A program made the position numbers and the translations under genes. Below are positions 1 through 64,000 of a stretch of 64,000 nucleotides of DNA, piece by piece. Origin of the DNA: Hemiscyllium ocellatum (Eukaryota); contig NC_083409.1 in the NCBI RefSeq assembly GCF_020745735.1, forward strand, positions 16,168,789 through 16,232,788. Reading direction: 5' to 3'. Under the pieces are notes generated by a model. It was not told the DNA's origin. It saw only the letters and a list, made by a program, of their open reading frames with translations, and made no database searches. Positions within the stretch are counted from its first letter, which is position 1, and every line of letters begins with the position of its first letter.

Positions 1-599
1 AAGATTTAAAAGGGACCTAAGGGACGTTTTCAATCAGAGGGTGTTAAATGTATGGAATGAGCTGCCAGAGGAGGTGGTGAAGGCTGGGACAATTACAACA
101 TTTAAAAGGCATGGGTATGTAAATAGAAAGATGTTAGAGGGATATGGGCCAAATGCTGGCAAGTGGGACTAGATTAATTTCGGATATCTGGTCAGCATGG
201 ACGAGTTGGACCAAAGGGTCTGATTCTGTGCTGTCCATCCCTCTGACTCTAATTGTATTTCAATCCAGCCCTTAACACATCAGGCTCTCCCAAAGACATT
301 TACAGACAGTTTTGTTTGACAAGCAGTCACTGTTGCAATGTCAGTAACGTGGCAGCCAGTTTCTGCACAGCAAGATCCCACTAGAAGCAATGAGATCAAA
401 GACCAATAATGATGTTGGCTCAACGATAAATATTGTCCTGAACTCAACCCAAAGAGAAAGGAATTTGGTTCAGTTGGATGGAAAATGAGAAAATGGAAGG
501 TAAAGGAGAAGGTAGGATTGCTGGTTAGTGATGGGATTGATTGTTACCAAAAATAAAAGAAAGGGATGGAATTTTTGAATATCAAAGGGATCATAAAAG

Positions 600-3370
600 T
601 GCAGGGAAAATCAACAATAGAACAAACTTAAAGAGTTTGTATCTAAATGCACAAAGCATTCTGAGTAAGGTTGACAAAGTGATGTCACAAATCCAGGTAA
701 ATTGAGTTTCCAAGGAATTTAAACTAAAGTTGAGGAGGGCTCAGGAAAGGTTATTCAAGTTTCTAGAAGATGTAAAAGGACAGAGAGTACAGAAAGGATC
801 AGGAATCGAACATAAAGCACAGCAGATAAGGGGACAATGATGGGAAGGAGGGCAATCAATGCAGGACTGAGGGTGTTGTACTTAAATGCACACAATATAC
901 ACAATGGGCTTGTAGTGCAGATTGAAACTGGCAGGTACGATGTTGTGGGTATCACAGGGACATGGCTGAAAGGGAATTCGGGCTGGGAACTAAATATCCA
1001 AGGATACATGTCCTATCAAAAGGACAGGCAGATGGGCAGAGGGGGAAGAGTTGCCTTGTTAGTGAGAAATGAAATTAAATCAATAGCAAGAAGTGATGTA
1101 GAGTTAGAAGGTGTAGAATCTGTGTGGGTAGAGCTGAGGAACTGCAATAAATAAAGAATCTGATGCAAGTTATGTCCAGGTCTCCAAGCAGTAATCAGGG
1201 TGTGGGGAAGGAAATCAATTAGGAGACAGAAAATGTCAGGGCAGACTTCAATGGATAGGTGGGCTGGGTAGTGTATCTCAAGGAAAGGATTTCATGGAAT
1301 GTCGATGATTTTGGAGCAGCTTGTGGTTGAGCCATTATGGAACTGGCAGGTCTGGATTCAGTGATGTGTATTGAGGCAAACTTGATTAGTGAGTTTAAGG
1401 TGAAAGTATCCCTGTGGATAAGTGACCATAATACGATAGAATTCCCCCTGTAGTTTGAGAGGGAGAAGCTGCAATCAGATTGAACAGTATTTCAGTTGAG
1501 TAAAGGTAACTCAATGTGGTGGAGAATAGTGGGAAGCCCGAGGATTAGGAAGCCTTTAAAAACCTGCAGGGGATAAAAGCATTAAGGGTGGAGAATGTGA
1601 AATGTGGGAGTTATCTAGCCAGTAATATAAAAGAAGATTGCAGGAGTTTTATCAGGTGTATAAAAAGGAAGAGGGAGTCAAAAATAGACTATGGATCACT
1701 GGAAAATGAGGCTGGAGAAAGAATAACAGGAAATGAAGGAATAGCAGAGGAATTGAATAGATATTTTGCCTCAGTCTGCACCATGGAAAACACCAGCAGT
1801 GTCCCAGTAATTCAAGACTGTCAGGGGTCGGAGGGGAGTGTAGTGGCCATCACTAAGGAGGAGGTACTGGGGAAGCTGAAAGGTCTGAATATGGATAACG
1901 CACCCAGACTGGATGAACTACACCCATGTGTTCTGAAGGAGATCACTGAGGAGATTGTGGAGGCATTGGTGATGATCTTTCAGTAATCAATGGAGTCAGG
2001 GTATGGAGGTGAGATGGGGACGGATTTGGTGGGGGCAAGGGACAGGAAAATGGCTCACATACCACCCCTGTTTCAGAAGGGAGGGAGGTAGAAGGTGGGA
2101 CATTGTAGGCCAGTTAGCCAGGACTCAGTTGTTGGTAAGGTTTTAGACTTCAATTTAAGGATGAAATTGCAGAGGATTGGAAGTGCAATGGCTTCATCAA
2201 GGAGACGTCATGCCTGGCAAATCTGTTAGAATTCTTTGAGGAGGCAATGAGCCAGTCAGACAAAGGAGAGTCCGAGGAAGTAATCTCTTTGGATTTCCAC
2301 AAGGCATTTGACATAAGATAAGCGCCCACAGTATTAGTGGCAATGTAGTGGCATGGATTGAAGACTGGCAGGTTGGCATAAAGCAGAGCATGAGGAACAA
2401 TGGCCGCTGGTGACTAGTAGAGTTCTGCAGTTGTCAATGTTATGGCCATAACTATTCACGTTATACATTAACAATCTGGATGAAGGAAGTGAAGACATTG
2501 TTGCTAAGTTTGCACGTGACATGAGATAGGTGGAGGGACAGGTAGTGTTGAGGAAGTGGGAAGGCTGTAAAAGCTCCTGGATAGGCTCGGAGAGTGGGCA
2601 AAGAAGTGGCAGACAGAATACAATGTGTGACAGTGTGAGGGTATGCACTTTGGGAGGAAGAAGAGATGCAAAGACTGTTTGCTAAATAAGGAAAGCTTTT
2701 GGAAATCTAAAGCACAAACCTCATTCAGGTTTCCCTTCAGTTTAACAGGCAGGTCCAGTTTGTGCTTGGGAAGGCAAATGAAATGTTCGCATCCATTTCA
2801 ATAGGGCCAGAATACAAGAGCAGAGATGTACTGCTGAGGCTGTGTAAGGCTCTGGTCAGACCACATTTTGAATATTGTGAGCAGATTTGGGACCCATATT
2901 CTAAGAAACAATGTGCTGGCATTGGAGGGGTTTACAAGAATGATCCTGGGGATGAAAGGCTTGTCATATGAGGCGTGGTTGAGGACACTGTGTCTGTACT
3001 CGATGGAGTTTAGAAGAATGAGGAGGGATCTGATTGAAATTTGCAGAATACTGATCGGCCTGGATAGAGTGGATGCAGGACAGACTCGGGAACCAAGGCA
3101 CAGCCTCAGAATGAAGGGCCGACCCTTTTGAGCTGAGGTGAGGAGGAATTTCTTCAGCCAGAAGGTGGTGAATCTGTGGAACTCATTGTTACAGAGGGCA
3201 GGGGAGGCCAAGTCACTAAGTGTATTTAAGACAGAGATAGATAGGTTCGTGATTGTGAAGGGGATCGAACGTTCCTGTGGAGTAGGCAGGAGAATGGGGG
3301 TGAGAAGCATATCTGCCAAGATCAAATGGCAGAGCAGATTCAATGGGCTGAATGGCTGATTTCTGCTCCT
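600..3370 (+). mobile_element. Decayed CR1-type LINE (APE endonuclease and RT fragments, 3' end)
   Basis: ORF fragments LYLNAHNI..VVGITGTW, RYFASVCTME, LCKALVRPHFEYC, RRNFFSQKVVNLWNSL; many stops and frameshifts. Confidence 0.85.
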
Positions 3371-6060
3371 ATTTCTTAAAGACTTCTGGAGAGTTTCCCC
3401 AAAACCCTGGAACACTGAACCCACTGGACTGTGAGCCCTGCTGGAGCTGTTTGTCATCAGAACTTTGCCAAGAGACAAACAAAGAGTGGAGAGAGTGTGC
3501 ATCCATGTGGGAATTTCAGAATGTTTCCCAGCTCCTGGAATACCATGAGTACAGGAAGTGAAGTCTGTGACAGCAGTTAGAGCTCTGGGTTTTGGAGCTT
3601 GAGCAGCAGCTGGTGTCAGTGCGGAGCGTCTGTGAGGCTGAGAGCTCCGTGGAGAGCACGTTTCTAGATGTGGTAACTCTGCAGCCTCAGAGTATGCAGG
3701 GAGAGAGGGAATGGGGGAGCAGCAGACAGTCCAAAAGGATCAGGCAGCTAGTATAGGAGTCCCCAGGCATCCCACTCTCCAACCAGGATACAGTTCAGAA
3801 TCCTGATGAGAATGATGGTTCATCTGGGGAGTGCAGCCAGAGCCAAGTCCCTGGCATCACTGGTGACTCAGCTATAATGGGGGGTTGCCGGGGCGGTGGG
3901 GGCGGGGGGGAGGTGAGGGGTGGTGGGGTGGTGGGGTGGTATTAGCAAGACTGGAAGAGTGATCGTAAAAGGAGATTTGAGACTGAGGGCATCGATAGGT
4001 GTTTCTGCAGCTGCAGATGGGAATCCAGGATGGTGTGTTGTCTCCCTGGTGCCAGAGTGAAGGATGTCACTGAGCGACTGCAGAGCACCCTGAGGGGAGA
4101 GGGGGAATAGGCAGCAGTCGTGGTCCACATCGGTCCCAGTGACAGAGGGAGAAAAGGGATGTAGTCCTGCAGTCAGAATTTAGGGAGCTCAGAAGGGAAA
4201 TAACATCAGGAACTCAAAAGTAGGAATCTTCAGGTTACTCCCAGTGCCCCAGGCAAGTGACAAGAGGAGCAGGAGGATAACACAAGTGACTGTGGGGCTG
4301 GGAAGAGGATCCAGGAGGGAGGGTTTTAGATTCTTGTGACATCGGGACTGGGTCTGGGGTAATGGGACCTGGATAGACCAGACAGCGTTGCTCCTGAACA
4401 GAGCTGGCACTGAGCTCCTTTGAGGTGATCTACTCGTGCTGTTGGAGAGGGTTTAAACTAACTTGGCAGAGCTGTGGGAGTCAGGAGGGACTGTCAGAGA
4501 GGAACACCAAGGTCCACAGAATCATCAGTGCAGTCAATAAGTCACCACCCAATGGGAAGGATTTAGAGGAATACATTTGCAAGGAATTTACAGTGACCTG
4601 CAAATATAATAGTCATTACAAATGGGGTTGGGGGGGGGGGGTGGAATTTCTTTAATTTCTGAATATAGACTGGGGTAGTAGCAGTGTGAAGGACAGAGGG
4701 GCCAGAGTCGTGAGAGTGTGTTCATGTGAATTTTCTCCAGCTGCATGTTTCCAGTCCAATGAGAAAGGAGGCTCTGCTAGATCTGGATCTTGGGAATGAG
4801 GAGGCCCAAGTGGATCACGTGTCAGTGAGAGGACACTTAAGGAAGAGTGATCATTGTATCACAAAGTTGAGGGTGACGGTAGAAAAGAACAAAGGCCTTT
4901 TCAGGGTAAAACATCTTCACTGGGGAAAATGCCAGCTTCTATAAGATATGGATGTCTCAGATCTGAATAAAGTTGGATCAAAGGTTGGCAGGAAAGTCCT
5001 GAAAAGAATAGTAGAGGATGTGGACCAGGTATATTCGAGATACATTTGAAGGAGGGCAAACAATTCCTGAACTTACTCAAGGGCAAAAGTGGTAGAATTA
5101 TGGTAAATAAGAAAAGGGCAAAAGAGTAACTAGAGAGAGAATAGGGCCCCATGAAGATGAACAATGTACCTCTGGGTGGATCCACAGGAAATGGTTTAGG
5201 TCTTAAATGAATATTCCAGGTCAGTATTTATCATGGAGAAAGACATGGAAATTTGGGAACTTGGGAAATAAATAGTAATGTCTTGACACAAGTCCACATT
5301 ATAGAAGAAGATTTCTTAAAGTGCAAGACGGTAGATAAATCTCCAGGACCTGATCAGGTGTATCCCAGGACATTGTGGAAAGCTAGGAAAGAGATTGCTG
5401 GATCCCTTGCTGAGGTATGTTTCTGATTGACAGCCATGAGTGAGGTTCTGGAGAACCAGAGAGGTTGGCTAATGTTAGCCATTATTTAAGAAAGGCTGTA
5501 AGGAAAAGCCAGGGAAATATAATCCAGTGAGCCTGAAGTCATTGCTGGGTAAGTTATTGGAGTGAGTTCTGAGGGACAGGATTTACATGCATTTGGACAA
5601 ACAATGCAGTTTTGTGCATGGTAATCATGTCTCACTAACGTGATTGAGATTGTTTGAAGAGAAGATTGATGTAGGCAAAACAGTACACACTGTCTATATG
5701 GACTTCAGCAAAGCATTTGACAAGGTTCCACATGATAGACTGATTAGTAAGATTAGGCCACATGGGATCCAGGGGGAGCTAGCCATTTGGGTAAAAAAAA
5801 ATGACTTCAAGATAGGAGACAGAGAGTGGTGGTAAGTGGTTGCTTTTCAGACTGGAGATCAGATGTCAGCTGTGTGCCACAAGGACTGGGCCCTTGGCTT
5901 TTTATCATTTAAATAAATGATTTGGATGTGAATATAGGAATTATGGCGAGTTTGTAAATGACACCAAAATTGGTGGTACAGTGGATAGTGAAGAAGCTTA
6001 TCTGAGAGTACAGTGGGACCTTGATCATTTGGGGAAATGGGCAGAAGTGTGGCAAATGGA

Positions 6061-6272
6061 CAAAAGTGCAGACTGCAGATGCTGGAAACCAGAGTTTAGA
6101 TCAGAGTGGTGCTGGAAAAGCACAGCATGTCAGGCAGCATCCGAGGAGCAGAAAAATCGACTTTTCGGCTAGAGGAATACTGATGAAGGGCTTTTGCCCG
6201 AAACATCGATTTTCCTGCTCCTTGGATGTTGCCTGACCTGCTGTGCTTTTCCAGCACCACTCTGATCTAAAC
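6061..6272. mobile_element. Penelope-derived fold-back element with hammerhead-like core (6180-6207) and 14-bp TSD
   Basis: About 75-bp inverted arms; CTGATGA-A-GGGC-TTTT-GCCC-GAAAC; flanked by GTGTGGCAAATGGA / GTGTGACAAATGGA; empty site in cluster 2 near 43435. Confidence 0.8.
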
Positions 6273-6385
6273 GTGTGACAAATGGAGTTCAATTTAGATA
6301 AATGTGAGATGTTGCATTTTGGAAAGTCAAACCAGGGCAGGAGTTATACTGTTAATGGTGGGGCCCTGTGGGGTGTTGCTCAACA

Positions 6386-6618
6386 NNNNNNNNNNNNNNN
6401 NNNNNNNNNNNNNNNNNNNNNNNNNNNNNNNNNNNNNNNNNNNNNNNNNNNNNNNNNNNNNNNNNNNNNNNNNNNNNNNNNNNNNNNNNNNNNNNNNNNN
6501 NNNNNNNNNNNNNNNNNNNNNNNNNNNNNNNNNNNNNNNNNNNNNNNNNNNNNNNNNNNNNNNNNNNNNNNNNNNNNNNNNNNNNNNNNNNNNNNNNNNN
6601 NNNNNNNNNNNNNNNNNN
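6386..6618. other. Assembly gap (233 N)
   Basis: Run of N. Confidence 0.99.
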
Positions 6619-7496
6619 GAAGTCACAGGGAGACAGGGAGATGAAGAAGGTGTTGGGTACACTTGCCTTTATTGGTCACTGCACTAAGTATCAGAGTTGG
6701 GACATCATTAACAGCTGTACAGGAAATTGGTGAGGCTATTTTGGGAATAACGTGGACAATTCTGATCATCCTGTGATAGGAAGGATGCTGTTAAACTTAA
6801 AATTCTGCAGAAAAGATTTACATGGATGTTGCCTGGAACTGGAGGGTTTGAACTGTCGGAAGAGGTTATTTTTCCTGCAGGATCGGAGACTGAGGGGTGG
6901 CCTTATAGATGTTTATAAAATCTTGACAGGCATGGACAGGGTGTATATCCCAGGTCTTTGCCTTGGGAAAGGGAATGTAAAACTAGAGGGTATAGGTTTA
7001 AGATGAGAGGCAAAAGATCCAAAAGGGACCTGAGGGGTAACTTGTCACACAGAGGGTGGTGCGTGTCCAGATCGAGCTGTCAGAGAAAGTGCTGGAGACG
7101 GATACAATTATAACATTTAAAAGATGTTTGGATGGGTACATGAATAGGAAGGGTTTAGAGGGATGTGGGCTAAATGCTGGCAAATGGGATGAGGTCAGTT
7201 TTGGATATCTAGTTAGCATGGAGGAGTTAGACTGAAAGATCTGTTTCCACGCTGTCTGACTCTGTGAACATTAGTGGCTGGAAGAGCTGAGATCTTTTAC
7301 CCTGAAGTGCCGGAGGCTGAGGAGTGACCTTACAGAGGTTTATAAAATCATGAGGGACATAAATAATGTGAATAATGCAGGAAGGAGGTGAATGTTTTGT
7401 AGAGCTGGTAAACATATGCACAAAGATCATTCCAGGGATGAGGAATATCAGTTCTGAAGATAGATTGGAGAATTTGGGACTGTCTTCTTTGGAGAA

Positions 7497-7698
7497 AGTT
7501 ACAGATCACACAACATCAGGTTATAGTCCAACAGGTTGATGTGGAAGCACTAGCTTTTGGAGCGCCGCTGACAATCATTTGATGAAGGAGGGATGCTCCG
7601 AAAGCTGGTGCTTCCAAATAAACCCCCTGTTGGACTATAACCTGGTGTTGTGTGATTTTTAACTTTGTCCACCCCAGTCCAACACCGGCACCTCCAAG
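7497..7698. mobile_element. Second-family Penelope-derived fold-back element with 11-bp TSD
   Basis: Inverted arms ATCACACAAC..GGTTATAGTCCAACAGG / CCTGTTGGACTATAACC..GTTGTGTGAT; degenerate core TTGATGA-A-GGAG..CTCC-GAAAGCT; TSD TCTTTGGAGAA; empty site at 42396-42406. Confidence 0.78.
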
Positions 7699-8148
7699 TC
7701 TTTGGAGAAGGCAGCGAGGAGAATTGTTCCAGAAATTCAAAATCAGGAGGGGCCTGGAACAGAGTAAATTGGGAGAAAATGATTCCACTTGTGAAAGGAT
7801 TGAGACTGTGAGGCCACAGATTGAAAGTAATTGGAAAAGTAAGAAAAGTGAGATGAGGGAAAACATTTTCAGCCAGTGGGTGGTTAAGGTGTGGAATGCA
7901 CTGCCTGAGAGTGTGGTGGAGGCAGCTTCAATTAAAACATTCCGAAGGGAATGAGACTGTTATCTGAAAAGGAACAATGTGCAGGGTGACAGGGAGAAGG
8001 CAGGAGAATGACACTCAGTCAATTGCTCATTCGGAGAGCTAGTCCAGACAGGATGGACGGAATGGCCTTCTTGTGCACTGTAACAATTCTGTGATTGTGT
8101 GATTGAGCAGAGTTAAAGCTGGGGGAGGTGGGAGCTCGGTGTCTCACT

Positions 8149-8178
8149 GTGCTGCTGCTGTTGCTGCTGCTGCTGCTG
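8149..8178 (+). repeat. (CTG)n trinucleotide repeat in the J-C intron (9 units with one TTG here; 6 units at 41936-41953; 10 pure units in cluster 3)
   Basis: Read directly. Confidence 0.9.
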
Positions 8179-8552
8179 AGGTCAGTGAGATCAGAGACTG
8201 GGACAGGGAGCCAGAGCTCACATCAAACTCTGCCCGTGTCCGTCACACTGAGACTGGCAGGAGGCTACTCACTGATTTCACTCCATGCTGCAGGAATGGG
8301 ACCACAGGCTGCAAATGGACAGAGCTCCTCCACACGGTGAGTAAAACTTACTGACTTATATCTTGCTTTTTTTAAAGAGGGCATGAAAGTAAAGAAATAC
8401 AGCTGGACACCCTGTTCGACACAGTGCTCCTCAATCAACCATTTCATTCACTGCAGCTTCCCACTAACACCTTCAACAAATCAGCAACTGTATTTTAGAA
8501 AGTGTGTTTCAGTATTGACAGGGTTAATAACAGAGGATTGAGGTTTACTTAC

Positions 8553-8587
8553 TCAGTCTGAGCTTGGTTCCTTTACCGAACGTAAGA
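8553..8587 (-). CDS. IGKJ: Ig kappa-type J segment, cluster 1 (LTFGKGTKLRL)
   Basis: FGxGT motif, 35 nt, donor CTGA|GTAAGT (phase 1); its C exon would lie just left of the window by analogy with cluster 2. Confidence 0.95.
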
Positions 8588-8626
8588 CACAGTGAGAGCT
8601 CCCAGTGCAGAGGCTGTACAAAAACC
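8588..8626 (-). other. J1 recombination signal sequence, 23-bp spacer
   Basis: Sense strand GGTTTTTGT + 23 bp + CACTGTG abutting J; perfect consensus. Confidence 0.97.
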
Positions 8627-9062
8627 TCAGCTCTCTGCTTTCCTCTTATCACTGTCAACCTCTCTCTGTCTCTGTGTGTCTATCGCTCACTCTCACCCTC
8701 TCCCTGCCCCTCTCTGTCTCTCCCTCATTCATGTGTCTTTCTCTCTCTGTCTCTCTGGGTTGTTTCCAGCTGGGCTCGGGAGGTTTGTGAAATTTATTTT
8801 TCGATGTTAAATCTTGAGGCAGCTCTTCACATGTGGCCATGGAGTGTAAGAGAGAAACTAGAGGCCTTCAGTGAGCGTTGAGACACCACAGGGACTGGAG
8901 TGTGCCGTGGACAGTGGAAATCCCAGTTTGGGGTAATTTGATCAGTTTCATTCAGATCTAACTGGATATATCACTTCAGGCAGTGAGACTGTGTGTTCAT
9001 TATTATACATTTTATGTAACTGTGCGATGTGTCAGTCCAGGAGGTGGTGTTGTGCGTGTTGA

Positions 9063-9090
9063 GGTTTTTGTATGGCTCTGTATCACTGTG
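9063..9090 (-). other. V1 recombination signal sequence, 12-bp spacer
   Basis: CACAGTG + ATACAGAGCCAT (12) + ACAAAAACC; perfect consensus. Confidence 0.97.
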
Positions 9091-9389
9091 TCGAGGGTAG
9101 CTGCTATGCTGCTGACAGTAATAGTCAGCGACATCCTCATTCTGAACGTTGCTGATTGTCAGGGTGAAACTGGTCCCTGATCCACTGCCGGTGAATCGAT
9201 CGGAGACTCCTGTGAATCGAGTTGCTGCATTGTAGATCAGGAGAGAGGGTTTCTGACCTTCTCGCTGCTGGTACCAAGCAAGGTAGCTGCTAATGCTTTG
9301 ACTGGCCTTACAGGTGATGGTTGCGGTCTGGCCCAGTCCCACTGACAGCACCGGGGGAGACTGGGTCATGGTGATGTCCCCACTGATAC
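9091..9389 (-). CDS. IGKV: Ig kappa-type V exon, cluster 1, open frame ([27 protein letters not shown]...WYQQ...[11 protein letters not shown])
   Basis: Acceptor CCCCTCAG|GT; conserved Cys, WYQQ, GSGSGT and DYYC motifs; intact ORF; followed directly by a canonical RSS. Confidence 0.96.
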
Positions 9390-9575
9390 CTGAGGGGTCA
9401 GAGAGAAACACAGTGAAGTCAGAACTGTCACACAAAGAGCCTGTCAAATGAGAGATTGTTGGAGACACTGAGCATTCCTCTGGTTTCAGCATTTTCCCTT
9501 CAATCACAAGTCAGTGGAATTGGAGTGAAATGGAGAGCAGCGAAAGATTCAAGGTGGAAGGAGAGAGATTTGTAC

Positions 9576-9624
9576 CTGCGACACAGAATGCCAGGGGCCA
9601 GATCAGCTGGATGTGTGAAATCAT
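9576..9624 (-). CDS. IGKV: Ig kappa-type light chain cluster 1, leader exon (MISHIQLIWPLAFCVA+G)
   Basis: ATG at 9624 in CACCATG context; 49-nt hydrophobic exon ending GCAG|GTACAA (phase 1); 186-bp intron to the V exon. Confidence 0.93.
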
Positions 9625-9684
9625 GGTGTGTGCTCCTGTCCCTGTGCCTGGTTCCTGATAAACTCTCCCTTCACTGGGCTCTGC

Positions 9685-9781
9685 TTTATAAAGCTGCAGC
9701 CTGTGAGAGTCTGACTGGGTGTTCCTCAGTATGTAAATGGCATCAGGCAGAGAGAGCCACGTCAGCCCCACACACTTCCTC
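9685..9781 (-). promoter_or_regulatory. V1 promoter: PU-box GAGGAAGTG (9773-9781), TGACGTG (9758-9764), octamer variant ATTTACAT (9731-9738), TATA-like TTTATAAA (9685-9692)
   Basis: Motifs read directly; same order and spacing upstream of all three leaders; function inferred from known Ig promoter architecture. Confidence 0.7.
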
Positions 9782-10819
9782 TTCTCTCTCTCTCTCTCTC
9801 TCTGTCTCAGAGTCATTGATGTGAACAACATTGAATGAGGCCATTTGGCCCATTGTGTCTGTGCTGGTAAACAGCGGTCTGATGACACTAATCCCATCCT
9901 CCAGCTCTTGGCCCGTTACCCTGGAGGTTACAGCAACACAAGGGAATATCTAAACACTGCTCCAATGTCACGAGAGTTTGTGACTCAACCAGCCTTTCAG
10001 GCAGTGAGTTCCAGACTCCCACCACCCTCTGGGTGAAAACATTTCTTCTCAACTCTCCTCTCACTCTCCAATTCTCCAACTCGCCTGGCCATGGACTCAC
10101 TCGTGTTCAGAACGATGAGAGGGGATCTGATTGAAACATATAAAATTGTAACAGGGCTGGGCAGGGAGGAGGTTTCCCCTGGTTGGGGAGTCTGGAACCA
10201 GGGGACACAGGCTCAGGGGGATACAGGGTAGACCATTTAGGACTGAGATGAGGAAACATTTCTTCACTCAGAGGGTGGTCAACCTGTGGAATTCGCTACC
10301 ACTGAAGGCTGTGGAGGACAAGGAACTGAATATATTCAAGAAAACAAGAGAGATAATTGTTTTGCATTTTAACAACTTGAAGAGAATGGGGAGAACGCAG
10401 GAATATGGCTTTGAGAGAGAGGATCAGCCATAGATCATAGAATGCCTACAGTGTGGAAACAGGCCATTTGGCCCGACAAGCCCACACTGACCCTCGAAGA
10501 AATTATGACATTCAAAAATTGATACAGCCATGATCATACTGAATGACAGAGCAGACTCAAAGGGCCGAATGGCCTACTGCTGCTCCAAGTTTCTACGTGT
10601 CCATGTCTGTGTTACCTTCAATCTCTGTACCAGGTTTTTAAGTCTTTTACTCATGTAAAAAGTGCCATCCTACCTACCCTGTCACTGTTCTGAATAATCT
10701 TATCCCTCTCTATCAGGTCCCTGTTAAGCCTTCACTGCTCAAAGCTCACATTCAGGCAGCATCCTGGGAAATCTCCCCTGTACCCTCTCAGGTACAATCA
10801 CATTCTTCCCAGAGTGTGG

Positions 10820-11580
10820 TGACCAGGACCTGTCCCTCTCTCTCTCTGACTCACATCTGCCATTTCTTTCTCTCTACCTCTACCTCTCTCTCCCACTGTT
10901 AATCTCTTTCATGTTCTCTCTCTCTCTCTCTCTCTCCCTCTCTCTCTCTCTCTCACACACACACTCTGTCTCATAGCCACTCTCTCCAACTCACTGATGC
11001 TTTCTCACTCCATCTTATCATCTGTTTCTCCATCTCTCACTGTCTCTGTTACTCGCTCCCTCTCTCACTTCAATTAAAAGCCTCCAATTGTTATCTGTCA
11101 CTCTCTATTCCTCCCTCTTTCTCTCTCCTTCCCTCTCGACCTCCCAATTTACAGTCTCTCTCCCTCTCTCTCTCTGTCATTATAAATCTACCCATACTCA
11201 TCTCTCTCTCTCACACTCAACTCTACCCTCCCTCTCAACTCTCTTCATGCTTTGTCTCACACCCATCCTGTCTCTCTCTCTCTCTCTCTCTCCTTGTCTC
11301 TTTCTCTCTCTCCATCCCTCTCAGTCACACTGTCTCACATCTTGTTTCACTCTCTATCCCTCAGCCTCACCATTTCTACCTCCCTCTAACTCTCTCGGTC
11401 CCCTCACATATCTTACACCGTATCAGATGCTCGTCCCTCTATCTCTCTCTCTCACTTTCTTTCTTTCTTTCTCTCTCTCTCACACTCACACACACACACA
11501 CACACGCACGCCCACACTCACTATTTTTCCCTCCATCTCTCTCTCTGCCTCACTGCTCTCTCTTTCTGACAGTGTCCTGG
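10820..11580 (+). repeat. Long CT/CA low-complexity tract (homologues at 38930-39370 and 60380-61140)
   Basis: (CT)n and (CA)n runs in a pyrimidine-rich stretch. Confidence 0.9.
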
Positions 11581-12399
11581 GTGGTGACAGTTGAATGCAG
11601 GATAAATCTCCCTCTGCTCTGCCCCACTAATGGATGTTAACCCTTGACCCCTGTCTTCTCCTGGAGTAAGGCCCTATTTCCACGTTGACCAGGGTTTGGC
11701 CTCTCTCAGGAAGATGGACAGATTCTGGTCAAATGAAGGGCAGTTCTGTGCTGTTCTGTACTGTTGGCCTATTCTCACTGGGGACTGATTTGGACACAAA
11801 GCTCATTCCATGAAGGCCCAGCAGAGAGAGGAGATCCTCAGGCCATCAGTGTGAGTTGGAGGCACAGGACAAGCTCTGACCCACTGACCCATCCTGTCCA
11901 TTCACAACATGTTCCAATCCCTTCCCCTCTCCTTCCCCTTCCATGGTCAGTCTTTTCTGAAATGGAGTGGTCCCTTCCCTGTCTCACACCAAGGAGGAGA
12001 TGGACAGATATTTAATGGGTAATGGGTTAAAGGATGATGGAGAGTGGGCAGGAAAGTGGAGTTGAGTCTGAGATGGGATCAGCCATGATTGTATTAAATG
12101 GTGGAGTGGGCTCGAGGGGCTGAATTGCCTGCTCCTGCTCCTAGTTCTTATGTTCCTCCACCCTCTCCCCCATCCCTCTTACTGCAACTTTGTGAACATT
12201 CTTGGAATGTTTGGACATTGAAGGAGTTATGTGAATTCAAGATTTGTGTGGATTTAATGTGGGGACAGAATTGCACACGGGCTGTGATAGCTCCTGCGGT
12301 TGAATATCCTGCTGGCAGGCTTCCGCCTTCCATATACAGAATGGGGAAGTGGGGGAGGTGGGAATGTACTGCTGGGGTACACGGCACTGTCCTCTAACA

Positions 12400-14040
12400 A
12401 TGTGGTTGACTCTCTAGTGCCCTCTGAAATGGCCGCGCAAGGCTCTCAGTTTTATCAATTGTGACAATGTTTCAACAAAGAAATGAGACCGGACGGACCA
12501 CAGGCATCGATCTAGACACCGAAAAGACAATGACAGAAACAGTCCTGTCTACCCTGCTCTGTCCTCCTTACTGACATTTGGGAGTTAGTGCCAAATTCAG
12601 GAAAGCTGTCTCACAGACTAGTCAAGCAACAGCCTGACACTGTCATACTCACAGAACCATATAGACAATGTCCCAGACACTACCATCACTGTCCCTGCAT
12701 GTGTCCTGTCCCACCAGAAAGGCAGACCCAGCAGAGCTGATGACACAGTGGTCTACAGCCAGAAGGGAGTTACCCTGGGAAATCTCAAAGCTGGCTCTGG
12801 ACCTCATGACACCAGGTTAAACATGGGCGAGGAAACCTCCTGGTGATTACAAGATATCTTGCTCCCTCGGCTGATGAATCAGTCTCTCCTGGGTGTTGAA
12901 CAACATTTGGAGGAAGCACTGAGGGTGATGACAGCAGAGAGTGTACTCTGGGTGGGGGGTTTCAATGTCCACCACTGAGAGTGGCTCGGCAGCAGCATTA
13001 CTGATCGAGCTGGTTGGTTCCTCATGGGTGTAGCTGAGGGACTGGCTCTGCAGCTGGAACCAAAAGATGGAAAAAGATGCTTGACCCCATCCTCACCAAT
13101 CTTGTGGCTGTAGATGCATCTGTCCTTGACAGTGTTGGTAAGAGTGACCATCACACAGTCCTTGTGGAAACAAAGTCTGACCTTCACATTGAGAATCCCC
13201 TCCATTGTGTTGTGTGGTACTATCACCGTACTAAATAGGACAGACTCCAAACAGATATTGCAACTCAAGGCAAACTCGTAAATGGGGATGATTGCCAAAG
13301 ATTGCATAATGCTCAGCACTCTTCTCAACTCCTCAGATACTGAAGCAGTCCACGTGCAAATGCAACAATATCTGGACAATATCCAGGTTTTGTCTGAGAA
13401 GTGACATTTCCCATTGGTGCCATGCAAATGCCAGCCAATCACCATCACCAATAAGAGACAAACTTAACATCGCCCCTTGACAATCAATGCTATTACCATC
13501 ACTGAATCCCCACGATCAACATTCTTGAGGTGCCATTGACCAGAAACACAACTGGATTCACCAAAGAAACACAGTGGTTACAAGAGCAAGTTAGAGGCTA
13601 GGAATACTGCATCCAGTAATTCAACTCCTGATCCCCCAAAGCCTGTCAACCAAGTCAGGAGTGTGAGCAAATACTCCCCACTTGCCTGGACAGGTGCAGC
13701 TCCAACAACATTCACAGAGTCATACAGCACAGGAACAAACCCTTAAGCCAAACTTCTACATGCTGACCAGGTTTTCTGAAGTGAACTCATCTTATTTGCC
13801 TGCATTTCACACATATCCCTTGAAACCTTTCCTATCTATGTCGATTGTATCCTATGTCTTTCTTATCCACTCAAAAAGCTTGATACCATCCAGAGCAAAG
13901 CAAACTCCTTGATTGGCATCGCATTCTCAAAGCATCCAAACTCACCGTCACTGACGCTCCATAGCAGCAGTGTGTATTATCGAAAAGATGCACTGCAGAA
14001 ATTCATCACCGATCTTCAGATAGCACCTTCCAAACCCATG
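12400..14040 (+). mobile_element. Decayed APE-type non-LTR retrotransposon of a different family (L2-group-like); copy at 61960-63600, related fragment at 35110-35620
   Basis: APE-like remnants (..VKQQPDTVILTE.., GGFNVHH) broken by frameshifts. Confidence 0.6.
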
Positions 14041-14240
14041 GACAAAAATAGAAATTGCAGGAAAAGCTCAGCAGGTCTGGCAGCATCTTGGAGAGAAATC
14101 AGAATTAACATTTCAGGTTGAGCATGAAATATTAACTCTGATTTCTCTTCACAGATGCTGCCAGACCTGCTGAGCTTTTCCAGCACTTTCTATTTTTGTC
14201 TCAGATTTACAGCATCTGCAGTTCTTTTGGTTTCCCTCCA
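14041..14240. mobile_element. Third fold-back element (copy at 63603-63800)
   Basis: About 73-bp inverted arms GACAAAAATAGAAA..GCAGCATCT / AGATGCTGC..TTTCTATTTTTGTC; no hammerhead core left in the centre. Confidence 0.65.
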
Positions 14241-14789
14241 AACCCACGTTCACTTCCATTTAGAACAAGAGCAGCAGATACATGGGAACACTGTGAGCTG
14301 CAAGTTCCCCTCGAAAAAGCTTAGCATCCGGACTTGGAAATACGTCGCTGATCCCTCAGCCTTGCTGGGTTAAAATGCTGGCATTGTGGGTCAACTTACA
14401 GCTTGTGGACGATAACAATTCAAGATGGCAGCTTCCCACCACCTTCTCCAGGGCAACTAGGGACAGGGTAAAAAATGTTGGCCCAGCCGGTGAAGCCCAC
14501 TTCCCACAAGTGAATATGCAAAACCAAATGAAGTGTCCCTCAGGAGGGGAGAGGGAATGTTCAGGATCCTGAACTCCATTTCCCAGCCCAGGCAGTTTGT
14601 CTCCCAATGAATGAATGAGATGCCAATTTGAAGCCCAGGTTCAGGGCAGTCTCACTCTGTGGACATGAGGTCTATAAGAGAGAATTGGAGATTGAGCTGT
14701 AAAGGAAAGATTTGCTGGGTTATGGGGAGAGAGAGGGGAGCAGTGGGATTCACTGGGTCATTCAAAGGCATGATGGGCTGAATGGCCTC

Positions 14790-15050
14790 CTCCTGTGCTG
14801 TCAGATTCCAGGGAGTGCAGACAGTTTACAGTTTTCTCCCATCTCAGTAACAAACACCCAGCTGCTCCAAGCTCTTTCTTTCACTTCCTCTCTTGATGAA
14901 GTTTCAACCTTGTGCTCTGACAGTCTTTGCATTTATTTTTTACACTGGGGCTTTCTGCTGTGGTCAGAATCTCTAATAATAAGTGTTCAATCAGTGACAA
15001 TCACAGCAGCTAAGAGCAGTCAGGACTGAGGAGCCAGGCTCACTGGGAAA
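14790..15050. promoter_or_regulatory. Candidate B-cell enhancer block, left arm: EICE GAGGAAGTGAAA (minus, 14879-14890), E-box CAGCTG (14859-14864), RUNX TGTGGT (14959-14964)
   Basis: Block not recognisable as a repeat, conserved in inverted form at 34660-34920 with all three motifs retained. Confidence 0.55.
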
Positions 15051-15734
15051 CACATTGGGAAGATCAAAGCCATCCTCTTCAGCTCCTGGTACAAGCTCCA
15101 TCCCTCTCCCTGAGCACTGTCTGCTGCTCAACCAGACTCTTTACAACTTTGGCCTCATCTTTGGGGCTGATTTGAGGCCCAAATCCTCCACATCACAATT
15201 ATCAGCCACTGAAAATCTCAACCATGTTTTTGTGACCATTCCAATGATATCCAGGCCCACATCACAGCCACTGACTTCCGTAAACATCAGCTCATCCCAA
15301 ACTCTGCTGTCTGTTTTCAAACTCACACCAAGTCCACCCCATACCCCTGCCCAAACCTCCCCACCCCACCATGACCACCACAATCCTCACTGACTGACAT
15401 AAGCTCCTGGTCCAGCAACACCTCGATTTTTAAATTCTCATCCTTGTTCTCAATCTGCTCCCTGTTCTTCCACCCTCCCTATCTCTGTGACCTCCTCCAA
15501 GCTGCCTCACTCAGTGTGATCAATAATCTTGGATATATGGCTCTCTGTTTCTTCATCCAAATCATTGAGAAATATCGTGAAAAGCTGAGGTCCCAGCACA
15601 GATCCCTGGGAATACCACTACTCACATCTGTCTCATTGGAACACACGCACATTATCCTTCCTCTCTGTCTCCTAGACAGACCCATTCCTGACCCAAGGTA
15701 AATGCATTTCTCAAATTCCATCCAATTCCATGAT

Positions 15735-15870
15735 TTGGAGATGCCGGTGTTGGACTGTTATGTAAATGTTAAAAATCACACAACACCAGGTTCTAATGCA
15801 ACAGGTTTGTTTGGAAGTGTTAGCGTTTGGAGCACTGCTCCTTCATCAGATGGTTGTGGAGTGTAAGATC
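15735..15870 (-). mobile_element. Penelope-derived short element (second family) with a broken hammerhead core
   Basis: Minus strand CTGATGA-A-GGAGC-AGT-GCTCC-AAAC (G of GAAA missing); shares arms with 7497-7698. Confidence 0.6.
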
Positions 15871-16289
15871 TGAACCAATGCTTCTTTTGTGGAACATACT
15901 TAAATGTTTTTTGGAAGTCCCGATAGACAATAGCCATCGACATTCCCTTATATCCCAAACTAATGAGCTCCTAACAAAGTGTAATCCGGTTATTTAAAGA
16001 TGTCTGAACCTTTGTCAATCCAGGCTGTCTCTCTCGGACCAGTTCATATTTGTCCGTTATTCTGCCTCTAAAAACAGACTCAATCACTTCCTGACAACAG
16101 ACATTCAATGGAGATGTTCATTGTAATTGAGGCTCGTAAACAGCTAGCACTGACACGAGGAGCTGAACAGCCTCCTCCTGTGCTGGCATCTTCTCTGTCT
16201 CCTTGACGGAAATATTTTACAGATTAAAAACTAAAGACCAGCAGCAAATTTTAAAATATAAATTAAAATCTCCTCAAATAATTTCCACA

Positions 16290-16660
16290 TACAGGGCCGG
16301 GCGATGTGTAGTAATTGCACGATGGGGAAGGTGGTGGAGCCCATTGTAGCTCAGAGTGACCACATCTACAGCAAGTGTTGGTTGCTCAAGACACTCCAGC
16401 TCCGAGTTGATGAGCTGGAATCTGAGCTTCAAACACTGCGACACATCAGGGAGGGGGAGAGTTACCTGGACACTGTGTTTGGGGAGACAGTCACACCTTG
16501 TAGGTTAAATACTTCAAATTATGGCCAGTGGTCAGGGACAGGAGGGTGTGACCAAAAGTGAACAGGCCGATGCAGCCTGGATTTAGCCTTACAGGTGCCT
16601 CAGCTCCTTGTCCAACAGGAATGAGGTACTTGCTCCCTGTGTCAATGAGGAAAAGGATTG
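16290..16660 (+). mobile_element. CR1 ORF1 fragment (Cys-rich N-terminus and coiled coil)
   Basis: MCSNCTM..SKCWLLKTLQLRVDELESELQTLRHIREGE. Confidence 0.65.
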
Positions 16661-16999
16661 TCGGGAGAATGGGCAAATGTAGTTTGAGGATTTTGGTGAT
16701 AGTGACCATAACTCTGTAAGTTTCAAAGTCATTATATAAAAAGATAAAGATAGGGCAGAAATTATAATGTCTAAACTGGGGAAAATGTAGGGATGTGTAG
16801 GTTAGGTGCATTAGCCATGGGAGATGCAGATTTACAGGGATAAGGTAGGGAGACAAGTCTGGGTGGGATGCTCTTCAGAATGTTGGTGTGGACTCATTGG
16901 TCTGAATGGCCTGTTTCACACGGTATGGATTCTATAATTCGATGACTCCTAAGGGCAGTCATTGCTGGCTTGGCCAGAGATGTCCATTTCCTATGAATG

Positions 17000-19650
17000 A
17001 ATGAAGGAAACCACTGCACCATGGTCCAGGAGACCACTCAGACTGGGGGAGCATAAAGAAAAGAGGGGTCTTGATAATGAGGGGAACTGATAGCATCCTT
17101 TGTGAGCAGGATTGAGAGCCCCACTTGGTGTGTTTCCTGCCTGGTTTCAAGGTAAGGGCATCTCGAGCCGGCTTTTAAGTATAACAGACTTGGGGGGTGT
17201 GGAGGGGTGGGGGGGTTGAGGATCCAGTTGTTGTTGTCTGTGTTGGGACCAACAACATCAACAAAAATCGGCAAAAGCTCCTATTTGGACAATATCAGGA
17301 AAGCTATCAGAAGGATATTGATTAGACAGATGGAGAGAAATAAGAAAGAGGTGAATACAGCATCAGTGCTGAGGAACAGATTCCAGTGAATGGACCAAAT
17401 ACGAGTTCTATATCCGAATGCATGAAGCGTAAGGAATAAATACAATAATCTGCAGGCACAAATTCAAATTTAAGATTGTGGTATCGGATCAATTACTGAG
17501 CCATAGTTGCAGAATCATTCAGATTGGGAACGATATCTATCGGGTTAGAAGGTTCACAGGATGGATATAGGGAAATGGCAGAAGAGGTGGAGCAGCTTCA
17601 TTGATGAGGGAAAAAATGGCTTCAATGGTGAGGGAGGTCATAATGAGGAGAAAACATTCAGTGGGACTGAGGAGCAGGAAAGGATCGAAAACTGTAATAG
17701 ATGTTGGATACAGACCCCCCTGACAGCAGCTCTGAGGTGCTGGATTATATAAATGGAGGAATTAGACAAGTGTGTAGCAAAGCCAGTGTATTATTAATGG
17801 GGAAGTTTAACTTTAACTTAGATTGGGAGACAGACAAGCCCTCTGTCAGAAAGGTAGTGAATTGCTGCTGTGTGTCCAGAATAGTTTCCAACAGCAATAG
17901 GTCCTGGATACAACAAGGGGACAAGCAATATTGGAATTAGTAATGAATAATGAGCCAGATTTAGTTCGTAACTATTTGTGCATGAATATTTATCAAATAG
18001 TGATCATAACATGATCTAGTTCAGTGTCGCATTTGAAAGTAAAAAGCATGAATCAGCTGCTAGAATTTGAGATTAAGGTAAGGGCCGACTTTAACGAGAT
18101 GCGACAGAGACAGTCCACAGTAAACTGGGAAAATCAGCTCATGGGTAAAACAACTGAAGAACAGTGGGGAATACTTAAAGGAACATTCAGCACAAAACAA
18201 AGCCAGTTTATACCTGAGAGGGAAAAGCGAACAAACAACAATGGTCAATTAAAGAGATAAGGGAAAGAATAAAATGTTTAAAAAAGGCTTACAGAAAAGC
18301 CAAAAAAAGGACAGATTCCGCTGAATGGGAAGGATACAAAAGGGCCCCATATCAGCTTCTAAGAGCTACCAAAAGGGATTCTGAAAGGAAACATGTAAGG
18401 GATAACAAAATCAATAAGGAGAAATGTTACAGTTCCATAAAAGGGAAGCTGGGAGGTCAGGAGCAATGTTGGCCATTAAAGACTGAAAGTGACAATGGGG
18501 AAATGACAGCCATGTTAAATAAATACTTTACCTCAAGATTTGCAGCAGAAAAGGAAGAGGACTTGCCTGAAGTCCCAAAGGAATTAACAGAGGATCTGTG
18601 TCAGGGACTGATTAGATTCCCTGCAGTGTGCAAACATGCCTTTTGGCCCAACCAGTCCACACCGACCCTCCGAAGAGTAACCCACCCAGACCCATTTTCC
18701 CTCTGACTAATGCACCTAACGCTATGGGCAATTTAGTATGGCCAATTCACCTGACCTGCACATCTTTGGATAGTAGAAGGAAACCCATGCAGACAATGTG
18801 CAAACTCCACACAGGCAGTTGCCCGAGGCTGGAATTGAACCTGGGACTCTGGTGCTGTGAGGCAGCAGTGCTAACCACTGTGTCACCTAAATAAAGTTAA
18901 TGTCAATAGAACATGTGTAATAAGGAAAATAATGGAACTAAAGAGTGACAAATCCTCAGGACCTGAGAGTGATAAAGTAGTCATAGACCACATTGCAGAT
19001 ACCCTGACTATAATCTTTCAGAGTTACCTGGATTCAGGAGTCGTACTTCTGAATTGGAAAATTGCAAATTTCATTTCACATTTAACAAGAATGTTAGAGA
19101 AAAACCAGGGAATTACAGGTCACGAAGCCAACGTTTGTGGTGTGGAAATTGTTGCTGTCTATAATCAAGGATGGGGGTAACTGAAGACCTTGAAAATGGT
19201 CAGTTAATCGGGGAGAATCAACATGGATTCATGACAAGTTGGTCATGGTGAAAAAAACTCATTGAACATTTTTGAAGAGGAAACAAAATTACTGGACACA
19301 GTAATGTCAATGGATGTTGTTTATAGGCACTTCCAGAAGGCATTTGATAAAATCCCATGTAAGAAACTGTTCAACTCAGTTAGAAATCCACAGAATTGAG
19401 GCTAAAATACTGCCATACCGAAATTGGTTGACAGGTGACAGAAAATAGGGATCATGGATAAGTGCTGAAATTGGCAGGATGTGACCAGTGGTGTCCAATA
19501 GGAATGTGTGCGCACACCTCAATTATTTACATTATTTATTAATGCATTGGATAATGGCATAGAAAGTCAGATACTCTAGTTTGCTAATGACACAAAGTTA
19601 GACAGCTTTGTAGGTAGTGTTCATAGAGTCAGAGAGTCAGCATTCATCCA
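17000..19650 (+). mobile_element. Old, highly decayed CR1-type LINE with a nested SINE
   Basis: Remnants of LMGKFNFN, MLNKYFTS, DKSSGP and FQKAFDK motifs. Confidence 0.7.
18605..18890 (-). mobile_element. tRNA-derived SINE (HE1-like shark SINE)
   Basis: Minus strand 5' GGTGACACAGTGGTTAGCAC (A box) and GGTTCAATTCC (B box); CR1-like 3' tail ending GGGAATCTAA. Confidence 0.8.
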
Positions 19651-19679
19651 GTGCAATCTTTAACAGAGTATAATTTACA

Positions 19680-22380
19680 TAGAACTCCTTGACTCCATCT
19701 CTCTCACTCATTCTCTCTCCCCACCCCTCTCTAACTCAGCTGCATAGATCTCACTCTGAGTTCCATTCCTCTTTCTCTGTCCAAGCTCTATCCCCCTCTC
19801 TCTTAGTGCTCCATCTCTCTCTCTCTCTCTCTGTGTGTCTCTCTCTCTCTGTCCCTGTGCTCCATCTCTTGCTCTCTAAGCCGTATCCCTCCCTCCATTT
19901 CAGCTGCTGGGAGTTCGATCTGAGCCAATGCCAGTGAATCCCATGGAGAATAATGACGGGATATTTGGAGTGTGAGTTTGATGATGTAAATGTGAACCAT
20001 TGCAGCAAAGACATTACAGATGGTTTGTACAGACAGCAAAGCCCAAACCAGAGCATTGTGTCAATCAACACAGACCTAATGAAAGCTTCAATAAAATAAT
20101 TATAAATGCGATTCTCAGAGATATCATTATTCTAGTTACAAATGGCTATTTCTCAGTGAAGATCCATCCTGCTGAATATTAGATACAGCTGGGCTTTGAA
20201 GAAATATTGGGCAGATGGAGTGTAATGTGGGGGAGTGTGACCTTGTTCACTTTCACAATAATCATTCAAATGTGACTGGAGAGTTGTTAAGTCCACAGAG
20301 CAAAACTTGCCATTGGGTATAATCCATTAGGTGTGATAAATACAGAAACTCGCTTAGTTCTAGTTATCAGTGAGTTCTTGTCAACATCCTTTTAACAAAT
20401 CAATTTTATACAAGAATGACATACAACAAACCCTCTCTATACAACCTTCTCAGCTGGGAATAGGGCATCCCATATGCCTTCTTCACCACCCTGTCTAGCT
20501 ATGCTGATAACTTCCGGGATTGATGGAGTTGTACACCAAGGTCCTTTTGTTCCTCAGTACTCCCAAGGAACATAAGAACATAAGAACTAGGAGCAGGAGT
20601 AGGCCATCTGTCCCTTCAACCCTGCTCTGCCATTCAATAAGATCATGGCTGATCTTTTCATGGACTCAGCTCCACATTAGACCATAAGACAAAGGAGTGG
20701 AAGTAAGGCCATTTGGCCCATCGAGTCCACTCCGTCATTCAATCATGGGTGATGGGCATTGAAGGACAGTTACCCGCACTCTCCCTGTAGCCCTTAATTC
20801 TGTCCAAGATTAAGAATTTATCAATCTCTGCCTTGAAGACATTTAATATTTCAGCCGCCACTGCGCTCTGTGGCAATGAATTCCAAAGGCCCATCACTCT
20901 CTAGCTGAAGAAATGTCTCCTCAGTTATGTTTTAAACTGACCCCCTCTAACTCTAAGGCTGTGCCCATGGGTTCTAGTACCCCCACCTAATGGAAACAAT
21001 TTCCCAGCATCCACCCTTTCAAAACCATGCATTATCTTGTAAGTTTCTATTAGATCTCCCCTTCTAAAGTCGAATGAATACAATCCCAAGATCCTCAGCC
21101 ATTCATCATATATTAGGATTACCATTCCAGGGCTCACCCATGTGAATCTCCACTGGACACGGTCCAGTGTCAATATGTCCTTCCTGAGGTGTGGGGCACA
21201 AAAGTGGACTAAATGGGGCCTAACCAGAGCTTTATAAAGTCTCAGTAGCACATCTCATTTTACATTCCAACCCTCTTGAGATAAACTGGAGAAAGTGAGG
21301 ACTGCAGATGCTGGAGATCAGAGCTGAAAAATGTGTTGCTGGAAAAGTGCAACAGGTCAGGCAGCATCCAAGGAGCAGGAGAATTGACGTTTCAGGCATA
21401 AGCCCTTTTTCATTCCTGCTGCGCATTTTCAGCAACACATTTTTCAGCTCTTGAGATAAATGACAATATTACATTTGCTTTCTTAACCACGGATTCAACC
21501 TGCAAGTTAACCTTTAGAGAATCCGGGACTAGCATTCCCAGATCACTTTGTACTTTGGCTTTATGTATGTTCTCACCGTTTAGAAAATTGTCCATGCCTG
21601 TAGTCTTTTTTCTGAAGTTCAAGACTTGGCATTTACTCTCACTGTATCTCTTAATTCCTTTATTGTTCAAAAAATCTACTTAGCTTTAAAACATTTACTG
21701 AAGTAGCATCAATTTCTTCATTGAGCAAGGAATTTCATAGATTTATGACCCTCTGGGTAAGAGGTTCCTTCTCAATTCAGTCCTAAATCTGCTCCCCCTA
21801 ATTTTGAGGTTAAACCCTCTTGTTTTAGTTCCACCTGCCAGTGAGGACATCCTCTCTACTTCTGTCTTATCTATTCTCTTTATAATTTTATTTGTTTCTA
21901 TAAGATTCCCCTCATTCTTCTAAGTTCCAATGAATATATCCCAGTCTACACAGTCTCCCTTCATAAGCGAAACCCCTCCACCCCAGAATCAGCCTGGTGA
22001 ACTTTCTCTGCATCCCTCCAGTGCCAGTATTGCCTTTTTCAAGTAAGGAGACCATTACTGCATGCAGTACTCCAGGTGTGGTCTCACCAGCACCCTGTAC
22101 AGCTGCAACATAATCTTCCCGCTTTTTGAACTCAATCCCTTTAGCAATGAAGGACAAAATTCCATTTGCCTTCCTAATTGCTTGTTTTATCTGTAGACCA
22201 ACCCTCTGTGATTCATGCATAAGGATACTCAAGGTACATGCCTTTCATTGTGTATATCCTTCCCTTATTAGACCTCCCAAGTTGGATCACCTCAGAGGTA
22301 TGAGGATTAAATTACATCTGCCATTGCTCTGCCCAATTTACCAGCTGACCAATATCAGACTGTAGCCTGAGACCCGGTAA
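19680..22380 (-). mobile_element. Nested CR1 RT and 3' fragments plus a CT-rich tract
   Basis: LYKALVRPHL, IKQAIRKANGILSFIAKG and KANVILSFISR fragments on the minus strand. Confidence 0.7.
21286..21447. mobile_element. Penelope-derived fold-back element with 13-bp TSD, nested in a CR1 fragment
   Basis: Arms GAGCTGAAAAATGTGTTGCTG / CAGCAACACATTTTTCAGCTC; CTCTTGAGATAAA on both sides; core decayed. Confidence 0.72.
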
Positions 22381-23399
22381 TCCAAGATGGCCGCAGAGTC
22401 AGACACTTCAGAACGAGTTCATCTGCTCCGTCTGTTTCCTTTTCTTCTTTCTATCCCACTTCTCTTTTCATTTTCTTTTGTGTTTTTCTTTTGTCCTTCT
22501 CCCTAATTTCTTCTCCCGGACTCGGACTCCCAGCCTCAGTTACCAGTCCTCTGACCCAGTGCAGACCTAATGATGTGGCCTCTTGGCTTGATGTGGCAGT
22601 GTCCTGGCCTGGCAAGGAGACCTTCCAGAGCTGAAAATGTGTTGCTGGAAAAGCGCAGCAGGTCAGGCAGCATCCAAGGAGCAGGAGAGTCGGCGTTTCC
22701 GGCATGAGCCCTTCTTCAGGGATACCTTCCAGCCCAACGAGGCAGTCCAACATGATGGCCTCTGTTTGATGTGGTGGCCTCTCAGCCCAGCGTGATGGTC
22801 ACTCGGCCTAGTGTAGCGATCTCTGAGTGGCCCAGAGTGGTTCTCTCTCAGCCCACATAGTGGTCCTTTCTGTATATGGTGGTCTCTCCACCCGGGAAGG
22901 CCTCAGCGTGGACTTCCGGTCTCGAGATGATGACTTAAAGAATAATCCCATGGTAGCTAAGTTCTTAAGAAATGCTGTAATGTTTGAACTTTCAGCTTTA
23001 TTTCTTCATTTTCTACTTAAAACTAAAAAAGATCTGCAACGTGTAACCTTGAACTTTATTCTTTCTTTCTACCTTGTTCTTACGATTCTGTACTGAGGTC
23101 CTTGTACCTAAGATGGCGCCTTGTGAGGTGACGTTACATACTTTTCACTGTACTCCAATACTTTTGCAATCGAGAACACGTGACAATAAACTTAAATAAA
23201 AATCAAATCAATATCAATAACACCACCAATTTATGTGGCCTCTGAAAACTTTCTAATTTTACAATCACAGTCAATTTGTTAATGTACATTACAAACAGCA
23301 AGGGTCCCAGCCCCAGTCCCTGTCTTACACCACTGGTCACAGGCTTCCAATCACAAAGACAACCCTCCACCATCACTCTTTGCCTCATATTTGGATCCA

Positions 23400-26300
23400 A
23401 TTTGCCAAAATGCCGTGGATCCCATGGGCTCTTACCATAACTCCAGGAAAGGCAAGAGAGGTAGGCAAGTAGTCCAGGAGTCTTCTGTGGTTATTCCCAT
23501 TTCAAACAAGTATGCTGTTTTGGAAAATGTAGGGGGTGATGGAAACTCAGGGGTACTTAGCATGAGCAGCCAAGTTTCTGGTATTGACACTGGCTCTAAT
23601 GTAATGGGAGGTACGTCGGGTTCCAAACAATCGACTGTGTTAGGGGACTCTCTAGCCCGAGGTACAGACAGACATTTCAGTGGCCAGCAGTAAAAAATCA
23701 GAATTTAAAAAGGAGGTCCTCAAGAGTAGTAATATCTGAATTACTCCTGGTGCTATGAGCTAGTGAGGGCAGGAACAGGAGGATAGAGCAGATGAATGCA
23801 TGGCTGAGGAGCTGGTGTATGGGAGAAGGATTCACATTTTTGGATCTTTGGAAGCTGTTTTGAGGTAGAAGTAACCTGTACAAGAAGGACAGATTGCACC
23901 TAAATTGGAAGGGGACTAATATACTGGCAGGGAGATTTGCTAGAGCTGCTCAGGAGGATTTAAACTAGTAAGGTGGGCGGGTGGGACCCAGGGAGATAGT
24001 GAGGAAAGATTTCATCCTCAGATTGGTAAAGTTGAGAACAAAGGCAAGTCAAACAGTCAGGGCAGGCGGGGACAAAGCAGAGAACAAGGTAAGACTGATA
24101 AATTAAACTGCATTTATTTCACTGCAAGAGGCCTAACAGGGAAGGAAGATGAACATGGGGCGTGGTTAGGAACATGGGACTGGGATATCATAGCAATTAC
24201 AGAAATATGGCTCAGGGATGGACAGGACTGACCGTTTAATGTTCTAGGATACAAATGCTACAGGAAGGACAGAAAGGGAGGCACAAGAGGAGGGAGAGTG
24301 GCATTTTTGATAAGGGATAGCATTACAGCTGTACTTAGGGAGGATATTCCCAGAAATACATCCAGGGAAGTTATTCGGATGGAACTGAGAAAAAAGAAGG
24401 GGATGATCACCTTGTTGGGATTATAATATAGCTCCCCTCCAGTAGTCAGCGGGAAATTGACAAACAAATTTGTAAGGAGATTTCAGTTATCAGTAAGAAT
24501 AATGGGGTGGTTATAGGAGGGGATTTTAACTTTCCAAACATAGACTGTGACTGCTATAGTGTGAAGGGTTTAGATGTAGAGGAATTTGTTAAGTGCGTAC
24601 AATACAATTTTCTGATTCAGAATGTGGATGTACCGACTAGAGAAGGTGCAAAGCTCAACCTTGGAAATAAGGCAGGGCAGGTGACTGAGGTGTCAGTGGA
24701 GGAGCACTTTTGGTCAGCGACCATAATTCTATTCATTTTAAAATAGTGAAGGAAAAGGATAGACCAGATCCAGAAGTTGGAGTTCTAAATTGGAGGAAGG
24801 CTAATTTTGCCAGTATTAGGCAAGAACTCTGAAAAGCTGATTGGGGGCAGTTGCTCGCAGGTCATGGGACAGCTGGAAAATAGGAAGCCTTCAGAAATGA
24901 GATAAATTGAGCCCAGAGATAGTATATTCTAGTTACGGTGAAAGGAAAGGCTGGTAGGTGTAGGGAATATTGGATGATGAGAGAAGTTGAGGGTTTGGTT
25001 GAGAAAAAGGATGAAGCATATGTCAGGTATAGACAGGATAGATTGAGTGAATCCTTAGATGGATACAAAGGCAGTAGGAGTACACTTAAGATGGAAATCA
25101 GGAGGGCAACAACATGAGATAGCTTTGGCAAATAGGGTTAAGGAGAATACAGAGGGGTTTTATGAATACATTAAGGACAAGAGGGTAACTAAGGAGAGAA
25201 TAGGGCCCCTCAAAGATCAGCAAGGCGACCTTTGTGTGGAGCCGCAGGAGATGGGGCAGATACCAAATGAGTATTTTGCTTCACTAACTGTGGAGAAGGA
25301 TATTGAAGATATAGAATGCAGGGAAATAGATGGTGATATCTTGAAAAATGTTCATATTACAGATGAGGAGGTGCCAGATGTCTTTGAAATGCATAAATGT
25401 GGATAAATCCCCAAGACCTAATTAGGTATACCCTAGGACTCTGTCGGAAGCTAGGGAAGTGATTGCTGGGCCTCTTACTGTGATATTTGTATCCTCAATA
25501 GTCACAAAAGATGTGCCAGAAGACTGGAGGTTCACTAATTGGTGCCACTACTTAAGAAAGGTGGTAAGGAAAAGCCAGGGAACTGTAGACCAGTCAGCCA
25601 GACGTCAATTGTGAGGAAGTTATTGGAAGGAATCCTGAGGGACAGATTGTCCATAAATTTGGAAAGGCAAAGACTGATTAGGGATAGTCAGCATGGTTCT
25701 GTGCATGGGAAATCATGTCTCACAAACTTGATTGAGTTTTTTGAAGAAGTAACAGAAAGAATTGATGAGGGCAGAACGTTACACTGGATCTGTATGGACT
25801 TCAGTAAGACATTCAACAAGGTTCCCCATGGAAGATTGGTTAGCAAGGTTAGATCTCATGGAATACAGTTAGAACTAGCCATTTGGATACAGAACTGGCT
25901 CAAAGGTAGAAGACAGTGGGTGATGGTGGAGGGTTGTTTTTCAGACGGGACGTCTCTGACCAGTGGAGTGTCATAAGGATTGGTGCTGGGCAACTACTTT
26001 TTGTCATTTACATAAATGATTTGGATGTGAACATAGGAGGTAGAGTTAGTAAGTTTGCAAATGACACCAAAATTGGAGGTGTAGTGGACAGCGAAGAAAG
26101 TTACCTCAGATTACACCAGGATCTTGATCCGATGGGCCAATGGGCTGAGGAATTGCAGATGGAGTTTAATTTAGATAAATGCAAGGTGCTGCAGTTAGGA
26201 AAGCAAATCTTAGCAGGACTTATACACTTAATGGTCAGGTTCTCGGGAGTGTTGCTGAACAAAGAGACCTTGGAGTGCAGGTTCATATCTCTTTGAATGT

Positions 26301-26975
26301 AGAGTCGTAGGTAGGTAGGATAATGAAGACGACATTTGGTATGCTTTACTTTATTGATTAGAGAATTGAGTATGGGTGTTGGGAGGTCACCTAAACCACT
26401 TTTGGAGTATTGTGTTCAATTCTGATCTCCTTCCTATCAGAAAGATGTTGTGAAACTAGAAAGGGTTCAGAAAAGATTTACAAGGATGTTACTAGGGTTG
26501 GAGGATTTAAGCTATACGGAGAAGTTAAATAGACTAGGGATGTTTTCCCTTGAGTGAGGTGTGACCTTACAGAGGTCCCTGCTGAGGGGTGACCTTACAG
26601 AGGTTTACAAAATCATGAGGGACATGGATTGGGCAAAGAGACCAAGTCTTTTCCCTGAGCTGGTGGAGTCCAGTAATAGAGGGCATGGGTTTAGGGTAAG
26701 AGGGGAAAGATATAAAAGAGACTTGAGAAGCAACTTTTTCACGCACAGAGTGGTGCAAGTGCAGAATGGGGCTGCCAGAGGAAGTGGTAGAGGCTGGTAC
26801 AATTACAACATTTAAAAGGCATCTGAATGGGTATATCAATAGGAAGGGTTTGGAGGGATCTGGGCCAGGTGTTGGCAGGTGGGACTAGATTGGGTTGGGA
26901 TGTCTGGTTGGCATGGACAAGTTGGACCTTAGGGTCTGTTTCCATGCTGTACATCTCTATGACTCTATGACTCTA
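23400..26975 (+). mobile_element. Decayed CR1-type LINE (ORF1 esterase end, APE, RT, 3' tail)
   Basis: VLGDSLARGTDR, GGDFNFPNID, MDFSKTFNKVPHG, YINDLD..SKFANDTKIGG; tail CTATGACTCTATGACTCT. Confidence 0.88.
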
Positions 26976-27049
26976 GAAGGAGGCTGTTCAGCCCCTTGTG
27001 TCAGTACTAGCTGTTTACTAACCTCACTCACAATGAACATCTCCATTGA

Positions 27050-27590
27050 ATTCTGGATGAGTGGTGCTGGAAGAGCACAGCCATTCAGCCAGCATCCGAG
27101 GAGCAGCGAAATCGATGTTTCGGGCATAAGCCCTTCATCAGGAATAAAGGCAGTGAGCCTGTAGCGTGGAGAGATAAGCTAGAGGAGGGTGGGGGTGGGG
27201 AGAAAGTAGCATAGAGTACAAGCAAATGTGTCTGTGGTAGCGAGTTTGTTTCATGAAATGTTTGAAGAGCTTCAGGGCAGAGGAAATGACCTGGGAGTTG
27301 CAGTGGGAGAGGGACTCCCTGAGATTATTGTAGAGAGAAGCTCTTCAACCATGTCATGAAACAAACTCGCTCCCACAGCCACATTTGCCTGTACTCTATG
27401 CTACTTTCTCCCCACCCCCACCCTCCTCTAGCTTATCTCTCCACACTTCAGGCTCACTGCCTTTATTCCTGATGAAGGGCTTTAGCCCGAAACGTCGATT
27501 TCGCTGCTCCTCGGATGCCGCCTGAACTGCTGTGCTCTTCCAGCACCATTAATCCAGAATCTGGTTTCCTGCATCTGCAGACATTGTTTT
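27050..27590. mobile_element. Large Penelope fold-back: about 224-bp inverted arms, 63-nt loop, a hammerhead-like core on each strand (27114-27141 minus; 27469-27496 plus)
   Basis: Arms 27050-27273 and 27337-27560 are reverse complements; plus-strand core CTGATGA-A-GGGC-TTTA-GCCC-GAAAC-GTC. Confidence 0.85.
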
Positions 27591-28449
27591 TATCTCTGTT
27601 GAATGTCTATTGTTGGGAAGTAATTAAATCTGTTTAGAGACAGAATGTCCGACAAATGTGAACAGATCAGAGTAAGTCAGCATGGATTAAAAAGGGTCAG
27701 ACTTCTTTAACTAACCTGGTTACATGTTTTAACGAGGTCACTAATGTGTGAGATAAGGGAATGTGTTGTTTATATGGACGTCCAGATGACATTCAAGGAA
27801 GTTCTGCACAAGTGTTATAATGTTATCGTTGGAACAAAGAGATGACAGATAAACATATTCTGGATCTTTCTGCACAAATGAATTCTCAAATAAATCTCAG
27901 ACATGTTGGTGAACTTGGGGTTTTATCAGAGGAAGGAGCTGAAGGAAGTCAGTTGTTGGAGAAAAATGGTTCTGGGAAAATTAGAATGTCTTAAATCAGC
28001 AGGGCCAAATAATCTATTTTCAGGAGTGCTTCAGGAAGTGGTTGTAAAATATGAGAAACATTGATGGTTATCTGTTTGTCGACTGTGGAATAGGTCCTAC
28101 AAAATGGAGGGAGTTAATTTAACACGCCTATTGAAAGAGAGAGAGAGAGAGGGAAAATAAGAAATTTTAGACCAATTAGCCAGAAGTCAGCAGTGGAGAA
28201 AATGCTTAAGTTCATTATAAAATATTTTATAGCTTAGCACTTTGAAAACAGTGGCAGAACTGGACAGAGTCGGCATGAATTGTCGAAAGGGAAATCATGC
28301 TTAAAAAATCGACTGGAATTGTTTGAGGATATAGTGAGTGGATTTGATAAGGGGGGGGCCCATGGATATGGTTTGTTTGGACTTTGTAAGGGGAATAGAT
28401 CGGCGGTTCTGTGGTCAAAAACAAGACTCACGAATAGCATGTTGCCTCC

Positions 28450-31400
28450 CAGTTGTACGACTCAGGCATGTCTCAGATCGGCTGCAGGACATTCTGAAGG
28501 GGTGGGTGAACAGCTAGCTGTGATGGTGCATGAAGGGACTGATGATATCGTAATAAATGGAATGGGGTCCTACAAGCAGAATTTATGGAGTGAGGAACCA
28601 TATTAAAATGTAGGATCTCAGAGGTAGTAATCTCAGGATTGCTCCCAGTGCCATGTGCTAGTCAGAGTCGAAATGAAAATATAGGCAGGATGAATGTGTG
28701 GCTTGAGAGATGGTGCAGGAGGGAGGGGTTCAGGTTTTTGGGACATTGGGACTGGTTCCTGGGGAGGTGGGACAATTACAAATCGAGTGGTCTACACCTG
28801 GGCAGGACTGGAACCAGTGTCCTGAGGGATGTGTTTGATCACACTCTTGGGGAGGGTTCAAAATAGTGTAGCAGAGGGATGGGAACCAAATGAGGAGGTT
28901 AGTGGGCAATAAGGAGGGAGTAACTAAAGCCTGTCAGGAACTAGATATTGAAGTCAGCGTGACTAAGGTTAAGAGTAGGTAGGGAGCAGATGATGAATGC
29001 AAAGGGACAGATGGTCTGAGATGCATTTGTTTTAATGTGAGAAGTGTAGTAGGTAAGGCAGAGGAATTTAGGGCTTGGACTAGTATCTGGGAGTATGATG
29101 TTATTGCTATTACTGAGACGTGGTTGAGGGAATGGCAAGATTGTTAACTAAATATCCCAGGATACAGATGTATCAGATGCGTTCGAGAGGGAAGTAAAAG
29201 GGATGGAGGAGTTGCATTACTGGTCAGAGTGGATATCACAGGTGTGGTGAAGGAGGGCACTATGGAGGACTCGAGCAGTGGGGCAATATGGGCAGAGGTC
29301 AGAAACAGGAAGGGTGCAGTAACAATGTTGGTGCTATCCTACAAGCCTCCTAACAGTGAACGTGAGATAGAGGTACAAATATGTAAACAGATTATGGAAA
29401 GATGTAGGAGTAACAAGGTGGTGGTGATGGAAGATTTTAATTTTCCCAACATTGACTGGGATTCACTTCATGTTAGAAGTTAAAATGGAGCAGAATTTGT
29501 AAGAAGCATCCAGGAGGATTTCACAGAGTAATGTGGAAGTAGTCTAACTTAGGAAGGGGCCATACTGGGCTGGTGTTGGGGAATGAGCCCGGCCAGGTGG
29601 TTGAAATTTCAGTCGGGGATTACTTTGGAAGAGTGATCACAATTCCATACGTTTTAGAATGCTCATGGACAAAGATGAGAGTGGTCCTAAAGGAAGAGGG
29701 CTAAAGTGGAGGAAGGCCAACTATCCCAAAATTTGGTAGGAGCTGGGGAATGTGGATTGGGAGCAGCTGTTTAAAGGGAAATCCACATTTGATATGTGGG
29801 TGGCTTTTAAAGAGAGGTTGACTAGAGTCAGGACAGACATGTCCCTGTGAAAATAAAGGATTGAAATGGCAGAATTAGGGAACGCTGGATGACAGATGAA
29901 TTTGTGAGATTAGCTAAGAGGAAAAAGGATGCATACATAAGGTCTAAGTGGCTGAAAACAGACAAAGCTTTGGAAGAATATCGTGAAAGTAGGACCAATC
30001 TGAAGTGAGGAATTAAAAGGGCTAAAGGGGTCACAAAATATCATGAAGGAAAATCCCAAATCCTTTTATTCATACATAAGGAGCAAGTGGGTGACTAGAG
30101 AAAGGGTTGGCCCACTCAAGGACAAAGGAGGAAAGATATGTGTGGAGTCAGAAAATGGATGAGATTCTTAATGAGTGCTTTATGTCGGTATTCACCAAGG
30201 AGAGGGAAATGACAGATGTTGAAGTTGGGGATAGGTGTTTGATTACTCGAGGGCAAGTCGATTTAAGTAGGGAGGAAGTGTTGGGTATTTTAAAAGGCAT
30301 CAAGGTGGACAAGTCCCCAGGTCAGGATGGGATCGATCCCAGCTTACTGAGGGAAGCAAGAGAGGAAATAGCTGGGGCCTTAATCGATATCTTTGTAGCA
30401 ACCCTGAACATGGATGAGGGTCCCAGAGGACTGGAGAATTGCTAATGTTTAAGAAGGGTAGCCAGGATAATCCAGGTAACTATCAACCAGTGAGCCTGAT
30501 GTAGTGGTAGGGAAGCTGCTGGAGAAGATACTGAGGGATAAGATCTATTTACTTTTGGAAGAAAATTGACTTATCAGTTATAGGCAGCATGAAGTTGTGC
30601 AGGGAATGTCGTGTCTTACCAACTTTGTAGATTTTTTTGAAGAACTGATGAAGTTGATTGAGGAGGGATGGGCTGTGGATGTCATACGCATGGACTTCAG
30701 TAAGGTGTTTGATAAAGTTCCCCATGCTAGCCTGATAAAGAAATTTAAGTCGCATGGGGTCCAGAGTGTACTCACTAGATGGGTAGTGAACAGGTTGGGC
30801 AACAGAAGACAGACAGTAGTGGTGGGAGTACTTTCTCAAAATGGAGAACAGGAATCCGTGCTGGTACCGCTCTTGTTTTTGATCTACATAAATGATCTGG
30901 AGGAAGGTATAGGTGGTCTGATTAGCAAGTTTGCAGATGACACTAAGATTGGTGGAGTAGCAGATAGTGAAGGGGACTGTCAGAGAATGCAGCAGAATAT
31001 AGATAGATTGGAGAGTTGGGCAGAGAAACGGATGGATGGAGTTCAAGCCAGGCAAATGCAGTCTGATGAATTTTGGAAGATCCAAATCTGGAGTAAACTG
31101 TACGGTGAATGGAACACCCTGGGAAAATTGATGCCCAGAGCGACCTGGGTGTTCAGGTCCATTGTACCCTGGAGGTGACAACACAGGTCGACAGAGTGGT
31201 CAAGAAGGCATCTTCCTTCACCAGACGTGGTATTCAGTACAAGAGTTGGAAGGTCATATTAGAATTATATCAGACTTTGGCTTGGCCACATTTGGAATAC
31301 TGCGTACAGTTCTGGTTGCCACATTACCAGAAAGATGTGGATGCTTTGGAGAGGGTGTAGAGGAGGTTCACCAGGATTGCCTGGTATGGAGGGCACTAGC

Positions 31401-31840
31401 TATGAAGAGAGGCTTAGTAGATTAGGATTATTTTCATTAGAAAGTCAAATGTTGAGGGGGGACCAGATTGGGGTCTACAAAATCATGAGAGATATAGACA
31501 GGGTGGATAGCAAGAAGCTTTTTCCCAGAGTGGGGGACTCAATTACTCTGGGGTCATGAGTTCAAGGTGAGAGTGGAAATATTTAAGGGAGATATGTATG
31601 GAAAGTTCTTCACACAGAGGGTGATTGGTCCTGGAACACGTTGCCAGTGGAGGTGGTAGAGGCAGGCACAATAGCATCATTTAAGATATATCTAGATAGA
31701 TACATGGATGGGCAGGGAGCAAAGGGAGACAGACCCTTGGAAAATTGATGACAGGTTTAGATGGAGGATATGGACCAGTGCAGGCTAGTAGGGCCGAAGG
31801 GCCAGTTCTTGTGCTGTAATTTTCGTTGCTCTTTGTTCTT
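28450..31840 (+). mobile_element. Decayed CR1-type LINE (ORF1 end, APE, RT, 3' end)
   Basis: MEDFNFPNIDW, DKSPGQDGI, MDFSKVFDKVPH, YINDL..SKFADDTKIGG, LAWPHLEYCVQFW. Confidence 0.88.
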
Positions 31841-31849
31841 TGAACTGAG

Positions 31850-34020
31850 GAAGCTCAAAGGAACAGAGTGATCTTGGGGTGCTTCTCCACTGATCCCTGA
31901 ATATGGCAAGACAGGTTAACAGAGCAGTTATGAAGGCATAGGGGACACTTGCCTTTGTCATGTCAGGTATTGGTTATAAAAGCAGGAGGATATGGTGCAG
32001 TTAAGCAGAACATTGGTTAGGCCACAGCTGGAGTACTGTGTGCAGTTCAGGTCACCACACTGTAGGAAGGAGGTGATTGCACTGGATGGGGTGCAGAGGG
32101 GAATCACCAGGATGTTGTGTGGGATGGAACCTCTCAGTGATGAAGAGAAATTGGATCAGCTCGGGTTGTTTTCTTCAGAGCAGAGAAGGTGGAGGGGGGG
32201 ACCTGATAGAGGTGTATAAGGTTATGAGGGGAATGGACAGGGAGGAGAGAAAGCAGCTGTTCTCCTTCTTGGGAGGGTCAATAACAAGTTGACTCACATT
32301 CAATGTGAAAGCTAGGAGGCTTCAAGATGTTTTAAGGAAAATGTTTTTCATCCAGAGGTTGGTGTGCATCTGGAATGCACAGCCAGAGAGGGGAGTTGAG
32401 GTGGGAAACCTCACAAAGTTTAAAATGTACTTGGGTGAGCAGTTGAAATGTCATAACATTCAAGCTGTGGGCCTCATGTTGGAAAGTGGGACTGGTATAG
32501 GTTTAGTGTAGTTTGGCTGGTACACAGTTAATGAACTGAAGGGCCTCCTCTGTACTGTGTGATTTTATGATTCTGTCGTGGGTAGTTTCAGGCTCCTTAA
32601 CTGAGGAAGGATGTTCTGGCTGTGGGGGGAGGGCAGTGAAGGTTTACCAGACTGATTCCTGGGAGGACAGCACTTAGATCTGATGAGAAACTGGATCAGT
32701 TAGGATTATATTCATTGGCACTTAGAAGATTGAAAGGAATCATATTGTAACCTTGAAAATCCGAACAGGACAAGACTAGAACAACACAGGGAGGATGTTC
32801 CTGATGACTGGGGAATCCAGAACTACGAATTATGGTTTAAAGAAAAGGGAAAGGTTATTTCAGACTGAGCTGAGGAGACATTTCTTTAGCCAGAGACTGG
32901 GAAACTCGTGGAATATTCTATCACAGAAAGCAGTTGAGACCAAAACATTCAATATTTTCAAGAGAGGATAAGTATTTTCTTAGGACTAAAGGGGATAAAT
33001 TTTATGGAGAAAAAATGGGAGCAGGGGACTAAGTTGGATGATCAGCCATGGTCATATTGAATGGCAGAGCCAACTCGAAGGGCTGAATGGCTTCCTCTTG
33101 CTCCTAGTTCCTTTGTTTCTATGTTTGTTCATAAACATGGAAACATATGGAATTATAGAGTCTTAGAGCCATCGAGTCCTACAGCACAGAGACAGGCCCT
33201 TTGGCCCAAACTGGACCGTGCTGACCAAAATTTCCATCCATGCTAACCCCATTTCCCTGCACTTGGCCCATATCCTTCAAATGTTTTCCTATCTATGTAT
33301 TTGTCCAAATGTCTTTTAAATGTTGTTAATGTATCCACCTCAATCACTTCAGCTGGCATCTCATTCCACATGCGTGCCACCCTCTGTGTAAAAATGTTGC
33401 CCCTCAGGTTCCCTTTTATTCATTCCTCTCTAACACTAAACTGATGCCCTCTCATCCTCGATTCTCCAAACCTATCCATGTCTCTCATGATCTTATACAC
33501 TTCTAAAGGTTTCCCAACCAGTCTCCTACACTCTAAGAAAAAAGTCCTAACTTGCCTAACTTCTCCCTATATGTTGAGTCCAGGCAACATCCTTGTAAAT
33601 TTCTTCTGTACTCTTTCTGGTTTAGTAATATCCTTCCTATAACAAGGTGACCAAACTGAATACAATATTCCAAGTGCGACCTCACTGACATCCTGTACAA
33701 GATTAGAGATTAGATTCCCTCCAGTGTGGAAACAGGTCTTCGGTCCAACCAATCCACACCGACCCTCTGAAGAGTAACCCACCTAGACCCATTTCCCACT
33801 GACTAATGTACCTAAGACTATGGCCAATTTAACATGGCCAATTCACCTGACCTGCACATCAAACTTACTAATCATGCCTTACAGTTTCTCATCCAAATCA
33901 TTAATATTGATAACAAACAGTAATGGGGCCAGCACTGAGCCCTGAGGCACTCCACTCAACACAGGCCTCCAGTCTGACAAGCATCCTTCCAATATTACCT
34001 CTGCTTCCTATCATCAAGAC
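31850..34020. mobile_element. Series of CR1 3' fragments in both orientations with a truncated SINE (33700-33860)
   Basis: LVRPQLEYCVQF and FFIQRLVCIWN fragments; SINE tail TTAGATTCCCTCCAGTGTGGAAACAGG. Confidence 0.7.
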
Positions 34021-34659
34021 AGTGATAGAAAAGTATTTGTCTTTGGTTAGGAATTAGTTTGGAGGTAGGAGACAGAGAAGAGGGATAATGCTGACCAATA
34101 AACAAGATGTGAATAGTGGTGTCCCCAGGGATTTGTGCAGGGGCCTCAGTATTTCACGATATTTCTCAATGACTTGGATGAAGGAATAGAGAGCCAATTA
34201 TCCAAGATTGCTGACCACACGGAGTGAGGCAGCTTGGAGGAGGTTACAGAGATAGGGAGAGTGGAGGGCAGAGAGGGATTTGAGAACAAGGATGAGAATT
34301 TGAAAATCGAGGTGTTGCTCGACCAGGAGCCAATATAGGCACGGGGTGCAGGGGGTTGTGGGAACGGGACTTGGTGCAAGTTTGGATACGGGCTGCAGAA
34401 TTTTGGATGAGCTGAAGGATACGGAGGGCAGTGGCTGTGATGTGCATCAGCCATTGGAATGGTCATGTTTGGAGCCCCATAAACATGGCTGAGATTTTCA
34501 GTGGCTGATCTTTGTGATATGGAAGATATGGGGCTTAGATCATTCTCAAACATGAGACCCAGTTTGTAAAGAGTCTGGTTGAGCAGCAGACAGTGCTCAG
34601 GGAGAGGGATGGAGTTTATACCAGGATCTGAAGAGGATGGCTTTGATCTTCCCAATATG

Positions 34660-34920
34660 TTTCACAGTGAGCCTGGCTCCTCAGTCCTGACTGCTCTTAG
34701 CTGCTGTGATTGTCACTGATTAGACACTTATTATTAGAGATTCTGACCACAGCAGAAAGCCCCAGTGTAAAAAATAACTGCAAAGGCTGTCAGATCGCAA
34801 GGTTGAAACTTCACCAAAAGAGGAAGTGAAAGAAGGAGCTCAGAGCAGCTGGGTGTTTGTTACTGAGACGGGAGAAAACTGTGAACTGTCTGCACTCCCT
34901 GGAATCTGACAGCACAGGAG
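34660..34920. promoter_or_regulatory. Candidate B-cell enhancer block, right arm: EICE GAGGAAGTGAAA (34820-34831), CAGCTG (34846-34851), ACCACA (34746-34751)
   Basis: Reverse-complement homologue of 14790-15050. Confidence 0.55.
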
Positions 34921-36911
34921 GCTGGTTCTAGGATTTATTTTTTGCAGAAACAGCACAGTTTTGGAAAAGGTGTCAGTCACTCTCTCACAAACACACACGC
35001 CTGCACTCGGAGATCAGAAACAGAATCCAGCAGCAGCTCTGTCTCCAAGCTGTGAAACCTGCACAGAATTGTTCCCTCATTCAGTTTATAACTGGCAGGA
35101 TAGACCAAGCAGGGAAGGCAACACAGTGGTGTGTACAGTCGGAAGGGAGTTGCCCTGAGAGTCCTCACCATTAACTATGGAACCCATGAAGCCTCATGAC
35201 AGCAGGTCAAACATGGGGAAGGAAACCTCCTGCTGATTACCACATAGCACCGCCCTCCCCTCCAACCTCAACTGAGCAGTCAGTCCTCCTCCATGTTGAA
35301 CAACACTTGGAGGAAGCACTGAGGATGGGAATGATGCAGGATATACCCTGAGTAAGGGACTTCAAAGTCCACCATCAAAAGCTGCTCAGAAGCATCACTA
35401 CTGAGCAAACTGGTCACGCTCCACCTGATTCAGCTGCGAGACTGGACCTGGGGCAGGTGGTGAGGGAACCAACAAGAGGGAAAAACATACTCACTATCAC
35501 CTTCACCAATCTGCCTGCTGCTGGTGTATCTGTCCATGACAGTATCAGTAAGAGTGACCACAGCACAGACCGTGTGGAGACAAAATCCTGTCTTCCCTTT
35601 GAGATTATCTTACATTCTGTTGGGCAAGAGATATGGAATGTCAGAAAGAACTTTGATTTTAGCAGCAATTGTCAAAGTCTTGGAAATTAGTGCCCATTCA
35701 GGTGAGACAGGTGAAGAAACTCAGTGATTGCAATGGCAGATTGGATGGGCTCTTGATGGAAATAAACCTGCAAGGCCCTGGGGGTCGAGTAGGGGAGGGG
35801 GTGGGACTGACTGGATTGCTCCATGAAATGACAGCATTTCCCTGACAGGCTGAATGTTCTCCCCCTGTGCTGGAAATAGGTCTCACTCAATGAGGGGTTC
35901 ACAATTAGAGAGTCTGGATGCAGTAAATACAGGACAAATTGTTTCTCCAGGCAGGAGGGTCAGTAACCAGAGGGCACACATTTCAGAAAGGGTCTGAAGT
36001 ACAAGAGAGAAGATAGGAACATTTTTTATCCAGCGAGTTCATGATGACTGTCTGCAAGGTGAGTGGAAGTGGATTCAACAGCAACTTTCAAAAGGGCATT
36101 TGGAGAAATAGCTGAAAAGGAAATAATTGCAGGGTTATACAGGAAGGGCTGGGGAAATGGGACTCATTGGACTCATTTGACTAACAGTCGCAATTAACCC
36201 AGTGACCTCTGTCTGTGCTGTTTTAGAGCTTACACATACTTAGACTCACCTTTACACAAAGACTGGGAGAAACAGACAACCCAGTTTACAGAAGAGTGTT
36301 TTCTCAAGGAAAACTCTCTTGAACCAACTCAGGGAACAGGCCAGACTAGATTTACTGATGAGGAATAATTCAGCAAATCAATGGCAAGGGAACAGTGAAC
36401 CAAAAGTGATGGGATTGAACAGTATATTCAATAGCACAACCATTCAGAGGGGGAGGGATCAAGGGCAGGAAGTCCGAGAGCATGCTGTAGGGGTCTGAAG
36501 GCTCTGCTGTCAATGGTGGGATGGAGCAAGCAGCAATGGGCAGGAGACCAGAGACAGAAGATGGAAGGGGGAGAGAGGGAATGTGAGTCTGCAGCAGGAC
36601 ACAGACGGAGGGAGGCCATGGTGGCAATTGGCTGGCAGTGAGGTCAGGGGTCATTCTGGAATGAGAGATGGATAAGACAGGGAAGGGCCCACTCCATATC
36701 AGACAAATTGGAGTTTATGGAATATGGCTTTAGGAAGCTGGGAGAGGACATTAGAATCATAGAGTTAGGGGGCAGGACGAGCAGGAATTAGGGTTTCTGT
36801 GGTCAAGGGGGCGAGGTAGTGCAGAGACAATGTTGTTGAGATTGAAATAAGAGGCATACGTGATGGAGAGGATGTGGGGTTTGCAGCTCAGGTGCTGGAT
36901 AGTCCTGAGGG

Positions 36912-38440
36912 AAGGAGGGCCATGTTTACTGGTCTCTTCTGGAGCATCCAGTGGGAAGGAGGTCCCTGTTTATTGGTGTCTATTGGAGGTTCCAGTGGAA
37001 AGAGGTCCATGTTTATTGGTGTCTATTGGAAGGTGGTCCATGTATACATCATTAAAGAGTCATAGAGGTTTACAGCATGGGACCAGGCCGTTCAGCTCAA
37101 CTCATCCATGCCGACCAAGTATCCAAAACTGAACTAGTCCCATTTGCATGTGTTTGGCCCAATTCTCTCTAAATCCTTCCTATCCATGTTCCTGTAAAAA
37201 TGTCCTTGAAATGTAGTAATTGTACTCACCTCTACGAATTCTTCTGGCAGCTCATTACACATACACACTAACCTCTGTGTGAAAATGTTGCCTCTCAGTT
37301 TCCTACTAATTTTTTCCCCTCTCAACTTAAGTTACTCCTTCTAGTACTGGACTCTCCTACCCTGAGGAAAAGACTTTGACTATTCACCTTATCTATGACC
37401 CTCATGATTCTATAAACCTCTATAAGGTCACCCCTCAATCTCCTGCATTCCTTGGAAAAACATCTTGGCCTATTCATCCTCATCTTGTAATTCAAATCCT
37501 CCAATCTTGATAACATCCCTGTTAATCTTTCTTGTATTCAAACCACTGTCATAACTTCCTTCCTATAGCAGGATGAGCAGAAATGTACTGTGTCCAAATG
37601 TGGCCTTCCCAATGCCTTGTACAGCTGTAACATGATGTCCCAGCTCCTGTACTCCCTGCTTTGACCAGTGTAGGTGAGCATGCCAAATACTTTCTTCACC
37701 ACCCTGTCTACCTGTGACCCCACTTCCAAGGAACTATGTACCTGTACCCCTCAGTCTCTCTGTTCAACAACACTCCCCATGGCTCTACCATTAATTGTGT
37801 AATTCCTGCCCTGGTTTGTCTTTCCAAAATGCAACTCCTTCCATTTATCAAAATTTCCATCTGGATTTGTTGACCCACTGGCCCAGTTGATCAAGATGAC
37901 ATTGCACTCTTGGATAACCTTCTTCCCTGTCCACTATGCCAACAATTTTAACATCAGCCACAAACTTACTGACCATTCCTGCTATTTTCTCATCCAAATT
38001 GTTCATATAAATGATGAACAACAGTGGATCCAGGATCGATTCTTTTGACAGGCAGTTGGTCACTGGCCTCCAGTCTGAAGAACAACCCTCTCTCACCAGC
38101 CTCAGCCTCCTATCATCAGGCCAATTTTATATCCAATTGGTGAGCTCTCCCTGGATCCTGTGTGATATAATCTTACTGAGCAGTCTACCATAGGGAACCT
38201 TGTATTAACTCCATGTAGACAGAGTGTACTACTCCATCTTTACCTATCTTCTTGCTTACTTCTTCAAAAACTCAACCATCTACTCATCTCCATTGGAAGT
38301 TCCAGTGATTAGGAGGCCCATATTTATTGATCTGTCTTGGAGGATCCAGTCAGAAGGAGACCAATGTTTACTGGTCTCTAGTGGAGGCTCTTGCAGGAAG
38401 GAGGCCATGTTTACTGGACTCTGTAGGAGAGTCCAGTGCA
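36912..38440 (+). repeat. Degenerate ~43-bp minisatellite (about 3 units at 36912-37043 and 3 at 38290-38440) split by a minus-strand CR1 fragment
   Basis: Repeated AGGAGGNCCATGTTTA(T/C)TGGT..TCT..TGGAGG..CCAGTG units. Confidence 0.7.
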
Positions 38441-40330
38441 TCATGGACTCCAAGGTGAGTGTGGGGTTCAGTTCCTTTCTGTTGTAACTGTGTAATGGTT
38501 CAACCCACATCCCAGTAAAACACCCTGACTCAGAGACTGATCATGGAAAGGGAAAGAGAGGGGTAGGAGAGGGGAAGGGATTGGAAAATATTGTGAATGG
38601 ACAGGCTGGATCAGTGGGTCAGAGCCTGTGCTGCCCCCCCACCCAGCTCACACTGATGGCCTGAGGATCTCCTCTCTCTGCTGGGCCTTCATGGAATGAG
38701 CTTTGTGTCCAAACCAGTCTCCAGTGAGAACAGGCCAAAAGCACAGAACTGCCCTTCATTTGACAAGAATCTAGCCATCTTTCTGAGAGAGGCCAAATCC
38801 AGGTCAATGTGGAAAATGGGGCCTTAATCCAGGGGAAAACATGCTTCTGGGGTCAAGGGTTAACATCCATGAGTGGGGCAGAGAGAGGGAGATTCATCCT
38901 GAATTCAACTGCCACAACCTGGGACACTGTGAGAAAGAGAGAGAAGTGAGTCAGAGACAAAGGGTGAGTGTCTGTACGTGTGTGTGTGTGTGTGTGTGTG
39001 TGTGACAGAGAGAGAGAGAGAGAGAAAGTGAGAGACATGAGTATGATTAGAAACAGAATGACAGAGAGGGAGGGAGTGCGACTGTAGATTGGGAATACAG
39101 AGAGGGAGGGAGAGAGACAGAGGGAGGTATAGAGAGGAGAGATAACAGAGGATTTAAATTGAAGCGAGAGAGGGAAGGAGTTATGGAGACAGTGAGAGAT
39201 GGAAAAATAAAAATTATGAGATGGAGTGAGAAAGCATGAGTGAATTGGGGAGAGTGGCTATGAGACAGAGTGAGAGAGAGAGAGAACATGAATGAGATTA
39301 ACAGTAGGAGAGAGAGGGATAGAGAGAAAGAAGTGGCAGATGTGAGACAGAGAGAGAGAGAGAGAGAGGTGGATAGGTCCTGGTCACCACATTCTGGGAA
39401 GGATGTGACTGTACTTGAGAGGGTGCAGAGATTTACCAAGATGCTGCCTGGGATGGAGGGTCAGCTGTGGGGAAATCTTGGAAAGGTTGGGATCGTTTCC
39501 TTGGAGCAGTGAAGGCTGAGAGGGGACATGATAGAGGGGGATAAGATTATTTGGGGCAGTGATAGCGTGGGTAAGAAGGCACTTTATATATCAGTAAAGT
39601 ACTCAATAACCTGTGTCCCAGGTAACACAGACATGGACACAGAAACTCGGAACTGGAGTAGGCCTTTTGGCCCTTTGAGCTTGCTCTGTCATTCAGTATG
39701 ATCATGGCTGATCCTCCATCTCAAAACCATATTCCTGCTTTCTCCCCATTCCCTTCATGCTGTTAAAATGCAAAACAATTATCTCTCTCCTTTTCTTGAA
39801 TTTATTCAGTTCCTTGGGTTCCACAGTTGTCCTACCCTTTGAGTGAAGAAATGTTTCCTCATCTCAGTCCTAAATGGTCTACCCTGTATCCCCCTGAGAC
39901 TGGGTCCCCTGATTCCAGACTTCCCAACCAGGGGAAACCTCCTCCCTGCCCAGCCCTGTTAGAATTTTATACATCTCAATCAGATTCCCTCTCATCCTTC
40001 TGAACTTGAGTGAGTCCAGGCCCAGTCAAATTGGAGTGAGAGGAGAATTGAGGAGAAATGTTTTCACCCAGAGGGTGGTGGGAGTCTGGAACTCACTGCC
40101 TGAAAGGCTGGTTGAGTCACAAACTCTCGTGACACTGGAGCAGTGTTTAGATATTCCCTTGTGTTGCTGTAGCCTCCAGGGTGATGGGTCAAGAGCTGGA
40201 GGATGGGATTAGTGTCATCAGATCTTTGTTTACTCACACAGACACAATGGGCCAAATGGCCTCATTCAATGTTGTTCACATCAATGATTCTCTGAGAGAG
40301 CGCGAGAGAGCGAGAGAGAGAGAGAGAGAA

Positions 40331-40425
40331 GGAAGTGTGAGGGGCTGACGTGGCTCTCTCTGCCTGATGCCATTTACATACTGAGGAACACCCAGTCAGA
40401 CTCTCACAGGCTGCAGCTTTATAAA
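40331..40425 (+). promoter_or_regulatory. V2 promoter: GGAAGTG, TGACGTG, ATTTACAT (40372-40379), TTTATAAA (40418-40425)
   Basis: Same motif set and spacing as the V1 promoter. Confidence 0.7.
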
Positions 40426-40485
40426 GCAGAGCCCAGTGAAGGGAGAATTTATCAGGAACCAGGCACAGGGACAGGAGCACACACC

Positions 40486-40534
40486 ATGATTTCACACATC
40501 CAGTTAATCTGGCCCCTGGCATTCTGTATCGCAG
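40486..40534 (+). CDS. IGKV: Ig kappa-type cluster 2 leader exon (MISHIQLIWPLAFCIA+G)
   Basis: ATG at 40486, 49 nt, GCAG|GTACAA donor, 186-bp intron as in cluster 1. Confidence 0.92.
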
Positions 40535-40720
40535 GTACAAATCTCTCTCCTTCCACCTTGAATCTTTAGCTGCTCTCCACTTGACTCCAATTCCACTGAC
40601 TTGTGATTGAAGGGAAAATGCTGAAACCAGAGGAATGCTCAGTGTCTCCAACAATCTCTCATTTGACCGGCTCTTTCTGTGACAGTTCTGACTTCACTGT
40701 GTTTCTCTCTGACCCCTCAG

Positions 40721-41015
40721 GTATCAGTGGGGACATCATCATGACCCAGTCTCCCCGGTGCTGTCAGTGGGACTGGGCCAGACTGCAACCACCACCTGTA
40801 TGACCAGTCAAAGCATTAGCAGCAACCTTGCTTGGTACCAGCAGCGAGAAGGTCAGAAACCCTCTCTCCTGATCTATGATGCAGCAACTCGATTCACAGG
40901 AGTCTCCGATCGATTCACCGGCAGTGGATCAGGGACCAGTTTCACCCTGACAATCAGCAACGTTCAGAATGAGGATGTCGCTGACTATTACTGTCAGCAG
41001 TATAGCAGCAGCCTT
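40721..41015 (+). pseudogene. IGKV: Ig kappa-type V exon, cluster 2, frameshifted as assembled
   Basis: TCTCCCCGG has 4 C where V1 has 5, a -1 shift in FR1 near 40753; the rest reads [14 protein letters not shown]...[10 protein letters not shown]; its RSS heptamer is also mutated. Confidence 0.8.
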
Positions 41016-41043
41016 TACAGTGATACAGAGCCATACAAAAACC
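41016..41043 (+). other. V2 12-RSS with mutated heptamer (TACAGTG)
   Basis: TACAGTG + ATACAGAGCCAT + ACAAAAACC; first heptamer base is T instead of C. Confidence 0.9.
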
Positions 41044-41487
41044 TCAATATGCACAACACCACCTCCTGTACTGACACATCCAACAGTTATATGAAATGTA
41101 TAATAAGGGACAGATAGTCCCACCTCTTGCACTGACACGTCCACAGTTATATATAAAGTAAATTGAACAAATTACCCCATGCTGGGATTGTCACTGTCCA
41201 CTACACACTCCAGTCCCTGTGGTGTCCACCGCTCACTGAAGGCCTCAAGTTTCCCTCTTACACTCCATGGCCACATGTGAAGAACAGCTGCAAGATTTAA
41301 CAATGAAAACTAAATTTCACAAACCCCCGAGAGTAGCTGGACACAACCCAGGGAGACAGAGAGAGAAAGACACATGAATGAGGGAGAGACAGAGAGGGGT
41401 AGGGAGTGAATGAGATTGACCAAGAATAGACAGAGACAGAGAGAGACAGGGAGAGGTTGAGAGTGACAGGGGGAAGCAGAGAGCAGA

Positions 41488-41526
41488 GGTTTTTATACAG
41501 CCTCTGCACTGGGAGCTCTCACTGTG
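41488..41526 (+). other. J2 23-RSS with variant nonamer
   Basis: GGTTTTTAT + 23 bp + CACTGTG. Confidence 0.92.
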
Positions 41527-41561
41527 GTACACGTTCGGTAAAGGAACCAAACTCAGACTGA
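41527..41561 (+). CDS. IGKJ: Ig kappa-type J segment, cluster 2 (YTFGKGTKLRL), non-canonical GC donor
   Basis: FGxGT motif; CTGA|GCAAGT where J1 and J3 have CTGA|GTAAGT. Confidence 0.9.
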
Positions 41562-41999
41562 GCAAGTAAACCTCAATTGTCCGTTATTAACCCTGTCAAT
41601 ACTGAAATACACTTTCTAAAACACAAATGCTGAATTGTTGAAGGTGTTAGTGGGGAGCTGCAGTGAATGAAATGGTTGATTGAGGAGCACTGTGGCGAAC
41701 AGGGTGTCCAGCTGTACTTCTTTAGTTCCATTGCCCCGCTTAAGCAGCAAGACAGAAGTCAGTCAGTTTTACTCACTGTGTGGAGGAGCTCTGTCCATTT
41801 TCAGCCTGTGGTCCCATTCCTGCAGCATGGAGTGAAATCAGTGAGTAGCCTCCTGCCAGTCTCAGTGTGACAGACTCAGGGCAGATTTTGATGTGAGCTC
41901 TGGCTCCCTGTCCCAGTCTCTGATCTCACTGACCTCAGCAGCAGCAGCAGCAGCACAGTGAGACACCGAGCTCCCACCTCCCCCAGCTTTAACTCTGCT

Positions 42000-44900
42000 C
42001 AATCACACAATCACAGAATTGTTACAGTGCACAAGGAGACCATTCCACCCATCCTGTCTGGACCGGCTCTCTGAATGAGCAATTCACTGAGTGTCATTCT
42101 CCTGCCTTCTCCCTGTCACCCTGCACATTGTTCCTTTTCAAATAACATTCTCATTCCCTTCGGAATGTTTTAATTGAAGCTGCCTCCACCACACTCTCAG
42201 GCAGTGCATTCCACACCTTAACCACTCACTGGCTAAAAATGTTGTTCCCCATCTCACTTTTGTTACTTTTCCCAATTGCTTTCGATCTGTGGTCTCTTGG
42301 TCTGAATCCTTTCTTAATTGGGAACATTTTCTCCCTATTTACTCTGTCCAGGCCCTTCCTGACTCTGAATTCCTTGAACAAATCTCCTCTCAGCCTTCTC
42401 CAAAGAAGACAGTCCCAAATTCTCCAATCAAACTTCATAACTGATGTTCCTCATCCCTGGAATGATCTTTGGGAACAATTTTTGCCATCGCTACAAAACA
42501 TTCGCCTCCTTCCAGAATTCTTCACATTATCTATGTCCCTCATGATTTTCCAAACCTCTACAAGGTCACTCCTCAGAACCTTCCGCTTCAGGGTAAGAAG
42601 TCTCAGCTTTTCCAGCAACTCATAGTCACAGAGTCATACCGCGTGGAAACAGACCTTTCAGTCCAACTTGTCCATGCTAACCAAATATCCTAAACTGATC
42701 TCATCCCATTTGCCAGCATTTGGCTTACATCTCTCGAAAACCAGCCTATCCATGTACCCATCCCAATGTGTTTTAAATGCTGTAATTGTATCCACCTCCA
42801 ACACTTTCTCTGGCAGCTCAATCCAGACACGCACCACCCTCTGTGTGACAAGTTACCCCTCAGGTCCCTTTTGAATCTTTTGCCTCTCACCTTAAACTTA
42901 TGTCCTCTTGTTTTGGAATCCCTTTTCCACGGAAAAGACCTTGGATATACACCCAGTTCATGCCCCTCATGGTTTTATAAACATCTATAACGTCACCCCG
43001 AGGCCTTAGATGCTGCAGGGAATATAGCCCCAGTTTCTTCAGCCTTTCCCGACAGCTCGAACCCTCCAAATCCTGGCCACATCCTTGTAAGTCTTTTCTG
43101 CAGCTTTTTAAGTTTAACGACATCCTTCCTACCTCAGGATGATAGAATTGTTCACATCATTCCCAAAGTGGCCTCACCAATCTCCTGTACTGCTGTAACA
43201 TTATGTTCCAACTCCTGTACTCAATGCAGTGATGAACAAAAGCAAGCAAACCAAACACCTTCTTCATCACCCTGTCTACCTGTGACCCCACTTTCAAGGA
43301 ATAATGTACCTGCATCTTCACCCCTAGGTCTGTTATTCAGCAACACTCCACAGGGCCCTCCCATTAACTGTATAACTCCTGCCCTGGTTTGCCTTTCCAA
43401 AATGCAACATCTCACATTTATCTAAACTGAACTCCATTTGCCACTCTTCTGCCCATTGCCCCATCTGATCAAGGTCCCGCTGTACCCTGAGATAATCTTC
43501 TTCACTATCCACTGTCCCACCAATTTTGGTGTCATTTACAAACTTACCGTAACTCCTATATTCACATCCAAATCATTTCTTTAAATGATGAAAAGCATTT
43601 GTGGACTCAGCACCAATCCTTGTGGCACACAGCTATTCACAGATCTCCAGTCTGAAAAGCAACCTTTTCCCACCACTCTCTGCCTCCAATCTTCAAGCCA
43701 ATTTTTTGACTCCAATGGCTCGCTCCCCCTGGATCCCATGTGGTCTAACCTCACAACCAGTCTATCATGTGGAACCTTGTCAAACACTTTACTCTGAAGT
43801 CCATATTGACAATGTCTACTGTTCTGTCTTCATCAATTCTTTTGGTCACCTCCTGAATCAAATTCAGGAGACATGATTTCCTATGCACAAAGCCACACTG
43901 ATTATCCAAACGATGTAAATCCTGTCCCACAGAATCCACTCCAACATCTTACCCAGCACTGACATCAGGCTCACTGGTCTATAGTTCCCTTGCTTTTCCT
44001 TTCAGAAATAATGGCATAATCTTAGCCAACCTCTCTGTTTCTCCAGCACCTTATCCATGGTTGCCGATGATACATATATCTCAGCAAGGGTCCCAAAAAT
44101 CACTTCCCCAGTTGCCACAATGTTCTGGGATACACCTGATCAGGTCCTAGGGTTTATCTACCTTTATGTGTTTTAAGATCTTTAGCGTCTCCTCATTTAT
44201 ATGTGTTCTCTTTTCAAGACATCACTATTTTTCCAAATTCCCTAGCTTTCCCCACAATATATACTGACCTAAAATATTTGTTCAGGATCTCACCCATCTC
44301 TTGTGTCTTACCAAAATATAGCACTCCCATTTATCTGAATTAAACTCCATCTGCCAGTCCACAGCTGACTGGCCCAGTTGGTCAAGATTCCATTGTATTC
44401 TTAGACAGCCTTCTTCACTGCCAATGATTAGATTAGATTCTCTACAGTGTGGAAACAGGCCCTTTGGCCCAACAAGTCCACACTGATCTCCGAAGAGTAA
44501 CCCACCCAGACCCATTTCCCTCTCAGTAATGCATCAAACACTATGGACAATTTAGCATGGCCAATTCACCTGACCTGCACACCTCTGGACTGTGGAAGGA
44601 AACCAGAGCACCCGGAGGAAAAACACGCAGACACAGGGAGAATGTGCAAACTCCACACAGACAGTCACCCAAGGCTGGATTCAAACCTGGGACCCTGGTA
44701 CTATAAGGCTGCAGTGCTAACCACTGAGCCACCATGCTGACCCCCACCCCTGAGCCACCACTAAGCCACCAATGCCACCTGAAAATTCACCTAAACACAC
44801 TTTTGCCAGTCTGGTCACTATATTCAGAAATTAAAGACCCCCCCCCATTTATAACGGCTCTATCATATTTGCAGGTCTCTGTAAATTCCTTGCATTTGTA

Positions 44901-47900
44901 TTTCTCCACATCCTTCCCACTGGGTGGTGACTTATTGACTGCTGTGAGGATTCTGTGGTCCTTGGTGTTCCTCTCTGATATTTGCCCCTGGCTCCCACAG
45001 CCCTGCCAAGTTAGTTTAAACCCTCTCTAACAGTAGTAAACCACCTCACAAAAATCTAAAGCCCTCCCTCATGGATCCTCTTTCCAGCCCAGCAATCACC
45101 TGTGTTCACCTCCTGATTCTATTCTCACTTGTGTGGGGTGCTGCAAATGTGTTGCTGGAAAAGCGCAGCAGGTCAGGCAGCATCCAAGGAGCAGGAGAGT
45201 CGACGTTTCGGGCCTGAGCCCTTCTTCACTTGCGTGGGGCACTGGGAGTAATCTGGAGATTCCTACTTTTGAGTTCCTGCTACTAATTAGCAGCAGGAAC
45301 TCAAAAGTAGGAAGCTCCCAGATTACTTAAAAGTAGGAAGCTCCAAAACCTCTGACTGCAGGACTACATCCCTTTTCTCCCTCTGTCACTGGGACCGATG
45401 TGGACCACGAACTGCTGCCTGTTCCCCCTCTCCCTCAGGGTGGTCTGCAGCCGCTCAGTGATATCCTTGACGCTGGCACCAGGGAGACAACACACCATCC
45501 TGGATTCCCATCTGCAGCTGCAGAAACACCTATCGACTGCCTTCACTCTCCAATCTCCTCTCACTATCACTCTTCCAGTCTTCCTTGTGCCCCCTGTACA
45601 GCTGAGCCCCCCGTGGTGCCAGGGACTTCGCCCTGGCTACACTCCCCAGATGAACCATCATTCGCATCAGGATTCTGAACTGAATCCTGGTTGGAGAGTA
45701 GGATGTCTGGGGATTCCTGTACTAGCTGCCTGGTCCTTTTGGACTGTCTGCTGCTCCCCCATTCCCTCTCTCCCTGCATACTCTGAAGCTGCGGAGTGAC
45801 CACATCTAGAAACGTGCTCTTCACGGACCTCTCAGCCTCACGGACGCTCCGCACTGACACCAGCTGCTGCTCAAGCTCCAAAACCGGAGCTCCAACTGCT
45901 GTCACTGACCACACTTCCTGTACTCATGGTATTCCAGGAGCTGGGAAACATTCTGAAGTTCCCACATGGATGCACACTCTCTCCACTCTTGGATTATCTC
46001 TTTGCAAAGTTCTGATGACAAACAGCTACTACAGCAGGGCTCAGAGTCCAGTGTTCAGTGGGTTCAGTGTTCCAGGGTTTTGGAGAAACTCTCCAAAAGA
46101 CTTTAAGAAATAGGAGCAGAAATCAGCCATTCAGCCCATTGAATCTGCTCTGCCATTTGATCTTGGCAGATATGCTTCTCACCCCATTCTCTGCCTACTC
46201 CACAGGAACTTTCCATCCCCTTAACAATCACGAACCTATCTATCTCTGTCTTAAATACACTCAGTGACTTGGCCTCCCTGCCCTCTGTAACAATGAGTTC
46301 CACAGATTCACCACCCTCTGGCTGAAGAAATTCCTCCTCATCTCAGCTCTAAAGGGTCGGCCCTTCATTCTGAGGCTGTGCCTTGGTTAGCGAGTCTCTC
46401 CTGTTTTCGGAAACATCTTCTCCACATCCACTCTATCCAGGTCTATCTGTATTCTGCAAATTTCAATAAGATCCCGCCTCGTCCTTCTAAACTCCATTGA
46501 GTACAGACCCAGAGTCCTTAACCACGCTCATATGACAAGCCCTCCATCCCCAGGATCATTCTTGTAAACCCCTCCAATGCCAGCACATTGTTTCTTAGAA
46601 TATGGGTCCTAAATCTGTTCACAATATTCCAAATTCAGTCTGACCAGAGCCTTACACAGCCTCAGCAGTACATCTCTGCCCTTGTATTCTGGCCTATTGA
46701 AATGAATGCTAATATTTCATTTGCTTCCCAAGCACAAACTGTACCTGCCTGTTCACCTTAAGAAAATCCTGAATGAGGTTTGTGCTTTAGATTTCCAAAG
46801 GCTTTCCTCATTTAGAAAATACCTCCACACCCTGACTCCATTGATTCCTGAAAGATCATCAAAAATGTCTCCACAATCTCCTCAGTGATCTCCTTCAGAA
46901 CACACTGGTGTAATTCATCTAGTCTGGGTGAGTTATCCACACTCAGACATTTCAGCTTCCCCAGTACCTCCTCCTTAGTAATGGCCACTGCTCTCACCTC
47001 TGTCCCCTGACAGTCTTGAAGTACTGGACACTGCTGGTGTTTTCCATTGTGCAGACTGATGTAATGTATGTATTCAATTCCTCTGCTTTTTCTTCATTTC
47101 CTATTATTCTTTTTCCAATGTCTATTTCTGCCTCCATCTTCCTTTTTATATATCTGATGAAACTCTTGCAATCTTCTTTTATATTACTGGCTCGCTTTCC
47201 CCCACATTTCACCTTCTGTACCCTGATTTTTTTTTTAGTTATCCTCTACAGGTTTTTAAAGACTTCCTAATCCTCTGGCCTCCCACTATTTTCCACCACA
47301 TTGTGTGCTTTTTCTTTTGCTTTTATGCTGTCCTTGACCTCCCTCATCAGCCATGGTTACATTGTCCTCCCCTTAGTGTGTTTCTTCTTTTTTGGGATGA
47401 ATTCCTACTCTGCTTCCTGAATTACCCCCAGAAACTCTGCTGTTTGCTGCCACACCATCTTACCTGCTCGGCTCCCCTTCCAATCAACTCTGGCCAGCTC
47501 CTTCCTCACGTCTTTGTCGTTCCCTTTACTCAACTGAAATACTGTTCCATCTGATTACAGCTTCTCCCTCTCAAACTACAGGGGGAATTCTATCGTATTA
47601 TGGTCACTTATCCAGAGGGACACTTTCACCTTCAGCTCACTAATCAAGTTTGCCTCATTACACATCACTGAATCCAGAACTGCCTGTTCCAAACCGCAAG
47701 CTGTTTCAAAAACCATCTCATAGACATTCCATGAAATCTTTTTGTTGAGACGTGCTACCCAATCCACCTCTCCATTTTTTTAATGGATTTTCTGTCTCCT
47801 GATTGATTTCCTTCCCCACACCCTGTTTACTGCTTGGAGACCTGAACTTGCATCAGATTCTTTATTTCTTGGGTTCCTCAACTCTCCCCACACAGATTCT

Positions 47901-49500
47901 ACACCTTCTGACTGTATCTTTCTTGCTATTGATTTAAAGTCATTTCTTACTAACAAGGCAACTCCTGTCCCTCTGCTCTTCTGCCTGTCTTTTTGATAGG
48001 ATATGTATCCTTGGATATTTAGTTTCCAGCCGGATCCCCTTACAGCCATGTCCTGTGATACCCACAACATTGTACCTGCCAGTTTCAATCTGCACTACAA
48101 GCTCATTGTGTATACTTGTGCATTTAAGTACAACACCCTCAGTCCTGCATTGACTGCCCTCCTTCTCATCATTGTTCCTCTTATCTGCTGTGCTTGACAT
48201 TTGATTCCTGATCCCTTCCATGCTCTCAGTCCTATTACATCTTCCAGAATCTTTGCTAACCTCTCCTGAGCCCTCCTCCACTTTAACTAGTTTAATTACT
48301 TGGAAACTCAATTTACCTCGATTTGGGGCATCACTTTGTCTCCCTGACTCGGAATGCTTCGTGCATTTAGACACAAAATCTTTAAGGTTGATCTATTCTT
48401 GACTTTCCCTGCACTTTTATGGTTCTTTGATATTCAAAAATTCCTCCCTTCCTTTTATTTTTTGGTAACAATCAATCCCATCACTAACCAGCAATCCTAC
48501 CTTCTCCTTTACCTTCCATTTTCTCATTTTCCATCCAACTGAACCAAATTCCTTTCTCTTTGGGTTGAGTTCAGGACAATATTTATCCTTGAACCAAAAT
48601 CATGAAGAATGCTCTTTGATCCATTGCTTCCAGTGGGATCTTGCTGTGTAGAAATTGGCTGTCCCTTTCCTGAAATTGCAACAGTGACTGGTTTTCAAGC
48701 AAAGTGTAACTGTCTTTGGGAGAGTCTGAGGTGCTGAGGGCTTGATTGAAACACAATTAGAGTCAGGGAGATGTACAGCATGGAAACAGACTCTTCGATC
48801 TGACTCATCCATGTCAACCACAGAGACATAGAGTCATAGTGTCAGAGAGATGTACAGCACAGAAATAGATCCTTCTGTGTAACTTGTCCATGCCGACCAG
48901 ATAACCTAAATTAATCTAGTCCCATTTGTCAGTATTTGGCCCATATCCTTCTAAACCTTCCTATTCATATACTCACCCAAATGCCTTTTAAATGTTATCA
49001 TACCAGCCTCCAACTTCCTCTGGCAGCTCATTCCAAAAATGTACCACTCTCGGCAGGAAAACATTATGCCTTAGTTCCCGTTTAAATCATTCTCCTGATA
49101 CTTTCCACCTATGCCTCTAGTTCTGGACTCCTTCACTCTGACCAAAATATCTTCTCTATTCACTTGATCAATGCCCCTCATTATGTTAGAAACCTCGATA
49201 TGGTCATCCCTCAGCCTCCAGCGATCCAGGGAAAATAGCCTCAGCCTATTCAGCCTCTCCCGATCGCACAACCCTCCAACTTGGCAACATCTATGGAAAT
49301 CTTTTCTGAACCATTTTTCCTACAGCAGGGAGGCCAGAATTCCACACAGTATTCCAAAAGGGGCCAAACTAATGTCCTGTACAGGTGCAACAGCTCCAAC
49401 TCCAATACTCAATGCATTGCCCAATAAAGGAAAGCATGCCAAATGACTTTGTCACTCCCTACCTACCTGCAACTCCACTTTCAAGGAACTAATCTTTTTT
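42000..49500 (-). mobile_element. CR1-type LINE remnants in the J2-C intron, inverted homologues of 1-8100, with a SINE at 44425-44740
   Basis: Minus-strand ORF fragments mirror those at 600-8100; SINE with A-box-like CAGTGGTTAGCAC and B-box-like GGTTTGAATCC. Confidence 0.8.
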
Positions 49501-49584
49501 GGGATGAACTGGAAGTCTTTCAGTTGTGCTTTTCCTAATCACCCTGTTCAGAAACAAACTTCTTGCTTTCACACTCAACTAAAA

Positions 49585-49925
49585 ATAAGATAAAGGAGGT
49601 GATGATTTAATGGTACTATTGCTGAGCTGTTCATCCAGAGATCCAGATTAATGTTCTGGGGGCCAGGGTTAGAATCCTGTGCAGCAGATGGTGGAATGTG
49701 AATTCAATAAAAAATCTGCAATTAAGTGTCGAATGATGACCATGAAACAATTGTTGATTGTCAGGAAAAAGCCATCTGATTCCCTGATGTCCTTTTAGGG
49801 AAGGAAACTGCCATCCTTACCATGTGACTCCAGACCCACAGCAATGTGGTTGACTCTAAACTGCCCTCTGGGTGATTAGGGATGGGCAATAAATGCTGAT
49901 CCTATCAGTGACACTCACATCCCAA
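49585..49925 (+). mobile_element. Probable SINE-like element just upstream of the C exon
   Basis: B-box-like GGTTAGAATCC; 3' part CAATGTGGTTGACTCT..CTGCCCTCTG..AGGGATGGGCAATAAATGCTG resembles 12400-12430 and 14450-14520. Confidence 0.45.
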
Positions 49926-50068
49926 GAAGCAATTTAAACAATGCCTGTTTTTTTTCTGGGGTTTGTTAGGTATTGGCTACAAATGTTCAAACATTTTATC
50001 AGTGAATATTCTGAGAGTTGAAATCCCTTCAAATGGCAGGGATTAAAATTGTTTCTCTTGTCTTTCAG

Positions 50069-50392
50069 GCCGTGAAACTCTCAGCCCAAGCTGACCCTGC
50101 TGCCCCCTTCCCGGAGCAGGTCAATGCCAGGGCACTGCCACCCTGGTGTGCCTTGCCAATCACTTCTATCCCGATGAGCTGGAGGTGCAGTGGAAGAAGG
50201 ACGGTGCAGTCATTTCGGACGGGGTTCAGACCAGCAACTACCTGCGAGCTTCGGACAGCACCTACAGTGTCAGCAGCCTGCTGACCCTCTCTGGGTCTGA
50301 CTGGGAGTCCAACGCTCGCTTCTCCTGTGCCCTCACCCACGTGACCCTCCCCTCTCCTCAGCAAGAGCATCAGGAGATCAGAATGTGTGTAG
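50069..50392 (+). pseudogene. IGKC: Ig kappa-type constant exon (cluster 2), disrupted by four small deletions as assembled; pseudogene or consensus error
   Basis: Acceptor TTTCAG|GC; central frame VCLANHFYPDELEVQWKKDG...YSVSSLLTLSGSDWESNARFSCALTH; C-terminus SKSIRRSECV* in another frame; the spliced frame hits TGA at 50092-50094. Confidence 0.85.
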
Positions 50393-50921
50393 AGTGTTTG
50401 AGACAGTCCACAGAGGAGACACAACTTTAAATAGAACAGGGCTGAGCTGGCAGGACAAAGGTCATTGTCAGCACTGAATTTCAACTCTCTTCCTTCTCAG
50501 GATTGGCTCAGGGACACTTCTGAATTTCAGGGGTTAAGGCAGGTCATTGGGACACTGTAGATAGAGCTTTACGCTGTGTCAAACCCCATGCTGTCCCTGT
50601 TCTGGGAGTGTTTGATTGGGACAGGTTGACTTGTGATGCCAAGTAAAATCTCTTGAAGTTGCTGAAGACTGTCAGCTGTACAAAACAATGTGAACCTCAG
50701 AAGTCTCTGCTTCAGTAAACCAGATCTCCTTCCTGCTCAGCCGCCAGTTCCAATTTAAGGTTTTGTCACTGTTTGTGACAGTTGACAGGATTCTAAGTTA
50801 TTTGAGAAATCTCCACAAGTGTTTTCCTCAAGCTCTCCATTGTGGCTGTGATTTGTGCAGCTTCCTCTGTCTGGGCTGTTAATTGCTGACTGTTTTCTGT
50901 CAATGTCAATCTGGAAAAGGG

Positions 50922-50927
50922 AATAAA
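50922..50927 (+). terminator. Candidate polyadenylation signal for the C exon transcript
   Basis: First canonical AATAAA I found downstream of the C stop codon (about 530 nt away); usage unverified. Confidence 0.35.
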
Positions 50928-51129
50928 GATGAAGAAGATTCAGTCTCTGTCTCTGTGTGCTTTGGAGATTGACCACTCCATTCAGCTGATTGGCTGCATT
51001 TCAGCATGGCATTGTCACAATTGGCTCATTGGCCTGTCAATCAATGACACATCGTTGTAGAGGATACTGACAGCCAATCATCAATCACTTTCAATTGATC
51101 CCTTTGATCTGGAATCATTGGAGGTTACA

Positions 51130-51450
51130 AGATTCCAAACAGATCTCCATTAATGACCACTGGACCATCTCTGACACCTCCCTCCCCTTCCTGGACCTCT
51201 CCATCTCCATTAATGATGACCGACTTGACACTGACATTTTTTACAAAACCCACCAACACCGAGGATTCCACCTCTTCCCACCCTACCTCTTGCAAAAATG
51301 CCATCCCGTATTCCCAATTCCTCTGCCTCCACCATATTTGCTCCCAGGAGGACCAGTTCCACAACAGAACACACAGATGGCATCCTTCATTAGAGACCGC
51401 AATTTCCCTTCCCATGTGGTCAAAGATGCCCTCCATCTCATCCACATTCC
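51130..51450 (+). mobile_element. Penelope-like element RT C-terminal fragment, truncated by the gap
   Basis: WTISDTSLPFLDLSISI..DIFYK and SSHPTSCKNAIPYSQFLCLHHICSQEDQFH fragments in shifting frames. Confidence 0.75.
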
Positions 51451-51463
51451 NNNNNNNNNNNNN
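51451..51463. other. Assembly gap (13 N) at the junction to the duplicated segment
   Basis: Run of N. Confidence 0.99.
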
Positions 51464-54400
51464 AGTAATTCAAGACTGTCAGGGGTCGGAGGGATGTATG
51501 GCCATCACTAAGAGGAGGTACTGGGAAGCAGAAAGGTCTGAATATGGATAACGCACCCAGACTGGATGACTACACCCCAGGTGGTTCTTAAAGAGATCAC
51601 TGAGGAGATTGTGGAGGCATTGGAGATGATCTTTCAGTAATCAATGAGTCAGGGTATGGAGGTGAGATGGGGACGGATTTGGTGGGGCCAAGGGACAGGA
51701 AAAATGGCTCACATACCACCCCTGTTTCAGAAGGGAGGGAGGTAGAAGGTGGGACATTGTAGGCCTGTTAGCCAGGACTCAGTTGTTGGTAAGGTTTTTA
51801 GACTTCAATTTAGGATGAAATTGCAGAGGATTGGAAGTGCAATGGCTTCATCAAGGAGACTCATGCCTGGGCAAATCTGTTAGAATTCTTTGAGGAGGCA
51901 AAGAGCCAGTCAGACAAAGGAGAGTCCGAGGAAGTAATCTCTTTGGATTTCCAGAAGGCATTTGACATAAGATAAGCGCCCACAGTGTAGTGGCAATGTA
52001 CTGGCATGGATTGAAGACTGGCAGGTTGGCATAAAGCAGAGCATGAGGAACAATGGCCGCTGGTGACGAGTAAGTTCTGCAGTTGTCAATGTTAGGCCAT
52101 AACTATTCACGTTATACATTAACAATCTGATGAAGGAAGTGAAGACATTGTTGCTAATTTGCACGTGACATGAGATAGGTGGAGGGACAGGTAGTGTTGA
52201 GGAAGTGGAAGGCTGTAAAAGCTCCTGGATAGGCTCGAGAGTGGGCAAAGAAGTGGCAGATAGATACAATGTGTGACAGTGTGAGGGTATGCACTTTGGG
52301 AGGAAGAAGAGATGCAAAGACTGTTTGCTAAAAGATAGAAAGCCTTTGGAATCTAAAGCACAAACCTCATTCAGGTTCCCTTCAGTTTAACAGGCAGGTC
52401 CAGTTTGTGCTTGGGAAGGCAAATGAAATGTTCGCATTCATTTCAATAGGGCCAGAATACAAGAGCAGAGATGTACTGCTGAGGCTGTGTAAGGCTCTGG
52501 TCAGACCACATTTTGAATATTGTGAGCAGATTTGGGACCCATATTCTAAGAAACAATGTGCTGGCATTGGAGGGGTTTACAAGAATGATCCTGGGGATGA
52601 AAGGCTTGTCATATGAGGCGTGGTTGAGGACACTGGGTCTGTACTCGATGGAGTTTAGAAGAATGAGGAGGGATCTTATTGAAATTTACAGAATACTGAT
52701 AGGCCTGGATAGAGTGGATGCAGGACAGACTCGGGAACCAAGGCACAGCCTCAGAATGAAGGGCCGACCCTTTTGAGCTGAGTGAGGAGGAATTTCTTCA
52801 GCCAGAAGGTGGTGAATCTGTGGAACTCATTGTTACAGAGGGCAGGGGAGGCCAAGTCACTGAGTGTATTTAAGACAGAGATAGATAGGTTCGTGATTGT
52901 GAAGGGGATCGAACGTTCCTGTGGAGTAGGCAGGAGAATGGGGGTGAGAAGCATATCTGCCAAGATCAAATGGCAGAGCAGATTCAATGGGCTGAATGGC
53001 TGATTTCTGCTCCTATTTCTTAAAGACTTCTGGAGAGTTTTCCCCAAAACCCTGGAACACTGAACCCACTGGACTGTGAGCCCTGCTGGAGCTGTTTGTC
53101 ATCAAACTTTGCCAAGAGACAAACAAAGAGTGGAGAGAGTGTGCATCCATGTGGGAATTTCAGAATGCTTTCCCAGCTCCTGGAATACCATGAGTACAGG
53201 AAGTGAGTCTGTGACAGCAGTTAAGCTCCGGGTTTTTGGAGCTTGAGCAGCAGCTGGTGTCAGTGCGGAGCGTCTGTGAGGCTGAGAGCTCCGTGGAGAG
53301 CACGTTTCTAGATGTGGTCACTCTGCAGCCTCAGAGTATGCAGGGAGAGAGGGAATGGGGGAGCAGCAGACAGTCCAAAAGGATCAGGCAGCTAGTATAG
53401 GAGTCCCCAGGCATCCCACTCTCCAACCAGGATACAGTTCAGAATCCTGATGAGAATGATGGTTCATCTGGGGAGTGCAGCCAGAGCCAAGTCCATGGCA
53501 TCACTGGTGACTCAGCTATAATGGGGGTTGCCGGGGCGGTGGTGGGGGGAGGGGGTGAGGGTGGTGGGTGGTGGGGTGTGTATTAGCAAGACTGGAAGAT
53601 GATCGTAAAAGGAGATTTGAGAGTGAGGGCATCGATAGGTGTTTCTGCAGCTGCAGATGGGAATCCAGGATGGTGTGTTGTCTCCCTGGTGCCAGGTGAA
53701 GATGTCACTGAGCGACTGCAGAGCACACCTGAGGGGAGAGGGAACAGGCAGCAGTCGTGTCCACATCGGTCCCAGTGACAGAGGGAGAAAAGGATGTAGT
53801 CCTGCAGTCATAGAATTTAGGGAGCTCAGAGGGAAATAACATCAGGAACTCAAAAGTAGGAATCTTCAGATTACTCCCAGTGCCCCAGGCAAGTGACAAG
53901 AGGAGCAGGAGGATAACACAAGTGACTGTGGGCTGGAAGAGGATCCAGGAGGGAGGGTTTTAGATTCTTGTGACATCGGGACTGGGTCTGGGGAGATGGG
54001 ACCTGGATAGACCAGACAGCGTTGCTCCTGAACAGAGCTGGCACTGAGCTCCTTTGAGGTGATCTACTCGTGCTGTTGGAGAGGGTTTAAAACTAACTTG
54101 GCAGAGCTGTGGGAGTCAGGAGGGACTGTCAGAGAGGAACACCAAGGTCCACAGAATCATCAGTGCAGTCAATAAGTCACCACCCAATGGGAAGGATTTA
54201 GAGGAATACATTTGCAAGGAATTTACAGAGACCTGCAAATATAATAGTCATTATAAATGGGGTTGGGGGGGGTGGAATTTCTTTAATTTCTGAATATAGA
54301 CTGGGGTAGTAGCAGTGTGAAGGACAGAGGGGCCAGAGTCGTGAGAGTGTGTTCATGTGAATTTTCTCCACTGCATTGTTTCCAGTCCAATGAGAAAGGA

Positions 54401-55684
54401 GGCTCTGCTAGATCTGGATCTTGGGAATGAGGAGGCCCAAGTGGATCACGTGTCAGTGAGAGGACACTTAAGGAAGAGTGATCATTGTATCACAAAGTTG
54501 AGGGTGACGGTAGAAAAGAACAAAGGCCTTTTCAGGGTCAAACATCTTCACTGGGGAAATGCCAGCTTCTATAGGATATGGATGTATCGGATCTGAATAA
54601 AGTGGATCAAAGGTTGGCAGGAAAGTCCTGAAAAGAATAGTAGAGGATGTGGACCAGGTATAGTCGAGATACATTTGAAGGAGGGCAAACAATTCCTGAA
54701 CTTACTCAAGGGCAAAAGTGGTAGAATTATGGTAAATAAGAAAAGGGCAAAAGAGTAACTAGAGAGAGAATAGGGCCCCATGAAGATGAACAATGTACCT
54801 CTGGGTGGATCCACAGGAAATGGTTTAGGTCTTAAATGAATATTCCAGGTCAGTATTTATCATGGAGAAAGACATGGAAATTTGGGAACTTGGAAATAAA
54901 TAGTAATGTCTTGACACAAGTCCACATTATAGAAGAAGATTTCTTAAAGTGCAAGACGGTAGATAAATCTCCAGGACCTGATCAGGTGTATCCCAGGACA
55001 TTGTGGAAAGCTAGGAAAGAGATTGCTGGATCCCTTGCTGAGGTATGTTTCTGATTGACAGCCATGAGTGAGGTTCTGGAGAACCAGAGAGGTTGGCTAA
55101 TGTTAGCCATTATTTAAGAAAGGCTGTAAGGAAAAGCCAGGGAAAATAATCCAGTGAGCCTGATGTCATTGCTGGGTAAGTTATTGGAGTGAATTCTGAG
55201 GGACAGGATTTACATGCATTTGGACAAACAATGCAGTTTTGTGCATGGTAATCATGTCTCACTAACGTGATTGAGGTTGTTTGAAGAGAAGATTGATGTA
55301 GGCAAAACAGTACACACTGTCTATATAGACTTCAGCAAAGCATTTGACAAGTTCCACATGATAGACTGATTAGTAAGGTTAGGCCACATGGGATCCAGGG
55401 GAGCTAGCCATTTGGGTAAAAAAAATGACTTCAAGATAGGAGACAGAGAGTGGTGGTAAGGGGTTGCTTTTCAGACTGGAGATCAGATGTCAGCTGTGTG
55501 CCACAAGGATTGGGTCCTTGGCTTTTTATCATTTAAATAAATGATTTGGATGTGAATATAGGAATTATGGCGAGTTTGTAAATGACACCAAAATTGGTGG
55601 TACAGTGGATAGTGAAGAAGCTTATCTGAGAGTACAGTGGGACCTTGATCATTTGGGGAAATGGGCAGAGGTGTGGCAAATGGA

Positions 55685-55895
55685 CAAAAGTGCAGACTGC
55701 AGATGCTGGAAACCAGAGTTTAGATCAGAGTGGTGCTGGAAAAGCACAGCATGTCAGGCAGCATCCGAGGAGCAGAAAAATCGACTTTTCGGCTAGAGGA
55801 AATCTGATGAAGGGCTTTTGCCCGAAACGTCGATTTTCCTGCTCCTGGATGTTGCCTGACCTGCTGTGCTTTTCCAGCACCACTCTGATCTAAAC
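55685..55895. mobile_element. Copy of the 6061-6272 fold-back element, hammerhead-like core at 55804-55831
   Basis: CTGATGA-A-GGGC-TTTT-GCCC-GAAAC-GTC; same TSD. Confidence 0.8.
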
Positions 55896-56006
55896 GTGTG
55901 ACAAATGGAGTTCAATTTAGATAAATGTGAGATGTTGCATTTTGGAAAGTCAAACCAGGCAGGACTTATACTGTTAATGGTGGGCCCTGTGGAGTGTTGC
56001 TCAACA

Positions 56007-56185
56007 AAGTGACCTGTGGGGGCCGGGCAGGGTGCAGGTGTGGCAGCAGGGGCAGGTGCAGTGCAGGCACAGGGGCAGGGTGGCAGGGGCAGCAGGGGCA
56101 GTGGCATGCAGGCAAGGGCAGCAGGGGCAGGGGCAGTCAGGGGCAGTGGCACAGGAGTGCACACAGGGCATTATTCCTTGACAGT
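56007..56185 (+). repeat. G-rich (GGGGCA/GGCAG)n tandem expansion inside a CR1 RT fragment
   Basis: Repeated GGGGCAG and GGTGCAG units; occupies the position of the 233-N gap in copy 1. Confidence 0.85.
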
Positions 56186-57060
56186 GAAGTCACAGGGAGA
56201 CAGAGATGAAGAAGGTGTTGGGTACACTTGCCTTTATTGGTCACTGCACTAAGTATCAGAGTTGGGACATCATTTGCAGCTGTACAGGAAATTGGTGAGG
56301 CTATTTTGGGAATAACGTGGACAATTCTGATCATCCTGTGATAGGAAGGATGCTGTTAAACTTAAAATTCTGCAGAAAAGATTTACATGGATGTTGCCTG
56401 GAACTGGAGGGTTTGAACTGTCGGAAGAGGTTATTTTTCCTGCAGGATCGGAGACTGAGGGGTGGCCTTATAGATGTTTATAAAATCTTGACAGGCATGG
56501 ACAGGGTGTATATCCCAGGTCTTTGCCTTGGGAAAGGGAATGTAAAACTAGAGGGTATAGGTTTAAGATGAGAGGCAAAAGATCCAAAAGGGACCTGAGG
56601 GGTAACTTGTCACACAGAGGGTGGTGCGTGTACAGATCGAGCTGTCAGAGAAAGTGCTGGAGACGGATACAATTATAACATTTAAAAGATGTTTGGATGG
56701 GTACATGAATAGGAAGGGTTTAGAGGGATGTGGGCTAAATGCTGGCAAATGGGATGAGGTCAGTTTTGGATATCTAGTTAGCATGGAGGAGTTAGACTGA
56801 AAGATCTGTTTCCACGCTGTCTGACTCTGTGACATTAGTGGCTGGAAAAGCTGAGATCTTTTACCCTGAAGTGCCGGAGGCTGAGGAGTGACCTTACAGA
56901 GGTTTATAAAATCATGAGGGACATAAATAATGTGAATAATGCAGGAAGGAGGTGAATGTTTTGTAGAGCTGGCAAACATATGCACAAAGATCATTCCAGG
57001 GATGAGGAATATCAGTTCTGAAGATAGATTGGAGAATTTGGGACTGTCTTCTTTGGAGAA

Positions 57061-57262
57061 AGTTACAGATCACACAACATCAGGTTATAGTCCAACAGGT
57101 TGATGTGGAAGCACTAGCTTTTGGAGCGCCGCTGACAATCATTTGATGAAGGAGGGGCGCTCCGAAAGCTAGTGCTTCCAAATAAACCCCCTGTTGGACT
57201 ATAACCTGGTGTTGTGTGATTTTTAACTTTGTCCACCCCAGTCCAACACCGGCACCTCCAAG
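57061..57262. mobile_element. Copy of the 7497-7698 fold-back element
   Basis: Same arms and TCTTTGGAGAA TSD; core TTGATGA-A-GGAG-GGGCG-CTCC-GAAAGCTA. Confidence 0.78.
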
Positions 57263-57712
57263 TCTTTGGAGAAGGCAGCGAGGAGAATTGTTCCAGAAAT
57301 TCAAAATCAGGAGGGGCCTGGAACAGAGTAAATTGGGAGAAAATGATTCCACTTGTGAAAGGATTGAGACGTGAGGCCACAGATTGAAAGTAATTGGAAA
57401 AGTAAGAAAAGTGAGATGAGGGAAAACATTTTCAGCCAGTGGGTGGTTAAGGTGTGGAATGCACTGCCTGAGAGTGTGGTGGAGGCAGCTTCAATTAAAA
57501 CATTCCGAAGGGAATGAGACTGTTATCTGAAAAGGAACAATGTGCAGGGTGACAGGGAGAAGGCAGGAGAATGACACTCAGTCAATTGCTCATTCGGAGA
57601 GCTAGTCCAGACAGGATGGACGGAATGGCCTTCTTGTGCACTGTAACAATTCTGTGATTGTGTGATTGAGCAGAGTTAAAGCTGGGGGAGGTGGGAGCTC
57701 GGTGTCTCACTG

Positions 57713-57744
<32 letters not shown>

Positions 57745-58119
57745 AGGTCAGTGAGATCAGAGACTGGGACAGGGAGCCAGAGCTCACATCAAACTCTGCC
57801 CCGTGTCCGTCACACTGAGACTGGCAGGAGGCTACTCACTGATTTCACTCCATGCTGCAGGAATGGGACCACAGGCTGCAAATGGACAGAGCTCCTCCAC
57901 ACGGTGAGTAAAACTTACTGACTTATATCTTGCTTTTTTTAAAGAGGGCATGAAAGTAAAGAAATACAGCTGGACACCCTGTTAGACACAGTGCTCCTCA
58001 ATCAACCATTTCATTCACTGCAGCTTCCCACTAACACCTTCAACAAATCAGCAACTGTATTTTAGAAAGTGTGTTTCAGTATTGACAGGGTTAATAACAG
58101 AGGATTGAGGTTTACTTAC

Positions 58120-58154
58120 TCAGTCTGAGCTTGGTTCCTTTACCGAACGTAAGA
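58120..58154 (-). CDS. IGKJ: Ig kappa-type J segment, cluster 3 (LTFGKGTKLRL)
   Basis: Identical to J1; GTAAGT donor; no minus-strand C exon between it and the gap at 51451. Confidence 0.92.
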
Positions 58155-58193
58155 CACAGTGAGAGCTCCCAGTGCAGAGGCTGTACAAAAACC
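58155..58193 (-). other. J3 23-RSS
   Basis: GGTTTTTGT + 23 bp + CACTGTG; matches J1. Confidence 0.95.
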
Positions 58194-58629
58194 TCAGCTC
58201 TCTGCTTTCCTCTTATCACTGTCAACCTCTCTCTGTCTCTGTGTGTCTATCGCTCACTCTCACCCTCTCCCTGCCCCTCTCTGTCTCTCCCTCATTCATG
58301 TGTCTTTCTCTCTCTGTCTCTCTGGGTTGTTTCCAGCTGGGCTCGGGAGGTTTGTGAAATTTATTTTTCGATGTTAAATCTTGAGGCAGCTCTTCACATG
58401 TGGCCATGGAGTGTAAGAGAGAAACTAGAGGCCTTCAGTGAGCGTTGAGACACCACAGGGACTGGAGTGTGCCGTGGACAGTGGAAATCCCAGTTTGGGG
58501 TAATTTGATCAGTTTCATTCAGATCTAACTGGATATATCACTTCAGGCAGTGAGACTGTGTGTTCATTATTATACATTTTATGTAACTGTGCGATGTGTC
58601 AGTCCAGGAGGTGGTGTTGTGCGTGTTGA

Positions 58630-58656
58630 GGTTTTTGTAGGCTCTGTATCACTGTG
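58630..58656 (-). other. V3 RSS with an 11-bp spacer
   Basis: CACAGTG + ATACAGAGCCT (11) + ACAAAAACC; one base shorter than V1. Confidence 0.88.
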
Positions 58657-58955
58657 TCGAGGGTAGCTGCTATGCTGCTGACAGTAATAGTCAGCGACAT
58701 CCTCATTCTGAACGTTGCTGATTGTCAGGGTGAAACTGGTCCCTGATCCACTGCCGGTGAATCGATCGGAGACTCCTGTGAATCGAGTTGCTGCATTGTA
58801 GATCAGGAGAGAGGGTTTCTGACCTTCTCGCTGCTGGTACCAAGCAAGGTAGCTGCTAATGCTTTGACTGGCCTTACAGGTGATGGTTGCGGTCTGGCCC
58901 AGTCCCACTGACAGCACCGGGGGAGACTGGGTCATGGTGATGTCCCCACTGATAC
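58657..58955 (-). CDS. IGKV: Ig kappa-type V exon, cluster 3 (translation identical to V1)
   Basis: 299 nt, open frame; ORF-track translation identical to V1 up to the RSS. Confidence 0.92.
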
Positions 58956-59141
58956 CTGAGGGGTCAGAGAGAAACACAGTGAAGTCAGAACTGTCACACA
59001 AAGAGCCTGTCAAATGAGAGATTGTTGGAGACACTGAGCATTCCTCTGGTTTCAGCATTTTCCCTTCAATCACAAGTCAGTGGAATTGGAGTGAAATGGA
59101 GAGCAGCGAAAGATTCAAGGTGGAAGGAGAGAGATTTGTAC

Positions 59142-59190
59142 CTGCGACACAGAATGCCAGGGGCCAGATCAGCTGGATGTGTGAAATCAT
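59142..59190 (-). CDS. IGKV: Ig kappa-type cluster 3 leader exon
   Basis: Matches the cluster 1 leader; ATG at 59190, GT donor at 59141. Confidence 0.9.
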
Positions 59191-59250
59191 GGTGTGTGCT
59201 CCTGTCCCTGTGCCTGGTTCCTGATAAACTCTCCCTTCACTGGGCTCTGC

Positions 59251-59347
59251 TTTATAAAGCTGCAGCCTGTGAGAGTCTGACTGGGTGTTCCTCAGTATGT
59301 AAATGGCATCAGGCAGAGAGAGCCACGTCAGCCCCACACACTTCCTC
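59251..59347 (-). promoter_or_regulatory. V3 promoter (PU-box, TGACGTG, ATTTACAT at 59297-59304, TATA-like at 59251-59258)
   Basis: Copy of the V1 promoter. Confidence 0.68.
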
Positions 59348-60488
59348 TTCTCTCTCTCTCTCTCTCTCTGTCTCAGAGTCATTGATGTGAACAACATTGA
59401 ATGAGGCCATTTGGCCCATTGTGTCTGTGCTGGTAAACAGCGGTCTGATGACACTAATCCCATCCTCCAGCTCTTGGCCCGTTACCCTGGAGGTTACAGC
59501 AACACAAGGGAATATCTAAACACTGCTCCAATGTCACGAGAGTTTGTGACTCAACCAGCCTTTCAGGCAGTGAGTTCCAGACTCCCACCACCCTCTGGGT
59601 GAAAACATTTCTTCTCAACTCTCCTCTCACTCTCCAATTCTCCAACTCGCCTGGCCATGGACTCACTCGTGTTCAGAACGATGAGAGGGGATCTGATTGA
59701 AACATATAAAATTGTAACAGGGCTGGGCAGGGAGGAGGTTTCCCCTGGTTGGGGAGTCTGGAACCAGGGGACACAGGCTCAGGGGGATACAGGGTAGACC
59801 ATTTAGGACTGAGATGAGGAAACATTTCTTCACTCAGAGGGTGGTCAACCTGTGGAATTCGCTACCACTGAAGGCTGTGGAGGACAAGGAACTGAATATA
59901 TTCAAGAAAACAAGAGAGATAATTGTTTTGCATTTTAACAACTTGAAGAGAATGGGGAGAACGCAGGAATATGGCTTTGAGAGAGAGGATCAGCCATAGA
60001 TCATAGAATGCCTACAGTGTGGAAACAGGCCATTTGGCCCGACAAGCCCACACTGACCCTCGAAGAAATTATGACATTCAAAAATTGATACAGCCATGAT
60101 CATACTGAATGACAGAGCAGACTCAAAGGGCCGAATGGCCTACTGCTGCTCCAAGTTTCTACGTGTCCATGTCTGTGTTACCTTCAATCTCTGTACCAGG
60201 TTTTTAAGTCTTTTACTCATGTAAAAAGTGCCATCCTACCTACCCTGTCACTGTTCTGAATAATCTTATCCCTCTCTATCAGGTCCCTGTTAAGCCTTCA
60301 CTGCTCAAAGCTCACATTCAGGCAGCATCCTGGGAAATCTCCCCTGTACCCTCTCAGGTACAATCACATTCTTCCCAGAGTGTGGTGACCAGGACCTGTC
60401 CCTCTCTCTCTCTGACTCACATCTGCCATTTCTTTCTCTCTACCTCTACCTCTCTCTCCCACTGTTAATCTCTTTCATGTTCTCTCTC

Positions 60489-60526
<38 letters not shown>

Positions 60527-63500
60527 TCTCTGTCTCATAGCCACTCTCTCCAACTCACTGATGCTTTCTCACTCCATCTTATCATCTGTTTCTCCATCTC
60601 TCACTGTCTCTGTTACTCGCTCCCTCTCTCACTTCAATTAAAAGCCTCCAATTGTTATCTGTCACTCTCTATTCCTCCCTCTTTCTCTCTCCTTCCCTCT
60701 CGACCTCCCAATTTACAGTCTCTCTCCCTCTCTCTCTCTGTCATTATAAATCTACCCATACTCATCTCTCTCTCTCACACTCAACCCTACCCTCCCTCTC
60801 AACTCTCTTCATGCTTAGTCTCACACCCATCCTGTCTCTCTCTCTCTCTCTCTCTCCTTGTCTCTTTCTCTCTCTCCATCCCTCTCAGTCACACTGTCTC
60901 ACATCTTGTTTCACTCTCTATCCCTCAGCCTCACCATTTCTACCTCCCTCTAACTCTCTCGGTCCCCTCACATATCTTACACCGTATCAGATGCTCGTCC
61001 CTCTATCTCTCTCTCTCACTTTCTTTCTTTCTTTCTCTCTCTCTCACTCACACACACACACACACACGCACGCCCACACTCACTATTTTTCCCTCCATCT
61101 CTCTCTCTGCCTCACTGCTCTCTCTTTCTGACAGTGTCCTGGGTGGTGACAGTTGAATGCAGGATAAATCTCCCTCTGCTCTGCCCCACTAATGGATGTT
61201 AACCCTTGACCCCTGTCTTCTCCTGGAGTAAGGCCCCATTTCCACGTTGACCAGGGTTTGGCCTCTGTCAGGAAGATGGACAGATTCTGGTCAAATGAAG
61301 GGCAGTTCTGTGCTGTTCTGTACTGTTGGCCTATTCTCACTGGGGACTGATTTGGACACAAAGCTCATTCCATGAAGGCCCAGCAGAGAGAGGAGATCCT
61401 CAGGCCATCAGCGTGAGTTGGAGGCACAGGACAAGCTCTGACCCACTGACCCATCCTGTCCATTCACAACATGTTCCAATCCCTTCCCCTCTCCTTCCCC
61501 TTCCATGGTCAGTCTTTTCTGAAATGGAGTGGTCCCTTCCCTGTCTCACACCAAGGAGGAGATGGACAGATATTTAATGGGTAATGGGTTAAAGGATGAT
61601 GGAGAGTGGGCAGGAAAGTGGAGTTGAGTCTGAGATGGGATCAGCCATGATTGTATTAAATGGTGGAGTGGGCTCGAGGGGCTGAATTGCCTGCTCCTGC
61701 TCCTAGTTCTTATGTTCCTCCACCCTCTCCCCCATCCCTCTTACTGCAACTTTGTGAACATTCTTGGAATGTTTGGACATTGAAGGAGTTATGTGAATTC
61801 AAGATTTGTGTGGATTTAATGTGGGGACAGAATTGCACACGGGCTGTGATAGCTCCTGCGGTTGAATATCCTGCTGGCAGGCTTCCGCCTTCCATATACA
61901 GAATGGGGAAGTGGGGGAGGTGGGAATGTACTGCTGGGGTACACGGCACTGTCCTCTAACAATGTGGTTGACTCTCTAGTGCCCTCTGAAATGGCCGCGC
62001 AAGGCTCTCAGTTTTATCAATTGTGACAATGTTTCAACAAAGAAATGAGACCGGACGGACCACAGGCATCGATCTAGACACCGAAAAGACAATGACAGAA
62101 ACAGTCCTGTCTACCCTGCTCTGTCCTCCTTACTGACATTTGGGAGTTAGTGCCAAATTCAGGAGAGCTGTCTCACAGACTAGTCAAGCAACAGCCTGAC
62201 ACTGTCATACTCACAGAACCATATAGACAATGTCCCAGACACTACCATCACTGTCCCTGCATGTGTCCTGTCCCACCAGAAAGGCAGACCCAGCAGAGCT
62301 GATGACACAGTGGTCTACAGCCAGAAGGGAGTTACCCTGGGAAATCTCAAAGCTGGCTCTGGACCTCATGACACCAGGTTAAACATGGGCGAGGAAACCT
62401 CCTGGTGATTACAAGATATCTTGCTCCCTCGGCTGATGAATCAGTCTCTCCTGGGTGTTGAACAACATTTGGAGGAAGCACTGAGGGTGATGACAGCAGA
62501 GAGTGTACTCTGGGTGGGGGGTTTCAATGTCCACCACTGAGAGTGGCTCGGCAGCAGCATTACTGATCGAGCTGGTTGGTTCCTCATGGGTGTAGCTGAG
62601 GGACTGGCTCTGCAGCTGGAACCAAAAGATGGAAAAAGATGCTTGACCCCATCCTCACCAATCTTGTGGCTGTAGATGCATCTGTCCTTGACAGTGTTGG
62701 TAAGAGTGACCATCACACAGTCCTTGTGGAAACAAAGTCTGACCTTCACATTGAGAATCCCCTCCATTGTGTTGTGTGGTACTATCACCGTACTAAATAG
62801 GACAGACTCCAAACAGATATTGCAACTCAAGGCAAACTCGTAAATGGGGATGATTGCCAAAGATTGCATAATGCTCAGCACTCTTCTCAACTCCTCAGAT
62901 ACTGAAGCAGTCCACGTGCAAATGCAACAATATCTGGACAATATCCAGGTTTTGTCTGAGAAGTGACATTTCCCATTGGTGCCATGCAAATGCCAGCCAA
63001 TCACCATCACCAATAAGAGACAAACTTAACATCGCCCCTTGACAATCAATGCTATTACCATCACTGAATCCCCACGATCAACATTCTTGAGGTGCCATTG
63101 ACCAGAAACACAACTGGATTCACCAAAGAAACACAGTGGTTACAAGAGCAAGTTAGAGGCTAGGAATACTGCATCCAGTAATTCAACTCCTGATCCCCCA
63201 AAGCCTGTCAACCAAGTCAGGAGTGTGAGCAAATACTCCCCACTTGCCTGGACAGGTGCAGCTCCAACAACATTCACAGAGTCATACAGCACAGGAACAA
63301 ACCCTTAAGCCAAACTTCTACATGCTGACCAGGTTTTCTGAAGTGAACTCATCTTATTTGCCTGCATTTCACACATATCCCTTGAAACCTTTCCTATCTA
63401 TGTCGATTGTATCCTATGTCTTTCTTATCCACTCAAAAAGCTTGATACCATCCAGAGCAAAGCAAACTCCTTGATTGGCATCGCATTCTCAAAGCATCCA

Positions 63501-64000
63501 AACTCACCGTCACTGACGCTCCATAGCAGCAGTGTGTATTATCGAAAAGATGCACTGCAGAAATTCATCACTGATCTTCAGATAGCACCTTCCAAACCCA
63601 TGGACAAAAATAGAAATTGCAGGAAAAGCTCAGCAGGTCTGGCAGCATCTTGGAGAGAAATCAGAATTAACATTTCAGGTTGAGCATGAAATATTAACTC
63701 TGATTTCTCTTCACAGATGCTGCCAGACCTGCTGAGCTTTTCCAGCACTTTCTATTTTTGTCTCAGATTTACAGCATCTGCAGTTCTTTTGGTTTCCCTC
63801 CAAACCCACGTTCACTTCCATTTAGAACAAGAGCAGCAGATACATGGGAACACTGTGAGCTGCAAGTTCCCCTCGAAAAAGCTTAGCATCCGGACTTGGA
63901 AATACGTCGCTGATCCCTCAGCCTTGCTGGGTTAAAATGCTGGCATTGTGGGTCAACTTACAGCTTGTGGACGATAACAATTCAAGATGGCAGCTTCCCA

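What the first reader, a model, noticed from the sequence alone, without database searches (positions are those of the whole stretch)
8553..59190. Three kappa clusters within ~50 kb in alternating orientation, allowing inversional joining between clusters
Seen: V1-J1 (minus) and V2-J2 (plus) are head-to-head, with leaders about 31 kb apart. V2-J2-C and V3-J3 converge, and the only C exon lies between them. All V segments have 12-type RSSs and all J segments 23-type RSSs. Geometry: V1 and V3 (signal left, coding right) could join J2 by inversion, V2 could join J1 by inversion, and V3 could join J1 by deletion. A V3-J2 inversion would give V3 the C exon it lacks in this assembly. Established: shark Ig loci are clusters generally thought to rearrange internally, while inversional inter-cluster joining is described for teleost light chains. 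Inference: such tight spacing could allow combinatorial or editing rearrangements in a shark.
Basis: partly seen in the sequence, partly recalled or inferred. Interest (0 to 1): 0.8.

Follow-up and report, generated by a model that had tools for sequence, protein, structure and literature searches.

The report
Two shark kappa clusters, one duplicated
The window holds two ordinary shark antibody light-chain (kappa) mini-genes facing away from each other 31 kb apart; the "third" one is a near-identical repeat of the first that starts exactly at an assembly gap and is probably an assembly duplicate, so the proposed cross-cluster joining is only a geometric possibility.

Summary
Three things change the picture.

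(1) Block 51464-64000, which holds V3-J3, is a direct copy of 1806-14438, which holds V1-J1. Identity is 99.6% over 7.8 kb. The copy begins at the first base after the 13-N gap. Its first 4.5 kb carry about 40 one-base deletions that no read contig shows. 13-N gaps are the optical-map scaffolder's mark for overlapping contigs. Cluster 3 is therefore probably a false duplicate of cluster 1. At the least, its "missing C" is a gap effect, because cluster 1's own C also lies outside the window.

(2) V2 has a one-base frameshift, and its heptamer reads TACAGTG where signals keep CAC. J2 has a GC splice donor.

(3) The only C exon has four frame breaks 1.0-1.4 kb from a contig end. These are probably consensus errors.

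What remains is a head-to-head pair from an old inverted duplication (arms 80-90% identical). V1-to-J2 inversion across 32 kb is geometrically possible, but nothing shows it happens.

First-reader notes report the same 13-N pattern at four other places in this genome.

The parts
9576..9624 (-). V1 leader exon (ATG at 9624-9622); octamer-like ATTTACAT and a TATA-like box lie upstream
9091..9389 (-). V1 V exon, intact, kappa-like V-set domain
9063..9090 (-). V1 RSS: perfect heptamer, 12-nt spacer, perfect nonamer
8588..8626 (-). J1 RSS: perfect, 23-nt spacer
8553..8587 (-). J1 (LTFGKGTKLRL), followed by a GTAAGT donor
6386..6618 (.). 233-N sized assembly gap inside the J1-C1 intron; C1 itself lies left of the window
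3..15674 (-). Cluster 1 arm of an old inverted duplication
   Evidence: HSPs at 74-90% identity to the cluster 2 arm
34066..49088 (+). Cluster 2 arm of the inverted duplication
40486..40534 (+). V2 leader exon
40721..41015 (+). V2 V exon, 94.6% identical to V1, with a one-base deletion (C4 instead of C5) near 40753 that shifts the frame
41016..41043 (+). V2 RSS: heptamer TACAGTG (first base mutated), 12-nt spacer, perfect nonamer
41488..41526 (+). J2 RSS: 23-nt spacer, one nonamer mismatch
41527..41563 (+). J2 (YTFGKGTKLRL, 41527-41561) and its GC (not GT) splice donor at 41562-41563
50069..50392 (+). C exon (C1-set) of cluster 2. Acceptor AG is at 50067-50068. There are four frame breaks, near 50092, 50117, 50134 and 50355. 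AATAAA is at 50922-50927
51451..51463 (.). 13-N gap; the near-identical copy starts at 51464
51464..64000 (.). Direct copy of 1806-14438 (97.3% then 99.6% identity). The first 4.5 kb are rich in one-base deletions. Probably an overlapping contig, that is, a false duplicate
58657..59190 (-). V3 (leader 59142-59190, V exon 58657-58955); coding sequence identical to V1
58630..58656 (-). V3 RSS; the spacer is 11 nt in the assembly (one base fewer than V1)
58120..58193 (-). J3 (58120-58154) and its perfect 23-RSS (58155-58193); identical to J1

Best explanation
The window holds two real shark kappa-type light-chain miniclusters. Each is laid out as V, about 0.5 kb, J, a long intron, then C, and each is built to rearrange within itself by deletion. 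They stand head-to-head as the arms of an old inverted duplication. The arms are about 15 kb long and 74-90% identical, with an 18-kb spacer between them.

Cluster 1 (V1-J1, minus strand) looks functional. Its C exon lies just left of the window.

Cluster 2 (V2-J2-C2, plus strand) has a V with a frameshift and a mutated heptamer, so V2 is probably a pseudogene. J2 keeps a good signal and has a GC donor. The four frame breaks in C2 are probably consensus errors near a contig end.

The 'third cluster' is not a separate gene. The contig that starts after the 13-N gap re-reads the same locus from the equivalent of position 1806 onward. It is either the second haplotype or an unmerged overlap. The scaffolder placed it in tandem, which produced a false 49.6-kb duplication.

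Shown here: the anatomy, the copy relation, the error pattern and what a 13-N gap means. Inferred: that the copy is an artefact rather than a very recent real duplication, and that the C2 breaks are errors.
For: - Copy relation. 6619-14438 equals 56186-64000 at 99.6% identity, and 1806-6385 equals 51464-56006 at 97.3%. Both are direct, and the copy starts at the first base after the 13-N gap.
- Error pattern in the copy. Copy 3's first 4.5 kb have 36 one-base deletions (22 of them G) against 8 in copy 1. No contig from four DNA runs shows any of the one-base deletions (table 4).
- Errors in copy 1 too. At 10 listed sites where the copies differ, the contigs carry the copy-3 letter (fully or partly), so copy 1's contig end is also imperfect and the true copies are closer than 97%.
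- Meaning of 13-N gaps. They are inserted by Bionano Solve where contigs overlap in map space, and artificial duplicates flank them (10.1101/858365 and 10.1101/2020.12.28.424581). The other gap in the window is sized at 233 N, so gaps were being sized in this assembly.
- Repeats at the contig ends. Both contig ends at the gap lie in interspersed repeats. Word depth around 1806 is 5-10 times the baseline, and an open frame runs straight through 1806 in copy 1.
- Real variants. The 19 substitutions in the well-polished 7.8 kb are 12 transitions and 7 transversions. This looks like real variation at 0.24%, compatible with two haplotypes.
- C2 breaks. Three successive -1 shifts fall at C or G runs, and one 2-nt loss falls in a TC run, all within 324 nt and 1.0-1.4 kb from the contig end. 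The rate matches that of the deletion-rich contig start.
- Lead only. Notes from neighbouring windows place a J with a GC donor and an upstream conserved island at exactly the offset (49,562) expected if the copy continues for at least 39.7 kb. Four other 13-N-hinged duplications are noted in this genome. Both are unchecked leads.
Against: - A real, very recent tandem duplication would also give near-identical copies, and assemblers also break at true repeat boundaries.
- The read test was weak. Only short Logan contigs (100-380 nt) were available, the stretch is repeat-rich, no listed contig bridges 1806, and the tool states that its depth is not a copy number.
- At seven sites, contigs from all four runs differ from both assembled copies. 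Some laid contigs may therefore come from paralogous loci.
- The 0.24% of transition-biased differences shows two distinct molecules, which fits paralogs as well as alleles.
- The scaffolding method of this assembly was not verified.
- Tail-to-tail and inverted kappa pairs are noted elsewhere in this genome, so a real alternating array is plausible.
Confidence: 0.6

Rival explanations
1. Real, very recent tandem duplication of a unit of about 50 kb or more that contains the head-to-head pair. Cluster 3 is then a true third cluster. Its own C exon, and the tail-to-tail junction with C2, lie in unassembled sequence at the 13-N gap.
For: The copies differ by 19 transition-biased substitutions in 7.8 kb, so they come from two distinct molecules. 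Unchecked notes from other windows describe tail-to-tail and inverted kappa pairs elsewhere on this chromosome. Contig breaks at true repeat boundaries are common.
Against: A real gap of at least 4 kb should have been sized, like the 233-N gap, and not written as 13 N. The copy starts mid-repeat, exactly at a contig end that is full of consensus errors. Contig depth just left of 1806 is not lower than to its right, but this is a weak measure. At the differing sites that could be assessed, contigs from four runs show both letters at very few sites and mostly carry only one copy's letter.
Confidence: 0.3
2. The close, alternately oriented clusters exchange segments in B cells by RAG-mediated inversion (V1 or V3 to J2, V2 to J1) or by deletion (V3 to J1), giving combinatorial or editing rearrangements as in zebrafish.
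For: The signal orientations and the 12/23 pairing permit it. V1 and J2 are only 32.4 kb apart within one gap-free contig (6619-51450). J2 keeps a near-perfect signal while its own V is defective. Zebrafish light-chain clusters do this (PMC3014032).
Against: No junction or transcript evidence was obtained. The V2 heptamer lacks the conserved CAC and V2 is frameshifted (PMC12711392). Cluster 3 is probably not real. V1/V3 and J1/J3 are identical, so most of the proposed products could not be told from intracluster joins. Reviews state that all data place shark joining within clusters (PMC5192425). No relic signal joint is present in the germline window. The genome holds many other kappa clusters, so a V1-type CDR3 joined to a J2-type J would not by itself prove an inter-cluster join.
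Confidence: 0.07

Closest known systems
Cartilaginous-fish kappa (type III, NS4-like) light-chain miniclusters
   Same: There is one V with a split leader and a 12-spacer signal, and one J with a 23-spacer signal about 0.5 kb downstream. There is one C1-set C exon, and everything within a cluster has the same orientation. The V is strongly kappa-like (organisation as reviewed in PMC5192425).
   Different: Two clusters stand head-to-head only 31 kb apart. Reviews quote 82 to more than 200 kb for shark heavy-chain clusters and assume deletion only. The J-C intron is long (8.5 kb) and full of repeats. One member has a defective V.
Zebrafish IgL inversional inter-cluster rearrangement (Zimmerman et al. 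2008, PMC3014032)
   Same: Several V-J-C clusters lie on one chromosome within tens of kb, with segments in both polarities. V carries 12-type signals and J carries 23-type signals. An inversion would place a V from one cluster in front of the J-C of another.
   Different: In zebrafish the joins are documented by cDNA clones fitted to the genome, and V often lies opposite to J-C within a cluster. Here each cluster is internally co-oriented and no join has been observed.
False tandem duplications flanking 13-N gaps in optical-map hybrid scaffolds
   Same: There is a 13-N gap, and the sequence after the gap repeats sequence before it. The copy starts exactly at the gap, and the contig ends are error-rich.
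   Different: The overlap would be unusually long (49.6 kb). Only its first 12.5 kb are visible in the window. The assembly method and read coverage were not checked here.
Mammalian Ig-kappa inversional V-J joining and receptor editing
   Same: The 12/23 logic is the same, and inversion keeps the intervening segments for later use.
   Different: Mammals have one J-C unit with many V. Here each V has its own J-C, so a cross-join would swap constant-region units.

Membership tests
Shark kappa-type V-J-C minicluster | V exon with a split leader encoding a V-set domain most similar to kappa V | tested here: met
   Pfam V-set, E = 5.5e-17. The best solved-structure matches are mammalian kappa V domains, with E values down to about 1e-40 for single domains.
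Shark kappa-type V-J-C minicluster | 12-spacer RSS at V and 23-spacer RSS at J, facing each other 250-500 bp apart | tested here: met
   The gaps between nonamers are 436-444 bp. Exceptions: the V2 heptamer is TACAGTG and the V3 spacer is 11 nt.
Shark kappa-type V-J-C minicluster | One C1-set C exon downstream of J on the same strand | tested here: inconclusive
   Met for cluster 2 (C1-set, E = 7.9e-20), but with four frame breaks. The C exon of cluster 1 is outside the window. The C exon of cluster 3 is absent because its contig starts at the gap.
Teleost-type inversional inter-cluster IgL system | V of one cluster and J-C of another in opposite polarity on one chromosome, at short distance | tested here: met
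   V1 (minus strand) and J2-C2 (plus strand) are 32 kb apart on one gap-free contig.
Teleost-type inversional inter-cluster IgL system | Transcripts or DNA junctions that join a V of one cluster to the J-C of another | not tested
V1/V3 and J1/J3 are identical, and many other kappa clusters exist in the genome, so a whole-genome V and J catalogue would be needed.
False duplication at a 13-N scaffold gap | A 13-N gap with the same sequence before and after it, and the copy starting at the gap | tested here: met
False duplication at a 13-N scaffold gap | Read depth shows one copy, not two | tested here: inconclusive
   One search shows no depth step at 1806. However, only short contigs were available, the DNA is repeat-rich, and the depth reported is not a copy number.
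False duplication at a 13-N scaffold gap | The assembly was scaffolded with optical maps | not testable with these tools
   The source assembly is not disclosed. One sized gap (233 N) alongside one 13-N gap fits that pipeline.

The most novel reading that the evidence does not exclude
The array is real: kappa clusters alternate in orientation every 17-31 kb, and V1-type segments occasionally invert onto J2-C2. Since J2-C2's own V is dead, J2-C2 would then survive as a spare J-C unit used only through inter-cluster joining. That would be the first RAG-mediated inter-cluster (editing-like) rearrangement in a cartilaginous fish.
Probability: 0.08. Interest if true: 0.7.

Novelty: new member of a known kind. 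Interest (0 to 1): 0.25.

Why it matters
Shark antibody genes are the textbook case of autonomous miniclusters that rearrange only within themselves. Part of the usual argument for this is that the clusters are far apart and co-oriented (PMC3014032, PMC5192425). A gap-free contig with two kappa clusters head-to-head only 31 kb apart shows that distance and polarity do not forbid cross-joining at this locus. If joining really is intracluster only, something else must enforce that, for example accessibility of one cluster at a time. That point is modest but testable.

The larger practical lesson is a caution. In this assembly, near-identical Ig clusters that restart at 13-N gaps should not be counted as extra genes. 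Frame breaks near contig ends should not be read as pseudogenes without read support.

Tried and rejected
- Search for further C exons or V fragments. A regex over six frames and tblastn with V1, the C piece and a related shark chain found none beyond three V, three J and one C. The 90%-identical blocks at 2678-3883, 45590-46819 and 52324-53527, which I first suspected to be C exons, look like fragments of interspersed repeats; their ORFs show no Ig-like sequence.
- Copy-number step at the duplication boundary. DNA contigs from four runs were laid on 1-6000. The stretch is repeat-rich, the contigs are 100-380 nt, and none of those listed bridges 1806. The result was no step, which is inconclusive.
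- Using differing letters to separate alleles from paralogs. Contigs drop minor variants and may come from paralogous loci, since seven sites differ from both copies. This gives only weak support.
- Test for error enrichment at the end of contig A, by counting one-base gaps in cluster 2 against cluster 1 alignments. There is a mild excess (26 against 8) with no clear gradient, so it is not decisive.
- RNA test of V-J usage. RNA runs from the same sample exist (X24 and X27), but the only read-laying run had already been used.
- Search for a germline signal-joint relic: none found.
- Pfam on the open frames at the two contig ends: no family matched. Their repeat nature therefore rests on read depth and on my recollection of LINE-like motifs.
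Full report
**What is in the sequence**

An RSS scan found five canonical signals. With mismatches allowed it found a sixth. There are three 23-spacer signals against 0.06 expected by chance, and two 12-spacer signals against 0.08 expected. A third V signal with an 11-nt spacer was found.

Reading the three regions and aligning them gives three V-J units:
- V1 is on the minus strand: leader 9576-9624, V exon 9091-9389, 12-RSS 9063-9090. J1 is 8553-8587, with a 23-RSS at 8588-8626.
- V2 is on the plus strand: leader 40486-40534, V exon 40721-41015, RSS 41016-41043. J2 is 41527-41561, with a 23-RSS at 41488-41526.
- V3 is on the minus strand: leader 59142-59190, V exon 58657-58955, RSS 58630-58656. 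J3 is 58120-58154, with a 23-RSS at 58155-58193.

V1 and V3 translate to the same intact V-set domain. Their nearest solved relatives are mammalian kappa V domains.

The window holds exactly three V, three J and one C exon. The C exon is a C1-set domain on the plus strand at 50069-50392, 8.5 kb downstream of J2.

The V1 and V2 start codons are 30.9 kb apart. No gap lies between them, because contig 6619-51450 is continuous.

**The gap, tested first**

Self-BLAST shows two direct matches:
- 6619-14438 equals 56186-64000 at 99.6% identity.
- 1806-6385 equals 51464-56006 at 97.3% identity.

The copy therefore begins at the very first base after the 13-N gap (51451-51463) and runs to the end of the window.

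The left side of the gap lies 1.0 kb downstream of the C exon, inside a repeat-like open frame that the contig end cuts off. The right side corresponds to position 1806. In copy 1 that position sits in the middle of a different open frame that runs straight through it. It also lies in DNA with 5-10 times the baseline word depth.

The left flank has no counterpart next to 1806. The two sides are therefore not shown to be continuous, and no coding frame crosses the gap.

**Nature of the copy**

In the first 4.5 kb after the gap, the copy has 36 one-base deletions relative to 1806-6385. Twenty-two of them are of G. Only 8 go the other way. In the next 7.8 kb there are only 8 indels and 19 substitutions.

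I laid contigs from four DNA-like runs of the same organism on 1-6000. None of the one-base deletions appears in any contig (table 4). They are therefore consensus errors of a thin contig end.

At 10 listed sites where the copies differ, the contigs carry the copy-3 letter and mostly not the copy-1 letter. The end of the contig before the 233-N gap is therefore also imperfect, and the two copies are really closer than 97%.

The 19 substitutions in the clean block are 12 transitions and 7 transversions. That is real variation at 0.24%, and it fits two haplotypes or two very young paralogs.

The contig depth just left of 1806 is not lower than to its right. I give this little weight. The stretch is repeat-rich, no listed contig bridges 1806, the tool says its depth is not a copy number, and seven sites differ from both copies in all runs, so some contigs may come from paralogous loci.

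**Meaning of a 13-N gap**

Two papers state that the Bionano hybrid scaffolder writes 13 N where contigs overlap in map space or where the overlap is undetermined. They also state that artificial duplicates are found on both sides of such gaps (10.1101/858365 and 10.1101/2020.12.28.424581).

The window's other gap is sized at 233 N, so gaps were being sized in this assembly.

As unchecked leads only:
- Notes from neighbouring windows place a J with a GC donor and a conserved upstream island exactly where the copy would put them if it continued for at least 39.7 kb at the same offset.
- First readers flagged four other near-identical duplications restarting at 13-N gaps in this genome, three of them in kappa or Ig clusters.

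Taken together, the best reading is that the contig after the gap re-reads the locus from position 1806 onward. The overlap is 49.6 kb, and 'cluster 3' is cluster 1 seen twice. I put this at about 0.6.

A real recent duplication with sequence missing at the gap gets about 0.3.

Under either reading, 'V3 lacks a C exon' is an effect of where the contig starts. Cluster 1 has no C exon in the window either. Homology of 3-251 to 49088-48837 puts C1 about 1 kb left of position 1.

**Cluster 2**

V2 is 94.6% identical to V1. It has C4 where V1 and V3 have C5 near 40753, which shifts the frame. Its heptamer is TACAGTG. The first three heptamer bases are strictly conserved in functional signals (PMC12711392). 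V2 is therefore a poor recombination substrate, and probably a pseudogene, whatever the status of the frameshift.

J2 has a good 23-signal and the FGKG motif. Its splice donor is GC instead of GT.

I compared the C exon with a related shark light chain from the protein search (P0001, 83% identical). The frame changes four times:
- Three successive -1 shifts fall at C or G runs, near 50092, 50117 and 50134.
- One shift near 50355 is equivalent to a 2-nt loss in a TC run.

Apart from these breaks, the amino-acid sequence is conserved through to the terminal cysteine motif. All four breaks lie 1.0-1.4 kb from the contig end. Their rate, about 1 per 100 nt, matches the deletion-rich contig start on the other side of the gap. 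I infer consensus errors, but I did not test this with reads.

**How the locus arose and works**

The cluster 1 arm (3-15674) and the cluster 2 arm (49088-34066) are inverted copies at 74-90% identity around an 18-kb spacer. Coding and signal elements are better kept than the V-J spacer. The leader intron is 97% identical, the V exon 95%, the signals 96-97%, and the V-J spacer 83%.

This is an old inverted duplication of a standard minicluster. Each unit has facing 12 and 23 signals about 440 bp apart. This is the arrangement that gives intracluster deletion, as described for cartilaginous fish (PMC5192425).

**The inter-cluster idea**

The V1 and J2 signals point the same way and lie 32.4 kb apart. 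An inversion would put V1 in front of J2-C2, and the geometry is sound.

But nothing shows it happens:
- No relic signal joint is present in the germline.
- No transcripts or junctions were examined. Reads were laid on the duplication question.
- Three of the four proposed joins involve either the probable duplicate (V3) or the defective V2.

Transcript evidence would also be hard to read. V1/V3 and J1/J3 are identical, and this chromosome carries many more kappa clusters.

The literature states that all data place shark joining within clusters, and it attributes this partly to distance and common polarity (PMC3014032, PMC5192425). Inversional inter-cluster joins are documented only in zebrafish (PMC3014032). 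The head-to-head pair at 31 kb is therefore a useful counter-example to the 'too far, same polarity' argument, and no more than that.

**Verdict**

These are ordinary shark kappa miniclusters, new members of a known kind. One pair is head-to-head, one member has a defective V, and a probable false duplicate creates the impression of a third, C-less cluster. Interest is 0.25.

The most novel reading still open is real inter-cluster inversion onto a J-C unit whose own V is dead. I put this at about 0.08.

Noticed in passing
window 41562-41563: The J2 splice donor is GC (GCAAGT), where J1 and J3 have GT (GTAAGT). An unchecked note reports the same feature at the position expected for the copy of J2 beyond the window.
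   Followed up: partly
window 50069-50392: The C exon keeps a conserved protein sequence but changes frame four times. Three are -1 shifts at C or G runs and one is a 2-nt loss in a TC run. All lie within 1.4 kb of a contig end, which looks like long-read consensus error and not decay.
   Followed up: partly
window 51464-56006: The first 4.5 kb of the contig after the 13-N gap have about one single-base deletion per 100 nt, mostly of G. No read contig shows any of them. Any gene models here would be unreliable.
   Followed up: yes
window 14789-15335 and 34367-34921: A 550-bp island about 5 kb upstream of each V is kept at 87.8% identity between the inverted arms. Other notes propose it as an enhancer. 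It was not examined here.
   Followed up: no
window 27050-27560: A 510-bp segment is its own reverse complement at 86.7% identity (self-BLAST), inside the central spacer. Another note calls it a Penelope fold-back.
   Followed up: no
protein P0001: A 133-aa shark-type kappa light-chain fragment (CDR3-J-C) is filed in NCBI nr as a partial Salmonella enterica protein. This is presumably contamination of that bacterial assembly.
   Followed up: no
window 9727-9741, 40369-40383, 59293-59307: All three V promoters carry ATTTACAT (an octamer with one change) about 110 bp upstream of the ATG, followed by a TATA-like TTTATAAA.
   Followed up: no
window 30597-31175: A reverse-transcriptase fragment (Pfam RVT_1, E = 3.7e-9) lies in the spacer between the two clusters. 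The J-C introns and the spacer are largely made of interspersed repeats.
   Followed up: partly

What the first reader, a model, noticed from the sequence alone, without database searches (positions are those of the whole stretch)
14790..15050. Candidate shark Ig kappa enhancer: perfect ETS-IRF composite element with E-box and RUNX site, kept in both inverted arms
Seen: a ~260-bp block I cannot assign to a repeat family, about 5.3 kb upstream of leader 1. It recurs inverted at 34660-34920, about 5.7 kb upstream of leader 2, although the DNA between it and each V has different insertions. Both copies keep GAGGAAGTGAAA, a CAGCTG about 15 bp away and a TGTGGT, in the same orientation relative to V. 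Established: GGAAnnGAAA is the PU.1/IRF4-IRF8 composite element of mammalian Ig kappa 3' and lambda enhancers, and E2A and RUNX act with it. Inference: this is an upstream per-cluster B-cell enhancer, a position unlike the mammalian downstream enhancers.
Basis: partly seen in the sequence, partly recalled or inferred. Interest (0 to 1): 0.75.

Follow-up and report, generated by a model that had tools for sequence, protein, structure and literature searches.

The report
Conserved enhancer-like module upstream of shark kappa genes
A 350-base non-coding block about 5 kb upstream of shark antibody kappa light-chain genes keeps binding sites typical of bird and mammal light-chain enhancers intact across gene copies and in a second shark species, so it is probably a switch for these genes, though nobody has measured any activity.

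Summary
The block is real and occurs twice, inverted (14789-15138 and 34572-34921). It lies 5.26 and 5.66 kb upstream of two head-to-head kappa V leaders.

Within the window alone the case is weak:
- GGAANNGAAA occurs at the chance rate.
- The two copies are 95% alike, the same as an old LINE fragment in the same arms.

The case improved when I fetched kappa clusters of Chiloscyllium punctatum. The block lies 6.5 kb (L001) and 4.8 kb (L002) upstream of the leader, in V orientation.
- L001: the core is 94.5% identical, against 79-89% for its flanks.
- L002: this is a diverged, germline-joined cluster. Five sites fixed beforehand (E-box, ETS-IRF element, kB-like, RUNX, MEF2) keep 43 of 44 bases, against 76% for the other core bases (p about 0.0002-0.0006).
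- The longest invariant runs coincide with those sites, and their spacing is almost fixed.

Contigs of sequencing runs show it is not a high-copy repeat.

Best reading: a selectively maintained, cluster-linked regulatory module, most likely a B-cell enhancer. Activity is untested.

The scan noted the same element earlier at three other kappa loci of this genome. I found no paper describing it.

The parts
14789..15138 (-). Conserved core of the block, copy A (belongs to cluster 1, whose V is on the minus strand)
   Evidence: 94.9% identical to copy B with no gaps. 94.5% identical to C. punctatum L001 3268-3615.
14842..14981 (-). Minimal module that stays conserved even in the diverged cluster L002
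   Evidence: 85.4% identical to L002a, against 77.6% for the whole core. Contains all four invariant runs of 10 bases or more shared by copies A, B, L001 and L002a.
14879..14890 (-). ETS-IRF composite element GAGGAAGTGAAA
   Evidence: The 14-base run AGAGGAAGTGAAAG is invariant in A, B, L001 and L002a.
14859..14864 (.). E-box CAGCTG
   Evidence: Invariant in all five copies.
14942..14967 (-). 26-base invariant run holding the RUNX site (ACCACA, 14959-14964) and a kB-like site (9 of 10 bases to GGGRNWYYCC, 14947-14956)
   Evidence: Identical in A, B, L001 and L002a. No chance match in 100 shuffles.
14973..14982 (.). Perfect MEF2 consensus (YTAWWWWTAR), CTAATAATAA
   Evidence: the consensus occurs at only 4 places in 64 kb, two of them in the two block copies. 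One mismatch in each of L002a and L002b.
14842..14855 (-). Unassigned invariant 14-mer GTTTGTTACTGAGA next to the E-box
34572..34921 (+). Conserved core, copy B (cluster 2). ETS-IRF element 34820-34831, E-box 34846-34851, kB-like 34754-34763, RUNX 34746-34751, MEF2 34728-34737.
15139..15711 (.). Less conserved distal continuation of the shared unit (partner 34027-34571). 15454-15674 resembles other places in the window.
   Evidence: 72-88% identity with 56 gap columns. Weak matches to other window places.
14700..14812 (+). 3' tail of an old high-copy LINE abutting the core. Copy B is broken off inside it at 34921.
   Evidence: Window matches. Very high contig depth at 14651-14850. The junction is also present in L001, L002 and in contigs of two other organisms.
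9576..9624 (-). Leader exon of V1 (ATG 9622-9624)
9091..9389 (-). V1 exon. Intact 12-spacer RSS at 9063-9090 (CACAGTG, 12 nt, ACAAAAACC).
   Evidence: Kappa-like hits at E 1e-75.
40486..41025 (+). Leader, intron, V2 exon and RSS of cluster 2 (probable pseudogene)
   Evidence: 1-nt deletion in FR1, and the heptamer reads TACAGTG.

Best explanation
The block is a selectively maintained cis-regulatory module that belongs to each kappa V-J-C cluster. It is most likely a B-lineage enhancer.

Its working part is about 140 bp (14842-14981). In V orientation it carries, in order:
- a MEF2 site
- a RUNX site
- a kB-like site
- about 60 bp further on, an ETS-IRF composite element
- an E-box
- an unassigned conserved 14-mer

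Inferred mechanism: PU.1 or Spi-B binds GGAA and recruits IRF4 or IRF8 to the adjacent GAAA. E-proteins, RUNX and MEF2 factors occupy the neighbouring sites. The complex loops to the V promoter about 5 kb downstream and drives cluster-autonomous transcription. It may also open the cluster for rearrangement or mark it for AID.

Shown here: presence, linkage, orientation, near-fixed spacing, and site-specific conservation. Inferred: which factors bind, and any activity.
For: 1. Linkage. The block lies 5.26, 5.66, 6.48 and 4.80 kb upstream of the leader ATG, always in V orientation. This holds in two window clusters and in two C. punctatum clusters, L001 and L002.

2. L001. The core is 94.5% identical, against 79-89% for the other alignable intergenic pieces and 83% for the V exon. 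That is on a par with the promoter at 92%.

3. L002a. Its V is only 81.5% alike and is germline-joined to J. The five sites were defined before this locus was fetched. They keep 43/44 bases, against 220/288 elsewhere in the core. Fisher p = 0.0002; 12 of 20000 random placements do as well.

4. The longest invariant runs in copies A, B, L001 and L002a are exactly the MEF2 site, the RUNX + kB-like stretch (26 bp), the ETS-IRF element (14 bp) and one more 14-mer.

5. The spacing between the 26-mer and the ETS-IRF element is 77, 77, 77 and 75 bp.

6. A cluster of ETS-IRF + E-box + MEF2 + RUNX sites within 150 bp arose in 2 of 300 simulated 64-kb sequences.

7. E-box, NF-kB, MEF2 and PU.1-IRF4 sites are the conserved, functionally required set of the chicken, human and mouse Ig lambda enhancers (PMC3972084).

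8. It is not a high-copy repeat.

9. None of the 18 differences between copies A and B falls in the 44 motif bases (p = 0.09).
Against: - No accessibility, binding or reporter data exist.
- GGAANNGAAA occurs at the chance rate in the window.
- Parts of the motif set (MEF2, kB-like) were chosen after looking at the sequence, so the simulation p-value is optimistic.
- The kB-like site matches only 9 of 10 bases.
- Between the two window arms the core (95%) is no better kept than an old LINE fragment at 3117-3378 (94.7%) and less well than the promoter/leader region (97%).
- V2 beside copy B looks dead.
- The inverted copy L002b shows no enrichment at the sites: 35/44 against 80%.
- Averaged over the whole core, L002a (77.6%) is no better kept than other alignable intergenic pieces (75-78%).
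- Contigs of presumed RNA runs cover the block only at background level.
- The site-specific test rests on one diverged copy.
Confidence: 0.6

Rival explanations
1. Neutral passenger. The block is only a surviving piece of the ancestral duplicated cluster unit, possibly partly derived from a mobile element. The motif cluster arose by chance. Similarity between copies reflects recent duplication or gene conversion, not function.
For: - The two window copies are no more alike than an old LINE fragment in the same arms.
- The ETS-IRF motif occurs at the chance rate.
- L002b decays at the sites as fast as elsewhere.
- V2 is a probable pseudogene, yet copy B is well kept.
- Adjacent DNA (15139-15711 and the LINE tail) travels with the block in all copies.
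- From memory only: short peptide patterns in 15040-15530 recall the C-terminal part of a fish retrotransposon reverse transcriptase. One such pattern was found by regex.
Against: - The sites keep 43/44 bases in L002a, against 76% around them (p 0.0002-0.0006).
- The invariant runs coincide with sites predicted beforehand.
- Spacing is near-invariant.
- Gene conversion would homogenise whole tracts, not 6-26-bp islands.
- No tool confirmed a mobile-element origin.
Confidence: 0.2
2. The block is regulatory, but not a classical transcriptional enhancer. It could be mainly an element that targets AID-driven hypermutation (DIVAC-like), a promoter of upstream sterile transcripts, or a boundary between head-to-head clusters.
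For: - The same motif set makes Ig enhancers work as hypermutation-targeting elements with little effect on transcription (PMC3972084).
- The block is retained upstream of a germline-joined VJ cluster that needs no rearrangement.
- Both in the window and in L002, two inverted copies face each other between head-to-head clusters.
Against: - No transcript evidence above background at the block.
- No boundary-type motif was looked for or seen.
- The site set is that of activating B-cell enhancers.
- These roles are not exclusive of enhancer function.
Confidence: 0.15
3. The block is a member of an interspersed repeat family, or encodes an RNA or a peptide.
For: - ORFs of 105-169 aa overlap it.
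- It is flanked by repeats.
Against: - No other copy in 64 kb.
- Low summed contig depth, against up to 7x10^5 on true repeats.
- No Rfam family.
- Folding is no better than shuffles, z +0.9 and +1.2.
- No Pfam match, and no relative among 1.8 billion proteins.
- The ORFs are not kept between the copies.
Confidence: 0.03

Closest known systems
Ig lambda enhancers of chicken, human and mouse (cIgLambdaE, hIgLambdaE, E-lambda 2-4 / 3-1)
   Same: Compact module with an E-box, a MEF2 site, a PU.1-IRF composite element and a kB-type site. The sites are conserved while the intervening sequence drifts (PMC3972084). The shark core GGAAGTGAAA equals the mouse lambda-B site as I recall it (memory, not checked here).
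   Different: The shark block lies 4.8-6.5 kb upstream of V, one per small V-J-C cluster, not downstream of C. Its kB-like site is imperfect. It adds a RUNX site. The order of the sites differs. Homology to the tetrapod enhancers was not tested, and no activity has been shown.
Mouse Ig kappa 3' enhancer PU.1 / NF-EM5 (IRF4) composite site
   Same: GGAA, a two-base spacer and GAAA on one strand, next to an E-box, in a kappa-type locus (established knowledge; listed among conserved 3' kappa enhancer sites in PMC3972084).
   Different: The position is 3' of C-kappa in one large translocon locus. Here it is 5' of V in each cluster, including a germline-joined one.
DIVAC (hypermutation-targeting) elements of Ig loci
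   Same: The same factor-site set, E-box, MEF2, Ets/IRF and NF-kB, is what such elements require (PMC3972084). Sharks do hypermutate light chains.
   Different: It is a functional class defined by an assay that has not been run on this sequence.
Teleost Ig light-chain cluster enhancers (for example Atlantic cod; from memory, paper not held in the library)
   Same: Per-cluster regulatory elements in fishes with a cluster-type light-chain organisation.
   Different: As I recall, they were reported downstream of C or between clusters and were defined by reporter assays.

Membership tests
ETS-IRF composite element (EICE) | GGAA core, two-base spacer, GAAA on the same strand | tested here: met
   GGAAGTGAAA at 14879-14888 (minus strand) and 34822-34831 (plus strand). 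Identical in L001 and L002a.
ETS-IRF composite element (EICE) | Cooperative binding of PU.1 or Spi-B with IRF4 or IRF8 | not testable with these tools
   Needs EMSA or ChIP with the shark factors.
Vertebrate Ig light-chain enhancers | Clustered E-box, MEF2 and PU.1-IRF sites | tested here: met
   All three lie within 125 bp in both window copies and in L001. The reference set comes from PMC3972084.
Vertebrate Ig light-chain enhancers | NF-kB site | tested here: inconclusive
   Only a 9-of-10 match (GGGGCTTTCT, 14947-14956), although it is invariant in four copies.
Vertebrate Ig light-chain enhancers | Sites conserved between species while the spacers drift | tested here: met
   L002a keeps 43/44 site bases against 76% of the others, and the invariant runs coincide with the sites. 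Not seen in L002b.
Vertebrate Ig light-chain enhancers | Location downstream of the constant exon | tested here: not met
   The block is 4.8-6.5 kb upstream of the leader in four clusters.
Vertebrate Ig light-chain enhancers | B-cell-specific accessibility and enhancer activity | not testable with these tools
   No chromatin data. Contigs of presumed RNA runs cover the block at background level only.
Vertebrate Ig light-chain enhancers | Sequence homology to tetrapod lambda or kappa enhancers | not tested
Interspersed repeat / mobile element | Many dispersed copies | tested here: not met
   No further copy in the window. Summed contig depth is 1.1-1.4 thousand, against 2.2-2.9 thousand at the leader/promoter and up to 733 thousand on repeats. 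The tool warns that depth is not a copy number.
Interspersed repeat / mobile element | Recognisable element-encoded protein remnants | tested here: not met
   Nothing from Pfam, the word-indexed search or phmmer against 1.8 billion proteins. BLASTP against the window's own LINE ORFs gave nothing.
Structured non-coding RNA | Match to a known family, or folding better than shuffles | tested here: not met
   No Rfam hit at E up to 1. z-scores are +1.22 and +0.88.

The most novel reading that the evidence does not exclude
The module is the cartilaginous-fish counterpart of the lambda-type light-chain enhancer. That would make the E-box / MEF2 / PU.1-IRF (plus RUNX, kB-like) grammar an enhancer logic already present in the common ancestor of jawed vertebrates. 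In sharks it is placed 5' of V and copied with every cluster. It would give each cluster its own B-cell switch and perhaps its own AID-targeting signal, including germline-joined clusters that never rearrange.
Probability: 0.3. Interest if true: 0.8.

Novelty: new member of a known kind. Interest (0 to 1): 0.62.

Why it matters
I found no Ig enhancer of a cartilaginous fish described in the papers I could search. How hundreds of small, dispersed shark Ig clusters are each switched on, excluded and hypermutated is an open question.

This is a defined 140-350-bp element with mutable sites, present once per cluster. It also occurs before a germline-joined cluster. That makes several questions directly testable with reporter, DT40 and ATAC experiments:
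- cluster-autonomous regulation
- the age of the PU.1-IRF / E2A / MEF2 enhancer grammar
- the origin of hypermutation targeting

Tried and rejected
**Checks on the block itself that gave nothing**
- Rfam scan of 14500-15900: nothing.
- RNA folding of both strands: no better than shuffles.
- Pfam on the ORFs over the block: only sub-threshold noise.

**Mobile-element origin of 15040-15530**
- From memory I suspected that 15040-15530 is a decayed C-terminal part of a fish or shark retrotransposon reverse transcriptase.
- The only support is short regex patterns, such as IQNSAAR in copy B.
- Two word-indexed protein searches, one phmmer search of 1.8 billion proteins and BLASTP against the window's own LINE ORFs all found nothing.
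- I leave it as an unconfirmed lead.

**Searches for further copies**
- Exact-product look-ups of the block's ORFs: not on record.
- DNA of kappa loci from chromosome-level assemblies could not be delivered. These were C. punctatum (new assembly), Scyliorhinus torazame, Cetorhinus maximus, Heterodontus francisci and Hemiscyllium ocellatum. Conservation beyond the bamboo/epaulette shark family is therefore untested.
- L003 and L004 end before the block's expected position.

**Run and contig evidence with no power**
- Presumed RNA runs of two other organisms hold a few of the block's words. I first suspected transcription. Laid out, their contigs cover the block no more than other intergenic DNA.
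- Divergence of those organisms' contigs at the block (8-11%) is not lower than in other non-repeat flanks (4-9%). That comparison has no power.

**Findings index**
- A sequence search of the scan's findings returned nothing.

Full report
**1. What the window holds**

It carries Ig kappa-type light-chain clusters.
- **V1** is on the minus strand. Leader exon 9576-9624, V exon 9091-9389, intact 12-spacer RSS, J at about 8545-8585.
- **V2** is on the plus strand. Leader ATG about 40486, V exon to about 41015, J at about 41534.
- **A third V** lies at about 58660-58970. It sits in a 97-99.6% direct copy of 1806-14438, which runs off the window end.
- The V1 reading frame finds 'immunoglobulin kappa light chain-like' proteins of Chiloscyllium, Hemiscyllium, Scyliorhinus, Cetorhinus and Heterodontus, with E down to 1e-75.
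- Clusters 1 and 2 are the arms of an old inverted duplication, 196-15711 against 48813-34027. The arms are 89% identical over about 9.6 kb of alignable columns.
- Earlier scan notes name the genome as epaulette shark. I did not verify that.

**2. The observation**

- Homology starts sharply at 14789 / 34921 and runs to 15711 / 34027.
- It falls into two parts. The core, 14789-15138, has 18 mismatches and no gap (94.9%). The distal part, 15139-15711, is 72-88% identical with 56 gap columns.
- The ETS-IRF element, the CAGCTG E-box 14 bp away and the TGTGGT site are in both copies, in the same orientation relative to V.
- I added two more sites before any outside sequence was fetched. One is a perfect MEF2 consensus at 14973-14982; this consensus occurs at only four places in the 64 kb. 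The other is a 9-of-10 kB-like site at 14947-14956.
- The DNA between block and V is not homologous between the arms over 2.8-3.6 kb.
- The first ~24 bases of the block are the end of a high-copy LINE tail.

**3. The window alone gives a weak case**

- GGAANNGAAA occurs 3 times against 4.2 expected.
- Among non-overlapping 350-bp windows of the arm alignment the core ranks third, behind promoter/leader (97.4%) and V exon (95.1%). But a clear LINE fragment in the J-C intron, 3117-3378, is 94.7% identical. The core's identity is therefore within the neutral range of these arms.
- None of the 18 differences hits the 44 motif bases (p = 0.09).
- V2 has a 1-nt deletion in FR1 and a TACAGTG heptamer, so copy B may sit beside a dead gene.
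- The four-motif cluster arose in 2 of 300 simulated sequences. Part of that motif set was chosen after seeing the sequence.

**4. It is not a repeat, an RNA or a gene**

- No other copy exists in the window.
- Contigs of a run of the source organism give a summed depth of 1.1-1.4 thousand over 14851-15450. The leader/promoter gives 2.2-2.9 thousand, the least-covered intergenic bins give 0.35-0.64 thousand, and repeats give up to 733 thousand. Between 7 and 15 distinct contigs cover single block positions, similar to the leader. The tool warns that depth is no copy number, so I use this only qualitatively: the block is low-copy and of the same order as the V leaders.
- There is no Rfam family, no folding signal, no Pfam match and no protein relative.
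- Presumed RNA runs cover the block only at the level of other intergenic DNA.

**5. Other clusters**

Through the kappa protein hits I fetched C. punctatum contigs.

*L001*
- The core (3268-3615) is 94.5% identical to copy A.
- Other parts of the unit compare as follows: flanks 79-89%, V exon 83%, promoter 92%, leader-V intron 98%.
- Two insertions of about 250 and 283 bp sit at the two edges of the core and leave it whole.

*L002*
- This is a diverged cluster (V exon 81.5% identical) whose V and J are already joined in the germline.
- It has the block 4.8 kb upstream in V orientation (L002a).
- It has a second, inverted copy 3.4 kb further up (L002b), the same head-to-head picture as in the window.

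**6. The decisive test**

In L002a the five predefined sites keep 43 of 44 bases, while the other core bases keep 220 of 288. Fisher p = 0.0002, and only 12 of 20000 random placements of same-sized segments do as well.

The longest runs invariant in A, B, L001 and L002a are:
- the MEF2 site
- a 26-mer with the RUNX and kB-like sites
- the 14-mer around the ETS-IRF element
- an unassigned 14-mer beside the E-box

The distance from the 26-mer to the ETS-IRF element is 77, 77, 77 and 75 bp.

This is the footprint pattern of a factor-binding module under purifying selection. Gene conversion would not produce it.

L002b shows no such enrichment (35/44 against 80%). That fits a relaxed copy, but it also limits the evidence to one diverged copy.

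**7. Interpretation**

- The site set matches the conserved, mutation-sensitive set of the chicken, human and mouse lambda enhancers: E-box, NF-kB, MEF2 and PU.1-IRF4 (PMC3972084).
- I therefore read the block as a cluster-linked B-cell enhancer-type module (confidence 0.6).
- Its retention before a germline-joined cluster argues that its main role is not only to open DNA for rearrangement.
- Neutral passenger (0.2) and other regulatory roles (0.15) remain open.

**8. Novelty**

- Searches of the held literature found no described Ig enhancer of a cartilaginous fish. The library is incomplete.
- The scan itself has already noted the same element at three other kappa loci of this genome. Those are unchecked notes.
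- The tests in sections 5 and 6 are my own and agree with them.

Noticed in passing
window 40750-40757 and about 41015-41025: V2 has a 1-nt deletion in a C run of FR1, and its RSS heptamer reads TACAGTG instead of CACAGTG. It is probably a pseudogene, unless the deletion is an assembly error.
   Followed up: partly
window 1806-14438 vs 51464-64000; N run 51451-51463: Cluster 3 is a 97-99.6% direct copy of cluster 1 and begins right after a 13-N gap. No constant exon lies on its strand. This is either a very recent duplication or a haplotype/assembly duplicate. Its RSS spacer is 11 nt, with one base missing near 58639.
   Followed up: no
window about 50080-50400 (+): This is the only kappa constant exon in the window, 8.6 kb downstream of J2. 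The constant exon of cluster 1 must lie beyond the left end of the window.
   Followed up: no
window 9390-9575 and partners: The leader-V intron is the best-kept part of the unit: 97-98% between arms and to L001, and 87% to L002. That is higher than the V exon (83-96%). It may carry regulatory or splicing information.
   Followed up: no
L002 10313-10570: The C. punctatum cluster on BEZZ01000502.1 has V and J fused in the germline (…YYCMQDYSVPQTLSFGKGTKLQL…), with the constant exon 3.6 kb downstream.
   Followed up: partly
window 7878-8227 and 49579-49588: A J-C intron stretch just downstream of J is 94.3% identical between the arms. A perfect MEF2 consensus, CTAAAAATAA, lies about 500 bp upstream of the constant exon. 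Both are possible further control elements.
   Followed up: no
window 14051-14250; L001 3016-3268: This is an extremely high-copy element (summed depth 733 thousand). The consensus of its loose ends contains a CTGAGGAAGGGTCAC...GAAA stretch. A similar stretch forms the insertion at the distal edge of the core in L001. It recalls the hammerhead-bearing mobile elements noted by first readers elsewhere in this window.
   Followed up: no
window 9730-9740 (-): The V1 promoter has ATTTACAT, one base off the octamer ATTTGCAT, upstream of a TATAAA box. No perfect octamer lies in any V promoter of the window.
   Followed up: no
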